Below the pieces are notes generated by a model. It did not search any database. It worked only from the letters and a program-made list of their open reading frames with translations, and was not told the origin of the DNA. DNA of 59,520 nucleotides from assembly GCA_964423425.1 (NCBI GenBank), contig CAYRES010000004.1, positions 74,736 through 134,255 on the forward strand, written 5' to 3'. The stretch's first letter is position 1; each line of letters begins with the position of its first letter. Positions 1 through 59,520 of the stretch are shown in pieces. The stretch comes from an uncultured Gaiellales bacterium (GTDB taxonomy: Bacteria; Actinomycetota; Thermoleophilia; RBG-16-64-13). The position numbers were made by a program, and so were the translations under genes.

Positions 1-1137
1 GAGAAGATGGACGTCTTCGTCGAGGATCTCCTCAACTACGGGGAGTTCATGATGAGGGAGGCGATCTCCGAAATCCCGGATGGTGTGTACACGAGCGAGA
101 TAACCGGGAATGGGCAGTCGGTGCCTATCGTGTGCGAGTTGAGCATCAAGGGCGACGAGATGGTGGTGGATCTCACCAAGAGTGGTCCGCAAGTGCCTGC
201 CTACGTCAACAGCCCCATCGCCAACACCACGAGTTCGGTCTACATGTCCCTCATGACCTCGGTGGGCAAGCACATCGAGTACCGTTGCGGAGGCTGTTAC
301 CGTCCCATTCATCTGGAGACGAGACCGGGAACCATCACCCACGCCGAGTACCCGGCCGCCCACGGCAACTGCACCAACTTCGTCGCCAAGCAGATCATCG
401 AAGTCGTGTGGGACTCGCTCGCCCAAGCGGCTCCCGAGGTCACCCCGGCCGGTTGGGGTTCCATCAACTACTGGGTGTTCTCCGGACTGGATCCGCGGCG
501 GATGGAAGGCTACGGGAGTCCCGACTTCCTGGCCTGTGCAAGCGGAGCGGGTGCGATCTGGGGTGTCGACGGATGGTCCACGAATGGACCGACCATCTGT
601 AGCGGCACGCTCTACTACCCCGAGGTGGAAGTGGCCGAAGGCATCTATCCCATCATCTGGGACCGCTGGGAGTGGGCCACCGACTCAGGGGCGCCGGGCA
701 AGTGGAGAGGAGGCTTGGGCGTGCACAACGAATGGACCTGTGATTCCGATCCCCAGCCCATCCATCTTGCGTATGCCGCCGAGCCCTTCGACTACCGGGT
801 AGCTCCCGCGGTAGCGGGGGGTCTGCTGCCCAAGCCGAACTCGAAGACCCTCAAGTTTGCGGATGGAAGGCTCGAAAGCCAGGAGGAAGTCCGAGCCAGG
901 ATGCTCTATCAGCTTCGCACGGGGGACAAGGCCATCGACTACACGCAGGGCGGGGCCGGTGTCGGCAATCCGCTCGAGCGGCCGGCTGAACTCGTGTGGG
1001 AGGACGTCCGTGATGAACTCGTGTCCAGAGAGAGCGCACGGGACGATTACGGGGTGGTGATCGATCCGGAAACGGGGGAATTGGACATGGCAGCCACCGA
1101 GGGGCTCCGGGCAAGTAAAGCGGCCGAGAGCATGTAG
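1..1137 (+). CDS. Hydantoinase B/5-oxoprolinase family protein (5' truncated by window edge)
   Basis: ORF is open from the window start. It has C-terminal HyuB/OplB motifs (DSGAPGKWRGGLG, GGAGVGNPLERP..V..DV..ELVS...ARDDYGVVI) and clearly resembles the paralog at 19160-20929. Confidence 0.9.
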   Translation, partial: EKMDVFVEDLLNYGEFMMREAISEIPDGVYTSEITGNGQSVPIVCELSIKGDEMVVDLTKSGPQVPAYVNSPIANTTSSVYMSLMTSVGKHIEYRCGGCYRPIHLETRPGTITHAEYPAAHGNCTNFVAKQIIEVVWDSLAQAAPEVTPAGWGSINYWVFSGLDPRRMEGYGSPDFLACASGAGAIWGVDGWSTNGPTICSGTLYYPEVEVAEGIYPIIWDRWEWATDSGAPGKWRGGLGVHNEWTCDSDPQPIHLAYAAEPFDYRVAPAVAGGLLPKPNSKTLKFADGRLESQEEVRARMLYQLRTGDKAIDYTQGGAGVGNPLERPAELVWEDVRDELVSRESARDDYGVVIDPETGELDMAATEGLRASKAAESM

Positions 1138-1151
1138 ACAGTCCCGCTCCG

Positions 1152-1221
1152 GGCGTCGCCGCCGTGGTCGGCGGCGACGCCGCCACGGCTCCGGCCCGCT
1201 ACTCGGCAGTGGGCCGGAGCC
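1152..1221 (+). other. Two tandem GC-rich stem-loops in an intra-operon spacer
   Basis: GGCGTCGCCGCCG-tggt-CGGCGGCGACGCC (13-bp perfect stem, 1152-1181) and GGCTCCGGCCCGCT-N7-AGTGGGCCGGAGCC (1187-1221, one G-U pair). No U-tract follows. Confidence 0.6.
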
Positions 1222-1266
1222 CCCCCAAGCCGGCCGAGCGGACGCCGAGAGAGAGGAGCACACGGC

Positions 1267-2868
1267 ATGATCATCGGTGAGGCGTTTGCCCGTATTGTCG
1301 CCATCCACGGTGACAAGACGGCCCTGAAGGACATGTACGGCAAGTACTTTCCCGTAGGCTACAGCTTCACATACGAGGAACTCGACGTAGCAACGAATCG
1401 TCTCGCCAATCACTTCCTGGGAATGGGGCTTCGGCGCGGTGATAGGGTTTCTGTACAGACGGGCACCGGCACCGGCCATGTGCTTGCCCTTCTGGCTTTG
1501 GCCAAGGCGGGAATGGCGATAGCCCCTATAGATCGCACCTACACCGCCGAGGAAATCGTCTATCAGGCGACCGATGCCGGGTCCCGGGCCTTCATTGTTG
1601 ATGCCGACATCTATCGGGAACTGGTCGCGCCTTTGGTTGACAGGATGCCCGAGGTGAAGCACTTCATTGTCATCGGTGAGGAGATCTCGGGCACGGCACG
1701 TTTCGAGCAGCTCATTGCGGAGGGACGAAGTTCCACCCCCGAAGTCGTGGTCGAAGCGAAAGACCTGCTTACGCTCATATACACCAGCGGCACCACCGGC
1801 AGGGCGAAAGGTGTGCCGCTCACGCATCGGAACTGGTGGGCGAGCGCCTGCGCGTGGACCACGGAGATCGGCATCAGTCCACACTGGAATTGGCTGCTGG
1901 TGATGCCGGTTCACACCTCGGGCGGAACAGGGTTGAGTCTGGTTGCCTTACTGAGGGGTTGCACACTTATCATGAGCGATCCTGTGCCGGCGAAGATACT
2001 GGAGCTCATCGAAATGGAGAAGGTGAGCTTCACTCAGTTCAGCCCCACCCTTCTGGCCAATGTGATCCATCATGAGAACGCGGCAGTCACGGATTTCTCG
2101 AGTATCGAGCGCTGGTTCACCTCCGCTGCACCCATCTCGGCCGCCTTGCTGGCCGAGGGTGCATCGTTCTTGGGGGAAACGTTCTCGCAGCTCTACGGCA
2201 CCACCGAGACAGCACTGCTCGGCACGGTTCTCCGCCCGGAGGATGTGTCCGTCTCCGGCCCCACGGCCGATCGTCTCACGTCCGTGGGCCGGGCCTGCTG
2301 GGGCTACCGGACACTCGTTGTGGACGAAGAGGGCAACGAGGTTGGCCCGGGCGGCAGCGGTGAGCTGGCCATCGGCGGCGATGCGGTGGGCTCGGAGTAC
2401 TGGAATCGGCCCGATGCGGATGACTATCGCGATGGTTGGTGGTTCTCAGGCGACATCGTGCGGGTTGATGACGAAGGGTTCCTCTATGTGATCGATCGCA
2501 AGAAAGACATGATCCTCTCCGGTGGCACCAACATCTATCCGCGTGAAGTGGAGGACGTGCTGTCTGCGCATCCCGCCATCCACATCGTGGCCGTGGTCGG
2601 CGTGCCTGACGAGAAGTGGGGAGAGGCGGTCAAAGCAGTGGTGGTGCTGAGAGAGGGGGAGAAGGCCACCAGCGAGGAGATCATGGAATGGTGCCGGGAC
2701 AAGATGGCCTCGTACAAGAAGCCCAAGTCGGTTGATGTAATCGATATATCCGAGATGCCCCTCATGGGCGGGGGGTACAAGGTACTGCGTCGAGAGCTGC
2801 GGGACCGCTATCGCCGCCGTTTCGAGGAAGAGAAGAGGGCCGAAGTGGCCAGTTGGGGGGCGGTGTAG
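1267..2868 (+). CDS. AMP-forming acyl-CoA synthetase/ligase (class I adenylate-forming)
   Basis: YTSGTTGRAKG P-loop, YGTTE, SGD..R, DRKKDMILSGG and C-terminal catalytic Lys region. SD GAGGAG upstream. Confidence 0.92.
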   Translation: MIIGEAFARIVAIHGDKTALKDMYGKYFPVGYSFTYEELDVATNRLANHFLGMGLRRGDRVSVQTGTGTGHVLALLALAKAGMAIAPIDRTYTAEEIVYQATDAGSRAFIVDADIYRELVAPLVDRMPEVKHFIVIGEEISGTARFEQLIAEGRSSTPEVVVEAKDLLTLIYTSGTTGRAKGVPLTHRNWWASACAWTTEIGISPHWNWLLVMPVHTSGGTGLSLVALLRGCTLIMSDPVPAKILELIEMEKVSFTQFSPTLLANVIHHENAAVTDFSSIERWFTSAAPISAALLAEGASFLGETFSQLYGTTETALLGTVLRPEDVSVSGPTADRLTSVGRACWGYRTLVVDEEGNEVGPGGSGELAIGGDAVGSEYWNRPDADDYRDGWWFSGDIVRVDDEGFLYVIDRKKDMILSGGTNIYPREVEDVLSAHPAIHIVAVVGVPDEKWGEAVKAVVVLREGEKATSEEIMEWCRDKMASYKKPKSVDVIDISEMPLMGGGYKVLRRELRDRYRRRFEEEKRAEVASWGAV

Positions 2869-4437
2869 ATGAACGTGTTCGGCACGATGGAAGAGGTGAA
2901 GGAGAAGATGCGCAAGGCCAACCAGGAAGCGGAGCTTCCCGGACCGACCAAGGCGTATGCGCGCATGAAGGAACAGGGGCGGCTCAACGCACGGGAGCGC
3001 ATTGACGTGCTCCTCGATCCGGGCACCTTCGTGGAGCTCGGACGTCTCGCAGAGAGCACCATTCACGAGTTCGGCATGGACAAGAAGCGGCTCCCGGGGG
3101 ACGGCATCATCATCGGCCACGGCAAGATCGATGGCCGCATGGTGTGTGTGTACTCACAGGATTCGGCGGTGCTCGGTGGTTCGGTGGGGGTCTTCCACGG
3201 GCGGATGATGTGCGAGATCACGGATCTGGCCACCAAGACCGGGGTACCCATCATCAATCTCATGGACTCACCGGGCGCTCGTATCCAAGAGGCCATCGGG
3301 GAAGTCCAGGGTCCACCCGACATCTTCTACCGCAATGTGCGCGCCTCGGGTGTGGTGCCTCAGCTCTCCTTGGTGTTCGGGAATGTGGCCGGCCTTGTGA
3401 TCTACTCGGCGGCACTCACCGACTTCATCTTCATGGTGGAGGAGCAGTCGCACGCGTTGATCACGGGCCCCGAGGTCATCCGTACGATTTCTGGCGAAGA
3501 GATCACGATGGAGGACCTCGCGGGCGCGCGCGTGCATGCTGAGAAGACGGGCATAGCCGACTATGTGGGCAAAGACGACGTCGATCTTCTGCTGGCCGCC
3601 CGTAGATTCATCTCCTTCCTCCCCGGCAACAACCTGGAAGGCCCGCCCAAGGTAGATACGGGCGATTCACCGACCCGCCGCATGGATGAAGTGGACGGTA
3701 TCGTTCCCGTCGATCCAGGCTTGGCCTTCGATGTCCACGACGTGATCGACCTCTTCGTGGACAGCGGCGACTTCTTCGAGATCGAGCCCGACTTCGCCTC
3801 TGAGCTTGTCACCGGTTTCGGCCGCCTGGCGGGGAGCACTGTGGGGATCCTCGCGAACAACCCACTTCATCTGGCCGGCAGCCTCACGGTCGACTCTTCC
3901 GACAAGTTCGCCCGCTTCATGCGCTTCTGCGATGCCTTCAACATCCCCTGCATTCTCTTCGTGGACGTCCCGGGTTACTTTCCCGGCATCGACCAGGAGC
4001 ACAGGGGCATCATCAACCACGGCGCAAAGGTGCTCTACGCGCTGTGTGAGGCCACGGTGCCGAAGATCTCGGTGGTGATCCGCAAGTGCTACGGCGGGGG
4101 CATGCTGGCCATGGGGGGCCACAAGGCGCTCCGCATCGATCAGGCTTTCGGTTGGCCCACGGCGGAGCTTGCCACCATGGGCGCCGACGCGGCGGTGAAC
4201 GTTCTGTATCGAGAAGAACTCAAGAATGCTGCCGATCCGGATGCCCGGCGTAGTGAGCTTCTCGAGGAGTACCGGGAAGAGCACGCCAACCCGGTGCGGG
4301 CGGCCAACAAGAGATTCTTGGACGACGTCATCGACCCGGGGGAGACGCGGCTACGGGTGATCGCGGCTCTCGAACTTCTCTCGCGCAAGAAGGACGATCC
4401 GCCGCCCCAGAAGAAGCACGGGAACATCCCCCTCTAG
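2869..4437 (+). CDS. Acyl-CoA carboxylase carboxyltransferase (beta) subunit, PccB/MmdA-like
   Basis: ARERI..LLDPGTFVE, GARIQE, RFMRFCDAFNIP..FVDVPG, EATVPKI and C-terminal KKHGNIPL. Confidence 0.92.
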   Translation: MNVFGTMEEVKEKMRKANQEAELPGPTKAYARMKEQGRLNARERIDVLLDPGTFVELGRLAESTIHEFGMDKKRLPGDGIIIGHGKIDGRMVCVYSQDSAVLGGSVGVFHGRMMCEITDLATKTGVPIINLMDSPGARIQEAIGEVQGPPDIFYRNVRASGVVPQLSLVFGNVAGLVIYSAALTDFIFMVEEQSHALITGPEVIRTISGEEITMEDLAGARVHAEKTGIADYVGKDDVDLLLAARRFISFLPGNNLEGPPKVDTGDSPTRRMDEVDGIVPVDPGLAFDVHDVIDLFVDSGDFFEIEPDFASELVTGFGRLAGSTVGILANNPLHLAGSLTVDSSDKFARFMRFCDAFNIPCILFVDVPGYFPGIDQEHRGIINHGAKVLYALCEATVPKISVVIRKCYGGGMLAMGGHKALRIDQAFGWPTAELATMGADAAVNVLYREELKNAADPDARRSELLEEYREEHANPVRAANKRFLDDVIDPGETRLRVIAALELLSRKKDDPPPQKKHGNIPL

Positions 4438-4470
4438 GGGCTGTGGGGAGCAAAGGAAAGGAGGGGGTTC

Positions 4471-5973
4471 ATGTTCGAGAAGATACTCATTGCGAACCGA
4501 GGGGAGATCGCGCTCAGGGTGATGCGGGCCTGCAAGGAGATGGGTATCGCCACTGTGGCGGTGTACTCCGAGGCCGACCGGACGGCGCGGCATGTCCGCT
4601 ACGCCGACGAGGCCTATCTCATAGGGGGAGCCGTTTCCTCCGATAGCTACCTCAGGCAGGATCGCATCCTCGAGGTAGCCTGGAAGAGTGGCGCGGAGGC
4701 CGTCCACCCCGGGTATGGGTTCCTGGCGGAGAATCCGGACTTCGCCGAGGCCTGCGAGAAGGCGGGACTTGTCTTCATCGGCCCGCCGAGTGGGGCGATG
4801 CGCCAACTGGGCTCGAAGACGGAGGCGCGGCGCATCATGGTCGAGGCGGGTGTGCCCGTGATACCCGGTATGCAGCGGGGCTGCGACACCACAGAGGAAG
4901 GCTTGCGTGAGGCGGAACGCATCGGCTATCCGGTGATGCTGAAAGCCGCAGCGGGTGGTGGAGGCAAGGGAATGCGGGTGGTAGAGTCCGCTGAGGAGTT
5001 CGCCTCCGCCTTCGAGAATGCACGAGGAGAGGCCGCATCTGCATTCGGCGACCCCACCGTCTACGTGGAGAAGAAACTTGTCGGGCCCCGGCACATCGAA
5101 TTCCAGATACTGGCCGACCAGCACGGCAACTGCGTACACCTGAACGAGAGGGAGTGCTCCATCCAGCGTCGCCACCAGAAGTTGGTGGAAGAATCACCAT
5201 CCGCCATCATGACGCCGGAGTTGCGGGCCCGTATGGGAGAGGTTGCGGTCAAGGCAGCGCTGGCTGCCGGCTATACCAACGCAGGCACGGTGGAGTTCCT
5301 GGTCGATGCCGAGCGCAACTTCTACTTCCTGGAAGTGAACGCCCGCCTGCAGGTGGAGCACCCGGTTACGGAGATGGTCACCGGCATTGACTTGGTCAAA
5401 GAGCAGTTTCGGATCTCTGCGGGTGAGAAGCTGGCCATCGGCCAAGATGACATTCGACTCTTCGGCTCGGCGATAGAGTGCCGCATCTGCGCCGAGGATC
5501 CGTACGAAGACTTCTTCCCCAGTTCGGGCGTGGTGGAGCTTCTCATCGAGCCGGCCGGTCCCGGAGTACGGTTGGAGAGCGGCCTCAGGGAGGGCCAGGA
5601 AGTCTCCCTCTATTACGATCCCTTGGTGGCCAAGCTCATTTGTTGGGCGGGCACGCGGGGAGAGGCCATCACCCGCATGCGAAGGGCACTCGGTGAGTAT
5701 GAAGTGTACGGCATCAAGACCACCATTCCCTTCCACAAGCGGGTGATGGAGGACGTGAACTTCCGCCTCGGCGATTTCGACACCACCTACGTCGACCAGA
5801 ATCGGCTTGACGACGTACCGAAGCGGGCCGGGAGCGACGAGATCGCGGCGGCGGTGGCGACGCTGTTTGCTGATGCGGAGAAGTCCAAACCCCAGGTCGG
5901 GTCAGGCCGAGACTCCGATCTTCAAGGTGATCCCTGGAATGCGTACGCCATTGCGGCTCTCATGCGGAGGTGA
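4471..5973 (+). CDS. Biotin carboxylase subunit (AccC/PccA-type)
   Basis: KILIANRGEIA, HPGYGFLAEN, GGGGKGMR, ERECSIQRRHQK and FLEVNARLQVEHPVTE. SD AGGAGG upstream. Confidence 0.95.
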   Translation: MFEKILIANRGEIALRVMRACKEMGIATVAVYSEADRTARHVRYADEAYLIGGAVSSDSYLRQDRILEVAWKSGAEAVHPGYGFLAENPDFAEACEKAGLVFIGPPSGAMRQLGSKTEARRIMVEAGVPVIPGMQRGCDTTEEGLREAERIGYPVMLKAAAGGGGKGMRVVESAEEFASAFENARGEAASAFGDPTVYVEKKLVGPRHIEFQILADQHGNCVHLNERECSIQRRHQKLVEESPSAIMTPELRARMGEVAVKAALAAGYTNAGTVEFLVDAERNFYFLEVNARLQVEHPVTEMVTGIDLVKEQFRISAGEKLAIGQDDIRLFGSAIECRICAEDPYEDFFPSSGVVELLIEPAGPGVRLESGLREGQEVSLYYDPLVAKLICWAGTRGEAITRMRRALGEYEVYGIKTTIPFHKRVMEDVNFRLGDFDTTYVDQNRLDDVPKRAGSDEIAAAVATLFADAEKSKPQVGSGRDSDLQGDPWNAYAIAALMRR

Positions 5974-5978
5974 GAGAG

Positions 5979-6506
5979 ATGGCACAAAGAGAGCGCGTCT
6001 ACACCGTGACGGTGGACGGCCGGGAATTTGCGGTCACGGTGAACGGACACAAAGAAGCCGCCCGTGTATCGCTCAATGGGGCGGATTATGTGAATGCAGA
6101 TCTGTTCGCACACGGACAGGTGAATCAGTTCTCGCTTCTCATGGGGAACAGTTCGTATGAGGGGCTCGTGGAGCCCATCGATGCCGGCTACAGAGTGTGG
6201 GTGGACGGAGAGCCCTTCGAAGTGGCAGTCCTTGAGCAGTGGATGAAGGAGTTCGCCGGAGGCAGATTGGCGGGCGCCAGTGGTGGATTGCCGACCAGCA
6301 TGAAGAGTCCCATGCCGGGGATGGTGGTGGGTGTGGCAGTCAATCCCGGTGACGAAGTCAAGAAGGGTCAGCCGCTCATCACTCTGGAAGCCATGAAAAT
6401 GCGGAACGACCTCAAGTCGCCGCGGGAAGGGGTTGTCAAGGCAGTCGTCGCTGCTGTCGGCAAGACAGTGGCGAAAGGTGACGTTCTTGTGGAGTTCGAA
6501 GCCTGA
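5979..6506 (+). CDS. Biotin carboxyl carrier protein
   Basis: SPMPG and the EAMKM biotinylation motif in the C-terminal domain. Start is ATG 5979 or the overlapping GTG 5970. Confidence 0.92.
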   Translation: MAQRERVYTVTVDGREFAVTVNGHKEAARVSLNGADYVNADLFAHGQVNQFSLLMGNSSYEGLVEPIDAGYRVWVDGEPFEVAVLEQWMKEFAGGRLAGASGGLPTSMKSPMPGMVVGVAVNPGDEVKKGQPLITLEAMKMRNDLKSPREGVVKAVVAAVGKTVAKGDVLVEFEA

Positions 6507-6758
6507 TGATTGCCCGGCCGTGCTTGTGTCGGAGGGGACTTGGGATCGCTGATGAGAGAGGGTAGGCAGTGCGGACTTGTGAGGCCTGGTTTAAACACGA
6601 CCTGAACTCACTGCAGCCTCCGGACGTTTCTCCATAGGCAGCTTGCGGCCTCTTCTCTCGGGGCTGCTGTACTGACCGTTCTTCCTACGAGTACTCGTAA
6701 GACCGTGCTGGGTCTCCACTCTCGACCAATGCGCCCTCAGTCAGGGGGTGGGCACATA

Positions 6759-8135
6759 GTGGACACAGTGATACGAAACGCTAGATTGGCGACAGTCGAA
6801 GGCGAGGTCCGTGAGGCCACTATCGGCATACGGGAGGGGACAATCGCCTGCGTCGTCTCATGCGAAGGAACAACGAGGCTGTCAAGAGGAGACATTCCCA
6901 AGAGTAGCCGCACAATTGATGCGTCCGGGAGATGGGTATTGCCCGGCCTGGTAGACTGCCATACGCACTTCGGGGCCTTCCTGCCGTTCGAAGAAGACTT
7001 GGTGACAGAGACGAGGGCTGCGGCTGTGGGTGGGGTCACGACTGTGTTCCATGTCATCTTGGAAGCCGGATCAATCCTTGCCCGTCTCCCGTACTACTTG
7101 GACGCGGTCCGCCGGCTCGCGGTGGTCGATATGCACTTCTGGGCTGCGTGCATGACGGAGGAGCACTTGTGCGAGATCCCCGCCCTGCGTCGACGCGGCA
7201 TCCGCGGCTTCAAGTTCTTCCTGTCGTACAAAGGGGATGAAATGGAAGACGTCGGCATCTACGGCATCGACTACGCGTACCTGCAGCGCGGTTTGGAGCA
7301 GGTGGCGGCATGCGATGGGGTGGCCGTGGTGCATGCAGAGAACTATGAACTCCTGCAATTGCACAAGCAACGGCAGGTGGGGCGCAATGACTTCGAGTCC
7401 TTCTGCCGGTCCCGTCCTTCCATATGCGAGGAAATCGATGCATATGCCGCATGCCGGATGGCTCAGGAAGCCGGCGCGGAGTTGTATCTGGTGCACATCG
7501 GCTCGGCCGACGTGGTCGATATCGTCCGTCGTTTTCGTCGACGCGGCGTCAGAGTGTATGTGGAGACAAGTCCTCGCTATCTTCTGATCGACGAGACCGG
7601 CACCGGCTTGGCAGAACCTGAACTGGCCCTGACTACTCCCAGCTACAAGCCTGCCGGGCATCGCGAACGTCTGTGGACGGCCGTCGGGGAGGGTGCCGTG
7701 GATACGGTCGCCACCGACAGCGCCGCGAACACCCTTGGAGAGAAGGTCGGTGCCGGCAGTGTCTGGCGAGCACAACCCAGCTGGCAAGAGATGCCGACCT
7801 CACTTGCATCCATGATGACGCACGGAGTGAATCAAGATCGCGTGACCATGTCACAGCTTACCGCTCTCATGTCGACAAACGCAGCCCGCATCTTCGGACT
7901 GTATCCGCGCAAGGGGTCGGTGGTTGAAGGGGCAGATGCAGATCTGGTGATAGCTGACGACGAGGCCACGCGGACCGTGGAGCGCTGCGCGCACTCAGCG
8001 TGCGACTACACGCCCTACGAAGGTCGCTCACTTACGGGATGGCCGGTGCTCACCATGGTCCGGGGCAACGTGGTCATGGACGAAGGTGCGATTACCGAAG
8101 GACCCGGACTCGGCAGGGCGATCGGCGTGGAGTAG
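6759..8135 (+). CDS. Cyclic amidohydrolase (dihydropyrimidinase/allantoinase/D-hydantoinase family)
   Basis: PGLVDCHTH (HxH), AAAVGGVTT, FKFF (carbamylated Lys), VHAEN, VH, ATD and NAARIFGLYPRKG..GADADLV. Start trimmed to GTG 6759. Confidence 0.88.
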   Translation: MDTVIRNARLATVEGEVREATIGIREGTIACVVSCEGTTRLSRGDIPKSSRTIDASGRWVLPGLVDCHTHFGAFLPFEEDLVTETRAAAVGGVTTVFHVILEAGSILARLPYYLDAVRRLAVVDMHFWAACMTEEHLCEIPALRRRGIRGFKFFLSYKGDEMEDVGIYGIDYAYLQRGLEQVAACDGVAVVHAENYELLQLHKQRQVGRNDFESFCRSRPSICEEIDAYAACRMAQEAGAELYLVHIGSADVVDIVRRFRRRGVRVYVETSPRYLLIDETGTGLAEPELALTTPSYKPAGHRERLWTAVGEGAVDTVATDSAANTLGEKVGAGSVWRAQPSWQEMPTSLASMMTHGVNQDRVTMSQLTALMSTNAARIFGLYPRKGSVVEGADADLVIADDEATRTVERCAHSACDYTPYEGRSLTGWPVLTMVRGNVVMDEGAITEGPGLGRAIGVE

Positions 8136-8163
8136 ACAACTCCACGTGCGGGACCAAGCTGAG

Positions 8164-8208
8164 CCGGGGCGCCGCCGCGCCGGCTTGTAGAGCGCGGCGG
8201 CGCCCCGG
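8164..8208. terminator. Probable bidirectional terminator hairpin between convergent operons
   Basis: 17-bp perfect inverted repeat CCGGGGCGCCGCCGCGC-N11-GCGCGGCGGCGCCCCGG between the stops at 8135 (+) and 8212 (-). Confidence 0.7.
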
Positions 8209-8211
8209 GGA

Positions 8212-10503
8212 CTAGGCTTCGGCGTCCTTGGTCTGGATGGCGGCCAGTACTCGCTCAGGCGTCATCGGTAGATCACGCAAGCGGATTCCCACTGCATCGT
8301 AGATCGCATTCGCGACTGCGGGTGCTTGTAGAAACATGCCTGACTCGCCAACGCTCTTGGCTCCAAAGGGACCGGTGGGATCACCGAGCTCAACCAGAAG
8401 CGCCTCGTTCTCGGGCATGTCCGCGCTCGACGGGATCTTATACTTGTCGAAGCCGTCAGTGACCATATACCCGTTGGTCTCGCTGATGATCGGGTCTTCC
8501 CACAGGGCGAAGCCAAGACCCTGGGCTGTGGATCCCTCGAGTTGTCCCTCGACCGTCATTGGATTGATGGCGCGACCGATATCGTGCACGGTTATCCACT
8601 TCAGTATCTCTACCACCCCGGTCTCGGTGTCAACCTCCACTTCGGCAAAGCCAGCCTGCCATGGGGGTGCAAAATCGTTGGGCTCCACGGTGGCGTGAGC
8701 CACAATCTGGTGGCAGTCTTTGTTGAACGTGTAGATGAGATCGAGCGCCGTCTCCTCAATGCTCATGCTCTTGTCCGGATTGGCGGTGCTGACAATCTGC
8801 CCGTCTCTAAGCTCGAGAGCCGCGAGGGGCTCCTCCATCTTCTCAGCTGCGCGCTGGAGAAACTCTTCCTTGGCCTTTGTTGCCGCCGACAGCACGGCCT
8901 TGCCGATGCAATAGGCACCCCGGGATGCGTGCGTGCCGATATCGAAACCGGTGACGTCGGTGTCTCCCGCAAGGACGTTGATCTTTTCATATGGAATTGT
9001 GAGCACCTCGGCAGCGACTTGAGCCAGGGCGCCCTCGATGCCTTGGCCGTTGCGTCCGGGTGAGACCACCAGCGTAGCCGAACCGTCCGCATTGAACTTC
9101 AGAGTGGCGTTGGAGTGTTCCATCAACATGGGTTGGGCTCCGCTCAACCACGCCATACAGGCGACGCCCACTCCGCGCCGCTTTGTCCCCGTTTGGGGTT
9201 TGTTCCACTTCTCCTTCCAGCCGATGCGTTCTGCGCCGACACGGAGGCATTCCTCCACGCCAACACTGGTGATCTGAGTGGAGGGGAACCACCCCAGACC
9301 TCCCACTCGGCGGTGGTACTTCAACCGCCACTCAACAGGATCTATCCCCAGCTTCGCGACCGCTTCGTCGACGATCGTCTCGCGGACGAATGACGACTGA
9401 GGTCCGCCGAAACCACGCATGGCTCCGCCGCCTATGTGGTTGGTATAAGTGGCGGATATCTTCTGGTCCATCGCCTCCCAATCGTACTCCGTGATGTTCG
9501 AGGCGAGTGATACGCCGCACCCGGAGGCGGTCTTGCACATATACGATCCCGCGTCCCCGATGAAATGGGCCTCCAACGCTTTGGGGGCACCGTCTGCTGC
9601 CAGCCCCACCTTCATGTAGACCTTGGCTATGTGCTCGCGGGTGACTCGGTTGTTGAAATCCTCATCACGCGTGTACCAGAGCTGCACCGGGGCGCCCGCC
9701 TTCATGGCGAGAGCGCAGCAGACGGGCTCGCCATGAAGATCTGTGCCGGCTCCGAATCCACAACCTGCGTAAGGTTGAATGAGTCTTACGTTCCCCTCAG
9801 GAAGATCCATCACATGGGCCAGCATACGCTTGGCCATGTGTGGCAGTTGAATCTGGCTCCACACGGTGAGCCGTCCATGCTGGTAGTCTGCGATGCAGCA
9901 TGCGTTCTCCATTCCGCACTGCACCTGTTTGGAGGTCGAGTACCACCCCTCCGCGGTGACTGCGGCTTCTGCGAAAGCGGCGGCTGCATCGCCGTAACAG
10001 AACACAGGAACACCGGGGACCGGAGTGTTGTCGGGGGCGAAGTCGTGGAGGGTGGGCGCCCCTTCTTTCGTGGCTTCGTCTATGGTGAAGGCTGCGGGGA
10101 GAGGTTCGTATTCCACCTCTATCAGGTCCAGGGCCCTGCGGGCGGTGGGCTCGTCTACAGCCGCCACCGCAGCCACCGGGTCTCCCACTTGGCGTACCTT
10201 GCTGTCGAACAGGTACATGTCGTTGATCTCACCGCCGGGAAGCTGGTAGGTCATGATGTTCCAGGTGAAGAGCTTGCGGGGCACGTCTTGTGAGCTGACC
10301 ACGGCCTTCACCCCCGGCAACGCTTCGGCCTTCGAGTAGTCAACCTTTGTCACGAGAGCGTGAGCATGGGGGCTGCGCAGCACTTTGCCGACCAGCATAC
10401 CTGGTAGACGCAGAGTGGAGCAGTAGTCGGCTCGGCCTATGGTCTTTTGATGAGACTCGGCGAGTGGCTTGCGTTGCCCTACGACGCTGAGCGGATCCAG
10501 CAT
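8212..10503 (-). CDS. Xanthine dehydrogenase-family molybdopterin-binding large subunit
   Basis: LRSPHAHA, GCGFG, AMRGFGGPQ, EVEVDTETG, HDIGRAINP..VEGQ..G and GPFGAKSVGE (catalytic Glu). Start ATG 10503 follows GGAGGTG. Confidence 0.93.
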   Translation of the reverse strand: MLDPLSVVGQRKPLAESHQKTIGRADYCSTLRLPGMLVGKVLRSPHAHALVTKVDYSKAEALPGVKAVVSSQDVPRKLFTWNIMTYQLPGGEINDMYLFDSKVRQVGDPVAAVAAVDEPTARRALDLIEVEYEPLPAAFTIDEATKEGAPTLHDFAPDNTPVPGVPVFCYGDAAAAFAEAAVTAEGWYSTSKQVQCGMENACCIADYQHGRLTVWSQIQLPHMAKRMLAHVMDLPEGNVRLIQPYAGCGFGAGTDLHGEPVCCALAMKAGAPVQLWYTRDEDFNNRVTREHIAKVYMKVGLAADGAPKALEAHFIGDAGSYMCKTASGCGVSLASNITEYDWEAMDQKISATYTNHIGGGAMRGFGGPQSSFVRETIVDEAVAKLGIDPVEWRLKYHRRVGGLGWFPSTQITSVGVEECLRVGAERIGWKEKWNKPQTGTKRRGVGVACMAWLSGAQPMLMEHSNATLKFNADGSATLVVSPGRNGQGIEGALAQVAAEVLTIPYEKINVLAGDTDVTGFDIGTHASRGAYCIGKAVLSAATKAKEEFLQRAAEKMEEPLAALELRDGQIVSTANPDKSMSIEETALDLIYTFNKDCHQIVAHATVEPNDFAPPWQAGFAEVEVDTETGVVEILKWITVHDIGRAINPMTVEGQLEGSTAQGLGFALWEDPIISETNGYMVTDGFDKYKIPSSADMPENEALLVELGDPTGPFGAKSVGESGMFLQAPAVANAIYDAVGIRLRDLPMTPERVLAAIQTKDAEA

Positions 10504-10504
10504 G

Positions 10505-10984
10505 TCACTCACCTCCATTGGACGCGGCCAGTACGGCCTCCACGATCTTCTTATAGCCGGTGCATCGACAGAGCGTCCCCGACAGTCCATTCTTCACGTC
10601 CTGCTCTGTCGGGGTCGGGTTGTGGTCGAGTAGTGCTTTGGCTGTCAGCAGCATGGCAGGGGTGCAGTATCCGCACTGTACGGCCCCCTTCTCAACAAAA
10701 GCTCTCTGCAACGGATGCAACTGGCTCCCCTTGGCCAGTCCCTGGACGGTGGTGATCTGGCGGTCACACGCTTCGATCGCCAACATCAAGCAGGAGAGAA
10801 TGGGCTCTCCGTCTACCAGTACGGTACAGATGCCGCAGTCCCCCCGGTCACAACTCCGGTGCACCCCGGAGACCCCCAGATCGTCACTCAGAACTTCGAA
10901 AAGCAGTGCGTTGGCGTCAACCAAGACATCTCTGCGCACTCCGTTGACGTAGAAAGTCGCTGGTGTCTGTTTCACAGTTCTCAC
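10505..10984 (-). CDS. Xanthine dehydrogenase-family [2Fe-2S] small subunit
   Basis: CDRGDCGICTVLVDG...SC and QCGYC...LCRCTGY cysteine motifs. Confidence 0.95.
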   Translation of the reverse strand: MRTVKQTPATFYVNGVRRDVLVDANALLFEVLSDDLGVSGVHRSCDRGDCGICTVLVDGEPILSCLMLAIEACDRQITTVQGLAKGSQLHPLQRAFVEKGAVQCGYCTPAMLLTAKALLDHNPTPTEQDVKNGLSGTLCRCTGYKKIVEAVLAASNGGE

Positions 10985-10989
10985 CCCCC

Positions 10990-11877
10990 CTAGATCCCAG
11001 CGATCTTGGTCGCCGTTGCTTCAAGAGTCCGACGAACAAGCACCTCGACCATGTGTCGGCGGTACTCGGAAGTGGACCTCATGTCGGTGATTGGCTTCAC
11101 TAGCGGGTCGGTAGCTGCGGCTGCAGCGGTCTCGCGTATGGTCGCGTCATCCAGGGTGCGTCCCACCAGGGATGCCTCTGCTTCTGCCGCTCGGATTATC
11201 ACCGGTGCTACGGCACCAATGGCAATCCGGGCCGACTGCACGACGCTCCGATCGACGACCAGGTTGACGGCCACTGTGAGCTTCGATATATCTGGCAGGG
11301 TCCGGGTGAGGTTGGTGTATGCCCCGACCGTTCCCGCCGGCTGGGCCGGTATCTCCAGTGCTTCCACGACGTCTGTCGGCCGCAGGCAGGTCTTCTTTGC
11401 GCCTGTACACAAGGATGCCACCGGAATCGCGCCGTTGCCGTTGGCACCAGCCAGCTTGAGCGTGGCGTCGAGGGCGATCAAAGCCGTGAGGATGTCGGAG
11501 GCCGGCGTGCCCACGCACACGTTGCCAATGATCGTCCCCATAGTCTTGACCTGCACGGAATGAATGTTGCTGAGAGCGTCATGAAGAAGCGGGCAGTCCT
11601 GTTGCACCACGGGGGAGAGTTCGGCATCGCGGATGGTTGTGAGTGGTCCCAGCTTGAGGCCTTGCACCCGGTCTCCGTCGATGTAGCGCAGGCCGGGGAT
11701 GCACTTGAGACTGACCACGGTCTCCGGAGGCTCCGTCATGCCGCGCTTCATAGCGTCGAGCAGCGAGATGCCGCCGGCCATGACGGCAGCGCGGTTCGAG
11801 GATACGAGCAGCCCGGCGGCCTCATCCATATCGGCGGGCTGAAAGAAGTCGAACTCAGGTAGCGCTCTGTAGAGCAT
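10990..11877 (-). CDS. Xanthine dehydrogenase-family FAD-binding medium subunit
   Basis: MAGGISL, MGTIIGNVC..PASD and PITDMRSTSEYRR. First gene of the M-S-L operon, with SD AGGAG. Confidence 0.92.
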   Translation of the reverse strand: MLYRALPEFDFFQPADMDEAAGLLVSSNRAAVMAGGISLLDAMKRGMTEPPETVVSLKCIPGLRYIDGDRVQGLKLGPLTTIRDAELSPVVQQDCPLLHDALSNIHSVQVKTMGTIIGNVCVGTPASDILTALIALDATLKLAGANGNGAIPVASLCTGAKKTCLRPTDVVEALEIPAQPAGTVGAYTNLTRTLPDISKLTVAVNLVVDRSVVQSARIAIGAVAPVIIRAAEAEASLVGRTLDDATIRETAAAAATDPLVKPITDMRSTSEYRRHMVEVLVRRTLEATATKIAGI

Positions 11878-12109
11878 TGATCACCACTCCTCTTGTTGGT
11901 CACGTCAACTCGATCGGTTTCGTCGAGGAGACAGGCGACGGGTGGACTGTGATCAGCTCCCCGGCAGCGACGACAGGCCTAGCCGCTACTCCCCCTGTTC
12001 GAATGCACGGCCCTGGTCCCAGATCACCCCCTTGCGTCACTCCGTGCTATCAAGTCGGTAGATGCATATCCCCACTTAGGGGTATAGAGCGTTGTATACG
12101 CTGGGTCAA

Positions 12110-12125
12110 TCACCCGAACGGGTGA
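12110..12125. promoter_or_regulatory. Palindromic operator TCACCC-N4-GGGTGA upstream of the Mo-hydroxylase operon
   Basis: TCACCCGAACGGGTGA, the same motif as at 15386-15401 and 16728-16743. Confidence 0.65.
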
Positions 12126-12193
12126 GCGGGCAACGCTGTGAAGAGACACTCAGGGCGGAATGGGGGCCACGTCGTGGCCCATCCCCATCTCTG

Positions 12194-14125
12194 CTACGCC
12201 AGACGGTCGGGTTCCCGAGTCCGCGCGGTGATCCGAGTGAGCTGTCCTGCCAGGACCTCCAGAGCTTCCCAACCGCTGGATACGGCTACCGAATGGGGAT
12301 GGTAGTTGACTGAGGCGCCAATCCCGATGCAAAGGAGCTCGATGCCGCATCGAGACAACCAGGGTGCAAGTGTTCCACGATAGTAGTCTGAGAGACTCTC
12401 TCCGCCTGCTCGATGTACCGCGGCTGCGTTCGGATGTCCGTCTGTAATCACGAGAATGAGTCTGCTTCGTTCCGCAACCGATTCGGCTCTCTGTTTGGCA
12501 AAGGCAATCGCTTCGATCTCGTGAGTACCGGAAGAGAGAAAACCGCCGTCACCACCGAAATATGGCTCGAGGCTGTCATGTCTATGATCGAACAGCAGTG
12601 TGATGGCCGATGAATACAGCGAGACATCCACGGGAATGCGCGATTCTACGAGCACTTCGGCGAAGGCATACGAGCATGCGAGGGCCTTCTGCACGTTGTC
12701 GTCCCGCAACATTGACGGTGAGACGTCGACCAGAAGATGAAAGTAGTAGGAAGGCCGATCCGACACGCGGGCGTGCTGAAAGAGGCGCAGGTCCTCTTGC
12801 GTTACGAAGCGGCGCGCGTTCCCTATTCCGATTCGATGGCCGGTACGGAAGCGACCCTTGAACCGGTGGCGGCAGTTCGCCTGGATGGCTCGCCGTAGGG
12901 CAACTCTGTGAGCCCCGAACCCGCTCAATGCCCACGGTCCGTACTTCTTCGCGACGTCGGTCCAAATCCCCTTTGCGCGGGGGTCCGGCGCCACGTGGCG
13001 GGCTTGAGCGACCCCGATCTCGTCCATGATAACCAGACCACGGCTCACATGAGGGTAGGTGATCGGTCGTCTCTCAGCCAGCCGTTCCTGCGCTGGTGTC
13101 AGCGCTCCCTGAACGTGCAGGCGCCTTTGGCCGTCCACTCGACCCGAGAGCCCCATCACCCGCCTGATGCCATCGCTTGGACTCTCTCTCTGTACTCTGT
13201 AGTCGCAATCTGACGCGCCACCGGCTGACTCGGCGCTGTCGCCACTGGTCTGCAGTTGCGGGGGCGCCTGCCCTGCATGTTCCTTCACCGCGCGCTTTTC
13301 TACTGTCTCGCCCTGGACATGCCGTGATAGCTGTTCCTGCTGCACAGCAGAGTGGTGTTCGGCGGCCGTCGGAGGATGCAAGAAGTGACTCAGGCGCGGG
13401 AGAAGCTCCCGCGCGCACCACATTCTCAGTTCCCGGCTACTGGAGGATGCAGCCAGCAGTGACGCCCTCAACTCATCTGCGGTGCTGATCACGTCCGGCG
13501 GAAGCTGCCCGTGCGCAACCATGTCTTCGCCTTCCCACAGCTGCAAAAAGAACATCGCGATGAGACGATCGAGGTGGTTGCCCCCGGGCGCCTCTGCAAC
13601 GCGTACAACTTGAAGGGCATGACCCCGCAGGTGACGCCGAGCTCCCCGAAAATCGCGTAACAGGTGGCGTTCAACCCGCGCGTCTTCCAAGGTATCCGTG
13701 ATCGTCTCCAGCAACTCTCGCTGATCCGCAGACTCCAAGATCTGCCCCGGCCACTCCTCATCGGTACCGGGTGTGAGCGGGCGGAAGGTGTCCGATCCGT
13801 ACAGGACATGACCGAGTTCGTGCAGAAAGCCGGCGAGGAACGCATCGACCTGGGGGCTTTCCCGGCACGGGTGAGTCGAATCGAGCAGGCGCATGGCCTT
13901 GTGAAGATCGAGACTGATACTCACTGAGGTACGACCCGAAGCAGGTTGTTCTCGCAGCACCGTCTGGGTGCCGGCGCCGAGACGCCAGTTCACGTTGACG
14001 TCGATACCGCTGACGGCGGTGCCGAAGATGGAGGCAGCCAACCCAAGATCTGCAAGACGCCGATCCAGCTCATCGGCCCGATACTCGGATACGACCGCGG
14101 CGGGGGAAGACACTGAAACCGACAC
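12194..14125 (-). CDS. vWA (MIDAS) domain protein, CobT/NorD/CbbO-like partner of a MoxR ATPase
   Basis: C-terminal LVDVSPSM (DxSxS), GT and VITDGHP. N-terminal HELGH...LEDARVE. Lies directly downstream of the AAA gene. Confidence 0.8.
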   Translation of the reverse strand: MSVSVSSPAAVVSEYRADELDRRLADLGLAASIFGTAVSGIDVNVNWRLGAGTQTVLREQPASGRTSVSISLDLHKAMRLLDSTHPCRESPQVDAFLAGFLHELGHVLYGSDTFRPLTPGTDEEWPGQILESADQRELLETITDTLEDARVERHLLRDFRGARRHLRGHALQVVRVAEAPGGNHLDRLIAMFFLQLWEGEDMVAHGQLPPDVISTADELRASLLAASSSSRELRMWCARELLPRLSHFLHPPTAAEHHSAVQQEQLSRHVQGETVEKRAVKEHAGQAPPQLQTSGDSAESAGGASDCDYRVQRESPSDGIRRVMGLSGRVDGQRRLHVQGALTPAQERLAERRPITYPHVSRGLVIMDEIGVAQARHVAPDPRAKGIWTDVAKKYGPWALSGFGAHRVALRRAIQANCRHRFKGRFRTGHRIGIGNARRFVTQEDLRLFQHARVSDRPSYYFHLLVDVSPSMLRDDNVQKALACSYAFAEVLVESRIPVDVSLYSSAITLLFDHRHDSLEPYFGGDGGFLSSGTHEIEAIAFAKQRAESVAERSRLILVITDGHPNAAAVHRAGGESLSDYYRGTLAPWLSRCGIELLCIGIGASVNYHPHSVAVSSGWEALEVLAGQLTRITARTREPDRLA

Positions 14126-14140
14126 GACCGCCTCGGACCC

Positions 14141-15250
14141 TCAGACCAGGCTGCTCGTGTCCCAATCGGTGATGTAGGCAAAGATCTGATCCCGGAACAC
14201 CGTCTTGGTGCGTCTGTCCAGCAGGTCGAAGAACGCCAGGCGCGCGCCTTCCACCGGACCTACATCGCGGGTGAACTGTGCCCAAGTCACCAAGAGACCG
14301 GTACTCATCACGAAGTCGAATGCTCGCGCCCGATCGTCCAGCATACGGCGCGCAATACGGGCCACCTCGAGCATCCCCTCAAGGGTTGTTGCGAGCCGGC
14401 CCTCTCCGAACTCGGGAAAGCGCTCCACCAGTATCATTCGCTCCACTCCCATATCCGGGAAGTCCACTCGCAACGATGCCCAGCGCCGCAGGTAGGCGGC
14501 CGAGAGATCTCTCGTGCCCGGGTAGAGGGACACGTATTCTGCCGGGTTGAACGTCGCGAAAAGGCGGCAGTGATCGTGCTGAGTGACAACCTCGTTGTCT
14601 TTCTCGACCAGCACCAGAGCGCGACTTCCATCCAAAAGTCCGTGCAAGGCAAACCATATCTCCGGCCCCGTGGCGTTCATCTCTTCCAGCAGCAAGAGCC
14701 CACCCCATCTCACAGCTGTTGTTACCAAACCGTCCTGAAAAGCTACCCGTCCTTGCCCCACGGGGAGCAGTTTGCCGACAATGTCGTCGGTGGTCGAGAG
14801 GCCATGAAGGTTCATTCTGTACAGAGGTGCTCCGAGCAGTGCAGCAAAGCAGCGCACCGCCTCGGTCTTTCCCAGCCCCGTATGTCCATGGAGCGCAAGC
14901 GGAGTATCGCGAAGGTATGAGAGCGCGCAGCGGTAGAGGAGGCCTTGGTGATCGTGGTACCCATGGGCATGAGGAACGAGATTCTCGCGTCCCGCTACCA
15001 TGTCGCCGGTCCAGCGCCGCAGCAGTACACCTCTTGCGCACTGGTCTCCGCGCTCGTCCGTGAGTAATGCCGCGAACAAGAGCCACCCATCAGCCAGGCT
15101 GTATGTGCGAAGAAGGGGTGACCGCACAGGTGTGGCACTCTTGCCGCCCGTGCGTGTGACGGCGGTGCTCAACAGTTCTTCCAGGCTTGACCCGGAGAGA
15201 GTCATCCCTTCAGCCACCGCAGGTTCGATGTGGCACTCGCCGGTCGGCAT
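14141..15250 (-). CDS. MoxR-family AAA+ ATPase (CbbQ/NirQ/NorQ-like)
   Basis: Walker A GHTGLGKT, FQDGLVTTAVR.G.LLLLEEMN, ATFNP and LSAAYLRRW. Start ATG 15250 follows GAGGAG. Confidence 0.85.
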   Translation of the reverse strand: MPTGECHIEPAVAEGMTLSGSSLEELLSTAVTRTGGKSATPVRSPLLRTYSLADGWLLFAALLTDERGDQCARGVLLRRWTGDMVAGRENLVPHAHGYHDHQGLLYRCALSYLRDTPLALHGHTGLGKTEAVRCFAALLGAPLYRMNLHGLSTTDDIVGKLLPVGQGRVAFQDGLVTTAVRWGGLLLLEEMNATGPEIWFALHGLLDGSRALVLVEKDNEVVTQHDHCRLFATFNPAEYVSLYPGTRDLSAAYLRRWASLRVDFPDMGVERMILVERFPEFGEGRLATTLEGMLEVARIARRMLDDRARAFDFVMSTGLLVTWAQFTRDVGPVEGARLAFFDLLDRRTKTVFRDQIFAYITDWDTSSLV

Positions 15251-15381
15251 AGCTCTCCTCCGTCGACCGCCTCGATGGCGGCCCGAGCCGTATGAGCGTA
15301 GTTGAATCAGCGTAACCAGCCCGCGAAAGGAGCGCAAGGCTACGATCCCTCCTTTGGGCATCAGGGGACCAATGTGGTAGA

Positions 15382-15405
15382 GATATCACCCATATGGGTG
15401 ATATC
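15382..15405. promoter_or_regulatory. 24-bp perfect palindrome (operator) in the divergent moxR/luxR promoter region
   Basis: GATATCACCCAT|ATGGGTGATATC is exactly self-complementary, with core TCACCC-ATAT-GGGTGA. Confidence 0.75.
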
Positions 15406-15471
15406 GGTCCTCTACTTTCTGATGGTATAGGATATGATGAGAACAGGTAATCACTGCTTCCGGGGGAGCAG

Positions 15472-16614
15472 ATGCTGGTCTGGTCTTGGAAATCGGGTAA
15501 CGGACCGCAGCAGCGCCTCGGCCCTGGCGCTTTGCAGACCCAGACGGCCCTTGATGCGGGGTCGGGTGCGGACCTTGCGTCCTTCTTGGCTCAGCTACAC
15601 AAGACACTCGACGTCGACGTTCTCCTTTCCACGTACATCTCCATCATCGGGGGATTTGTGCCGGCTCCGGCAGCCGCCATCTACCTCCTGGATCCCGGTA
15701 CCGGGCGGCCTACGAGACTTGCCGCACAGGGAGCGGACGAGCACCTCTTTCCTCGGTTTCTCTCCGCCTACGAAACCGGCGGGCGCGAGTGCGATCCTGT
15801 CTACTCCCGTGTCAGCAAACAGCTGAAGATCACCTCGAGCAGCATGCTGCCGAAACGGGAGCGTTGGGAGAACCACCCCTTCCACCGCGTGCTCTCGGTC
15901 GGTGCGCTGGAGCACATTCTCGAGGCGCCGATAGTGACGTCGGACAAGGGACTGGTGGGAACCCTCAACTTCGGACGCTCCGGGACAGAACCTCGCTTCA
16001 GCGACGATGACGTCACCCTGGTGGATCGCATTGCGGAGCATGTCTCGATCGCGATTAGCCACGCAGCCGAAGTCACTCGACTGCGCGAGCGCGACGGAGC
16101 GATGGATGGGGTGTTCCAGGCACTCGGTACGGCCGTGATGATTACCGACTCCGCGGGGGAGATACAGTTCCTCAACTTGTCCGCCCGCCACCTCTTTCAG
16201 GAATGCGAAACCAATCCTGCCCTGAAAACCATTGTCGCTGAGGGGCTGCGTCACAACCTCGAAGCTCTGACTGACCTATCTCGAGTGAGCCGATGCCTTC
16301 GCCTGCCTCCCCGCACTCTCAACCGTTCTCCGTATCTGACCATGAACTCGGTGGCTGTCGGCTCCGGCAGGGGGTTGGTTGCCACCTTCTGGTACCAGCC
16401 AGGTGAGAACCCAAGCTTTGAGTACCTTCATGATCTGCTCACCCCGCAAGAAATCAGGGTGCTGGAGATGCTGGCGCAGGGGCTTGAGAACAAGGAGATC
16501 GCGGAGTTCATGACCATCAGCGTCGACACGGTGAAGTCTCACCTCAAGCGCATCTTCGCCAAAATGCGTGTTGCCTCGCGCACTCAACTCCTGAGCCAAG
16601 TCTTCTGCCGGTAG
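15472..16614 (+). CDS. LuxR-family transcriptional regulator with GAF and PAS-like sensor domains
   Basis: C-terminal LTPQEIRVLEMLAQGLENKEIAEFMTISVDTVKSHLKRIFAKMRVASRTQL HTH. GAF-like APIV..LVGTLNF.R...FSDDD. PAS-like AVMITDSAGEIQFLN. Confidence 0.9.
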   Translation: MLVWSWKSGNGPQQRLGPGALQTQTALDAGSGADLASFLAQLHKTLDVDVLLSTYISIIGGFVPAPAAAIYLLDPGTGRPTRLAAQGADEHLFPRFLSAYETGGRECDPVYSRVSKQLKITSSSMLPKRERWENHPFHRVLSVGALEHILEAPIVTSDKGLVGTLNFGRSGTEPRFSDDDVTLVDRIAEHVSIAISHAAEVTRLRERDGAMDGVFQALGTAVMITDSAGEIQFLNLSARHLFQECETNPALKTIVAEGLRHNLEALTDLSRVSRCLRLPPRTLNRSPYLTMNSVAVGSGRGLVATFWYQPGENPSFEYLHDLLTPQEIRVLEMLAQGLENKEIAEFMTISVDTVKSHLKRIFAKMRVASRTQLLSQVFCR

Positions 16615-16727
16615 GATATCCCGTTCCAGCGCCGGTCCGTGCTGGGGAACCCGCTGTCGGGCCGATCTTGCTCGTGGGGTTGCGCCGAATCTCCTCTTGG
16701 CCTCCCCCGGCCGTGCTCTCACCGCTA

Positions 16728-16772
16728 TCACCCAAACGAGTAATCGACGAGGTCTACGCCCCTGCCTAGAAT
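16728..16772 (+). promoter_or_regulatory. Activator-dependent promoter: degenerate operator plus -10 TAGAAT
   Basis: TCACCCAAACGAGTAA (16728-16743) lies 23 nt before TAGAAT (16767-16772). There is no consensus -35. Confidence 0.55.
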
Positions 16773-16964
16773 CGGCCTAGGTAGGGACGAAGAGCTTGGT
16801 CGAGGGGAACCAGCCTCGATCCCACACGAGGGGGGAACGAGATGTCCGCTTTGTTTGACTCCTCCTGACCGCTCCAAACCGTAGCCTGCGGGGGCGGCCA
16901 CGTGGTGCCGTATCGGGCTCCATCAGCGACAAGTGAACCGCACTATGAACTCATGGGGGAACAC

Positions 16965-19109
16965 ATGGCTTACAAGATTGGCATCGACGTAGGAGGAACG
17001 TTCACCGACTTCCTGCTGATGGCGGACGACGGGAGCTTCGAGGTTTACAAAGCTTCTTCTACTCCCCAGGATCCATCCATCGCCGTGCTCAACGGACTGA
17101 CTCAGATGGCGAACGCCAAGGGAGTGAGTCTCGAGGAGTTTCTTCCTCAGGTCTCGTCGATCGCGCACGGCACCACCATTACCACCAACGCCGTACTTAC
17201 AAGCAACGTAGCCAAGACCGGATTGATGACTACGGAAGGGCACCGTGACTGGCTCCAGACCCGCCGCGGCCTCAAGCCCAGCTGCTACGACGCCAAGGAA
17301 ACACCACCCGAGCCCATCGTACCCCGCAAGTTGCGCCGCCCCGTGAAGGAAAGGACGGCTTTCGACGGTCGGGAACTGGTCCCGCTCAGCGTGGACGACG
17401 TACTTGAGGCCGCCCGTGCCTTCAAGAAAGAGGGCGTGCAGGCCGTGGCCGTGTGCTTCCTGAACTCCTTCGCCGATCCCGAGCATGAGAAGAAGGCGAA
17501 GGACATCCTGGAACGGGAACTCCCGGGCGTGTACGTCTCCGCCTCCAGCGACGTGTTACCGCAGGTGCGCGTGTACGAGCGCGGCTCCACCACGGTTTTC
17601 AACGCCGCCGTGGGCCCCATCCTTCGCAGCTACATCAACAATCTGCTGGACAAGCTCGAAACCAGCGGCTTTCAGGGCGTGCTCCTCATCATGCAGTCCA
17701 ACGGCGGCATGATGTCGCCGCGAGTAGCCATGGACTTCGCTGTCAACACGCTACTCTCCGGCCCGGCCGGCGGCGCCACCTCCGGCGTGTTCTTCGGCGA
17801 TATCCACGAGTGCAAGAACGTCATCACCATGGACATGGGCGGCACCTCCTTCGATGTCTGCCTCATCCGCGAACGCGAACCGGAGATCTCCTCCGAGTTG
17901 GACGTAGCCATGTTCCGCATGGCCGCTCCATCCATCGGCATCTACACAGTGGGCGCCGGCGGTGGCTCCATCGCCAATGTGGACCACGACGGCATGTTCC
18001 GGGTGGGCCCCCGGAGCGCCGGTGCTTTCCCAGGCCCGGCCTGTTACGGCACCGGTGGGACCGAGCCGGCCGTGACCGACGCCGACCTGCTACTGGGTTA
18101 CCTGGATCCGGACTACTTCCTGGGCGGGACCATGAAGATCGATCAGGAACTCTCCCGGCAGGCGCTAAAGACCCACGTGATGGACAAACTCAATCTCAGC
18201 GAGGAAGAGGCCGCCTGGGGTGTGTACAAGATCGTGAACAGCAACATGGCCCAGGCCGTGCGTGTCACCTCCATCAACAAGGGCTACGACCCACGCTCGG
18301 CCTTCCTGGTGACGGCCGGTGGCGCGGGCCCGGTGCATGCCTGCGCCATCGCCGATGACCTTGAGGCCCCCATGATCCTGGTGCCCAAGATCTCGTCGGT
18401 CTTCTGCGCCACCGGCATGTTGATCTCCGATATCAAGCACGACTTCGTGCGTGTGCTGCACATGATCTTGGATCCCAAGAACATGGATGTACCCGGGTTC
18501 AACGCCCGCATGGAAGAGATGAAGCAGGAAGCCCTGGATGTTCTGAAGCGCGAGGGGATCGCCTCGGACCGCATCCAGCTCAACTACTGGGCGGACATCC
18601 GTTACGAGGGTCAGTTCAATGAGATCGCCACCCCGGTGCCCATGAAGAACGGGAGCCGCTTCGCCTTCGGCATGCTGTCCGACCTGAACGACGCCTTCAA
18701 CAAGCGTCACGACACCCTCTTCGGCTACTCGCTGCCCGGCTTTACGCAGGAATTGATGTCACTGCGGCTCTCGGCCGTGGGCACGGTGGACAAGCCCGAC
18801 TTCCGGGAGACCGGGTTTGTGGGCGAGGACGCCTCCCAGTGCATCAAGACCTATCGCGACATCTACTGGGACGGCGCGTGGCTCGATGCCGCCGTCTACG
18901 ACGGTCCCAAGATGGGACGCGGCCACAAGCTGGTCGGTCCGGCCATCATCGAGGAGCCGACCACGACCATCGTGGTGCCACCGCACTGGCAGCTCTTCTG
19001 CGACCGTTACAGCAACTACGTCCTGAACCACGTCGGCATGTCCTTGGAGGAGAGCTTCCGCCTCGTGCGGTGGGACACCTGCCGTGAAGAACAGGCCGCA
19101 AAGGTTTGA
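16965..19109 (+). CDS. Hydantoinase A/5-oxoprolinase family ATP-binding subunit
   Basis: IGIDVGGTFTD, HGTTITTNA, LLSGPAGG, DMGGTSFD, VGAGGGSIA, GPRSAGAFPGPACYG and GGAGPVHA. Confidence 0.93.
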   Translation: MAYKIGIDVGGTFTDFLLMADDGSFEVYKASSTPQDPSIAVLNGLTQMANAKGVSLEEFLPQVSSIAHGTTITTNAVLTSNVAKTGLMTTEGHRDWLQTRRGLKPSCYDAKETPPEPIVPRKLRRPVKERTAFDGRELVPLSVDDVLEAARAFKKEGVQAVAVCFLNSFADPEHEKKAKDILERELPGVYVSASSDVLPQVRVYERGSTTVFNAAVGPILRSYINNLLDKLETSGFQGVLLIMQSNGGMMSPRVAMDFAVNTLLSGPAGGATSGVFFGDIHECKNVITMDMGGTSFDVCLIREREPEISSELDVAMFRMAAPSIGIYTVGAGGGSIANVDHDGMFRVGPRSAGAFPGPACYGTGGTEPAVTDADLLLGYLDPDYFLGGTMKIDQELSRQALKTHVMDKLNLSEEEAAWGVYKIVNSNMAQAVRVTSINKGYDPRSAFLVTAGGAGPVHACAIADDLEAPMILVPKISSVFCATGMLISDIKHDFVRVLHMILDPKNMDVPGFNARMEEMKQEALDVLKREGIASDRIQLNYWADIRYEGQFNEIATPVPMKNGSRFAFGMLSDLNDAFNKRHDTLFGYSLPGFTQELMSLRLSAVGTVDKPDFRETGFVGEDASQCIKTYRDIYWDGAWLDAAVYDGPKMGRGHKLVGPAIIEEPTTTIVVPPHWQLFCDRYSNYVLNHVGMSLEESFRLVRWDTCREEQAAKV

Positions 19110-19159
19110 GTACCGGAATGCGAGACCTCACGAATGAGACCTCAAAAGGGGGCGGCGCA

Positions 19160-20929
19160 ATGACCCAAGATTGCGAAGTCAAGCAGGTAGATCCGATCCT
19201 GGCTGCCGTCTTGGACAGCCGGTTCAACGCCATTGTCGATCTCGTGGCCGGTGCCATGATGCGGACCTCCATGTCTCCCATCTTCGCCGAAGCTCGCGAC
19301 ATCGCCGCGGCCATCTTCGACAAGGACCTGCGGCTCATCGCTCAGCGCGACTGGCTGCCGGTCCTGGCAAGCAACTGCAGCGTGGCCATCAGAGAGATAG
19401 CCGAGTCGTGGGAGGGGGAGATCGAGGAAGGCGATGTCTTCATCCACAATGACGCCTTCGGCCGTAACAGCCACCAGCCGGACGTCAACGTGGCCAAGCC
19501 CATCTTCTACAATGGCCAGATCGCCTTCTGGGCCATGGCCAAGGGCCATCACGCCGACATCGGTGGCAAGGGGATCTGCGGCTATAACCCGGAGGCCAGC
19601 AGCTGCTGGGACGATGGGCTGGTGATCAAGCCGGCCAAGCTCTACATCGCCGGCAAGAAGAACCGCAGCCTGTGGGACTTCATCAAGGCCAATACCAAGC
19701 TGCCGGTGCTGGGTGAGGCAGACCTCAACTGCCAGATCGGCGCATGTGTCACTGGTGAACGTGCCCTGGTGGCACTGTTGGACCAGTACGGCGTGGACGC
19801 GGTGCAGGATTCGCTGGACATGATCATGGACGCTACTGAGCATGGGCTGCGGGCCAAGATCAGCGAGCTCAAGCCGGGCGTCTACTACGGCGAGAAGGCT
19901 ATCGATGACGACGTGGTGAACCGCGGCATGCCGGTGACAGTGCGGGCGAAGGTGACCGTGGGCGACGGCGAGATCGAGATTGACCTCTCCGACAGCGACC
20001 CGCAGGTGCCTTCTTACATGAACAGCACCTGGGGCAACACCTACTCCGTGTCTACCATGGCCGTGCTGTACTTCATGCCCGGAGACACCAAGCGAAACGC
20101 GGGCGCTCTGCGGCCCATCAAGCTCATCACCAAGAAGGGCACCTTCGTCGATCCCGAGTTCCCGGCTGCGTGCAGCATGTGCACGTGCTCCATGACGGAA
20201 ACCATCTTTGAGGCCATCACCCTGGCTCTGGCCGAGACCAAGCCGGAATGGGCGACGGCGGCGCACGGCAAGATGAGCCTGCACATCTCCTGCGGCCTCA
20301 ACCCCAACAACCAGCGGCCCTTCGCCACCATCGATTTCGCCACCTGTGCTGAAGGATCCGGCGGGACCATGGGCCACGACGGCTGGGCCATGGGCGGCCC
20401 CACTCATTGCATGGGCCAACTGCGCAGCCCAGACCCTGAGATCATGGAGATCGTGACCCCGGTGACCGTGTGGCAGCTGGAGCTGACCGGCGGCCGTGAA
20501 GGCGCCGGCAAGTACCGCGGCGGTGTGGGAGCCAACTACAGGGTGGAGTACACGGCCGACGCGGAGTGCGTGGAATGCGGGCAGGGTCACGCCGACTACG
20601 CGGTGCCCGCCGGCCTCTTCGGCGGCGGCAATCCCATCCCCAGCGCGCCGCGTGTGTTACGCAAGGCCAATGGGGAGCGCGAGCGTATCCCGGTCAACGT
20701 CTTCTGGAGCGTCAAGGCGGGAGACATCTACGAGCAGGACATGCAGGGCGGCGCCGGCTGGGGTAACCCCTTCGAGCGCGATCCGGAGAAGGTGCTCAAG
20801 GACTACGACGATGAGTTCCTGTCCGCCGCTGATGCCAAGGAGATCTACGGCGTGGTGATCAATGAGGCGGCCGGTGCCATCGACTGGGCTGCCACCGAAG
20901 CCGCCCGCGCGGCCGGGGCGCCCAAATAG
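19160..20929 (+). CDS. Hydantoinase B/5-oxoprolinase family metal-binding subunit
   Basis: RTSMSPIFAEARD, GDVFIHND...HQPD, HHADIGG, GAGKYRGG and GGAGWGNPFERDPE. Confidence 0.93.
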   Translation: MTQDCEVKQVDPILAAVLDSRFNAIVDLVAGAMMRTSMSPIFAEARDIAAAIFDKDLRLIAQRDWLPVLASNCSVAIREIAESWEGEIEEGDVFIHNDAFGRNSHQPDVNVAKPIFYNGQIAFWAMAKGHHADIGGKGICGYNPEASSCWDDGLVIKPAKLYIAGKKNRSLWDFIKANTKLPVLGEADLNCQIGACVTGERALVALLDQYGVDAVQDSLDMIMDATEHGLRAKISELKPGVYYGEKAIDDDVVNRGMPVTVRAKVTVGDGEIEIDLSDSDPQVPSYMNSTWGNTYSVSTMAVLYFMPGDTKRNAGALRPIKLITKKGTFVDPEFPAACSMCTCSMTETIFEAITLALAETKPEWATAAHGKMSLHISCGLNPNNQRPFATIDFATCAEGSGGTMGHDGWAMGGPTHCMGQLRSPDPEIMEIVTPVTVWQLELTGGREGAGKYRGGVGANYRVEYTADAECVECGQGHADYAVPAGLFGGGNPIPSAPRVLRKANGERERIPVNVFWSVKAGDIYEQDMQGGAGWGNPFERDPEKVLKDYDDEFLSAADAKEIYGVVINEAAGAIDWAATEAARAAGAPK

Positions 20930-20991
20930 CCACACACAGCATGGGGGCCGGGTATCCGGCCCGGCCTCCCCTCACAAGGACGGAGCGTTTG

Positions 20992-21744
20992 ATGAAGATC
21001 TGGTGCCAGCTACCGATCAGCATGCCCGAGAGCCACCCGGCGTACGAGCCCTACTATGCTCTCCTGCGTGCCGATTATGCCACCGTAAAACGCCCGGGCA
21101 CCGAGGTCACTGTCAAGGACGTGCCGACCGGCTTGTCCAGCCCGGACGAGATCACGTACGTGGGCAACCGTTTCCGGAACGATCGGGAAATCCTCACCTC
21201 CATGCTGCAGGCCGAAGCGGAGGGCTACGATGCCGTCGCCGGGGCCTGCTTCTTCGACGGCGCCATCCGTGCTGCTCAGCAGATGATGGACATCCCGGTG
21301 GTGGGCCCGGCTCAGGCTTCCATGCAACTGGCCATGCTGCTCGGCACACGCTTCGCCACCATCACCTCCGATCCGCGCTGGATCCCGGAGATGGAAGCAC
21401 ACATCAGCGAGGTGGGGATGCGCGAGCACGCGATAGGGCCGAAGCTCATGCGCGCCATCACTCTGCCATCGGACATCTTCTTGGGATGCCTGGGCGGGGA
21501 CTACCAGCCCGCCGTGGACAATTTCACGGGGATTGCTGAGGGCTGCATCGAGGACGGCGCGGATGTCCTCATCGCCGGCTGCGGCCTCCTGTCCCCAATG
21601 CTCACGGTTGCGGGGCTGCACGAGATCGGCGGCGTCCCGGTCATTGATCCCATGCTCGCATCACTGAAGTACGCAGAGATGCTTGTGGACTACAGACAAA
21701 GCGGATTCCCGGTCAAGTCCACGGCCGGCTCGCTACTGGCCTAA
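20992..21744 (+). CDS. Asp/Glu/hydantoin racemase family protein
   Basis: AEAEGYDAVAGACFFD and GADVLIAGCG (two catalytic Cys), DIPVVG and GVPVIDP. Confidence 0.85.
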   Translation: MKIWCQLPISMPESHPAYEPYYALLRADYATVKRPGTEVTVKDVPTGLSSPDEITYVGNRFRNDREILTSMLQAEAEGYDAVAGACFFDGAIRAAQQMMDIPVVGPAQASMQLAMLLGTRFATITSDPRWIPEMEAHISEVGMREHAIGPKLMRAITLPSDIFLGCLGGDYQPAVDNFTGIAEGCIEDGADVLIAGCGLLSPMLTVAGLHEIGGVPVIDPMLASLKYAEMLVDYRQSGFPVKSTAGSLLA

Positions 21745-21771
21745 CAATCCACGAAGGAGGTGGAGGACCTC

Positions 21772-23421
21772 ATGGCAGACACAGCACATACTCCGGCTTG
21801 GAAGACCAAAGAGGAGCAGGTGTTCGAGACTGGGGCCGGTCTCGACATCAAGGAACTCTACACGCCGGAAGACATCGTGGGGTTAGATTATGACCGGGAT
21901 CTGGGTGCCCCGGGCGAGTATCCGTTCACCCGGGGTCCGTACCCTGGCATGTATCGCGAACGTATCTGGACCCGCAGGTTTCAGGTGGGCTTCGGGACAC
22001 CCCAAGAAACGAGCGAGCGGATTGGCTACCTCGCAGAGACCGGTGCCAACGGCTTCGTCATCACAATCGACCTGCCCACCTCCTACGGTTTCGATTCCGA
22101 CGACCCCATTGCTCGGGGCGAAGTTGGGGTCACCGGTGTGGCCATCAGCACCCTGGAGGACATGGAGACTCTGTACTCCAACACATCCCCGGACAGCGTG
22201 TCCTACGCTCTCTCTATTCGCCCGCCTGTCTCTGCCGTCACCCTAGCCATGCTCTCCTGTGTGGCCGAGAAACGGGGTATACCCCTGGATCGGGTGGTGG
22301 GAACTCAACAGAACGACCCCTTCTACCAGATGAGCGGCGGGCCGTTGCAGACACATGTCCAGTTCTTCCCGCTCGAGGGCATCCTGCGCCTGTGTGTCGA
22401 CAACATCGAGCACATATCCACGAAGATGCCGCGCCTAAATTGGATGGTGACCAACGGTTACAACCTGCGGGAGACGGGAGTGAACGCTGTGCAGGACGGA
22501 GCGTTCTCTCTGTCGCACGCCTTCGACATCTTCCGGATGTGCGTCGATCGAGGCCTGGACGTCAATGTGTTCGCGCGCCGTGCTTCCTTCTTCCTCTCCT
22601 GCTCCATCGATTTCTTCGAGGAGATCGCCAAGTACCGTGCCATGCGCCGACTGTATGCCAAGACCATGCAGGAGCGCTTCGCTGCCACCAACCCCGAGTG
22701 TTGGCGGATGCGCTTCTCGGTGCAGTCCGCCGGGAACACTCTGACCACGCAACAGCCACAGGTCAACATCATCCGGGCGGCCATGGAGTGCTTGGCTGCC
22801 GTCTTTGGTGGAGCCCAGTCTGTGCACCTTTCTTCCTACGATGAAGGCCTGGGTCTCCCCACCGAGGAATCTTCGCGCATCAATCTGCGTACCCAACAGG
22901 TCATCGCCTACGAGACCGGAGTCACCAAGACCGTAGACCCTCTGGGAGGGAGCTACTATGTCGAGGATCTGACCAATCGCTTGGAGTCCGCTATCGCCGA
23001 CAAGATTGCCGAAGTAGAGGAACATGGCGGCCTGGCGAATTGCGTACGCACCGGCTGGTTGGAGCGGGAGATCAACGAGGCCCGCTACAAGAACCAGCGC
23101 GATATCGACAGCAACCGGCGTCCGCTCATCGGTGTCAACCGCTACCGTATCCCTCCTGAGGACGAGATCCCCATCAAGATTCACAAGATCAAGGCCTCCG
23201 AGTGGGGTGAGCGCCGGGCCGACTACCTGCGCCGCTACCGTGCGGAGCGGGATCAGACCGCCTGGGCAGATGCTATGGCGCGAATCGACCGAGCCTGGAA
23301 GGAAGGGGCCAACATGGTGCCGGTGCTCATGGATGCACTCAAGAATCGGGTGACCATGGGCGAATGCCACGAGGCAATGCGCCAGGCACAGGGCTTCTCG
23401 TTCAGGAAGGGAGGTAGGTAA
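21772..23421 (+). CDS. Adenosylcobalamin-dependent acyl-CoA mutase, large (substrate-binding) subunit, atypical specificity
   Basis: PGEYPFTRGPYPGMY, DLPT..GFDSD, GEVGVTGVAI, GT.QND, FFEEIAKYRAMRR, YDEGLGLPTE and VDPLGGSYYVE. Confidence 0.93.
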   Translation: MADTAHTPAWKTKEEQVFETGAGLDIKELYTPEDIVGLDYDRDLGAPGEYPFTRGPYPGMYRERIWTRRFQVGFGTPQETSERIGYLAETGANGFVITIDLPTSYGFDSDDPIARGEVGVTGVAISTLEDMETLYSNTSPDSVSYALSIRPPVSAVTLAMLSCVAEKRGIPLDRVVGTQQNDPFYQMSGGPLQTHVQFFPLEGILRLCVDNIEHISTKMPRLNWMVTNGYNLRETGVNAVQDGAFSLSHAFDIFRMCVDRGLDVNVFARRASFFLSCSIDFFEEIAKYRAMRRLYAKTMQERFAATNPECWRMRFSVQSAGNTLTTQQPQVNIIRAAMECLAAVFGGAQSVHLSSYDEGLGLPTEESSRINLRTQQVIAYETGVTKTVDPLGGSYYVEDLTNRLESAIADKIAEVEEHGGLANCVRTGWLEREINEARYKNQRDIDSNRRPLIGVNRYRIPPEDEIPIKIHKIKASEWGERRADYLRRYRAERDQTAWADAMARIDRAWKEGANMVPVLMDALKNRVTMGECHEAMRQAQGFSFRKGGR

Positions 23422-23423
23422 CC

Positions 23424-23813
23424 ATGGGCACACGCAAGCGAGTGCTCTTGGCCAAGATGGGTCTTGACTGCCACGACACGGGCATAGTCACCGTGGCGCA
23501 GATGATGCGAGAGAACGGCTACGAGGTCATCTACATGGGGCTTCACAACTATGCCGACGCGGTGGTGAATACGGCCATTGCCGAGGATGTCGACTTGATC
23601 GGGGTGAGCTTTCTCTCGGGTCAACATGAGACTCAGACGCGGGAACTTCTGGATGCCATGAGGCAGGCGGAACTGAATGTGCCGGTCATGTGCGGCGGCA
23701 TCATCCCGCCTGATGACGCGCAGGAGTTGAAGCGCATGGGAGTGGCGGACGTCATCGAGCCCGGCACATTGACTGAAGACCTCGTGAGCCGCATCGGCTC
23801 CATCCTGTCCTAG
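23424..23813 (+). CDS. Cobalamin-binding small subunit of acyl-CoA mutase
   Basis: AKMGLDCHDTG (DxHxxG), GVSFLSG and GGIIP. Starts 2 nt after the large subunit. Confidence 0.93.
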   Translation: MGTRKRVLLAKMGLDCHDTGIVTVAQMMRENGYEVIYMGLHNYADAVVNTAIAEDVDLIGVSFLSGQHETQTRELLDAMRQAELNVPVMCGGIIPPDDAQELKRMGVADVIEPGTLTEDLVSRIGSILS

Positions 23814-23838
23814 CGACCGTCACTGCGGAGCAGAGACC

Positions 23839-25386
23839 ATGGATTGGACTCTAGACGAGTATATCCGGCGCAACGGGGCCCGCTACCCGGACAAGCCGGG
23901 CTTCATCATGGACAAGACAACGCGTACATGGAGAGAGGTTGATCGCCGCGTAGACCAACTGGCCCAGGCCCTTCATCGCCTGGGACTGCAGCGCAACGAT
24001 CGTGTGGCCACGCTCATGCACAACTGCCTCGAGTACCCTGAGGCGTACTATGGCTGTGCACGAGCGGGCATGATCGTGGTGCCGTTCAGCTACCGGCTGA
24101 CCGTGCCGGAACTGCATGAGATTCTCACCACAGCCGAACCGGCTCTCATGATCGTAGGTGCTTCCGAAGCACACAAGGCTTTCGCGTTGCGGGAGTTGTT
24201 GCCATCCCTGCAGCATATCTGGGTCGTGGGAGACGACACTCAGCCGGTGGAGCAGAACTACGAGGCGCAACTGCAGGGCTCGCCTTCTACTCCCGCCTAT
24301 TCCCCAAACGGTCAGAACGACACCTTCAGCATCTTCTTCACCAGCGGTACTACTGGACTGCCGAAGGGGGCGATGGTCTCCCATCTCAACCTCGAAGCCA
24401 ACGGCTTCAACCAGTTCGTGGCTGACGGCAGCCGCCACGAGGATGTGAACCTGATCGGCACGCCCCTCTACCACATGGGCGCCGTGTTCATGTCCGTCAC
24501 CTACACTATGCTGGGATGCACCCAAGTGGTCATAGAGAAGTTCGAGCCGGAGCTCTGGCTCGAGGCTCTGGAGCAGAACAGGGCTACGGTCGCGCTGTTG
24601 ATTCCTACCATGATAAACACGGTGCTGAACTACCCGGAACTCTCCGACCACGATCTCTCCAGTCTTCGCCTCATCTTCTACGGAGGCGGCCCCATGCCTC
24701 CTGCTGTGCTGAGGCGCGCACTGGCTGCGATGCCCTGTGGCTTCACACAGGGATACGGGCTCACAGAAACACTCGAAGCCACCTTCCTCGTGGCATCAGA
24801 TCACGAGATCACCGACGGAGATGAGAAGAAACTCTTCCGCCTGGCGTCCGCCGGTCGCGAGGCAACCGGCGCCGATGTGCGCATTATCGACGACGACGGC
24901 AATTCTCTTGGAACCGGCGAGGTGGGGGAGATCCTCATTCGCAGTCGTTCAAACATCAGCGGCTATTGGCGCAATCCCGAGGAAACCGCGGCGACGGTCA
25001 AAGGGACCTGGTTCCACACGGGTGACGTGGGCTACCTCGACGAGGACCGTTACCTCTTTGTGGTCGATCGCAAGAAGGACATGGTGGTCAGCGGGGGCGT
25101 CAACATCTACACGAAGGAGATCGAGAGCGTGATCTACTCACACCCCGCGGTTCTTGAGGCTGCTGTCGTCGGTCTGCCCGACGATCATTGGGGTGAGGTG
25201 GTCACAGCCTGCGTCGTTCTTCGCAACGGACAGAGTGTGACCACAGAAGAAATCACGGAGTACTGCAGCAGTAGGCTGGCCGGTTACAAGAAGCCGCGTC
25301 GGGTGTTCTTCTTGGGGGAACTGCCCAAGAACCCCAGTGGAAAGATCCTTAAGCGGGACTTGAGAGAGGTGCTGGCCGTGCAGTAG
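23839..25386 (+). CDS. AMP-forming acyl-CoA synthetase/ligase
   Basis: FTSGTTGLPKG, GYGLTE, FHTGDVG, DRKKDMVVSGG and LPKNPSGKILK. Confidence 0.93.
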   Translation: MDWTLDEYIRRNGARYPDKPGFIMDKTTRTWREVDRRVDQLAQALHRLGLQRNDRVATLMHNCLEYPEAYYGCARAGMIVVPFSYRLTVPELHEILTTAEPALMIVGASEAHKAFALRELLPSLQHIWVVGDDTQPVEQNYEAQLQGSPSTPAYSPNGQNDTFSIFFTSGTTGLPKGAMVSHLNLEANGFNQFVADGSRHEDVNLIGTPLYHMGAVFMSVTYTMLGCTQVVIEKFEPELWLEALEQNRATVALLIPTMINTVLNYPELSDHDLSSLRLIFYGGGPMPPAVLRRALAAMPCGFTQGYGLTETLEATFLVASDHEITDGDEKKLFRLASAGREATGADVRIIDDDGNSLGTGEVGEILIRSRSNISGYWRNPEETAATVKGTWFHTGDVGYLDEDRYLFVVDRKKDMVVSGGVNIYTKEIESVIYSHPAVLEAAVVGLPDDHWGEVVTACVVLRNGQSVTTEEITEYCSSRLAGYKKPRRVFFLGELPKNPSGKILKRDLREVLAVQ

Positions 25387-25480
25387 GACGGCCGGATCAC
25401 CGGCGGATCGGTTCGGCAACCCCGGAGTTCGGGCCGTTCCTCCGGCAGCCAGGCTGGGTGGTGTGCCCAGCCTCCCTCGC

Positions 25481-25511
25481 TGAGGCGCCGCCCCGAAAGG
25501 GCGGCGCCTCA
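25481..25511. terminator. Terminator hairpin between convergent genes (end of catabolic operon)
   Basis: TGAGGCGCCGCCC-cgaaa-GGGCGGCGCCTCA, a 13-bp perfect stem. Confidence 0.7.
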
Positions 25512-25522
25512 ATCGCTTTCTG

Positions 25523-26455
25523 TCACGGCTTCCGGCCCACGAACATGGCGCTCCACACCTTGCCCGCCAAAGCGGGGGCGAAGGTGTCGGTGGGGCGTTG
25601 GCCGCAGCAATCACTGACCACGGTGGCCGGGGAGAGACTGTCGTCGAGGCCGGCAATGGCCGAGATCTGGGCGGCGTCATACGTGATGCGTTCCACTACC
25701 TCTACGTCAACCAATCCGGCGCTCTCGAGCCCTGCCACGTAGTCCGCCTCAGAAATGGCGCCTCCGATGCAGGAACAGTACAGGGGAGCGATGTTCCGCG
25801 CCCATTGAGGCAGGTTCTCCGCTACGATGTCGGATATGCGTATCCGCCCGCCAGGCCGGAGGACCCTCGCGATCTCGGCGAACACCCTGTTCTTCTCCGG
25901 GGACAGGTTTATGACACAGTTCGACACAATGAGATCCACTGATTCGTCTTCCACCGGCAGTGCCTCTATGAGGCCCTTGCGCACCTCGATGTTGGTGAGG
26001 CCGGCCTTCTCGGCGTTTGTGGTGGCCTGGGCGATCATCTCGTCTGTCATGTCGACGCCGATGACTCTACCCTCAGGGCCGACGACACGGGCGGCGATCA
26101 AGAGATCGAGGCCGGCGCCGGACCCCAGGTCGACCACAGTGCTGCCGGGTGTGAGTCCGGCAAAGGCCAGAGGATTTCCGCACCCGAACGAGTCGGCGAG
26201 TGCCTCGGCGGGCAGATCACCGAGAAGAGCCGGGTCATAGCCGGCCAGCTTCGCCGCCGAACCCTTGGGCTGGGAGAGACCCGAGCAGCACGTGCCGCGG
26301 GCGAGTGCTTCGGCGTAGGTGCGGGACACCTCATCACGAAGGCGGTGGTGATCGAAGGGAAGGGTCTCGCGGCCCTCATCCCCTGCCGGGCGATCGGTGG
26401 CGACACCTTCGCGCTCCTCTTTTCTCTCACTTCCACTGCAGCATTCCGCAGGCAT
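25523..26455 (-). CDS. arsM: Arsenite S-adenosylmethionine methyltransferase
   Basis: [42 protein letters not shown] and CC pairs. Start ATG 26455 follows GGAGG. Confidence 0.85.
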
Positions 26456-26619
26456 GGGCGCCTCCGTGGGGGCTCGTACAGTTTGACAGTTGTCTAAGGA
26501 TTGTAGCACTCGCCCCGGGTGCCGCCCTCGTGCACCCGGGGCTGTTTGTGGAGGAGTTTATGCTCGTTGCAAGAAGGCTATACAATTGTTCTTTCGGCGA
26601 GCAACGAAAGGCAGTGGGA

Positions 26620-27600
26620 ATGCTGGTGGTCGTCGCGTTGGGGGGCAATGCTCTGCTCAAGAGGGGCGAGATCCCATCGGAGGAGAACCAAAGGCGCAAC
26701 GTGCAGGTGGCGGCTCGCGCGCTCGCGCCCCTCGGTCTCGAACACAGACTGGTTATCACCCACGGCAATGGTCCCCAGGTGGGAATGCTGGCCCTGGAGT
26801 CGACCTGTGTACCCGGGCGCGAATCGTACGCACTGGACGTGCTGGGGGCGGAGAGTTCGGGCATGATCGGCTACATGGTCGAGCAGGAACTGGGGAATGT
26901 TCTCCCAGAGGATCAGCCCTTCGCGACGATTCTCACCCAGGTGGAGGTGGATGCCGCCGACCCTGCCTTCCAGGCGCCGACCAAACCCATCGGGCCGATG
27001 TATGGGAAGAAGGAGGCCGAGGGCCTCGCCGCGGAGAGGGGTTGGAGCATCGGCCCGGACGGGAAGGGGTGGAGAAGGCTCGTACCCTCACCCAGGCCGA
27101 AGCGCATCTTCGAGTTGCGGGTGATCCAGCTGCTCGTGGAGCACGATGTCATCGTCATCTGTGCCGGGGGTGGAGGTATTCCCACCATACTAAGGGAGGA
27201 CGGCATTCTCATCGGTGCCGAGGCCGTGGTCGACAAGGACCTGGCCGGTGAACTCCTGGCCCGTTCGCTTCTGGCCGACGCGTACCTCATGCTGACCGAC
27301 GTGGACGCTGTGTATCACAGCTGGGGTACGCCGGAGGCACGGGCCATCAGATGTGCCTCACCAGAGGCGCTGGCGGCTCTCGACTTCCCGGCCGGGTCGA
27401 TGGGGCCTAAAGTGGAGGCGGCCTGCCGCTTTGTCCGGGAGACCGGACGTGTCGCTGCCATCGGGTCTCTGGCCAACGCGGCCGCCCTGCTGGCTGGTGA
27501 CGTGGGCACGCGAGTCACGGTGGGAGCGGACGGCATCGAGTGGTATGAGGCAGGCGCTTCGGGGATGGCAGGTGCTTCGGGGCCAAGAAGTCCGTCGTAA
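26620..27600 (+). CDS. arcC: Carbamate kinase
   Basis: [48 protein letters not shown] and [10 protein letters not shown]. Confidence 0.93.
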
Positions 27601-27630
27601 CCAGCAGAGTCAACGGAGCGGGCAGGCCCA

Positions 27631-27657
27631 TCGGGGCCGGCCCGCGGCCGGCCCCGA
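27631..27657. terminator. Terminator hairpin between convergent genes
   Basis: TCGGGGCCGGCC-cgc-GGCCGGCCCCGA, a 12-bp stem. Confidence 0.6.
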
Positions 27658-27672
27658 CTTCTGAAGCCGCCT

Positions 27673-28962
27673 CTACTTCTTCTCCCACTTTTGCAGGTAG
27701 CCCACCTGGCTCAGCGTACTTCCTTCGCGTATCTCCATGCGCAGACGGTTCTCCTTCTCGAGCACATCCATGGCCCGGTTCGTGTACTCGACCGCCTTGT
27801 CCTTGGGAATGACGCAGACGCCGTCATCGTCGCCCACAATCCAGTCACCGGGTGAGATCGTCACACCCGAGATCTTGATGGGCACGTTGATCTCGCCGAA
27901 ACCCTTGGGCTCGCCCGCCGTGGGGCTGACCAGGGTAGAGAAGAGGGGAAAGCCCATCTCCCGGATGTCGCCCGTGTCGCGGGCGGCACCGTGGATGACC
28001 ACTCCGGCCACCTGTTGTATGACGGCGGAGTTCGTGGCCAGTTCTCCCCAGATGGCCGGGTAGACACCGCCGGCGTCGATGACGATCACGTCGCCAGGCT
28101 GTGCGAGATCAATGGCTTCCACCGGCTTCGCCCAGTCGCCGGGGTAGGTGCGGACGGTGATGGCGGGACCGACCATGCGGGCTCCGGGAGTGCGGGCTAC
28201 GATACCGGGCAGATCGCCGCTGCGGTGAAGGGCGTCGGAGACGTTGGCGGCCGACACGCGTTCGAGTTGCCCGCGGATGGTGTCTGCGGTGGCGCGAACG
28301 AAGAAGTCTGACTTCACGGTGACGAGATCATCTATGGCCCGCCTCATCTGGCGGGTGGCCTCGGTGGCGTCGGTGGACTTGATGATGGCGCCTCCCACCA
28401 CGACGATGGTGGCTCCGGCCCTGATCGCCTCCGCAGCCGTTTCCGAGTTGATGCCTCCGGCGACGGAAACCGGTATGTTCACGGCCTCGGCTACTGCCCG
28501 GAGGGTGTCGAACGGCATCTTGCCCTCCATCTGTTCGTCGATGGCCACGTGGATGCCGATGTAGTGGGCCCCCATCTCCTCGGCCTCGCGTGCTCGGGCG
28601 ACCACGTCGCCGCACTGGATCATGTCGACGATGATCTTCGCCCCGTAGTTGCGGGCCGCTTCCACACATTCCCTGATGGTGGCGTCCGAAGCAGTGCCCA
28701 AGATACCCACAATGTTCGCTCCGGCCTTGGCGGCGTATTCAACCTCGGCTCGACCGGCGTCCATGGTCTTCATATCGGCCACGATGGTGCGGTCGGGGAA
28801 CAGCCGTCGCAATTCGCTCACGGCTCTCAGGCCCTCGCTCTTGATGAGCGGGGTTCCGGCCTCAACCCAGTCGGCTCCGCCCGCCACGGCTTCTTCCGCC
28901 ACCCGGAGGGCGCGGGGCAGGTCGACGAAGTCGAGGGCTACCTGCAACTTGGGTTCACTCAC
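27673..28962 (-). CDS. 3-hexulose-6-phosphate synthase fused to an RraA/HMG-aldolase-like domain
   Basis: N-terminal LQVALD..EAGTPLIKSEG..ADMKTMDAG (HPS/KGPDC barrel). C-terminal ANVSDAL..GPAITV..GDVIVID..AIWGEL..GAARD..GDWIVGDDDGV (RraA-like). Confidence 0.88.
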   Translation of the reverse strand: MSEPKLQVALDFVDLPRALRVAEEAVAGGADWVEAGTPLIKSEGLRAVSELRRLFPDRTIVADMKTMDAGRAEVEYAAKAGANIVGILGTASDATIRECVEAARNYGAKIIVDMIQCGDVVARAREAEEMGAHYIGIHVAIDEQMEGKMPFDTLRAVAEAVNIPVSVAGGINSETAAEAIRAGATIVVVGGAIIKSTDATEATRQMRRAIDDLVTVKSDFFVRATADTIRGQLERVSAANVSDALHRSGDLPGIVARTPGARMVGPAITVRTYPGDWAKPVEAIDLAQPGDVIVIDAGGVYPAIWGELATNSAVIQQVAGVVIHGAARDTGDIREMGFPLFSTLVSPTAGEPKGFGEINVPIKISGVTISPGDWIVGDDDGVCVIPKDKAVEYTNRAMDVLEKENRLRMEIREGSTLSQVGYLQKWEKK

Positions 28963-28968
28963 GTCTCC

Positions 28969-29439
28969 TCACACTCCCATGAACTGAACGACGACCTTGC
29001 GGTCTCGGGGTACGTTGTCAAAGCACACGAAGCATACCGACTGCCACGTGCCCAAGGTGTAGCGCCCATTGACCACGGGAATGACGAGCGACGGGCCCAG
29101 CAGTCCGGCCCGGCAGTGCGAGTGGCCGTTGCCATCGCCCAGGTTGACGTTGTGCTCATAGTGCTGCTCGGGGGCGATGATCTGGTCGAAGAGGCGCTGG
29201 AAGTCGTGCACCACTCCAGGCTCGAATTCGAGGGTGGTGATGGAGGCCGTGGCTCCAGGCGCGAACACGGTTGCTGTGCCGGCGTCAAGCCCGACTTCGG
29301 CGAGAAGGTCTTTGAGCTGCTGGGTGATGTTGACGATCTCGCCTTGACCCGTGGTGGAGAAGGGGATGAAGCGCGTGGCGACAGTAAGTGTGCCTGTAAC
29401 GGTGGCAGGGGCGGCGTTGGTGACGGAGAAGTTGCTCAT
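28969..29439 (-). CDS. yjbQ: YjbQ/UPF0047 family protein
   Basis: ATASIT..E, Y.HN....NGHSH.RA.LLGPSL.IPV.NG...LGTWQ. Confidence 0.85.
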   Translation of the reverse strand: MSNFSVTNAAPATVTGTLTVATRFIPFSTTGQGEIVNITQQLKDLLAEVGLDAGTATVFAPGATASITTLEFEPGVVHDFQRLFDQIIAPEQHYEHNVNLGDGNGHSHCRAGLLGPSLVIPVVNGRYTLGTWQSVCFVCFDNVPRDRKVVVQFMGV

Positions 29440-29450
29440 AGAGGTGCTCC

Positions 29451-30506
29451 TCATCTGCTGTCAGTGGGGGCGGGGGGAATGGTGGCTGCCGGTGCGTGGC
29501 CGGGCCGGGCGGATCCGGCGTCGGAGGCAACAGAGCCGTCGGTCGGTGTGGCTTGGGCCCGTACTTCTGTGTCGTCTATGTCACTGGAGAGGAGGTGCTC
29601 CAGGGAAGAGATGGTCGTCTGCGGCACATCGCCCCGCCTGCGGATGATCGCGAGAGTGAGGAGACCCAGGGCCCGGTAGGCGGGAAGGGCTTCGGGGGCC
29701 TCGGTGTTGAGCGAGAGCAGATGAGTTGCGATGGTACCGGCATCTCCACGGCTGAGCGGCCCCGTGAGGGCGTCCACCGTGCCCTGCCGCCGCACATTGC
29801 TCACGGCGCCCTGCACCAGAGGCATGAAGGCGTGAAGGGCTTGGTCTCGAGGAAGGCCCGCGTCCGCGAAAAGGCTCTCCGCCAGGTACAGGAGGGAGAC
29901 GAGATAGTTGCTCGCGATGCAGGCGGCCGCGTGATAAAGGGGGCGCCTCCTCTCATCAAGAAGGAAGGACCGGCTGCCGAGGGCTTCGGCCAGCGCTGTT
30001 CCCATATCGCGGCCCTTCACCTGCTCCGAGGCGATCGCCACCGTGCACCCCCGCAGCCGGTCGGGACCGACGGCTGGGTCGCTGAACGTCTGCAGAGGGT
30101 GGAATCCGATGGTGATCGCTCCGAGATGCGCGCAGGGATCGAGCGCGGAGACGGGTGTCACGCCGCTTGTGTGTAGTACGAAGGGCGGTGAGCAGGATGG
30201 CATCGCCGGCCCGGCCGAAGAGAGCGCCAGTGCCAGGTCTTCCGCCACGGAGGGTATGGCTGTATCGGGTACGGTGAGGAAGTAGGCGTCGACGCCGGTG
30301 GCGACCAGCCGGTCGAGTGAACCGGTCGGCTCGAGAGCCAGCAACCGAGCTGCACGCCGGGTGTCCGGCCCGGGCAGGCCGGAGTACCCTGCGAGCGCAA
30401 CTCCGGCCTGCCGCAGAGCCAGGGCCAGAGAGGTGCCCAACCTGCCCGCACCGATGATGGCGACACGAAGGCCGGTGATGGTGCCGGGGGGAGGTGGTTG
30501 AGGCAT
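29451..30506 (-). CDS. Rossmann-like/DUF2520 oxidoreductase (PanG-like)
   Basis: IIGAGRLG, LTVPD, HTSG, FHPLQTF, YHAAACIASNY and ALTGPLSRGD. Confidence 0.85.
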   Translation of the reverse strand: MPQPPPPGTITGLRVAIIGAGRLGTSLALALRQAGVALAGYSGLPGPDTRRAARLLALEPTGSLDRLVATGVDAYFLTVPDTAIPSVAEDLALALSSAGPAMPSCSPPFVLHTSGVTPVSALDPCAHLGAITIGFHPLQTFSDPAVGPDRLRGCTVAIASEQVKGRDMGTALAEALGSRSFLLDERRRPLYHAAACIASNYLVSLLYLAESLFADAGLPRDQALHAFMPLVQGAVSNVRRQGTVDALTGPLSRGDAGTIATHLLSLNTEAPEALPAYRALGLLTLAIIRRRGDVPQTTISSLEHLLSSDIDDTEVRAQATPTDGSVASDAGSARPGHAPAATIPPAPTDSR

Positions 30507-30772
30507 ATCCTCACAAGAATGTGCGAGGCGGGCGATAGTGACCTTCCGTTCCAGTTCCGTGTTCAGATACCAGACTTGGGTACTAGTCGGATGGAGTGCC
30601 GGTTAGTAGTATGTATTGCCATCGAGTCGTTGTTCACGGTGCCCGCCGGCTCCGCTCGGTACGCCTCCCCAAGGGGTAGGCATCCGCAGCCCACGGGCGC
30701 ACGCGTAGGATAACAACATGCATATGGGTTAACAAGCTGGTAACAAGGGCCCGTGTGAAAGGGGTTCGGCCG

Positions 30773-31093
30773 ATGGAGAAGCGGTTGACACGTTCTCGAG
30801 ATAACAAGATGCTCTGCGGTGTGGCCACGGGCATGGCGAACTATCTCAATGTCGATCCGACCATTATCAGGCTGGCCTGGGTGATAGCCGTGCTTCTGCC
30901 AGGCCCCAATCTCATCATCCTGGTTGCGTATCTCATTCTGTGCCTGGTGATTCCGGAGGAGGCGCCGCCACCACCCGTCGGGCACTCTGCGAATCAGCAG
31001 ACGCCCACCGGGCCTCCGCCCGTGAGCCCACCGCCGGCGCAGGGCGGCGAGGCGCCCTCGGCCGGGGAACCCGGAGCACAGCGGATAGGATGA
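30773..31093 (+). CDS. PspC domain membrane protein
   Basis: KRLTRSRDNKMLCGVATGMANYLNVDPTIIRL plus a TM helix ending IPEE. Pro-rich tail. Confidence 0.88.
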   Translation: MEKRLTRSRDNKMLCGVATGMANYLNVDPTIIRLAWVIAVLLPGPNLIILVAYLILCLVIPEEAPPPPVGHSANQQTPTGPPPVSPPPAQGGEAPSAGEPGAQRIG

Positions 31094-31100
31094 TGCACCC

Positions 31101-31319
31101 GTGCCTATCTACGAGTACAGGTGTAGAGAGTGCCTCAAACGGTTTGAGGAGCTTGTCAGCTTGGCTTCCGCTGACGATGTCTGGCCCTGTCCGCGATGCG
31201 CCTGCACGAACACCGAGCGGCTGCTCTCGTCGTTCGCCTTGCGGGTGGAGGGAGGCAGTGGTTCAGGATCCGGCAAGAACTGCTCCACGTGCAGCAGGAG
31301 CTCATGCTCCACGTGCTGA
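31101..31319 (+). CDS. FmdB-family zinc ribbon protein
   Basis: MPIYEYRCREC..FE......CPRC....ERLLS with a Cys-rich tail (CSTCSRSSCSTC). Confidence 0.85.
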   Translation: MPIYEYRCRECLKRFEELVSLASADDVWPCPRCACTNTERLLSSFALRVEGGSGSGSGKNCSTCSRSSCSTC

Positions 31320-31358
31320 CCGGGTCTGTGTCGTCGTACCCCACAAGGAAGTGCCGTC

Positions 31359-32201
31359 ATGACGCGTGCTGAAGCGGCCGCTGCAGAGCAGCTCTCGGTC
31401 CTGCAGGAGGGGCTCAGGGGGTGCAGGGAATGTGGCCTGTGTGCAGAGCGCACCCAGGTGGTGTTCGGTGTCGGCGACCCCTGTGCTCAACTCATGTTCG
31501 TGGGGGAAGGCCCGGGGTTCCATGAGGATCGGCAGGGCGAGCCCTTCGTGGGTCAAGCCGGAAAGCTGTTGAACGAGCTACTGGCCGACATCGGCCTCAC
31601 CCGGGCCGATGTGTACATCGCCAACGTGGTGAAGTGCCGGCCTCCCAACAATCGCGACCCGCTTCCGGACGAGATAGCCGTCTGCAGCCCCAAGCTCATG
31701 GAGCAGATTCGTATCATCCGGCCTCATGTGCTCTGTACGCTGGGACGCTTCGCCTCTCATCTCATCGGTTCGACGCAGGCACCCATGGGCGCCATTCGCG
31801 GCAAGGCGAAAGACATGGAGGTGGCCGGGGTGCCGGTCATCGTGTTTCCCGTCTACCATCCGGCGGCGGCGCTCTACACTCCCGCCAACAAGGAGATCTT
31901 GCGGGAGGACTTCCGCCGCCTCCGCGTGCTTCTCGACCGGGGTCACTCCGCGCTTCGTACTTCTCAGACAGCGGAAGGGCCTCCCTGCAGTGGGGAGGAG
32001 GACTCCCTGGGTCAGGAGGCCATCACGCCAGTTGCGGCAGGCGGGCCATTCTCCTCGCATGTGTCCTCCGCAGATGCGCCCTCCTCCTCGGCTGCGCCCC
32101 CCTACGCAGACGCGCCCACGGCCGCCACGACGGACGGCGAGGAGCCCCTTCCGGCAGGGGCCAGTGCAGGCGAAGACACGGAGCAGCTCAAGCTGTGGTA
32201 G
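31359..32201 (+). CDS. Uracil-DNA glycosylase family 4 (4Fe-4S)
   Basis: CRECGL, VGEGPG..ED.QG.PFVG, NVVKCRPP.NRDP and YHPAA. Confidence 0.93.
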   Translation: MTRAEAAAAEQLSVLQEGLRGCRECGLCAERTQVVFGVGDPCAQLMFVGEGPGFHEDRQGEPFVGQAGKLLNELLADIGLTRADVYIANVVKCRPPNNRDPLPDEIAVCSPKLMEQIRIIRPHVLCTLGRFASHLIGSTQAPMGAIRGKAKDMEVAGVPVIVFPVYHPAAALYTPANKEILREDFRRLRVLLDRGHSALRTSQTAEGPPCSGEEDSLGQEAITPVAAGGPFSSHVSSADAPSSSAAPPYADAPTAATTDGEEPLPAGASAGEDTEQLKLW

Positions 32202-32653
32202 TGCTTCGCTGCACGGCTCTCAATCTCAGTGGGCTTCAGGCTCTCGCCGAGCGGCTTGCCCGGGTGCTCCACCCTGGTGATCTCGTGCTCCTCATGGGTC
32301 CTTTGGGCTCGGGCAAGACCGAATTCGTCCGCTGTCTGGCGCAGCCGCTGGGACTGCTTGATGCGGTGCGCAGCCCCTCGTTCACCATCGCGAACGTCTA
32401 TCGGGGCCGGGTGACCGTGAACCACTTGGATCTCTACCGGCTTGAGCACATAGCCGACGAGGACACCTTGGCCCTCGAGGAGTACCTCTCACCCGATGCC
32501 GTCACGTTGGTGGAGTGGCCGGAAGCGGGTGGCGACAGGCTTCCTGCCCCGCAGTGGGTGATCAGGTTCGAACACGATACGCTCTCAACGAGGAACGTTG
32601 AGGTGGAAGCGGGTTCGCGGGTGGAGGCGGCCCGTTTCGAGAGGGCGGGATGA
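32201..32653 (+). CDS. tsaE: tRNA threonylcarbamoyladenosine biosynthesis ATPase
   Basis: GPLGSGKT, SPSFTI, HLDLYRL and VEWPE. GTG start overlaps the udg stop. Confidence 0.92.
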   Translation: MLRCTALNLSGLQALAERLARVLHPGDLVLLMGPLGSGKTEFVRCLAQPLGLLDAVRSPSFTIANVYRGRVTVNHLDLYRLEHIADEDTLALEEYLSPDAVTLVEWPEAGGDRLPAPQWVIRFEHDTLSTRNVEVEAGSRVEAARFERAG

Positions 32654-33711
32654 TGCCGGGCACCCTGGTTCTCTGCATGGATTCGGCGACGGATGTCTGT
32701 AGTGTGGCTGCAGTCGGTGTCTTGGGAAAGGATGCCGGGCGCCTCTTGGCCGAGCGTATGGAGGGAGGTGAGAGGCTGAGGGCGGCGCAGCTTCTTCTTC
32801 CCATGGCGTCGGCGGTGTTGGCCGAGGTAGGCGCTGAGGCGGAGGACATCGCTGCTGTCGTGGTGGGAACCGGTCCGGGAACGTTCACCGGAGTGCGCAT
32901 CGCGGTGGCCACCGCGCGGGCCTTGGCGCTCTCTCTCGAGGTGCCCGTGTTCGGTGTGACCTCGTTGGCGGCCTTGGCGTCGGAAGCTGCTGCGCACGCA
33001 GCGGGGGACCAAGCTGTCCGGGCGGCGCAGGTGGCTGCGGTCTCGGCAGACACGGCGGCTGCGGAGGTGGACCCGGCTGCCGCGGAGGTGGACCCGGCTG
33101 CCGCGGCGGGGACGGTGGATCTCTCGGAGGCGGAGATTGTGGACCACTCCGAGCGGCAGGGGAGCCTTCTCGTCCCGATTGTCGACGCACGGCGCGGCCA
33201 GGTATTCGCGGCCGTGTTCGAGAGCCGGCGGCCCAGGGGTACCTGCGGGGCCGGGGACGCGCCGTGCGGCTTGGCTGAGGAAGGACCCGTGTGGCAGAAG
33301 GTGGGTCCGCTGCGGGCGATTGACTCGGCCGACCTCGTGGAGTGGGCCGCGGGGCAGGCGGACGGTAGGCCGTTGTGCATTGCCGGGCGGGCCGAACTCG
33401 TTCCCGAACCCATCCGTACCCGGGAGGGCGTCCGTTTCGCTCCCATAGAGGTCCGTGCCGGCGCTTTGGTGGAGGGGCAGGAGTTGCTGGGTCCGTCTGT
33501 GTCGCGCGGCTGCGGATGCGGAGAAGGTCCATCCGGAGAAGACTTTCTCGGCCCTACCCTGCTCGCCGTGCTCGCGGGGATGGTGACCGGGGAGAAGCCG
33601 GAGGCGGCCGCCCCCGGGCTTCTGGGCAGCCCGGAGTGTGTGCGTCCCCTCTACATACGCCCGCCCGATGCCGATCTCCACATCCAGAAGATGAAGCAGC
33701 CCTTCGCATGA
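32650..33711 (+). CDS. tsaB: tRNA threonylcarbamoyladenosine biosynthesis protein TsaB (with insertions)
   Basis: DSAT, VGTGPGTFTGVRI, DARRGQVF and PLYIRPPDA. Lies between tsaE and rimI. Confidence 0.9.
   Translation: MMPGTLVLCMDSATDVCSVAAVGVLGKDAGRLLAERMEGGERLRAAQLLLPMASAVLAEVGAEAEDIAAVVVGTGPGTFTGVRIAVATARALALSLEVPVFGVTSLAALASEAAAHAAGDQAVRAAQVAAVSADTAAAEVDPAAAEVDPAAAAGTVDLSEAEIVDHSERQGSLLVPIVDARRGQVFAAVFESRRPRGTCGAGDAPCGLAEEGPVWQKVGPLRAIDSADLVEWAAGQADGRPLCIAGRAELVPEPIRTREGVRFAPIEVRAGALVEGQELLGPSVSRGCGCGEGPSGEDFLGPTLLAVLAGMVTGEKPEAAAPGLLGSPECVRPLYIRPPDADLHIQKMKQPFA
33061..33106 (+). repeat. In-frame 21-bp tandem repeat (x2 plus partial) within tsaB
   Basis: GCGGAGGTGGACCCGGCTGCC at 33061-33081 and 33082-33102, encoding AEVDPAA twice. 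Confidence 0.85.
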
Positions 33712-34256
33712 GGGCGGGTGCCGGACATGTTCGGGGGGCGTATCCTCACTCGAGCAAGGGTTTCGTCGTGCGCCCCCTCCGGGTCGCCGATCTCCCGGCG
33801 GTGGTTGCCATCGAGCGGGCATCGTTTCTCTCACCGTGGTCTGAGGAGATGCTGGCCGAAGAGATCGCGCAGCACCAGGGAGTGTCGCTTGCAGCTGCGC
33901 GCCCGGGAGATGTGGTGGCGGCATATGTACTGTGCCGGCTCTACGGTGACATGTGGCACGTCCTGAGTCTCGCCGTGGCCCCCAAGGAGCGAAGACGTGG
34001 AGCCGGCAGGCTTCTCATGGAGCGGTTCTTGGCTTTGGCCGATACCACCGGAGTGCCGGCCACGCTTGAGGTGCGGCCCTCGAATCATGCGGCGGTGGGG
34101 TTGTATGAGCAGATAGGTTTTGAGATCGCTGGAACCCGGAGAGGGTACTACGGCGACACCGGGGAGGATGCCCTCATGATGACCCGGCCGGTGGCGACAC
34201 TCACGGCCTGCAGACAGGTACAGGGCGGGGGCGGAGGGCGGGTGGAGCCGTGCTAG
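33708..34256 (+). CDS. rimI: Ribosomal protein S18-alanine N-acetyltransferase
   Basis: IERASF..PWS, LAVAP..RRRG.G, LEVRPSN..A..LY...GF...G.RRGYY.DTGEDAL. ATGA overlap with tsaB. Confidence 0.9.
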   Translation: MRAGAGHVRGAYPHSSKGFVVRPLRVADLPAVVAIERASFLSPWSEEMLAEEIAQHQGVSLAAARPGDVVAAYVLCRLYGDMWHVLSLAVAPKERRRGAGRLLMERFLALADTTGVPATLEVRPSNHAAVGLYEQIGFEIAGTRRGYYGDTGEDALMMTRPVATLTACRQVQGGGGGRVEPC

Positions 34257-35287
34257 CAGGCAAGGCGGCGGGGAATCTCCTTGCGATCGAGACCTCGTGT
34301 GACGACACCTCGGTTGCGGTGATGAGCGGCTCCGGTGAACTGCTCTCGTCACTGGTGCACAGCCAGGACGTGATTCACGAGAAGTACGGGGGCGTGGTTC
34401 CGGAAGTCGCGAGCCGGGCGCATGTCGAACGGGCGACCGTGGTCGTGCGCGAGGCCCTCGGAGAAGCCGGAGTCTCATTCGACTCGCTCGGGGCCGTGGC
34501 GGTGACGGTCGGGCCCGGACTGGTCGGGGCTCTGCTCATCGGCCTGCACACGGCCAAGGCGATTGCCTGGTCGCGACGGCTGCCGCTCATACCGGTCAAC
34601 CATCTGCATGGCCATCTGGGGGCCGTGTGGCTGGCCGATCCGGAGGCGCCCTTCCCCGTTGTGACGCTCGTCGCCTCGGGCGGGCATACCCAACTCGTAC
34701 GCATGGAAGATCGGCGGACGTTCACGTTGCTCGGTCAGACGCGGGACGATGCGGCCGGTGAAGCCTTCGACAAAGGCGCCCGTCTACTCGGATTGGGCTA
34801 CCCCGGGGGCAGGGAACTCGATCAACTGGCCGAGAGGGGTGACCCCTTCCGGTTCGAATTTCCCGTGGCTCTTCGCGGCAAGGGAAGGCTCGATTTCTCT
34901 TTCAGCGGAGTCAAGACCGCGCTCTACTACACCCTGCGCGATATGGCGCCTGCCGACCGGCAGGCCGCCGCCGCCGATATTGCCGCCTCCTACCGCCGGG
35001 CCATCGTTGAAGCGCTTATGGCGAAGCTGGTCTTGGCCGCGCGCCGGAATGGTGCCCGCACGCTGGCCATCGCCGGTGGAGTGGCCGCTAACTCCTTGCT
35101 CAGGAGGAGGGTGCAGCGAGAGGGTGCGGCGGTTGGATGCCACGTGGTCGTTCCGGAGTTCCGCTTCTGCACCGATAACGCCGCCATGATCGCTGCGGCC
35201 GCTCGCGAGGGCACGCCGGTCGCCTTTCCCGAGTATCTGGGCCTCGAAGCCAGGGCCGGATTGGCGCTCGGCGAGCGTGGCTTCTGA
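34250..35287 (+). CDS. tsaD: tRNA N6-adenosine threonylcarbamoyltransferase
   Basis: IETSCDDT, GGVVPEVASRAH, VNHLHGH, SGGHT, DDAAGEAFDK, FSFSGVKT and CTDNAAMIA. Confidence 0.96.
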   Translation: MLAGKAAGNLLAIETSCDDTSVAVMSGSGELLSSLVHSQDVIHEKYGGVVPEVASRAHVERATVVVREALGEAGVSFDSLGAVAVTVGPGLVGALLIGLHTAKAIAWSRRLPLIPVNHLHGHLGAVWLADPEAPFPVVTLVASGGHTQLVRMEDRRTFTLLGQTRDDAAGEAFDKGARLLGLGYPGGRELDQLAERGDPFRFEFPVALRGKGRLDFSFSGVKTALYYTLRDMAPADRQAAAADIAASYRRAIVEALMAKLVLAARRNGARTLAIAGGVAANSLLRRRVQREGAAVGCHVVVPEFRFCTDNAAMIAAAAREGTPVAFPEYLGLEARAGLALGERGF

Positions 35288-35312
35288 ATCGGTTGTTCCT
35301 GAGCCGGTCCGA

Positions 35313-35341
35313 TTGACAATATCTGACGGTGGACGTATCAT
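35313..35341 (+). promoter_or_regulatory. Housekeeping sigma promoter of groESL
   Basis: TTGACA (35313-35318), a 17-nt spacer, then TATCAT (35336-35341). Confidence 0.85.
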
Positions 35342-35350
35342 AGCCCTGGT

Positions 35351-35377
35351 TTGGCACTCACCATGGGCGAGTGCCAA
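35351..35377. promoter_or_regulatory. CIRCE element (HrcA operator)
   Basis: TTGGCACTC-N9-GAGTGCCAA matches TTAGCACTC-N9-GAGTGCTAA and lies just downstream of the groES promoter. Confidence 0.92.
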
Positions 35378-35445
35378 GCAGAGAGAAGGCGGGCCGCGGG
35401 GCTCGCACCCGTTGGATCACCATTGTTACGTCAGGAGGACCGCAT

Positions 35446-35730
35446 ATGAAGCTTGTGCCGCTCGAGGACAGGGTCATCGTCAAGATCCTGGAAGAGGAAG
35501 AGAAGACCGTGTCCGGCATCGTATTGCCCGATACCGCGAAAGAGAAGCCCCAGAAGGCGAAGGTTCTGGCCGTGGGTCCCGGCCGCTATGAGGGCGAGAA
35601 GCTCGTTGCGGTCGATCTGAAAGAGGGCGATATCGTCGTCTTTGCAAAGTACGGCGGCACCGAAGTGAAGGTCGACGGCGAGGAGCTCCTCATTCTGAGG
35701 GCGTCCGACGTTCTGGCCAAAGTTGAGTAA
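35446..35730 (+). CDS. groES: Co-chaperonin GroES
   Basis: PLEDRVIVK, SGIVLPDTAKEKPQ and KYGGTEVK. SD AGGAGG. Confidence 0.98.
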   Translation: MKLVPLEDRVIVKILEEEEKTVSGIVLPDTAKEKPQKAKVLAVGPGRYEGEKLVAVDLKEGDIVVFAKYGGTEVKVDGEELLILRASDVLAKVE

Positions 35731-35749
35731 CAGTCCACGAGAACGCTGA

Positions 35750-37432
<1,683 letters not shown>

Positions 37433-37460
37433 GAGGGGCTCTGCCTTTTCGCGTCCGCGA

Positions 37461-37496
37461 GAAGAGGGGGCCGGCCGGAAGGCCGGCCCCCTCTTC
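37461..37496 (+). terminator. Terminator after groEL
   Basis: GAAGAGGGGGCCGGCC-ggaa-GGCCGGCCCCCTCTTC, a 16-bp stem. Confidence 0.8.
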
Positions 37497-37700
37497 CGGT
37501 TCGGTGCCTGCTCCGGCCTTTCCGCTCCGGACCGTGTGGGCCGGAGTCCTTGGGGAGGACGATTGAGTGCTCTTGGTAGTGATACACTGGGTTCACCGAA
37601 GGGGGTTTCAAAAGCGTCTGGGCGGGTTATTGTGCTGCAGTAAGCGACGGTACGCGGGTCGTTCCCTTGCGGTCGCGGCCTACGTTTCGAGGAGGAATGT

Positions 37701-38081
37701 ATGAGTGATAGGGCGGAAAAGGCCTTCGAGGAGATGTTGGATATCTCCACTGACATGGACAAAGCCATCTTGTTCTCCGGTGACGAGATACTGGCGTCCA
37801 ATTTTCCCGAGAACCTGAATGCGGCAATGCTGGGCAAGGCCACTGAACTCAGCGTCATGGGCAATGCGAGGGCGGAGGACATGAGTTCGGCACCGCTCAC
37901 CCAACTGGTGGTCGACACGAGTCTGGGTATGGTCTTTCTTGTGAAAGAAGCGGACGCAGCTGGCATGGGTGTGTTGGCCACAGGGAAGAAGGACAGCCGG
38001 ATCGGGCTGGTGTTCTACGACATGAAGACCTGCATACGCGATGCTCAGGAAGAGGAAGACACGGAGGCAAGTGAGGAATGA
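37701..38081 (+). CDS. Hypothetical protein, probable roadblock/LC7 (MglB-like) fold
   Basis: Strong SD GAGGAGG, 126 aa. The pattern helix-AILF..ILASN-helix-QLVVDT..GMVFLV..VLAT....IGLVFYDM resembles roadblock domains. Confidence 0.6.
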   Translation: MSDRAEKAFEEMLDISTDMDKAILFSGDEILASNFPENLNAAMLGKATELSVMGNARAEDMSSAPLTQLVVDTSLGMVFLVKEADAAGMGVLATGKKDSRIGLVFYDMKTCIRDAQEEEDTEASEE

Positions 38082-38293
38082 AAACGCTGACCAAGGTTCT
38101 TGCCATAGTGGCGGGCGCGGCGGCGCTCGCCGGTGGTGTCTACTACTACTTCTTCATGCGCGAGAAGAAGCCGCAGGTCGAGCTGTACTTCGACGATGGT
38201 TCCATGCTCGCTTTGCCGGGTTCGGCGCCAGAGGCGGCCGAATTCCTCGACGTGGCTGAGGAGATTCTGTCCAGCATTCCGGTGTCTGCATAG
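38078..38293 (+). CDS. Small membrane-anchored hypothetical protein
   Basis: ATGA-coupled to the upstream gene. N-terminal hydrophobic helix followed by VELYFDDGSM. Confidence 0.7.
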   Translation: MKTLTKVLAIVAGAAALAGGVYYYFFMREKKPQVELYFDDGSMLALPGSAPEAAEFLDVAEEILSSIPVSA

Positions 38294-38298
38294 CCGCC

Positions 38299-39750
38299 AT
38301 GTCGGCGGTGGAGCCGGCTTCCGGCCCGGGATCATCAGGCGGGTCGGGGGGGGAAGACGGTCTGGGGCTTTCTCCCGGCTGGGCGCAGGTGGTCATAGAG
38401 AGGGCTCTGCGGCGCGGCGGTGACTTTGCCGAGGTGTTCGCGGAGTCGTCGTCGGGCGTCTCGCTGCGCCTCGACGACCAAAGGGTCGAGGAGGTGGCGT
38501 CGGGCACGGATATGGGCGCCTCGGTGCGGATTGTCCGAGGCGGGACGACTGTGTTCGGCTACTGTGAAAGCCTCGAACCCGAGGCCGTGCTTCGCTTAGC
38601 CGACCGGCTTAGCGAGGGTCTCGACGGTGCTGCTGCGTTAGGCACACCTCTCCACGTCCTGGAGAGGCCCGAATTCCCTCCGGTCGGGGTTGAACCGGGT
38701 GACGTCGATGTGTTCGAGAAGGCTGCGATACTCCGCGCACTCGATGAGTTTTCCCGGGCCTGGTCAGCGGAGATCGTGCAGGTGAGCGCTTCCTACTCTG
38801 ACCACAAGCAGAGGATCTGGGTGGCCAATTCGCGCGGTACGTACGCCACGGAGGAGCGCACCCGGGTGTTCGGTGCCGTGAGCGTGGTGGCGAAGAGGGG
38901 TGACGTCATCCAGACGGGGCGGGAGACCTTGGCCCACCGTGGAGGATACGAGTTCATCACTCCGGAATCGCTGCGCGCGATGGCGCAGACGGCCGCCGAC
39001 AAAGCCGTCGTCATGCTCGATGCCGGTCCGGCCCCCGCGGGTCGAATGCCGGTGGTGTTGGCGAATGGGTTCGGTGGGGTTTTGTTCCACGAGGCATGTG
39101 GCCACGGCTTGGAGGCCGACTTCATCGTCAAGCGCACGAGTGTCTTTGCGGAGAGGCTGGGCCGACGGGTGGCGGAACCGCATGTGACCGCTCTCGACAA
39201 CGGTGTGGGTGCAGGCATGTGGGGGTCCAACGCGATCGATGACGAAGGCACACCCACCCAGTCCACGGTGGCCATCTCCGAGGGGGTGCTCTCCTCCTTT
39301 CTCACCGATGTGCTGCGCGGGGAACGTCTCGGACAGATGCCCACGGGCAATTCTCGACGCCAAGGCTTCCGGCACCTCCCCTACCCGCGCATGACCAATA
39401 CCTACTTCGCGCCGGGCGACGCTTCTCCCGATGATCTCATCGCGGATACTCGGCGCGCCCTGTACGCGAAGAGTCTTTCTGGAGGTGAGGTCGACCCGGC
39501 TACCGGCGACTTCGTGTTCGGCGTCTCCGAGGGCTACCTCATCGAGGACGGCCGGGTGGGGCCTCCTGTACGGGGCGCCACCTTGATCGGCAACGGCCCC
39601 GAGGTGCTTCTCGGTATCGATGCCATCGCTTCCGACCTCGTGGTCAAAGCAGGCATGTGCGGCAAGGAGGGGCAGTTGGTGCCGGTGGGCACCGGCCAGC
39701 CGACGCTGCGCATCAGAGAACTCACGGTCGGAGGTACGGCCGTCTCGTGA
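38299..39750 (+). CDS. tldD: TldD metalloprotease subunit
   Basis: GGDFAEVF.E, FHEACGHGLEAD (HExxH), DDEG, PRMTNTY and CGKEGQ.VPV..GQP. Confidence 0.93.
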   Translation: MSAVEPASGPGSSGGSGGEDGLGLSPGWAQVVIERALRRGGDFAEVFAESSSGVSLRLDDQRVEEVASGTDMGASVRIVRGGTTVFGYCESLEPEAVLRLADRLSEGLDGAAALGTPLHVLERPEFPPVGVEPGDVDVFEKAAILRALDEFSRAWSAEIVQVSASYSDHKQRIWVANSRGTYATEERTRVFGAVSVVAKRGDVIQTGRETLAHRGGYEFITPESLRAMAQTAADKAVVMLDAGPAPAGRMPVVLANGFGGVLFHEACGHGLEADFIVKRTSVFAERLGRRVAEPHVTALDNGVGAGMWGSNAIDDEGTPTQSTVAISEGVLSSFLTDVLRGERLGQMPTGNSRRQGFRHLPYPRMTNTYFAPGDASPDDLIADTRRALYAKSLSGGEVDPATGDFVFGVSEGYLIEDGRVGPPVRGATLIGNGPEVLLGIDAIASDLVVKAGMCGKEGQLVPVGTGQPTLRIRELTVGGTAVS

Positions 39751-41147
39751 TGGAAGAGGCGCTCAAAGTCGCTCGTGAAGCACTCGATCGAATTGCCGCC
39801 CGGGGCTTGGGCGGAGAGGTTGAGCTGTACCTGCAGCAGGCGCGCACCACCACGGTGAAGGTGTACGCCGGTGAAGTGGAGTCGGTGTCGGTGGCCGAAC
39901 CGCGGGGTGTCGGGGCGAGGTACATCGCCGACGGGCGCTCCGGCTATAGCTACACCAGTGGCATGGACGTGGGCAGCATGGTGGAAGCGGTGGTCGAAGC
40001 CGCAGCGAACTCCCAGGCAGCCGACTTCGATGAGTATGCCGGGTTGCCCGATCTGTCCGGCGGCGCCGGCAGGCGGGAGAGCACTCCGAGCGGGGCTTGT
40101 TCTCCTGCGGGCGGGTACTTCGCCGAAGGGGTATCCACGACCCCGCTCCCGCGTAAGATCGAGTTGGCGGTGGAGGCGGAGAAACGTGCACTCGCCGAAT
40201 TCCCAGTGGAGACGGTGGAGGAGAGCACCTACCAGGACGCCGACACCTGGGTCGGTGTCGTCTCCAATCTGGGAGCAGCCTGCGTGGAGAGACGCTCGTT
40301 TGCGGCGCTGTTCCTCTCCGCCCACGCCCGTGACGGCGGCGACGTGCAAACCGGCTTGGGGTACTCGATAGGCCGGGAGCCGCAGGCTCTGGTTCCGGAG
40401 CAGGCGGGGGCGGATGCGGCCCGCAAGGCGAAGGCCCTCCTGGGTGCGCGCCAGTGCCCCACCGGCACCTATCCCGTGGTACTCACCCCCGAGGTCTCCT
40501 CCGCTTTCGTCGCCTTCGTGGCGCAGGCCCTCGATGCCGACCAGGTCCAACGCGGACGGTCGCTTTTCGCGGGCAGATTGGGTGACACGGTCGCCTCCTC
40601 AGTGATCACGATAGTGGACGATGGGCTGCACAGGGATGGTCTGGTTTCGGGCAGTTTCGATGATGAGGGGGTGGGGCGCGAGGAGGCGGTGCCACTGGTG
40701 GAGCGTGGTGTACTCAGGTCCTTTCTGCACAACGCCTACACCGCGAGACGCCAGGGTGACAATGGGGTCTCCACCGCGAACGCCTCCCGGAGTTCCTATC
40801 GTTCGGCTCCCGTCATCTCTCCCTCGAATCTGCTGGTGAAGGAGGGGGTTCACACCCAGATGGAGTTGGTGGGCAGCATCGACCGAGGGCTCTTGATCCA
40901 GGCGGTGGGAGGTCTCCACTCGGGCGCCAACCCCATCACCGGGCAGTTCTCTGTGGGAGCAACCGGATTCCTCATCGAGAAAGGAGAGCTGGGACGGCCC
41001 GTGAAGGAGGTGACCATCGCCTCCGACCTGTGCTCTCTCCTAGAGGGTGTGAGCCAGGTGGGGGCAGACGGTCGCTGGGTGCCTCTGCACGGCAGTGTGC
41101 GGTCGCCGAGCATCCTCATCGGCCGGATGACCGTCTCCGGGCTGTAG
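39750..41147 (+). CDS. pmbA: TldE/PmbA protein
   Basis: FDDEG, STANA.R and GANPITGQFSVGA.G. No HExxH. Follows tldD. Confidence 0.9.
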   Translation: MEEALKVAREALDRIAARGLGGEVELYLQQARTTTVKVYAGEVESVSVAEPRGVGARYIADGRSGYSYTSGMDVGSMVEAVVEAAANSQAADFDEYAGLPDLSGGAGRRESTPSGACSPAGGYFAEGVSTTPLPRKIELAVEAEKRALAEFPVETVEESTYQDADTWVGVVSNLGAACVERRSFAALFLSAHARDGGDVQTGLGYSIGREPQALVPEQAGADAARKAKALLGARQCPTGTYPVVLTPEVSSAFVAFVAQALDADQVQRGRSLFAGRLGDTVASSVITIVDDGLHRDGLVSGSFDDEGVGREEAVPLVERGVLRSFLHNAYTARRQGDNGVSTANASRSSYRSAPVISPSNLLVKEGVHTQMELVGSIDRGLLIQAVGGLHSGANPITGQFSVGATGFLIEKGELGRPVKEVTIASDLCSLLEGVSQVGADGRWVPLHGSVRSPSILIGRMTVSGL

Positions 41148-41235
41148 CAATCGACACCGCTCGGTGGCTGGGCGCCGCTTCGCCCGGGCGGGAGCGCTGT
41201 GCGCATACATCGAAGTGAGGAGGGTACAGAAGGCA

Positions 41236-41781
41236 GTGGATAGGACCGAGTTGGGCAACTTGTTGCTGTCGGTATCGTATCTCGAGGGTGACTTCGTGCT
41301 TCGTTCGGGGAAGCGCAGCCGTTACTACCTCGACAAGTACCTGTTCGAGACCGATCCCCGTGTCCTCGGTGGCGTGGTGAGGGAGATGGCCTCTCTCATT
41401 CGTCACCGAATGGGCGAACGTGGTGAGTACGCACGCTTGGCCGCCCCGGAGCTGGGAGCGGTGTCGATCGGGGCGGGGCTTTCGCTGGAGTTGGGAATGC
41501 CTTTCGTTATCGTGCGTAAGCAGACGAAGGAGTACGGCACCGGCAAAGCCATCGAGGGAGCCTGGCACCCGGGCGAGAGGTTTGCAGTCGTGGAGGACAT
41601 CGTGACCTCTGGCGGTGCGGCTCTGTCCGCCGTCGAGCAACTGCGTGCCCTCGGTCTCGTGGTGGAGGATCTGTACTGCGTGGTGGATAGAGAGGAGGGA
41701 GGCAGAGAGAACGCGAGGAAGATGGGGCTTGAGCTGATTCCTCTGTTCACGGCCGGCGGCCTGGGCATCAAGAAGGGATAG
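41236..41781 (+). CDS. pyrE: Orotate phosphoribosyltransferase
   Basis: GDFVLRSGKRSRYYLDK, VRKQTKEYGT and VVEDIVTSGG (PRPP motif). Confidence 0.92.
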   Translation: MDRTELGNLLLSVSYLEGDFVLRSGKRSRYYLDKYLFETDPRVLGGVVREMASLIRHRMGERGEYARLAAPELGAVSIGAGLSLELGMPFVIVRKQTKEYGTGKAIEGAWHPGERFAVVEDIVTSGGAALSAVEQLRALGLVVEDLYCVVDREEGGRENARKMGLELIPLFTAGGLGIKKG

Positions 41782-41920
41782 CTGCGAAGGTTGACTGTGA
41801 GCGGGACGGCCCCGTGCCGCGGAAGGTGTTGTGCGTCACGATGCCGGTGTTCTGCTTGCGAGGTTCAAACGGGGTCTGCTAACGTAGGTTGACTTGTGCT
41901 ACCAGATGGGGAGGGCAACG

Positions 41921-42193
41921 GTGACAAAGACTGAGTTCGTCGAGAGATTCGCCGCACAGGCAGGTCTCAGCAAGAAGGACGCTCAAGCAGCGACAGACGC
42001 CTTCATCGCAGTCATAGCGGAAGCGCTTACGGCCGGCGAGGAAGTGCAGTTCACCGGTTTCGGGAAGTTCTACGTTCAGGAACGGGACGCCCGCGAGGGC
42101 ATCAACCCGCAGACCAAGGAGAAGATCACGATCGCGGCCACCAAGGTGCCCAAGTTCAGCGCGGGCACGGCCCTGAAGAACGCGGTGCGCTGA
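41921..42193 (+). CDS. hup: HU family DNA-binding protein
   Basis: TKTEFV, GFGKF, AREGINPQTKEKITIAA..VPKFSAGTALK. Upstream TTGCGA-N18-TAACGT promoter-like sequence (41856-41885). Confidence 0.95.
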   Translation: MTKTEFVERFAAQAGLSKKDAQAATDAFIAVIAEALTAGEEVQFTGFGKFYVQERDAREGINPQTKEKITIAATKVPKFSAGTALKNAVR

Positions 42194-42356
42194 CACTCCC
42201 GCTGCGTGCGCCGGGTGTCCCACGCGCCCGGGGCAGGGCTGCGGCCGGGAAGGGTTGCCCCGGCTTACAGCACGTTCGCCTTTCCTGCAGGGGCCGCAGA
42301 AGCGGCCCCTGTCGTATCCTGTGGGCTGCACCGAACCACGTGAGAAGGAAGTGAGC

Positions 42357-43256
42357 ATGGGCCAGGCCTTTTCCGACAAGCTGATGGAGGCGATCGCAGC
42401 GAAGCGATCCCATGTCGTCGTTGGTTTCGATCCCGCATACGAACTTCTGCCGCCGGAGATCAAGCAGACGTGCGCCGGCCGACGTTACGCTACAGTGCAG
42501 GAGGAGCGCGCGGCGTGCTATGGGGAGTTCTTGGGCCGTCTGCTCGAGGCTCTGGCGGACACCGCGGTGGGGGTCAAGCTTCAACTGGCCTACTTCGAGG
42601 CCCTGGGCGCGGTGGGGTACGCGCTGTACGAGCGCTTGGTCCGAGGTGCGCAGGAGGCCGGGCTTCTGGTCATCGCCGATGCCAAGCGGGGCGATATCGG
42701 CAGCACGGCACAGGCCTATGCCGATGCGCATCTCGGTGTGGCCGGCGCAGACGCCATGACCATCAACCCTTGGTTCGGAAGCGACGGGGTGGAGCCGTTC
42801 TTGTCGTACGCGCGCGATGAGGGCAAAGGCCTGTTCATCCTCGTGAAGACCTCCAACCCCGGTTCCGCCGAGCTGCAGGATGTGGAGGCGGCCGACGGCC
42901 GCCCCCTGTATGAGAGGGTGGCGGAGTTGGTGCGCCGTTGGGGTGAGGGAACGGTCGGGGTATCGGGCTACAGCGGGGTGGGCGCCGTGGTGGGAGGAAC
43001 GCACCCGCAGCAGGCGAAGAGATTGAGGGAACTGTTGCCCGGCGTGCCCTTCTTGGTCCCCGGCTATGGAGCTCAGGGTGCGGGTGCCAAAGAGGTGGCG
43101 GGAGTCTTCGACGCGGAGGGGAGGGGTGCGGTGGTGAACTCGGCGCGGGCCATACTCTACGCCTATCGCACCCGGCCCCTGCCCTGGCTGGACGCCGCCG
43201 TGGAGGAGGCCGAAGCAATGCGGGCCGCTCTCTGGGAGGTAGCGGGACGTGCCTGA
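42357..43256 (+). CDS. pyrF: Orotidine-5'-phosphate decarboxylase (type 2)
   Basis: VGFDP, K.QLAYFE, DAKRGDIGST, VKTSNPGS, GAVVG, LVPGYGAQG and VNSAR. Confidence 0.95.
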   Translation: MGQAFSDKLMEAIAAKRSHVVVGFDPAYELLPPEIKQTCAGRRYATVQEERAACYGEFLGRLLEALADTAVGVKLQLAYFEALGAVGYALYERLVRGAQEAGLLVIADAKRGDIGSTAQAYADAHLGVAGADAMTINPWFGSDGVEPFLSYARDEGKGLFILVKTSNPGSAELQDVEAADGRPLYERVAELVRRWGEGTVGVSGYSGVGAVVGGTHPQQAKRLRELLPGVPFLVPGYGAQGAGAKEVAGVFDAEGRGAVVNSARAILYAYRTRPLPWLDAAVEEAEAMRAALWEVAGRA

Positions 43257-43683
43257 CCGCATGGGCAGAGTGGTGGCTCCGGTGGTGTGCACGGTCGTGT
43301 TGGGAGCGGCGCTGGTCTTGATCGGCTCTTCTCAACTGGTACATGGGAGGGCGGCCGAGCCCTTTCCGCTCACCACCCACACGGTCCCCACCACGATCAT
43401 CGTCGAGCTCGACTCCGGGCTGCCGGGTGCAGCGGGCGAGCGGCGGACCGGCGTGGGAACAGAGGCGAAGGCCGAATCCGAGGCGCCTCTCGGCACGGGC
43501 GTCGGCCTCGAGGGGAGTGGTGAGGAGCTCGTGTACGTAGTTGCTCAAGGTGACAGCCTTGCGTCAATCGCTGCAGAGGTGGGCGTCACACCGGCCGATC
43601 TGGCCATCTACAACGGCCTCGTTCCCGATGAGGAGCTTCACGAGGGTATGGTGCTGGCGCTACCCTCGGCGTCCGGGGACTGA
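43249..43683 (+). CDS. LysM peptidoglycan-binding protein with N-terminal membrane anchor
   Basis: YVVAQGDSLASIA...GVTPADLAIYNGL....L..GMVLALP. Confidence 0.85.
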   Translation: MPDRMGRVVAPVVCTVVLGAALVLIGSSQLVHGRAAEPFPLTTHTVPTTIIVELDSGLPGAAGERRTGVGTEAKAESEAPLGTGVGLEGSGEELVYVVAQGDSLASIAAEVGVTPADLAIYNGLVPDEELHEGMVLALPSASGD

Positions 43684-43704
43684 CGAACTCAACCCGAGTG
43701 GAGG

Positions 43705-44091
43705 TCAGCCGCCTTTGGTCCGGCGGCCGTTCCTGTCGATCAGGCAGCGCAGGCTGTTGGTGGCGAACAGAGTAAGGGTGAGAGCCGGGTTTCCGAGGAA
43801 GCTGAGGTGACACGACCCGAATTGCAGGTGACGCCACCGACGTGGTCTCTTCGACAACCGGGGGGCGAAACCGGTGGAGAGCACCCACTCACGGCCGTCG
43901 CGGGTGGGGCCTACCCAGAGGAAGAGGCGGGTGGGTCTGATCTCTGCCCCTCCCCAACGAGACGCTTGGAGGGCAAGCCCTCCCTCCGCCTGAGCTGTGA
44001 GTTCTTCCGCCTCGCGGATGACTGCGGAGAGCCAACGCCGCTCCAGCAGAGCCCGGACAGGAGGAAGGACGAGCGTGCGCCGTCCAGTCAT
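43705..44091 (-). CDS. Hypothetical protein
   Basis: 128-codon ORF whose ATG overlaps the TGA of the upstream membrane gene (ATGA coupling) and fills the gap. No recognisable motif. Confidence 0.4.
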   Translation of the reverse strand: MTGRRTLVLPPVRALLERRWLSAVIREAEELTAQAEGGLALQASRWGGAEIRPTRLFLWVGPTRDGREWVLSTGFAPRLSKRPRRWRHLQFGSCHLSFLGNPALTLTLFATNSLRCLIDRNGRRTKGG

Positions 44092-44819
44092 CGCGTGCGG
44101 TAGTACTCGTAGATGGACACGAGCAGGGTGTCCAGGACGACTGTGAGCAGGGCCTCCACGAGCAATTGGCTCACGGGCAGCAACGGGAAGACGTCGCCGG
44201 CGCCCTCGTAGTAGCTGCCATAGAGGGACGACACCAGCAGTGACAGGAGAGTGCCGAGGGCAAAGACGACCACAGCCGCCGCCCAGGCTTTCTTGAGCAG
44301 CCGTATGCTGCTGCGAATGGCGGCCAGCGGCCCCACCCTCTCGAAGACGCAGGCATAGTCGCCGAAGATGAGGAGCAGAGCCACCGGGATGACGGCGTAC
44401 GCCGTCACGGCGAAGGCCGTGCTGTCTGCAGCGAACGAGTATGGCAATCCGTAGAAGACGACGTAGGTGATGAGGTAGAAAGAGGCCAGCCGCACCAGTT
44501 CTGCGCCCGAGCGGGGGGCGCGGGGATAGCCGGGGCCGACCATCGCCCGGAAGAAGGGGGCACGGAGAGCTGCAGCCAAGAGACATACGCCGAGTCCAGC
44601 CGCGAGGGCGATGATGAGCGGTAGTCCGGGCTGGAGGAGGGTCTCTATGTGCTCCTGAAGATAGGGCCAGCGCATGAAGTTGGCTTTGGCGAGCCCACTG
44701 AAGGTGATGCGGCCCTCGATGGACACGTACACGGCCATGAAGGCCAGGGTGTTCAGCACACCCAGGATGAGGGGATAGACGAAGAGATACTGCTTTCGGG
44801 TGAGCCGATCCCACACCAT
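44088..44819 (-). CDS. Multi-pass integral membrane protein of unknown function
   Basis: About six hydrophobic segments and a G..AAIRSSIRL motif. The true start may be ATC 44837. Confidence 0.7.
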   Translation of the reverse strand: MVWDRLTRKQYLFVYPLILGVLNTLAFMAVYVSIEGRITFSGLAKANFMRWPYLQEHIETLLQPGLPLIIALAAGLGVCLLAAALRAPFFRAMVGPGYPRAPRSGAELVRLASFYLITYVVFYGLPYSFAADSTAFAVTAYAVIPVALLLIFGDYACVFERVGPLAAIRSSIRLLKKAWAAAVVVFALGTLLSLLVSSLYGSYYEGAGDVFPLLPVSQLLVEALLTVVLDTLLVSIYEYYRTR

Positions 44820-44991
44820 TCTGGCGACTTCGGCGATGGCTTCACCTCCCCCTTTGCGTCCTTCCAAAGAGGGGAGTATAGCACTGTCATCCCGTGGTCC
44901 CTCGTGGCCCCGGGAGGTATGCAGCGGTCTTGGCCGGGGTGGGTCGGGAAGAAGTGAAGAGTCGGGAAACATGCGTGTTATACTCCATTCG

Positions 44992-46221
44992 ATGACTCCA
45001 CGATATCGGAGAACTCTCGGGGCATTCGTGCTCCTTTTTGTGTTGTCGGCCTTCGTGGGTCTGGCCATCCTTGCAGCGCCGGCCGCCGCCGAGAACGGTT
45101 CTCCATCAGGCTCCGGCAGCGCGGCTGTCGCCTCAGAGTTCAATCCCAAGCCTGTTCCCGCGGTCGAAGCCACTGCGGCCATCGTCATGGACATGGAAAG
45201 CGGGCGGGTTCTCTACGACAAGAACGCGGACGAACGTCTCCCGATGGCGTCGACTACGAAGATAATGACCGGGCTGTTGGCCCTCGAGAAGCTGAGCGCC
45301 GGCCAGATGGTCACGGCCTCCGAGCGGGCGTGCGCCGCGGGCGAAAGCGAGATGTGGCTTGAGCCAGGTGAGGTCATAAGTGTCGAGTATCTGCTCCAGG
45401 GCCTTCTGGTGCGCAGCGGGAACGACGCCGCCATCGCCTTGGCTGAGGCGGCCGCGGGGACCTTGGAAGACTTCTTGGTTCTCATGAATGCGCGGGCCAA
45501 GGAGCTCGGTCTGGCCAACACCAGCTTCTCCAACCCGCACGGGCTCGATGGAGCCAATCACTACTCGAGCGCCCGTGATCTTGCGCGTCTCGGCATCATC
45601 GCCATGCAGCACGAGGAGTTCCGCCGCATCGTGGGCATGCAGAAGGTGACCATCCCCTGGGGCAACCGGGAGGGCGACCGGGTGTTCTCAAGCCGCAACC
45701 GCCTGCTGAAGTCGGTCGACTACGCAGACGGCATCAAGACCGGCTTCACCGGCAAGGCCGGCTGGTGCATCGTCCTTTCGGGCACTCAGCGTGGTGCCTC
45801 TCTGATTGTCGTGGTCTTGGGAGGCAAGACACAGGACTCGCGCGACGAAGAGGCGAGAAAGCTCCTCGAGTACGGTTTCTCCCTGTACCAGGAGAGGGTA
45901 CTGGTGGAGAAGTCGGCCCGGGTGGCCGCCGTGCCTATTCCCTACCACTTCGGCACCGAGATGCCGCTTGTGTCGGAGAGCGGACTGGTCCGCAACCTCT
46001 ACCACAAGGATGAGATCGAGACTGTCGTTGATCTCGAGGGGGACGTGAGTCTGCCCATCGAGCGCGGCCAAGTATTGGGGAAGGTCACCTTCGTGAGGGG
46101 TGAGAGTACAATCGGAGAAGTGCCTCTGGTGGCCGAGATCTCAGTGGGTCGGGCCACGTTGGGCATCAAGGTCAAGTACTTCTGGGCGCTGTTCGCCAAC
46201 TGGGTAGGCGGTATCGTCTGA
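44992..46221 (+). CDS. D-alanyl-D-alanine carboxypeptidase (peptidase S11)
   Basis: Signal peptide, ASTTK (SxxK), SGN, NPHGLD and KTG. TG-n-TATACT lies 7 nt before ATG 44992. Confidence 0.93.
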   Translation: MTPRYRRTLGAFVLLFVLSAFVGLAILAAPAAAENGSPSGSGSAAVASEFNPKPVPAVEATAAIVMDMESGRVLYDKNADERLPMASTTKIMTGLLALEKLSAGQMVTASERACAAGESEMWLEPGEVISVEYLLQGLLVRSGNDAAIALAEAAAGTLEDFLVLMNARAKELGLANTSFSNPHGLDGANHYSSARDLARLGIIAMQHEEFRRIVGMQKVTIPWGNREGDRVFSSRNRLLKSVDYADGIKTGFTGKAGWCIVLSGTQRGASLIVVVLGGKTQDSRDEEARKLLEYGFSLYQERVLVEKSARVAAVPIPYHFGTEMPLVSESGLVRNLYHKDEIETVVDLEGDVSLPIERGQVLGKVTFVRGESTIGEVPLVAEISVGRATLGIKVKYFWALFANWVGGIV

Positions 46222-47175
46222 GTGATACTCACGGTGACACTGAACGCAGCGCTCGACCGGACGCTGGCGGTCCCCAACTTCGAGGTGGGGTTCCGCCATC
46301 GGGCCTCCGAGACTCTGTCACTTCCGGGCGGCAAGGGAGTGAACGTGGCCCGGGTAGTCAAGACCGTGGGTCAGCCGGTCATCGCTTCGGGATTCGTGGG
46401 GGGCCGCACGGGCGACCGTCTCATCTCCGAGTTGGAGCGTGAGGACATCCTGTGCGACTTCGTGCGTATCCTGGAGGAATCGCGAACTTCGACGGCCGTG
46501 CTCGATCCGGCGCGGGGCACGACCACGGAGATCAACGAGTACGGTCCCGAGGTATCGCCCCGGGAGGTGAGCCGGCTCTGCGGCAAACTCGACTACCTGG
46601 GCAAGGCCACAGACGTAGTGGTGCTTGCCGGGAGTCTTCCTCGGGGCATCGATCCCGACATCTACTATGCGCTTATCCGCGACCTGCGGCGCTCTGATCT
46701 CATGGTAATGCTTGATACGAGCGGTGACCCATTGCGCCAAGGTCTGAAGGGAGAGCCCGACGTGGTGTTCGCAAACCAGGTGGAGGCCGAGACGGTGATC
46801 GGGCACGAGATCATGACCGACGAGGAGTTCGTGCTCGCCGCCAAGACGCTGCGACACATGGGGGCGCGTTCAGCGGTCGTTCATTCGAAGGAGCGTTGCG
46901 TGGCCCAACTGGAGAGTCCGGAGGGAGTGAAGACGTGTGTCAACCACTCGCTTGACCTCCAGGTGGTCTCCGCCGTGGGATCAGGCGATGCGTTGCTCGG
47001 AGGATTCGCTGCGAAGATGCTCGATGGATGGTCGGCGTATGAGTGTCTTCGCTTCGGTCTCGGCTGCGCGGCAGCCAACACTCTGAAGTTCGGTGCGGGA
47101 GTCTTCTCGCTCGAGGACGCCATTCACTATGCCGACCTGGTCGAGGTCGAGGAGGTACACGAGGTTGAGGTCTGA
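46222..47175 (+). CDS. 1-phosphofructokinase/LacC-family PfkB carbohydrate kinase
   Basis: [31 protein letters not shown] and AVGSGDA. Confidence 0.9.
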
Positions 47176-48715
47176 TCTCCCGGGCCCGGTGGGCAGGGTG
47201 CTCGTCCTCGACTTCGGGGCGCAGTACGCACAGTTGATCGCCCGCCGTGTGCGGGAGTGCAGGGTGTATTCGGAGCTGATTCCTTTCGACACTCCCGTCG
47301 AGGAGATCCGCCGGTTGAAGCCCGCGGCGCTCATTCTCTCCGGGGGGCCGCGCAGCGTGAACGACCCCGGGGCTCCCCTGGTCGATCCGGAAGTGCTCAC
47401 CCTGGGCATACCGATACTCGGCATCTGCTACGGCATGCAGCTCCTGGCAGTGCTCGCCGGCGGCGAAGTCGCCCGGACCGAACGGGCGGAATACGGTGGC
47501 ACGCTGGTCGAGGCGGTGGGAGAGAGCACGCTCTTTGCCGAGGTCCCCGGGCGGCAGCAGTGTTGGATGAGCCACGGCGACTCGGTGGTGGGGGTTCCGG
47601 CCGGTTTCGTGGTCACGGCTCGCAGTGCGGAGGTGCCTGTCGCTGCCATGGAAGACGTGCACCGGAAGCTCTACGGGGTCCAGTTCCATCCCGAGGTTCG
47701 GCATACGGTCCCCGGCGAAGTCATTCTCAAGAACTTCCTCCACCGCATAGCCGACATACCACCTGCGTGGACGCCGGTCTCCATTATCGAGGAGGCTGTG
47801 GAGCGTATCAGGGGCCAAGTGGGTTCGGGCAGGGTGGTGTGCGGGCTTTCGGGCGGGGTCGACTCCGCGGTGGCGGCCTTGCTCACATTCAAGGCCATAG
47901 GTGATCAGATCACCTGCATCTTCGTGGACACGGGTCTCATGCGCAAGGGTGAGGGAGAGGAAGTGGAAGACGCCTTCCGCCGCTACTTCCATGTCCCCTT
48001 GGTGCACGTGAAGGCGGAAGAGCACTTCTTGGCAAAGCTTGCCGGCGTGGAGGACCCGGAACGGAAGCGCAAGATCATCGGTGAGGAGTTCATCCGCACC
48101 TTCGAGCGTGAGGCCGAAAGAGTGGGCGACGTGCGTTTCTTGGTGCAGGGCACTCTGTATCCGGATGTCATCGAGTCGGGCACGAAGACCGCTGCGATCA
48201 TCAAGTCGCACCATAACGTGGGCGGCCTCCCTGCCGACATGGACTTCGAGCTGGTCGAGCCGTTGCGCATGCTGTTCAAGGATGAGGTTCGGGCGGTAGG
48301 GGAGGAATTGGGGTTGCCCGAACCCATGGTCTGGAGGCAGCCGTTCCCGGGCCCCGGTCTTGGCGTCCGCATTATCGGCGAGGTGACGAAGGAGCGGCTT
48401 GATATCCTGCGTGAGGCCGACGCCGTTCTCATCGAAGAGGTGCGGCGGGCCGGTCTCTATCGTGACATCTGGCAGTGCTTCGCCGTGCTGCCGGCTATTC
48501 GCAGTGTGGGCGTCATGGGCGACGAGCGCACGTACTCGTACCCCATCGTGCTTCGGGCGGTGACCTCAGACGACGCCATGACGGCAGACTGGGCCAGGTT
48601 GCCGCACGAGTTCCTCGCCCGGGTTTCGAACCGCATCATCAACGAGGTGCCGGGCGTCAACCGTGTGGCATACGACATCTCCAGCAAGCCGCCGTCTACC
48701 ATCGAATGGGAGTGA
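47165..48715 (+). CDS. guaA: GMP synthase (glutamine-hydrolysing)
   Basis: [36 protein letters not shown] and [12 protein letters not shown] start follows GGAGGT. Confidence 0.97.
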
Positions 48716-49188
48716 TACGGGAAGGGGGAGCAGGCATCAGCGTTTCGGCACAGCCAACACCAGAACAAGGGACATCCGGCGTTGAACCTCCCGACGGAGC
48801 CCAGGCAAAGCCTCGGGAGGAACTGTCCACCATTCATGGGAGGGCGTTTCTGGCTGCGAGGGCCGCCCTCGACTTGAAGGCCACGGACATCACCATCCTG
48901 GACATGCATGAGCTGGTCACCTACACCGATTACCTCCTCCTGTGTACGGGACGGAGCACCCGCCAGACCCGCCGGATATCGGAAGAGATCATCCACGCGC
49001 TCAAGTCCTCCGCCAGCGTGGTACCTGCACGGGTGGAGGGCCAGGTCTTGGGTGAGTGGATACTTCTGGACTACCTGGACTTCATCGTGCACGTGTTCAC
49101 TCCCGGCACCCGGGAGTTCTATCGCTTGGACGTGTTGTGGAAGGCGGCCCCGGCCGAGGCGATCGAGGCGCCGGGAGCCGGGGAGTAG
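48712..49188 (+). CDS. rsfS: Ribosome silencing factor (Iojap)
   Basis: KATDITILD...[24 protein letters not shown]....REFYRL..LW. Start uncertain (GTG 48712 or ATC 48736). Confidence 0.9.
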
Positions 49189-49203
49189 ATGCCACTCATC
49201 CAT

Positions 49204-49232
49204 TTGAATCACGCGCCCCGACTCGCTATACT
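49204..49232 (+). promoter_or_regulatory. Promoter of tRNA-Ala
   Basis: TTGAAT-N17-TATACT. Confidence 0.75.
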
Positions 49233-49276
49233 TCGTCTCCCGCGGAGGCGGAGTCCGCATCCGTTCCCGTGGGCGT

Positions 49277-49352
49277 GGGGGTATAGCTCAGTTGGGAGAG
49301 CGCGACGCTGGCAGCGTTGAGGCCAGGGGTTCGAGTCCCCTTACCTCCACCA
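49277..49352 (+). tRNA. tRNA-Ala (GGC)
   Basis: Cloverleaf with acceptor GGGGGTA/TACCTCC including G3:U70, D arm AGCTCAGTTGGGAGAGC, anticodon loop CT-GGC-AG, T loop TTCGAGT and encoded CCA. Confidence 0.97.
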
Positions 49353-49368
49353 TACGCAAGACAGGTGT

Positions 49369-49400
49369 GCAGAAGGCCCGGCCCAAGCCGGGCCTTCTGC
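49369..49400 (+). terminator. Hairpin terminator after tRNA-Ala
   Basis: GCAGAAGGCCCGGC-ccaa-GCCGGGCCTTCTGC, a 14-bp stem. Confidence 0.75.
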
Positions 49401-49457
49401 GTCGCCATGGGGCAACCGCATCATGATGCCGGGGATGGCTGAGTATACTGAGTTGCA

Positions 49458-49670
49458 GTGGAGTCATGGCAGAAATACAAGGTGCTGCTCGCCATCGTTC
49501 TCGCCGTCTTGGTGATCGCTGCGGTGGTTGTCACCCTGGTGGTCACGGCGCTCGAGAGCGGTGAGTCCCGGGGTGTCTCCGCGGTGGAGGTGGGGTGCTC
49601 CGGTAACGGCAACGTGTTCCTGGCAGTGTTGGGGGCGGTGGTCGGAGTCGGCCTCCCCAGGCGAGTATAA
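49458..49670 (+). CDS. Small membrane protein, hypothetical
   Basis: 70 aa with two hydrophobic segments. TATACT lies 8 nt upstream of the GTG. Confidence 0.5.
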
Positions 49671-49678
49671 TTCCAGTC

Positions 49679-52536
<2,858 letters not shown>

Positions 52537-52540
<4 letters not shown>

Positions 52541-53466
52541 GCGGCGGCTCCGAAGGCATGGGCGGCCGCTGTGGCGGAGGGAGCGGTGGGATTGACTGCG
52601 GTGCGAGTGGTGCCCCCGAGGAAGCCACCGCCCCGCGAAGCCCAGGGTTGCAGCCGTCGCGGCGGGTGAGGGCGGTGCTCGTCGATGTGGAGGGCACCCT
52701 GAGGTACGGAGGCAAGCTACTCCCGGGGTGCGCACTGGCCCTCGATGAGTTGCGCGCCTCCGGCCGCCAACTCCGATTCCTCACCAACATCGACTCGAAG
52801 ACGCCGGCGTCTATTGCTCGAAGTCTCACCGCTGCCGGTCTGGTGGTGGGCGAGGAGGAGGTGGTGACACCGGTGACGGCGCTCACACTCCTGCTCGAGT
52901 CCCGCCCCGATGTGCGGGTGTATGCACTGGTGTCGGCGGAGATTCACGGGTACCTGATAGCGTGTGGCCACGGATCTCGGCTCGCCAAGGAGGGGGAAGA
53001 GGCGGATGTGGTGGTCGTGGGTGACGCCCATGACAATCTCGACTATGAGAGCTTGAACTGCGCCTTCCGGCTCGTCATGGCCGGCGCTGAGCTGGTGGCG
53101 TTGCAGCGCCAAGGCTACTTCATGGGCGCCGATGGCTACCATCTCGACACGGGGGCCTTCGCGGCGGTGTTGGAATATGCGGCGGGGGCTGAGGCCTTGG
53201 TGCTCGGCAAACCTTCACCCTGTGTGTACGAGCTGGTGTTCAGGGGGCTGGGTCTAGATGCGGCCGACGTTGTCGCCGTGGGCGACGACGTCGGCATAGA
53301 CGTGGCCGGAGCGAAAGGGGTGGGTGCACGGGCAGTGTTGGTGCGCACCGGCAAGTACTTGGAGCGTCGGCTTGCCGGGGCGCTCGCGCAGCCCGACGCC
53401 GTGCTCTCCTCGTTTGCCGATCTTCCCGGTTGGCTGGCCGAGCGGGAAGGAGACGGCTCTGGCTGA
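52537..53466 (+). CDS. HAD-superfamily subfamily IIA hydrolase (LHPP/HDHD2/NagD-like)
   Basis: [17 protein letters not shown] and VGDD...DVAGA...G....LVRTGKY. Confidence 0.88.
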
Positions 53467-54784
53467 AGAGGTGCGCTTCGTGGAGAGTGGGGCCCCGGTG
53501 GAGCGGGCCTTCCTCGTGACCGTCGATACCGGCGGCGATCAGGGGTGGACGGCCGAGGAGTCTCTGGCCGAGCTCGGCGCCTTGGCCGAGACTGCGGGTG
53601 CGGTGGTGGTGGGCAGCTTGGTCCAGAAGCGGGAGCTTGTGCACCCCAACTACTACGTGGGCAAGGGCAAGGCCGACGAGTTGGCCGCCACAAAGCCGGC
53701 TCTCGATTTCGGCCTGCTGATAGCGGATGATGAGTTGTCACCCAAGCAACAGAGAGCACTGGAAGAATTGCTCGACGTGAAGGTGCTCGACCGGACGGGC
53801 CTCATTCTCGACATCTTCGCCCAGCGGGCCCGTACACACGAGGGCAGGATCCAGGTGGAGTTGGCCCAGCTCGAATACCAGCTGCCCCGGCTCACACGCC
53901 TGTGGACTCACCTCTCCCGTACGGGCGGTGGCATCGGCACCCGGGGGCCGGGTGAAACTCAGCTCGAGACCGACCGTCGCGTCATTCGCAAGCGCATCAA
54001 GACCATGAAGCAAAAGGTGAGCGAAGTGAGGCTGCGGCGTGAGACGGCCGCCCGCGGCCGTGAGCGCCGCAGCCTCCCAAGTATGGCCATTGTGGGCTAC
54101 ACCAACGCCGGTAAGTCCACGCTTCTCAATGCTTTGGTCGGCAACGAGGTCGCTTACGCTGAAGACCAGCTCTTCGCCACTCTCGACCCCACCATCCGCA
54201 AGGTGAGCCTGGGGGGAGGGCAGGTCATCATCGCGAGCGACACCGTTGGATTCATCCACAAGCTCCCACATCAGCTGGTCGACGCCTTCCGGGCAACCCT
54301 CGAACAAGTCACGAGGTCCGATCTGTTGCTCATCGTGGTCGACGTGGCCGACCCTCACGCCGAAGAGCATCTCAACACGGTCCAAGTGGTGCTCGACGAG
54401 TTGGGTGCGGGTGATCTGCCTCGCGTGGTGGCTTTGAACAAGTCCGACGTGGTGCGGGCCCGCGGTGAGAGGGTGACGCCGCCGTGGAGGGTGAGACACG
54501 GGGTTACGGTGTCCGCCCGCACGGGTGAGGGGCTTGACGACCTGCGGGAGCGCATCGCGTCCGTGCTCGCCGAGTTGTGGGTGGATGTCGATCTGAGGGT
54601 GCCCTACTCAGCGGGTGAACTCATGTCACGCGTGCGGGAGCGGGGATCGGTCGATCTCGAGTACGGGGGCGACGACGTCCGTGTGGTGGGCAGGGTGGCG
54701 CCAAGTCTTGCCGGAGAATTGGCGGCCGAGGCCGAGGGCTGGTCACGCGCGCTCCGCCAGCGCGACCGTGAAGGCGATGCCTGA
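53459..54784 (+). CDS. hflX: GTPase HflX
   Basis: LILDIFAQRA, GIGTRGPGETQLE.DRR, GYTNAGKST, LFATLDPT, DTVGFI and NKSD. Start is CTG 53459 (after AAGGAG) or GTG 53471. Confidence 0.96.
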   Translation: MAEEVRFVESGAPVERAFLVTVDTGGDQGWTAEESLAELGALAETAGAVVVGSLVQKRELVHPNYYVGKGKADELAATKPALDFGLLIADDELSPKQQRALEELLDVKVLDRTGLILDIFAQRARTHEGRIQVELAQLEYQLPRLTRLWTHLSRTGGGIGTRGPGETQLETDRRVIRKRIKTMKQKVSEVRLRRETAARGRERRSLPSMAIVGYTNAGKSTLLNALVGNEVAYAEDQLFATLDPTIRKVSLGGGQVIIASDTVGFIHKLPHQLVDAFRATLEQVTRSDLLLIVVDVADPHAEEHLNTVQVVLDELGAGDLPRVVALNKSDVVRARGERVTPPWRVRHGVTVSARTGEGLDDLRERIASVLAELWVDVDLRVPYSAGELMSRVRERGSVDLEYGGDDVRVVGRVAPSLAGELAAEAEGWSRALRQRDREGDA

Positions 54785-54921
54785 GCGGGTCGGACGGCTC
54801 GGCCGGCGCCGGAGCGCGAGAATCCGGTGCGGGCCGACAAACCACGCGGCCCGGCTCTACCGCGCCCAGCCCCGACATATGCGGGCTTCAGGTGGCGGTA
54901 GCGAGGGCGGCCCTCCCGCGC

Positions 54922-55983
54922 CTATTTTTTGAACAAGGTCTGAGCCGACCGCACGGCCTCGGCCAAGAGCTCCGCTCCCCAGGTGAGGTCGGAGAGCGAG
55001 AGCACCTCGATGGGCGAGTGGATGTACCGGGTGGGTACGCTTATCACCCCAGAGGGGATGCCGGCCTTGGTCAGGTGCACGGCGGTGGCGTCGGTGGTGC
55101 CGCCGCTCGCCACGTCCAACTGGTAGGGGAGGGAGCGTCGCTCGGCGGCCTCGCGCAGCCAGGCGATCACGTTGTCGGGCACGATCACACCCCGACCGTC
55201 GGCGTCGACGATGGTAATGGATGGGCCTGCTCCGAGCTTGAGGTGCCGCTGCTCCTTGGTGACCCCGGGGTGGTCGCCGGGTATGGTGACTTCCGAGATG
55301 AGGGCCACGTCGGGGTCGAGATCGAAGGCGCTTGTACGGGCCCCCTTGAGGCCCACCTCTTCCTGCACCGTGCCCACCGCTTGGATGGTCGCGGCCACCT
55401 CTTCGCCGGCGAGGAGTTCGAGGGCGGCCACCATCATCACCACTCCGGCGCGGTCGTCGAAGGACTTGCCCGTGACGAGATCGTTCCCGAGGGGAGCCAC
55501 CTTGCGGTCGATGGTGATGACCGAGCCTATCTCCACACCGAGCGCGGCGGCGTCATCGGCGTCCCGGGCCCCCACATCGATGAACATGTCCTTGATCTTC
55601 ACGGGCTTCTTGCGTTCCTCCTCATCCATGATGTGTGGTGGTTTGGAACCGACCACGCCGTAGAGGGGGCCTTTCGTGCCGTGTACCACCACCCGCTGGC
55701 CTAGGAGCACCTGATCGTACCAGCCGCCGAGAGGAATGAAGCGCAGGAAGCCCTGCTCGTCGATGTACTTGGCCATGAGGCCTATCTCGTCCATGTGGGC
55801 GGCGATCATGACCTTCGGTCCGGTACCCCGGCGTACGCCGACGACGTTGCCGAAGTTGTCGACCCGTACCTCATCGGTGACCTTGGCGAGTTCGTGTGCC
55901 ACGAGGTCACGTATCGCGCCCTCGCGCCCCGATACCCCTGATGCTTCCGAGAAGGTCGTGAGCAGTTGCGTGATGTCGGCCAT
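54922..55983 (-). CDS. M42 family aminopeptidase (TET/FrvX-like)
   Basis: GVSGRE, AAHMDEIG, FDDRAG, VQEEVGLKGA, GGTTDA and PTRYIHSP. Confidence 0.93.
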   Translation of the reverse strand: MADITQLLTTFSEASGVSGREGAIRDLVAHELAKVTDEVRVDNFGNVVGVRRGTGPKVMIAAHMDEIGLMAKYIDEQGFLRFIPLGGWYDQVLLGQRVVVHGTKGPLYGVVGSKPPHIMDEEERKKPVKIKDMFIDVGARDADDAAALGVEIGSVITIDRKVAPLGNDLVTGKSFDDRAGVVMMVAALELLAGEEVAATIQAVGTVQEEVGLKGARTSAFDLDPDVALISEVTIPGDHPGVTKEQRHLKLGAGPSITIVDADGRGVIVPDNVIAWLREAAERRSLPYQLDVASGGTTDATAVHLTKAGIPSGVISVPTRYIHSPIEVLSLSDLTWGAELLAEAVRSAQTLFKK

Positions 55984-56273
55984 GCGTATCCCTTTCCGCT
56001 GCACGTGAGTCGCGCGCTCTCCCCGTGCGTCTTGTGTGGCAGGTGCTTCGCCTCCGCCCGGCTGCACCAGAGTCGGTCTGTGCCGGTGATGACTGCACCA
56101 CGAAAAGAAAGCATAGCACCCGGGTACCTGGGCCGGGCGGGTGGCGAAGACAACCGGCCGGGGCTCCTGAGTATAATCGAGGTTGGTCCTTGTGGTGGGG
56201 CCGGCCCATCCCGGTAGACACCCCTGTGACCCGGAAGGTAATGCCGAACCACGGCAAGCAAGGAGGTTCTCTC

Positions 56274-57071
56274 ATGGCGGGTGTGCTCGCCGGACGAAGA
56301 GGGGTCGTTCTGGGGGTTGCGAACGAGCGCAGTCTGGCCTGGGGCATCGCCCAGGCGGCGGCCCGGGAAGGGGCCGAACTCGCCTTCACCTTCGGTGCTC
56401 CGGTGCTCGAGAAGAGAGTGAGGCCGCTTGCCGCCCAGGCTGGGTCACAGCTGGTGTTTCCCTGCGACGTGCAGGACGATGTTCAAATCGACGATGTGTT
56501 CGCCGCTATCCAGGAGGAGTGGGGCGGCCTCGACTTCGTGGTCCACGCCGTCGCGTTCGCCGATCGCGAGGAGTTGCGCGGTGAGTTCTTGGAGACCTCC
56601 CGGGAGGGTTTCCGGTTGGCCATGGAAGTGTCGGCCTACTCCCTGGTGGCGGTGGCGCGTCGGGCGGTCCCGCTCATCAAGGAAGGGGGCAGCCTGCTCA
56701 CCTTGTCGTACCTGGGGGCGGAACGCACCGTGCCCCACTACAACGTCATGGGTGTGGCCAAAGCCGCCCTGGAGGCGAGCGTGAGATACCTGGCGGCTGA
56801 CGTGGGCCCGCGCGGCGTCAGGGTCAACGGCATCTCGGCCGGCCCGGTGCGCACGTTGGCGGCCGCCGGGGTAGGGGGGTTCCACGCGGTTCTCGACTGG
56901 TATGCTGCCGCCGCGCCGTTGAGGAGGGCGACCACCCAACAGGAGGTGGGCGACGCCGCGCTGCTCTTACTCTCCGACTGGGGGAGGGGCATCACCGGGG
57001 AGATCCTACATGTGGACTCGGGGTACCACTCAGTGGGTGTTCCTCCCACGATCGGGGATACGGTTGGCTGA
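56274..57071 (+). CDS. fabI: Enoyl-ACP reductase (NADH)
   Basis: GVANERSLAWGIA, VSAYSL, YNVMGVAKAALE and ISAGPVRTLAA. Confidence 0.95.
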   Translation: MAGVLAGRRGVVLGVANERSLAWGIAQAAAREGAELAFTFGAPVLEKRVRPLAAQAGSQLVFPCDVQDDVQIDDVFAAIQEEWGGLDFVVHAVAFADREELRGEFLETSREGFRLAMEVSAYSLVAVARRAVPLIKEGGSLLTLSYLGAERTVPHYNVMGVAKAALEASVRYLAADVGPRGVRVNGISAGPVRTLAAAGVGGFHAVLDWYAAAAPLRRATTQQEVGDAALLLLSDWGRGITGEILHVDSGYHSVGVPPTIGDTVG

Positions 57072-59004
57072 CGGTCCCTCTCCCGGCAAGAACGGCGCGG
57101 TTGCGGATACCGTGCGGAGTGCGCCCGATCTTCCCGGCGCCTATCTGTTCCGTGATTCCCGGGGAGACGTGCTCTACGTGGGCAAAGCCCTGTCCCTGCG
57201 CAGGCGACTGAGTGGGTACCTCCCTGCGCTCGAGCAGCGCGACAGCGGACGTGTCTCTCCGGCGAAGGTGAGGGAGATGGCGGGGAAGGCTCGTTCCCTG
57301 GAGTGGATTGTCACCTCGTCGGAGGTGGAGGCGCTTCTTCTCGAGCACAACCTCATCAAGCAGCATCTCCCTCCCTACAACATTCGCCTGCGTGACGACA
57401 AGTCCTACCCCTATATCGCACTCACCATGTCTGAGGAGTATCCGCGGGTTGTGTTCACCCGGCAGCCGCACCGGCGCGGCGATCGATACTTCGGGCCCTA
57501 CGCCTCTGCGGCCAAGGTGCGCGAGACACTCGATACACTCAGCCGTATCTTCCCCTTCCGGAGGTGCCGGGGAGTCCGCCCGGGAAGGCGGAGCGGCTCA
57601 CCCTGCCTTCAGTATCACATCAAGAGATGTCTGGCTCCTTGTGTAGGCGGTACGAGCCCGGATGAGTACCGGCAGGTGGTTGAGCAGGTGGCCGAGTTCC
57701 TTGGTGGACGGGGAGCGCATCTTCTGCGGCGGTTCGAGGCGCAGATGACGGAGGCCTCAGCGGGTCACGATTTCGAGCGAGCCGCTCTCTACCGGGACCG
57801 GTTGACGGCCCTGCGTCACGTTCTCGAGCGGCAGCAGGCCAAGACCTTCTCCTTGGGCACGGTCGACGTGATAGGTTTCGCCCGCGATGAGCGCAGCGCC
57901 AATGCGCAGGTCTTCCTCACGCGCGACGGGCTGCTCACCGATCGGCGCAGCTTCACCCTCGAGGGCGTGGAGGGAACGGCCGACCAAGAGGTCTTCGAGC
58001 GCTTCTTCGGTGAATACTACGGTGCCGCCCTTTTCGTACCGCCCGAGATCGTGGTGCCTCCGAGCGTAGAGGGTCTCGAGGCCTTGGGCGGGTTTCTGGA
58101 AGGACTGCGGGGACAGAAGGCCGTCATACGCCACGCTGAGCGGGGGGACAAGCGACGCCTGCAGCAGCTTGCCGAGAAGAACGCGGCGCTTGCCCTGGAA
58201 CAGGCGCGTCACGCGGGCGAGGGTGCCTCGGCGCGACGCCTGGCGGCGCTCGAGCGGATGCGTGAGGTGCTTGACCTTCCCCGTCTCCCTCTGCGTATCG
58301 AGGGGTACGATGTGTCCAACCTGGCGGGTGAGCACGTGGTGGCGTCGATGGTGGTCTTCGAGGGGGGCGTCCCGCACTCGTCCGACTACCGCCGTTTCGC
58401 CATCCGGGGTTTCAAAGGGCAGGACGACACCGCCGCCATGCGTGAAGCGCTTTCGAGGAGGCTGCGGCGCGAAGCGGATTCGCTCGGTGACCCCTCACAG
58501 GAGCCCGGCGCCATGGCATCTTCCGGCCCGAGCTCTGGCCCGGCGTATGATCCGTCGTTCGAGGCGGTCCCCGATGTGATCCTGGTCGACGGTGGTCTGC
58601 CCCAAATGGGGGTGGCTGCGGCCGTGCTGGCCGAGTTGGATCTCTCGCACACCATCGCACTCGTAGCCCTCGCCAAGCGGGAGGAGGTGCTCTACCTGCC
58701 CGGGCGTGTGTCTCCGCTTCGCTTGGAGCGCGACGACCCGGCGTTGTTGTTGCTGCAGCACGTACGTGATGAGGCCCACCGCTTCGCGCTCGGCTTTCAC
58801 CGGGCACGGCGGCGGGTGGCGGCGACGGAGTCGTTTCTCGACGGTCTCCCGGGGGTAGGTGACAAGAGAAAGAGGGCACTACTCACACACTTCGGCAGCC
58901 CCGATGCCTTCCTGCGGGCGTCTCGCGAGGAACTTGAAGCAGTGCCCGGACTGCCCGGCAAGGTGGCACGGGACATCTACAACTACGTCCACAAGACCGG
59001 ATGA
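57064..59004 (+). CDS. uvrC: Excinuclease ABC subunit C
   Basis: PGAYLF..LYVGKA (GIY-YIG), YNIRLRDDKSYPYI, RIEGYDVS, VDGG..Q, RDEAHRFA and a C-terminal HhH. Confidence 0.97.
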   Translation: MADGPSPGKNGAVADTVRSAPDLPGAYLFRDSRGDVLYVGKALSLRRRLSGYLPALEQRDSGRVSPAKVREMAGKARSLEWIVTSSEVEALLLEHNLIKQHLPPYNIRLRDDKSYPYIALTMSEEYPRVVFTRQPHRRGDRYFGPYASAAKVRETLDTLSRIFPFRRCRGVRPGRRSGSPCLQYHIKRCLAPCVGGTSPDEYRQVVEQVAEFLGGRGAHLLRRFEAQMTEASAGHDFERAALYRDRLTALRHVLERQQAKTFSLGTVDVIGFARDERSANAQVFLTRDGLLTDRRSFTLEGVEGTADQEVFERFFGEYYGAALFVPPEIVVPPSVEGLEALGGFLEGLRGQKAVIRHAERGDKRRLQQLAEKNAALALEQARHAGEGASARRLAALERMREVLDLPRLPLRIEGYDVSNLAGEHVVASMVVFEGGVPHSSDYRRFAIRGFKGQDDTAAMREALSRRLRREADSLGDPSQEPGAMASSGPSSGPAYDPSFEAVPDVILVDGGLPQMGVAAAVLAELDLSHTIALVALAKREEVLYLPGRVSPLRLERDDPALLLLQHVRDEAHRFALGFHRARRRVAATESFLDGLPGVGDKRKRALLTHFGSPDAFLRASREELEAVPGLPGKVARDIYNYVHKTG

Positions 59005-59048
59005 GAGTTTCATCTGCGATAACGCACGAGAGCGGGGGGAGGAGTGGC

Positions 59049-59520
59049 GTGACGAGGCCAGAGGCAGAGTCGAAGCCTGCCGCCGGGGCGGAGACCGCCC
59101 CCGGCGGGGCTGTGAACGTGCGGGTGAGTAGGAGGGCTTTGCACCGTGCTCCAGATACCGCCGGCCCCCTTCCCGCCTCGGCCGAGTACACGACCCCGTG
59201 GGGAACCGGGCGCGTCATCTCCTGGGAGGGCCGGCCGGTGGCGGTCGAGCTACCCGGCCGGGCGAGGGACGTCGGGGCCGGAGAGGCCGGCCGGCACAGC
59301 CCTGCGGTCGGCGACATCGAGGTGGCGGTTCTGTGGGCCTCCCGGCTGAGCGGCTTCTTCGCCGGCCGAGGACCTGCATGGAGTGCGGAGGACATCGACG
59401 TTGCCTCGTGGCTCGGCCAACCACCCGGCAGCTTCACCGTGCAGGTGTACGAGGTGCTCACGCGCGTCCCCGCCGGGACGGTGCTGTCGTACGGCGAGCT
59501 GGCTTGTCGTGCCGGCCGGC
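59049..59520 (+). CDS. ogt: Methylated-DNA--protein-cysteine methyltransferase (3' truncated by window edge)
   Basis: Not in the ORF track because it has no stop. The frame from GTG 59049 reads ...YTTPWGTG...FTVQVYEVLTRVPAGTVLSYGELACRAGR. Confidence 0.8.
   Translation, partial: MTRPEAESKPAAGAETAPGGAVNVRVSRRALHRAPDTAGPLPASAEYTTPWGTGRVISWEGRPVAVELPGRARDVGAGEAGRHSPAVGDIEVAVLWASRLSGFFAGRGPAWSAEDIDVASWLGQPPGSFTVQVYEVLTRVPAGTVLSYGELACRAGR

Follow-up and report, generated by a model that had tools for sequence, protein, structure and literature searches.

A candidate island for degradation of a cyclic amide or N-heterocycle in an uncultured Gaiellales bacterium

In the outline given in PMC8360864, indoleacetate (iaa) degradation in Aromatoleum aromaticum combines a CoA ligase, an XDH-family Mo enzyme, HyuAB and a split B12 mutase. 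As far as PMC8453981 describes it, the caprolactamase CapAB of Pseudomonas jessenii (PDB 6yra) heads an aminotransferase/beta-oxidation route and does not adjoin CoA ligases and a mutase; the same source names the Zn ligands of HyuB and includes HyuA/HyuB of Pseudomonas sp. NS671, for ATP-dependent hydantoin utilisation, in its Table 1. The 2-hydroxyisobutyryl-CoA mutase HcmAB (HCM) is split into large and small subunits and lacks the carboxylate-binding Arg. In Pseudomonas sp. NS671, HyuA-HyuB are reportedly followed by a hydantoin racemase gene. Uncharacterised betaproteobacterial clusters (G041/L004, G184 and G128) have the arrangement hyuA-hyuB-mutL-mutS-x-ligase. The locus described here shares features with each of these systems, and we give a probability of about 0.5 to the reading that it is a horizontally acquired island degrading a cyclic amide or N-heterocycle by iaa-like logic with different enzymes.

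Gene families were assigned by Pfam profile search across the ORFs of the cluster (Table 1; the window is the whole 59,520-nucleotide stretch of DNA analysed). All families that an earlier sequence-only reading had named within 25 kb were confirmed at their positions, and the sequence to the left of the window, to which that reading had pointed, yielded hyuA1, the N-terminus of hyuB1 and a second, divergent GAF-LuxR gene (reg1). The MoxR-type AAA+ and VWA genes had been overlooked; the AAA+ ATPase scores 62 bits against TIGR01650, which has a cut-off of 558. The two ligases share 33% identity. No MeaB-like G-protein gene lies within the cluster. Because the island in the source genome (G000) contains no transporter, dehydrogenase, thiolase or aminotransferase gene, the pathway is incomplete as read.

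Table 1. Features of the cluster, in window coordinates unless marked L003.
Feature	Position	Strand	Basis or remark
reg1, GAF-LuxR	L003:14569-15669, left of window	-	divergently transcribed
hyuA1, 735 aa	L003:15864-18071, left of window		upstream sequence read
hyuB1, C-terminal part	1..1137	+	Pfam Hydantoinase_B; full 594-aa gene L003:18089-19873
lig1, AMP-forming acyl-CoA ligase	1267..2868	+	Pfam AMP-binding, AMP-binding_C
Carboxyltransferase (CT), PccB-type acyl-CoA carboxylase	2869..4437	+	Pfam Carboxyl_trans, 521.9 bits
Biotin carboxylase (BC), ATP-grasp subunit	4471..5973	+	Pfam CPSase_L_D2, Biotin_carb_N, Biotin_carb_C
Biotin carboxyl carrier protein (BCCP)	5970..6506	+	Pfam Biotin_lipoyl
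Cyclic amidohydrolase, hydantoinase/dihydropyrimidinase type	6705..8135	+	Pfam Amidohydro_1
Mo hydroxylase large (molybdopterin) subunit L	8212..10590	-	Pfam Ald_Xan_dh_C, MoCoBD_1, MoCoBD_2
Mo hydroxylase small [2Fe-2S] subunit S	10505..10984	-	Pfam Fer2_2, Fer2
Mo hydroxylase FAD subunit M	10990..11877	-	Pfam FAD_binding_5, CO_deh_flav_C
Candidate operators upstream of Mo operon	12071..12125		CCCACTTAGG at 12071-12080; palindrome TCACCCGAACGGGTGA at 12110-12125
VWA-domain protein (CobT_C-like)	12194..14125	-	Pfam CobT_C, 27.6 bits
MoxR-type AAA+ ATPase, distantly CobS-like	14141..15361	-	Pfam AAA_5
Perfect 24-bp palindrome, candidate Reg2 operator	15382..15405		GATATCACCCATATGGGTGATATC; between AAA+ gene and reg2
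reg2, GAF-LuxR regulator	15472..16614	+	Pfam GAF_2, GerE
Degenerate palindrome copy	16727..16744		ATCACCCAAACGAGTAAT; upstream of hyuA2
hyuA2, ATP-binding subunit, predicted ATP-dependent lactamase	16902..19109	+	Pfam Hydant_A_N, Hydantoinase_A, Hydant_A_C
hyuB2, hydrolytic subunit	19106..20929	+	Pfam Hydantoinase_B
Two-cysteine racemase/epimerase, hydantoin/allantoin racemase group	20941..21744	+	Pfam Asp_Glu_race
Acyl-CoA mutase large subunit, uncharacterised clade	21760..23421	+	Pfam MM_CoA_mutase, 554 bits
B12-binding small subunit of mutase	23424..23813	+	Pfam B12-binding; DxHxxG motif present
lig2, AMP-forming acyl-CoA ligase accompanying mutase	23839..25386	+	Pfam

The cluster is a single accessory insertion of about 32 kb at a conserved site. 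The gap between panC and hps-rraA measures 31,977 bp in the source genome; among the 14 relatives having both on the same contig it is 45 bp to 3.3 kb in 12, and 5.3 and 17.6 kb in the other two. The GC content of the island is 61.6%, compared to 64.05% for the genome, and a GC content this low is reached in only 1.9% of 30-kb windows across the genome. Additionally, a search for the conserved neighbourhood, as the sequence-only reading had proposed, found all catalytic parts together in another genus: G002 carries hyuA1B1-lig1-CT-BC-BCCP, reg2-hyuA2B2-rac-mutLS-lig2, the Mo hydroxylase (M-S-L) and the amidohydrolase, at 54-91% protein identity (85% for lig2) and in rearranged order. The AAA+/VWA pair was not found in the 40 kb read of that cluster. 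Insertion at a conserved site, atypical GC content and recurrence in G002 therefore indicate that the genes are grouped beyond chance. Orthologs of the CT (80-81% identity) occur in 3 of 40 relatives and are confined to genomes showing further island parts, with the exception of G019, an 87% complete genome in which the queries used recovered a CT ortholog (80%) but no ortholog of lig2 or of the Mo large subunit. Of the 40 relatives, 39 lack the mutase ortholog, and it was found in none of 400 other genomes of the phylum; G009 has only a gene fragment, and the genes before it encode an MFS transporter and a USP rather than HyuAB.

A palindrome, proposed as a candidate operator, may tie the Mo hydroxylase to reg2 and to the HyuAB2-racemase-mutase-ligase operon. 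Each exact operator pattern occurs only twice in the 2.69-Mb genome, both times in intergenic sequence of the cluster, and the two exact occurrences of TCACCC-N4-GGGTGA both lie inside the cluster. The palindrome is confined to the surroundings of reg2, hyuA2 and the Mo operon, and G002 retains copies at matching places (a related site in the reg2/Mo-operon intergenic region and a counterpart upstream of hyuA2). Operon 1 has its own regulator, reg1, and no palindrome; in sequence it is linked to the Mo operon solely by a 10-mer common to the hyuA1 and Mo-operon upstream regions, which is not conserved in G002. Given the gene content of G019, operon 1 is weakly tied to the remainder of the cluster.

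Among solved structures, CapAB is closest to both HyuA/HyuB pairs. HyuA2 scores 521 bits against caprolactamase 6yra_A, 481 against N-methylhydantoinase, 351 against acetophenone carboxylase and 315 against acetone carboxylase; similarly, HyuB2 scores 297.9 bits against CapB, and 89 and 71 bits against the carboxylases. The Zn-site positions are all kept in HyuB2 (Asp41, His99, Asp101/102 and His124), and three of the four are kept in HyuB1 (349.5 bits against CapB), which differs from CapAB in having Gln at the position of Zn ligand His99. The higher caprolactamase score of HyuA2 and the retained Zn-site positions thus suggest that the pairs are of lactamase rather than carboxylase type. Scores against the NCBIfam equivalogs (704 and 365 bits) fall below the cut-off of 1000. 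As in NS671, a hydantoin-racemase-family gene follows HyuA-HyuB; in contrast, the cluster has no N-carbamoyl-amino-acid amidohydrolase, and its HyuAB-racemase module is joined to mutase and CoA ligase genes. Both catalytic Cys residues of the racemase align with those in 3qvj. The amidohydrolase is closest among solved structures to L-hydantoinase 1gkr (204.8 bits), with the HxH, Lys, His, His and Asp positions all retained, and the Mo large subunit is closest to 4-hydroxybenzoyl-CoA reductase alpha (359 bits) and retains the Glu of the GxxGE motif. The CT, whose best solved relative is PccB 1vrg (541.7 bits), is the only PccB-type CT of the genome; a housekeeping AccA/AccD pair is encoded elsewhere. 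The sequence-only reading had suggested that the biotin-dependent set could stand in for the decarboxylating acyl-CoA dehydrogenase; the presence of an ATP-grasp biotin carboxylase subunit, together with BCCP and a PccB-type CT, points to carboxylation rather than decarboxylation.

The most interesting part of the cluster is the mutase clade. The large subunit scores 409 bits against HCM (PDB 4r3u), its closest solved structure, and 342 bits against human methylmalonyl-CoA mutase. In the alignment, Gln, Thr and Asn occupy the positions of Tyr89, Arg207 and His244 of methylmalonyl-CoA mutase, which we take to be active-site residues, the Arg holding the carboxylate; iaa-type mutases, in contrast, keep Tyr, Arg and His. 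HCM shares the split architecture and the missing Arg, but its four diagnostic positions are Ile, Asp, Gln and His, versus Gln, Thr, Thr and Asn in the clade found here, which also has a 4-residue insertion. This clade comprises at least 120 protein clusters at 70% identity or more, both exact motifs are present in 118 of the 120 best database matches, and in the tree it is monophyletic (SH-aLRT 100), with iaa-type mutases in a separate clade. Judged from these alignments, it is a distinct, widespread and uncharacterised clade with altered active-site residues. The alterations argue against a succinyl/malonyl-type substrate, so that the substituted malonyl-CoA product suggested in the sequence-only reading is not supported. 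Asn at the His244 position could reflect altered chemistry or low activity. The betaproteobacterial mutases belong to the same clade (73-75% identical; small subunit 64-66%, ligase 61-65% to lig2), with HyuAB immediately upstream. However, their HyuB is only 31-35% identical to HyuB here and nearer to iaa-type HyuB, and those clusters lack a racemase and a biotin carboxylase but additionally encode ACADs, OYE-type reductases, a CMD-family protein and MMPL/DUF1302/DUF1329 proteins for uptake.

Under the proposed pathway, the substrate or an intermediate would be sensed by the two GAF-LuxR regulators. The FAD/[2Fe-2S]/Mo hydroxylase would add water-derived oxygen beside a ring nitrogen to give a lactam, the stereocentre beside the lactam carbonyl would be equilibrated by the two-Cys racemase, and HyuA2B2 would open the ring at the expense of ATP. 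A CoA thioester would be made by lig2, perhaps at the start of the pathway, as happens in iaa, and its thioester carbon would be shifted by the B12 mutase. Because the mutase lacks the carboxylate-holding Arg of methylmalonyl-CoA mutase, its substrate probably carries an uncharged neighbouring group (amide, amine, hydroxyl or carbon) in place of a carboxylate. Operon 1 (HyuA1B1, lig1, the PccB-type carboxylase and the metal-dependent cyclic amidohydrolase) may open another ring or amide bond and carboxylate the resulting acyl-CoA at C2, as part of this pathway or for a related compound.

The cluster shares its enzyme families and logic with iaa, as far as PMC8360864 sets these out, and might simply be the organism's indoleacetate cluster, yet that identity is contradicted on several counts and is hardly credible. 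Against G398:C11, a cluster of iaa type (thiolase, ligase, hyuA, hyuB, ACAD, mutase, Mo enzyme and CoA-transferase), the proteins encoded here reach only 29-47% identity. A separate module on contig C7 of the source genome, 42-69% identical to that of G398, fits iaa better. The cluster also has no IaaF-type decarboxylating ACAD and no IaaL-type family III CoA-transferase, its mutase differs in active-site residues and clade, and its additional parts comprise a racemase, a biotin carboxylase, a cyclic amidohydrolase and a further HyuAB and ligase. A fortuitous juxtaposition of purine xanthine dehydrogenase, hydantoinases, propionyl-CoA carboxylase and propionate-pathway methylmalonyl-CoA mutase is very improbable: the nearest named models are indeed XdhA, PccB/MmdA and acyl-CoA mutase, but none of the proteins reaches the specific equivalog cut-offs, the mutase lacks the defining residues and is nearly absent from relatives, and the whole block is one insertion that recurs in G002 with a candidate operator in common. 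Similarly, it is unlikely that the HyuAB pairs are ATP-dependent acetone/acetophenone-type ketone carboxylases, with the ligases activating the beta-keto acids that they form. Such carboxylases are homologous to lactamases, according to PMC8453981, and each pair is followed by a ligase; however, the carboxylase scores are much the lower ones, all ORFs of at least 100 aa in both operons match other Pfam families, so that no small extra subunit gene was seen among them, and the racemase and cyclic amidohydrolase are better suited to cyclic amides.

A possible, if less favoured, explanation is that the island holds two independent pathways: an iaa-like route under Reg2 (Mo hydroxylase, HyuAB2, racemase, mutase and lig2) and a lactam/hydantoin route under Reg1 (HyuAB1, lig1, carboxylase and amidohydrolase) that ends by carboxylating a short acyl-CoA. 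The low identity of reg1 to reg2 (35%), the restricted placement of the palindrome, the gene content of G019 and the betaproteobacterial hyuAB-mutLS-lig2 core without any biotin carboxylase are consistent with such a division. Nevertheless, both units lie within a single insertion and remain neighbours in the rearranged G002 cluster, orthologs of the CT are limited, apart from G019, to genomes with other island parts, and the 10-mer is common to both upstream regions. For the reading of one island with iaa-like logic, then, the earlier proposal of an O2-independent design acting on another or related heterocycle stands in part: the cluster is no iaa copy, its parts co-occur and a candidate operator is present, but the malonyl-CoA-type mutase product is not supported.

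The host appears to be a sludge bacterium without recognisable oxygen respiration, since no COX1, cytochrome bd or other terminal oxidase was found in its genome (98.6% complete), which agrees with the O2-independent setting that had been suggested. The genome also encodes five AOR genes.

Pfam recovered every gene family that the sequence-only reading had named, each where it had been placed, together with two genes that it had overlooked, encoding a MoxR-type AAA+ protein and a VWA protein. That reading had also called for the DNA left of the window; 19 kb were read there, and the start of hyuA1/hyuB1 and a second regulator were found. The truncated HyuB at position 1 is part of a hyuA1 (735 aa)/hyuB1 (594 aa) pair, upstream of which a second GAF-LuxR regulator gene (reg1) is oriented divergently. 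Therefore, the unit consists of three parts: reg1, divergent from hyuA1-hyuB1-lig1-CT-BC-BCCP, which is followed after 198 nt by the amidohydrolase gene (operon 1); on the other strand, AAA-VWA and, after 316 nt, the Mo hydroxylase genes MoM-MoS-MoL; and reg2, followed after 287 nt by hyuA2-hyuB2-rac-mutL-mutS-lig2 (operon 2, with genes for a racemase, the large and small mutase subunits, and an acyl-CoA ligase). Judging from their identities (hyuA 44%, hyuB 33%, ligases 33%, regulators 35%), operons 1 and 2 are paralogous in part. By eye, GC-rich inverted repeats lie at three sites, between hyuB1 and lig1, where the amidohydrolase and Mo large-subunit genes converge, and past lig2, and they resemble terminator or attenuator hairpins. 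Genes for an ArsM-like methyltransferase and a carbamate kinase follow 3' of lig2, and then housekeeping genes. Reading the carbamate kinase ORF from its first GTG adds about 140 residues at the N-terminus, and the ORF overlaps the ArsM-like gene on the opposite strand; its real start is probably further downstream. Two long ORFs, one in the window and one to its left, gave no Pfam match.

Positions of genes, sites and comparison loci in the window, the host genome (G000) and other genomes
Feature	Sequence	Position	Strand
GC-rich inverted repeats, hyuB1/lig1	window	1138-1266	
GC-rich inverted repeats, amidohydrolase/Mo large subunit	window	8136-8211	
Second exact palindrome core, 5' of Mo operon	window	12110	
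VWA gene	window	12194-14125	minus
MoxR-type AAA+ gene	window	14141-15361	minus
Palindrome copy with two mismatches, 5' of hyuA2	window	16727	
GC-rich inverted repeats, past lig2	window	25387-25522	
Carbamate kinase ORF	window	26200-27600	
736-aa ORF	window	35771-37981	minus
453-aa ORF	L003 (locus with the island start)	11211-12572	minus
iaa-type module	G000 C7 (L196)	1-9920	
Third module	G000 C6 (L197)	40900-49725	
1471-aa protein	G002 (L095)	5267-9682	
hps-rraA to panC gap	G006 C14	8915-26484	
Mutase cluster end with uptake-type genes	G184 (L108)	1641-8290	

The cluster is a single accessory island. In a survey of the insertion site, 24 relatives of the host were searched for panC and the hps-rraA fusion, both of which are on one contig in 14. 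The distance between them is 45 bp to 3.3 kb in 12 of these 14, 5.3 kb in G007, 17.6 kb in G006, and 31,977 bp in the host. The inserted DNA has a GC content of 61.6% (genome, 64.05%), and only 1.9% of 30-kb windows of the host genome are as low. The gap in G006, a genome without a mutase ortholog, is a different one, and the site may be a hotspot for insertions. Of 40 relatives, one was found to carry a mutase ortholog (91% identity): G002, a member of the host's family from a different genus. In G009 there is a fragment at the edge of a contig (80% identity across residues 2-45), preceded by genes for an MFS transporter and a USP, and the remaining matches among the 40 are at most 45% identical. 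The ortholog was absent from 400 further genomes of the phylum at E <= 1e-180. Within 25 kb, G002 carries hyuA1B1-lig1-CT-BC-BCCP, reg2-hyuA2B2-rac-mutLS-lig2, Mo M-S-L, and the amidohydrolase gene (identities 54-91%), with operons 1 and 2 convergent; the cluster is at the same genomic site as in the host, adjoining hps-rraA, and its region does not contain the AAA/VWA pair. Among the 40 relatives, CT orthologs (80-81%) are present only in G002, G019, and G009, all else being at most 52% identical. The Mo large subunit has an ortholog in G002 and, split across two contigs, in G009, while a search in G019 found none; among the relatives searched, lig2 has an ortholog in G002 only. Between island and hps-rraA, G002 encodes a 1471-aa protein in which a BcrAD_BadFG ATPase domain is combined with DUF2229 ('CoA enzyme activase'), where the host has the ArsM-like methyltransferase and carbamate kinase genes.

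Proteins were placed in families by NCBIfam, and none of those scanned reached a specific equivalog cut-off: caprolactamase alpha scored 704 bits (cut-off 1000), XdhA 605 bits for the Mo large subunit (cut-off 780), and D-hydantoinase 239 bits (cut-off 393). Both HyuAB pairs are far closer to ATP-dependent lactamases than to ketone carboxylases and are predicted to belong to the ATP-dependent lactamase (hydantoinase/oxoprolinase) family, below the caprolactamase equivalog cut-offs. Acetone and acetophenone carboxylases were rejected as identities for them on the basis of scores below those to lactamases. By ORF list and Pfam, neither operon has an unassigned small ORF left for a gamma subunit. 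Of the Zn ligands given for the caprolactamase subunit CapB in a section of PMC8453981 (Asp41, His99, Asp101, His124), all four positions are kept in HyuB2 and three in HyuB1, in which His99 is replaced by Gln. Both catalytic cysteines of the racemase align with those of 3qvj at weak overall similarity (49 bits), and the protein atlas gives it a family name only. Hydantoin and allantoin racemases and the OpaE epimerase are its solved relatives, and all of them work at a C-H adjacent to a ring amide carbonyl. Cyclic amidohydrolases of the hydantoinase/dihydropyrimidinase type bind metal through HxH, a carbamylated Lys, two His, and an Asp. All of these positions are kept in the amidohydrolase relative to L-hydantoinase 1gkr, and the protein is predicted to be of this type, below equivalog cut-offs.

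The Mo L, S, and M subunits are likewise assigned, below equivalog cut-offs, to a putative hydroxylase of the xanthine dehydrogenase family, with domains for Moco, two [2Fe-2S] clusters, and FAD. The large subunit is nearest to the alpha subunit of 4-hydroxybenzoyl-CoA reductase (359 bits), and its catalytic Glu aligns with that of this enzyme and of CoxL; against the HcrB model, the FAD subunit scores weakly (89 bits). BC, BCCP, and CT are predicted to form a biotin-dependent acyl-CoA carboxylase of PCC type. The best solved relatives of CT are PccB chains, and its TIGR01117 score is below the cut-off (648 bits, cut-off 999). Such a CT together with an ATP-grasp biotin carboxylase argues for a carboxylase rather than a sodium-pumping decarboxylase. 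A housekeeping acetyl-CoA carboxylase was rejected, since AccD and AccA are encoded on contig C9 and a second biotin carboxylase on C19.

The logic of anaerobic indoleacetate degradation (iaa), as outlined in parts of PMC8360864, served as the reference for comparison, and gene order was taken from parts of that paper and of PMC8453981, Table 1 of which lists IaaC at 707 aa and IaaE at 564 aa. A cluster recognised by architecture was added (G398:C11, from the betaproteobacterial family of G041), which is called iaa-type from gene order and sizes alone, not by name. It begins with thiolase, ligase, HyuA (708 aa), HyuB (570 aa), and acyl-CoA dehydrogenase (ACAD) genes and continues with mutase small and large subunits, FAD, FeS, and Mo large subunits, and a CoA-transferase. 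A locus in G420, chosen as an iaa candidate by HyuA size, turned out not to be iaa-like. Island proteins are 29-47% identical to those of G398:C11 (mutase large subunit, 37%). In contrast, a module at the start of the host's contig C7 is 42-69% identical to them; it comprises a family III CoA-transferase, ACAD, ETF beta, ETF alpha, mutS, mutL, hyuA, and a hyuB cut by the contig end. Additionally, neither an IaaF-type decarboxylating ACAD nor an IaaL-type family III CoA-transferase was among the 20 island genes scanned, whereas the C7 module has an ACAD and a family III CoA-transferase. The island was therefore rejected as an iaa cluster. Instead, the low identity to the iaa-type cluster and the host's own module on C7 indicate that it is a different system of the same design, as the sequence-only reading had proposed: ligase, HyuAB, mutase, and Mo enzyme do not appear orthologous to their iaa-type counterparts.

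The mutase departs from the known types in its active site. With a MM_CoA_mutase barrel (PF01642, 554 bits), a B12-binding domain (PF02310, 88 bits), and the DxHxxG motif kept as DCHDTG in the small subunit, it is a predicted member of the B12-dependent acyl-CoA mutase superfamily. Its closest solved relative is 2-hydroxyisobutyryl-CoA mutase (HCM, 4r3u; 409 bits), followed by human methylmalonyl-CoA mutase (MCM; 342 bits). Tyr89, Arg207, and His244 (P. shermanii numbering) are classic active-site residues with functional roles in methylmalonyl-CoA mutase. All three are present in human MCM, the iaa-type mutases, and the C7 mutase, and HCM has Ile, Gln, and His. The island mutase has Gln (WTRRFQVGF), Thr after a 4-residue insertion, and Asn (NGYNLRETG), and its loop at the Arg207 position is without a conserved basic residue. 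These replacements led to the rejection of a mutase for methylmalonyl-CoA or another dicarboxylyl-CoA. An isobutyryl- or 2-hydroxyisobutyryl-CoA mutase, for which Phe or Ile at Tyr89, Gln at Arg207, a retained His244, and, in HCM, Asp117 were looked for, was rejected as well: where HCM has Ile, Asp, Gln, and His, the island mutase has Gln, Thr, Thr, and Asn, and its clade is apart from the Phe/Gln/His group in the tree. In that quick maximum-likelihood tree of 45 sequences, to which long-branch warnings apply, the 15 clade members group together (SH-aLRT 100), with a stem 2.6 changes per site long, and are separate from both the iaa-type and the Phe/Gln/His groups.

The best 120 database matches are all 70-91% identical to the island mutase (at least 120 clusters at 70% or more), and 118 of them contain both exact motifs. 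Their sources include Aromatoleum sp., Georgfuchsia toluolica, Steroidobacteraceae, Gamma- and Deltaproteobacteria, and Planctomycetota; the clade ranges over Proteobacteria, Planctomycetota, and the actinobacterium-like lineage of the host. Among species-representative genomes, one of the 80 loci retained is a clade member and the other 79 are 40-46% identical; a generic mutase peptide pattern recovered one partial member among the 80 metagenome loci listed, and 3 of 151 genomes in the family of G041 have one. In five of six contexts read (the host, G002, and the betaproteobacterial G041, G184, and G128, with G009 the exception), hyuA-hyuB is directly upstream of the mutase, and the same five have a ligase (61-85% identity) after the small subunit. 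The betaproteobacterial clusters differ in additionally carrying ACADs, OYE-type reductases, and a CMD-family protein and, in one case, MMPL/DUF1302/DUF1329 uptake genes or a neighbouring Mo hydroxylase. The G184 cluster terminates in BNR/YCF48-like, MMPL, DUF1302, and DUF1329 genes, a set associated with hydrophobic-substrate uptake. A literature search of a limited collection found no described hyuAB-mutase-ligase system.

The best-supported reading is that the island serves the oxygen-independent catabolism of a cyclic amide or N-heterocycle and follows the iaa plan. The Mo enzyme would hydroxylate the substrate with water, racemisation and ATP-dependent ring opening would follow, and the product would be activated to its CoA ester and rearranged by the B12 mutase, whose pocket seems not suited to a free carboxylate. 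Operon 1 would contribute a second ring-opening system, the amidohydrolase, and C2 carboxylation of an acyl-CoA. The step order, the coupling between operons 1 and 2, and the substrate are our inferences; in the chief rival reading, the two operons act on separate substrates. The AAA+ gene and reg2 are separated by intergenic DNA that contains a perfect 24-bp palindrome. The host genome has exactly two copies of the palindrome core, TCACCC-N4-GGGTGA, the second copy being 5' of the Mo operon (about 0.2 exact copies are expected by chance for 12 specified bases in 2.69 Mb), and a copy with two mismatches is 5' of hyuA2. In G002, a one-mismatch copy persists in the reg2/Mo-operon intergenic region, and the degenerate copy 5' of hyuA2 has a counterpart as well. 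These copies and their conservation are good sequence evidence that Reg2 controls its own gene, the Mo hydroxylase, and operon 2 through a candidate operator; in the host it would control the AAA/VWA pair as well. The only sequence link from operon 1 to the Mo operon is the shared 10-mer CCCACTTAGG, both genome occurrences of which are inside the cluster, but the link is weak because the 10-mer is not conserved in G002.

Beyond the catabolic island itself, we propose tentatively, and with more doubt than confidence, that the Gln/Thr/Asn clade catalyses an undescribed B12-dependent carbon-skeleton rearrangement of an acyl-CoA that bears a lactam, amide, or amine, and not a carboxylate, as its neighbouring group. 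The mutase, HyuAB, and the cognate ligase would be the central enzymes of an anaerobic route for N-heterocycles or cyclic amides that is widespread but unrecognised, and the island would be one elaborated version of it. The clade is singled out by at least 70% identity across at least 120 clusters with three classic active-site residues replaced. We know of only a handful of acyl-CoA mutase specificities, and a new one would therefore matter for B12 enzymology and engineered carbon-skeleton rearrangements. The island also illustrates that the iaa design is modular and reused with other enzymes. Direct tests are possible for the mutase clade, its cognate ligase, and the candidate operator.

The setting is a 2.69-Mb genome in 22 contigs, 98.6% complete; the window is at 74736-134255 of its contig C4. 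The bacterial marker set TsaB, TsaD, and TsaE was found, and the truncated name tags of homologues of the window's TsaD ('[Act' and '[The') tentatively suggest Actinomycetota. Searches of the genome for heme-copper oxidase, cytochrome bd oxidase, and the HGD-D family (class I benzoyl-CoA reductase type) found none of these. CbiC was also not found there, although two B12 mutases are encoded; B12 is thus probably scavenged. The DNA of the window occurs in 19 runs labelled sludge metagenome, none of them RNA and probably from one campaign. Indoles, quinolines, pyridines, pyrrolidones, and hydantoins are common N-heterocycle and lactam classes in wastewater, and to our knowledge their anaerobic breakdown is poorly mapped. 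Despite its small size, the genome has five hyuAB pairs, seven genes for Mo large subunits of XDH type, and five AOR-family genes, one of these last adjoining the hyuAB pair on C2. A third module, on C6, has genes for a GAF-PAS histidine kinase, a LuxR response regulator, HyuA, HyuB, an Asp/Glu/hydantoin racemase family protein, and a phenylacetate-CoA-ligase-like protein.

Follow-up and report, generated by a model that had tools for sequence, protein, structure and literature searches.

A distinct clade of predicted B12-dependent acyl-CoA mutases with a remodelled active site, encoded beside a putative lactamase and a CoA ligase

The window, a 59,520-nucleotide stretch of the genome of an uncultured Gaiellales bacterium (assembly GCA_964423425.1, contig CAYRES010000004.1), contains a two-subunit acyl-CoA mutase in an operon with a regulator, two hydantoinase-like subunits, a racemase-family protein and a CoA ligase. 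A molybdenum hydroxylase is encoded on the other strand. The features are as follows.

8212 to 11877, minus strand: molybdenum hydroxylase of the xanthine-dehydrogenase family, three subunits recognised by Pfam matches (large, 8212-10590; 2Fe-2S, 10505-10984; FAD, 10990-11877; all on the minus strand)
15472 to 16614, plus strand: GAF-LuxR transcription regulator at the head of the operon (Pfam GerE 68 bits, GAF_2 35 bits)
16902 to 19109, plus strand: HyuA-type (hydantoinase/oxoprolinase A) subunit of a putative ATP-dependent lactamase (Pfam Hydantoinase_A 304 bits)
19106 to 20929, plus strand: HyuB-type (hydantoinase/oxoprolinase B) subunit of the same putative lactamase (Pfam Hydantoinase_B 439 bits)
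20941 to 21744, plus strand: Asp/Glu/hydantoin-racemase family protein, 267 amino acids (PF01177, 91 bits)
21760 to 23421, plus strand: acyl-CoA mutase large subunit, 553 amino acids from a GTG start (PF01642, TIGR00641)
23424 to 23813, plus strand: B12-binding small subunit, 129 amino acids (PF02310 88 bits, TIGR00640 116 bits)
23839 to 25386, plus strand: acyl-CoA ligase, 515 amino acids (Pfam AMP-binding 293 bits), predicted to activate the acid released by the lactamase

The two mutase genes are separated by 2 bases, and an alternative ATG at 21772 lies in frame with the GTG start of the large subunit. The true start of HyuA is likely the ATG at 16965. HyuA scored 704 bits against the NCBIfam caprolactamase alpha model, under the cut-off of 1000, and HyuB 365 bits against the beta model, also under its cut-off. 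A lactamase reading of HyuAB is favoured over a carboxylase reading because the best solved relatives of HyuA, 6YRA (labelled 5-oxoprolinase) and N-methylhydantoinase, scored above the acetone and acetophenone carboxylases. The racemase-family protein retains both catalytic cysteines when aligned to the hydantoin racemase 3QVJ, and is predicted to racemise a stereocentre beside a carbonyl. The molybdenum hydroxylase scored 605 bits against NCBIfam XdhA, under the cut-off; it may make the lactam from a parent N-heterocycle, in which case it would act together with the operon. No dehydrogenase, hydratase or thiolase gene was found in the window's operon. An Rfam search of the window returned no cobalamin riboswitch and a single tRNA, and promoter and terminator scans of the window performed at or below chance.

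The assignment of the mutase to its family is firm. The large subunit scored 554 bits against the Pfam MM_CoA_mutase model PF01642 (cut-off 22.1) and 507 bits against TIGR00641 (cut-off 303.8), and the B12 loop described earlier as intact in the small subunit was located at residues 15-20, where DCHDTG matches the DxHxxG (base-off/His-on) pattern. An AlphaFold2 model of the large subunit was of moderate quality (pTM 0.78, mean pLDDT 73.8), and its pocket loops (47-71, 192-199 and 359-368) were predicted with little confidence. Foldseek aligned this model to the 2-hydroxyisobutyryl-CoA mutase HCM (HcmAB, 4R3U) with a TM-score of 0.82 and to human MMUT with 0.81, and the fold is a TIM barrel. 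Four features that mark AdoCbl-dependent acyl-CoA mutases were found: the large-subunit profile, the TIM barrel, the B12 domain with DxHxxG and an association with MeaB. HCM was also the best solved relative by sequence (409 bits, 39% identity), and it shares the split layout of large and small subunits; tight clustering with a characterised mutase was not seen. The genes of HCM, unlike the window operon, are set among those for tert-butyl and 2-hydroxyisobutyrate metabolism. IcmF (4XC6) was more distant, at only 181 bits and 26% identity, and unlike IcmF the window mutase carries no G-protein fusion.

The active site was examined by pairing motifs through HMMER alignments to the solved structures of methylmalonyl-CoA mutase (MCM; 1REQ, 2XIJ) and HCM, and the pairings proposed by manual alignment in the preliminary description were recovered. 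The MCM motif WTIRQYAGF pairs with WTRRFQVGF, placing Gln75 (codon 21982-21984) at the position of Tyr89; GYHMQE pairs with GYNLRE, placing Asn235 (codon 22462-22464) at that of His244; and SVSMTMN and RTHSQT pair with SYALSIR and RFSVQS. In the QND segment a four-residue insertion (QMSGGPLQT) was placed in the Arg207 loop and Arg207 itself fell opposite Thr198, so the loss of this arginine, also proposed earlier, stands. In MCM, Tyr89 and Arg207 bind the substrate carboxylate, and His244 lies at the thioester carbonyl. This carboxylate clamp and His244 are replaced in the window mutase, within the same fold and family, whereas MCM Tyr243, Gln197 and Gln330 are kept as Tyr234, Gln184 and Gln322, which are invariant among the relatives listed. 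The residue at position 89 is Tyr in MCM and Ile in HCM, as had been tabulated and as the alignment bore out; it is Phe in isobutyryl-CoA mutase (ICM) and Leu in pivalyl-CoA mutase (PCM). Alignment to the solved structures gives Gln at this position in the window mutase, and not Tyr, Phe, Ile or Leu. HCM retains His244 (GYHISE), as do MCM and the iaa-type mutases compared here, in contrast to Asn235 of the window mutase. The replacement of His244 consequently bears on the catalysis of the rearrangement as well as on specificity. Many other clades of the mutase family also lack His244, however, and the rewritten site is therefore less exceptional than it first looked.

Gln75, Thr198, Asn235, Arg72, Arg154 and Ser320 were kept in all 120 of the relatives listed (70-91% identical), which argues that the pocket substitutions are no chance event. 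The dN/dS ratio against the nearest relative, L001, was 0.04, indicating strong purifying selection. Because the pocket residues are invariant in these 120 relatives, dN/dS is so low and the clade is often accompanied by its own MeaB, the pair appears to be a functional AdoCbl-dependent acyl-CoA mutase and not a decayed copy.

In a phylogenetic tree the window mutase belongs to a separate group with 100% support, whose members occur in Proteobacteria, Geobacter, Planctomycetota, Actinomycetota and Binatia; cultured carriers are Aromatoleum anaerobium LuFRes1 and A. toluclasticum MF63. The clade is distinct, widespread and biochemically uncharacterised. A literature search of main texts found no publication on this clade and nothing that combined an acyl-CoA mutase with a hydantoinase. 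A MeaB gene was found near the mutase in 24 of the 51 clade loci of at least 9 kb, one representative scoring 309 bits against PF03308. Within the window no MeaB was matched by profile search, as had been noted before, and the only above-cut-off match in the genome was on contig C9 (281 bits). Nineteen sequencing runs were listed for the window sequence, all labelled sludge metagenome, all from 2020 and perhaps from one campaign; 12 of them are possible sources, and no RNA run was listed.

Conservation of the operon was assessed by tblastn across 40 long loci (at least 15 kb). Tallies from ORF clustering over the 51 loci of at least 9 kb are undercounts, since in some high-GC loci true genes gave way to long antisense ORFs. 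The ligase and the small subunit were present in all 40 long loci, HyuB in 36 and HyuA in 35, and HyuA, HyuB, the mutase pair and the ligase stay together across phyla. Ligase homologues 53-84% identical to that of the window adjoin the mutase in most loci. By ORF clustering a long acyl-CoA dehydrogenase was found in 31 of 51 loci; the conserved neighbourhood comprises the lactamase, the mutase, the CoA ligase, this dehydrogenase and a thiolase. Full operons, L045, L052 and L021 among them, read HyuA-HyuB-MutL-MutS-Lig-MeaB-ACAD-thiolase-Lig2-ECH/HCDH. Racemase-family members were near the mutase in 8 of 58 loci. The position of the regulator is the same in the closest relative, L001, where the molybdenum hydroxylase also adjoins the operon as it does in the window; overall this enzyme was found in only 2 of the 40 long loci. 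NCBIfam scans of the ligases, dehydrogenase, thiolase, OYE-type reductase and molybdenum subunit gave sub-threshold generic matches only.

This set of enzymes resembles that of anaerobic indoleacetate (iaa) degradation, for which a pathway in Aromatoleum has been published (Schuhle et al. 2021, PMC8360864). In 22 of the 40 long loci the thiolase shares 61-78% identity with that of iaa, while in the same 40 loci the mutase is only 31-39% and the ligase 32-38% identical to the iaa counterparts. As the thiolase is so much closer to iaa than the mutase and ligase are, the pathway may end as the iaa pathway does. The best thiolase match in the host genome is on contig C9 and only 41% identical, so the thiolase argument rests on the proteobacterial loci. 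Neither BoxB nor the B subunit of a class I benzoyl-CoA reductase was found in the host genome (98.6% complete), and the aromatic end product is consequently uncertain in this organism; the five AOR-family genes found there, with others that are HdrA-like and BadH-like, would at most suggest a class II reductase.

Direct support exists for family membership, purifying selection, conservation of the operon and the separation of this mutase from MCM, HCM and the iaa enzyme. On balance it is probable that the locus encodes a functional AdoCbl-dependent mutase of a distinct clade, within a catabolic operon that runs parallel to iaa. In the pathway we propose, the ATP-dependent lactamase HyuAB would open a cyclic amide, which in the host genome the molybdenum hydroxylase may first form. 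The racemase-family protein would equilibrate the stereocentre and the ligase would form the CoA thioester. The mutase would then move the thioester carbonyl off the substituted alpha-carbon and onto the carbon next to it. A branched acyl-CoA, on which beta-oxidation is blocked, would in this way become linear, and the linear product would be broken down by the acyl-CoA dehydrogenase, a hydratase/dehydrogenase and the thiolase. We infer the order of these steps, and likewise the monocarboxylic and the aromatic nature of the substrate.

The preliminary description had proposed a functional mutase of new specificity whose substrate comes from the lactam hydrolase and CoA ligase encoded next to it, and had expected a new type of carbon-skeleton rearrangement. 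The former part holds at the level of sequence; the latter need not apply, as the reaction is likely a branched-to-linear shift of the kind that converts isobutyryl-CoA to butyryl-CoA, on a bulkier substrate. The reaction type predicted for the window mutase is that of ICM, a thioester shift from a 2-branched monocarboxylic acyl-CoA to a linear one, and the carboxylate clamp is absent from both enzymes. The ICM signature is Phe/Gln at positions 89/207; family members with an F/Q/H signature were seen in the alignment, the ICM-type rows keeping His244. The pocket and the neighbouring genes make a monocarboxylic 2-substituted acyl-CoA, which would lack the free carboxylate that succinyl-CoA carries, the most likely substrate of the window mutase: the Tyr89/Arg207 clamp is lost, an IaaL-like CoA-transferase is rare and there is no close IaaF-like dehydrogenase. 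The CoA-transferase was found in only 2 of the 40 long loci, at 25-27% identity, and the best identity to the decarboxylating dehydrogenase among those loci was 36.5%; neither was found in the window.

Within this class a 2-(2-aminophenyl)alkanoyl-CoA is the favoured candidate, the leading example being 2-(2-aminophenyl)propionyl-CoA derived from 3-methyloxindole or skatole (3-methylindole). A review gives 3-methyloxindole and alpha-methyl-2-aminobenzeneacetic acid as reported intermediates under sulfate-reducing conditions and describes the genes as unknown (PMC11957808). The molybdenum hydroxylase could yield 3-methyloxindole, which HyuAB would open to alpha-methyl-2-aminobenzeneacetic acid; after action of the racemase on the stereocentre, the ligase and mutase would feed ordinary beta-oxidation to 2-aminobenzoyl-CoA. 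The clade would then be a 2-arylpropionyl-CoA mutase that converts 2-(2-aminophenyl)propionyl-CoA to 3-(2-aminophenyl)propionyl-CoA, the missing step of anaerobic skatole degradation. This specific assignment is offered tentatively and, taken as a whole, is unlikely. Among the papers listed by the search of main texts, none was seen to link a mutase to skatole degradation, and those listed for 2-arylpropionyl-CoA concern racemases and drugs.

A non-aromatic substrate is the alternative that survives best, and is possible if somewhat unlikely. The mutase would in this case act on an acyl-CoA from an aliphatic lactam or imide, such as an alkyl-substituted pyrrolidone, a piperidone or a tetrapyrrole fragment, and the likeness to iaa would extend to enzyme types only. 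The affinities of HyuA, which is closest to caprolactamase, 5-oxoprolinase and N-methylhydantoinase, are consistent with such a substrate, as are the lack of BoxB and class I benzoyl-CoA reductase in the host and the spread of the clade from Proteobacteria to Binatia. A TonB-dependent receptor was found in 9 of the 51 loci, and an OYE-type reductase, also in 9 of 51, had BaiCD and bilirubin reductase as its best, sub-threshold, NCBIfam matches; both point in the same direction. However, an aliphatic route does not readily account for a specialised thiolase so close to that of iaa in 22 of 40 loci when the substrate-proximal enzymes are only 31-39% identical, and chemical reasoning suggests that a simple aliphatic lactam would give an omega-aminoacyl-CoA prone to close its ring again.

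It is far less probable that the mutase has the same function as IaaGH, the phenylsuccinyl-CoA/benzylmalonyl-CoA mutase, and converts (2-aminophenyl)succinyl-CoA to (2-aminobenzyl)malonyl-CoA in the degradation of indoleacetate or oxindole-3-acetate. Like the window mutase, IaaGH is a two-subunit B12 mutase encoded beside HyuA/HyuB, a ligase, an acyl-CoA dehydrogenase and a divergent thiolase, and the molybdenum hydroxylase is a further enzyme type in common. In Aromatoleum, HyuA/HyuB of the window-type cluster are 51-55% and the thiolase 76% identical to the iaa counterparts; for the window itself the corresponding identities are 45% (HyuA), 34% (ligase) and 32-44% (molybdenum enzyme). The comparison with the iaa mutase suggested in the preliminary description set the two apart, at about 38% identity. 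The mutase of a canonical iaa cluster (L059), 37.5% identical to that of the window, retains WTMRQYAGF, the Arg207 equivalent and GYHIRE, and hence Tyr89, Arg207 and His244 where the window mutase has Gln, Thr and Asn; it falls in the Tyr/Arg/His part of the tree, apart from the window clade, both positions being well supported. A window-type and an iaa-type cluster also coexist in genome G001 and in the host genome, whose second, iaa-type mutase is 54% identical to that of L059. Unlike iaa, window-type clusters lack IaaL and IaaF, and usually the molybdenum hydroxylase, and the carboxylate clamp is lost. Orthology with IaaGH was rejected on the low identity, the separate tree positions and the closer iaa-type paralogue in the same genome.

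Two further explanations are barely credible, to an equal degree. The first, that this is the organism's own methylmalonyl-CoA or isobutyryl-CoA mutase with unusual residues, could appeal to a host genome in which just two mutase loci were found and a canonical fused MCM was not, but the NCBIfam scores fall far short (420.6 bits against a cut-off of 876 for the MCM equivalog NF006944, 202 against 1500 for the IcmF equivalog NF045497), Tyr89 and Arg207 are lost, the operon context is that of lactam catabolism, and two other carriers (G001, G002) hold a separate MCM-like gene, 34% identical. The second, that the protein is a paralogue with no catalytic activity or with a regulatory role, comparable to the inactive beta chain in Propionibacterium MCM, would explain why three catalytic or substrate-binding residues of MCM are replaced, including a His244 that MCM, HCM and the iaa-type mutases keep, but is opposed by the invariance of those replacements under purifying selection, the dedicated B12 subunit with DxHxxG, MeaB in 24 of 51 loci, the invariant Tyr234, Gln184 and Gln322, and the alignment scores, 409 bits for HCM but 90 for the inactive beta chain.

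The preferred reading thus remains a functional mutase of a new clade, acting after lactam opening. To our knowledge the specificities of B12 acyl-CoA mutases are few, namely the methylmalonyl-, ethylmalonyl-, isobutyryl-, 2-hydroxyisobutyryl-, pivalyl- and phenylsuccinyl-type, and each new one has so far opened a pathway or provided a tool for biocatalysis. The present clade is large, strictly conserved and found in several phyla. If the skatole assignment holds, action on 2-aryl-branched acyl-CoAs would be known for a B12 mutase for the first time, and profen-type compounds might be among the substrates. The operon offers a testable proposal for how anaerobes may pass the blocked alpha-carbon that follows the opening of N-heterocyclic lactams, including the ring-opened product of skatole.

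The mutase lies among six closely packed genes on the + strand (16902-25386), with a GAF-LuxR regulator at the operon head. These were assigned by Pfam and NCBIfam as follows.

Genes of the mutase operon, in order
First gene, +: hydantoinase/oxoprolinase A-type subunit (HyuA)
Second gene, +: hydantoinase/oxoprolinase B-type subunit (HyuB)
Third gene, +: Asp/Glu/hydantoin-racemase family protein
21760-23421, +: acyl-CoA mutase large subunit (MutL), 553 aa
23424-23813, +: B12-binding subunit (MutS), 129 aa
Last gene, to 25386, +: acyl-CoA ligase

In sequence likeness, HyuA is closer to lactam hydrolases than to ketone carboxylases. The racemase-family protein has both catalytic cysteines of hydantoin racemase, which fits a stereocentre adjoining a carbonyl. 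Upstream, the opposite strand encodes a molybdenum hydroxylase of three subunits as well as AAA/VWA proteins. The VWA-domain protein and AAA_5 ATPase (12194-15361, -) lie between the hydroxylase and the regulator, and resemble CoxE/CoxD-type maturation factors; the pair is missing at the equivalent position in L001, the closest related locus.

The pocket residues given in the preliminary description, including their codon positions, were confirmed by HMMER alignment of MutL to solved structures. The motif WTIRQYAGF of methylmalonyl-CoA mutase (MCM), which is WTMRQIAGF in 2-hydroxyisobutyryl-CoA mutase (HCM), pairs with WTRRFQVGF, placing Gln75 at the Tyr89 position (MCM numbering), and GYHMQE pairs with GYNLRE, placing Asn235 at that of His244. 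The pairings of SVSMTMN with SYALSIR and of RTHSQT with RFSVQS were reproduced. The Arg207 equivalent is lost: the loop has a four-residue insertion, with Thr198 facing the arginine. The B12 loop is intact, the small subunit carrying DCHDTG.

The best solved relative of MutL is HCM (409 bits, 39% identity); MCM structures scored 287-343 bits and the fused isobutyryl-CoA mutase IcmF 181 bits. MutL falls far short of the NCBIfam equivalog cut-offs for both MCM (421 vs 876) and IcmF (202 vs 1500). A HMMER scan of 1.84 billion representatives returned a single sister, P0127, at 54% identity and likewise with Gln/Thr/Asn, all later matches being at or below 48%. The window clade and P0127 form a group with 100% local support (FastTree, 149 rows), and the nearest tree neighbours (P0128, P0130 and P0132) have Asn at the His244 position and Gly, Gln or Leu at position 89.

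A decayed mutase copy is at odds with several observations. Gln75, Thr198, Asn235, Arg72, Arg154, Ser320, Tyr234, Gln184 and Gln322 are kept in all of the best 120 relatives listed by a word-indexed search (70-91% identical to MutL), and comparison with the 91% identical protein of L001 gave a dS of 1.26, a dN of 0.051 and a dN/dS of 0.04. Of 51 related loci that span 9 kb or more, 24 have a MeaB gene within the operon; as previously remarked, there is none in the window, and the single MeaB above cut-off in its genome is on another contig (C9). The AlphaFold2 model (mean pLDDT 73.8, pTM 0.78) matches HCM 4R3U and human MMUT with TM-scores of 0.82 and 0.81. The invariant pocket, the dN/dS, the MeaB association and the fold together fit a working cobalamin enzyme with an altered pocket. 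The earlier proposal, that a functional mutase of new specificity would be fed by the lactam hydrolase and ligase, is supported in outline.

The anaerobic indoleacetate (iaa) operon of Aromatoleum encodes a phenylsuccinyl-CoA/benzylmalonyl-CoA mutase, IaaGH (PMC8360864). Because the window neighbourhood contains iaa enzyme types, orthology to IaaGH was tested, a comparison that the preliminary description had called for. Of 20 genomes from the genus in which L003 occurs, 4 have a match to the window mutase at 74-76% identity, and 15 a different match at 37-38%. One of the latter loci (L059, genome G003) has the gene order GntR regulator, thiolase, ligase, HyuA, HyuB, acyl-CoA dehydrogenase, MutS and MutL, followed by two molybdenum hydroxylase subunits (FAD, then Mo); this gene set matches the published one for iaa. 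Its MutL is 37.5% identical to that of the window and retains Tyr, Arg and His (WTMRQYAGF, FIGRGTW, GYHIRE). It falls within a Tyr/Arg/His tree group (98% support), where it is joined by a paralogue encoded in the window's genome, on contig C7 (L063, 1-10500; WTTRQYAGF, LGRGAW, GYHIRE). The neighbours of this paralogue are an IaaL-like CoA-transferase (40% identical), an IaaF-like dehydrogenase (43%) and a small subunit (48%), with HyuA/HyuB reaching the contig end. Furthermore, the L003 genome (G001) carries a complete iaa cluster, 93-98% identical to that of G003, alongside its Gln-type cluster. The identity, the residues, the separate tree position and the presence of both cluster types in a single genome exclude IaaGH, and imply that the window enzyme serves a second, parallel pathway.

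In all, the scan gave 58 genomic loci, labelled Betaproteobacteria, Gammaproteobacteria (including Steroidobacteraceae), Geobacter, Planctomycetota, Actinomycetota, Binatia and others.

Matches to iaa proteins (tblastn, 40 loci of 15 kb or longer) and, where given, identity to the iaa counterpart
Ligase: 40/40 loci; 32-38%
Small mutase subunit: 40/40 loci
HyuB: 36/40 loci; 32-52%
HyuA: 35/40 loci; 43-55%
Thiolase: 22/40 loci; 61-78%, median 69.5%
Molybdenum hydroxylase: 2/40 loci
IaaL-like CoA-transferase: 2/40 loci; 25-27%
Mutase large subunit: 31-39%

Clustering of open reading frames over the 51 loci of at least 9 kb, whose counts are underestimates, found a long acyl-CoA dehydrogenase (~584 aa) in 31 loci, an OYE-type flavoenzyme and a TonB receptor in 9 each, an ECH/HCDH fusion in 8 and a racemase-family gene in 5. 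Complete operons, such as those of L021, L045 and L052, read HyuA-HyuB-MutL-MutS-Lig-MeaB-ACAD-thiolase-Lig2-ECH/HCDH. The flavoenzyme, of the OYE/2,4-dienoyl-CoA-reductase type (L003 16234-18183 and its homologues), occurs in betaproteobacterial operons, and its top NCBIfam matches, BaiCD and long-form bilirubin reductase, are sub-threshold.

The uneven identity to iaa proteins is read here as suggesting that the two pathways end alike and have related lactam cores, and that they differ in the side chain at the site of ligase and mutase action. That the substrate would lack a second carboxylate is suggested by three independent features: the Tyr89/Arg207 clamp has been lost, the intramolecular CoA-transferase needed for a dicarboxylate is absent, and the decarboxylating IaaF of the iaa pathway is replaced in the clade operons by the different, long acyl-CoA dehydrogenase. 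In the proposed pathway, a cyclic amide substituted on the carbon adjoining the carbonyl would be opened using ATP and the resulting acid thioesterified; the mutase would then transfer the thioester group to the adjacent carbon, in the manner of the isobutyryl-CoA to butyryl-CoA conversion, and the now-linear acyl-CoA would pass through beta-oxidation.

One tentative candidate, held with low confidence, is 2-(2-aminophenyl)propionyl-CoA derived from 3-methyloxindole. Sulfate-reducing enrichments convert skatole via 3-methyloxindole to alpha-methyl-2-aminobenzeneacetic acid, and functional genes are said to be lacking, according to a review (PMC11957808). The molybdenum hydroxylase that adjoins the operon in the window and L001 could make the oxindole. 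An aliphatic lactam as the source of the substrate is a serious rival, possible if far from probable, because several observations count against the aminophenyl candidate: beta-oxidation genes are absent from the window's own operon, the best thiolase match in the window's genome is only 41% identical, a search of that genome (98.6% complete) for BoxB and the class I benzoyl-CoA reductase B subunit found neither, and a nearby molybdenum hydroxylase is missing from most loci. AOR-family, HdrA-like and BadH-like genes occur in this genome, where a class II reductase is putative. On contig C14 (50000-69000, L061), an AOR-family gene adjoins genes for an ECH/HCDH fusion, a BadH-like dehydrogenase, OYE-type reductases and a CoA ligase of the aryl type. 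On C9 (84000-103900, L062), HdrA-like and GltD-like genes are close to those for a thiolase and a further molybdenum hydroxylase. Both sets may belong to such a class II benzoyl-CoA reductase system.

Both actinobacterial genomes have a second module next to the mutase operon (window 7-8135, +; L001 13703-20936). It encodes another HyuB, which the window start truncates and whose HyuA lies immediately upstream on the contig, a further CoA ligase, the components of an acyl-CoA carboxylase (carboxyltransferase, biotin carboxylase and BCCP) and a dihydropyrimidinase-like amidohydrolase, and may be a lactam-opening route with carboxylation in place of the mutase. By tblastn, the 2.69 Mb genome has five pairs of the HyuA/HyuB type, five AOR-family genes and six matches to the large subunit of the xanthine-dehydrogenase family, high counts for its size that suggest an N-heterocycle specialist.

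The 148 aligned family rows (P0127-P0276, including ten added: the window protein, eight members of its clade and the iaa mutase) are highly varied at the Tyr89 and Arg207 positions, and in many of them the residue at the His244 position is neither His nor Asn. This indicates a large pocket diversity, of which the window clade is one well-populated example, and much of the metagenomic acyl-CoA mutase family appears to have uncharacterised pockets. Judged from its sequence, the window mutase is a new specificity variant, widespread and well conserved, in a known enzyme family, and its substrate is now narrowly testable.
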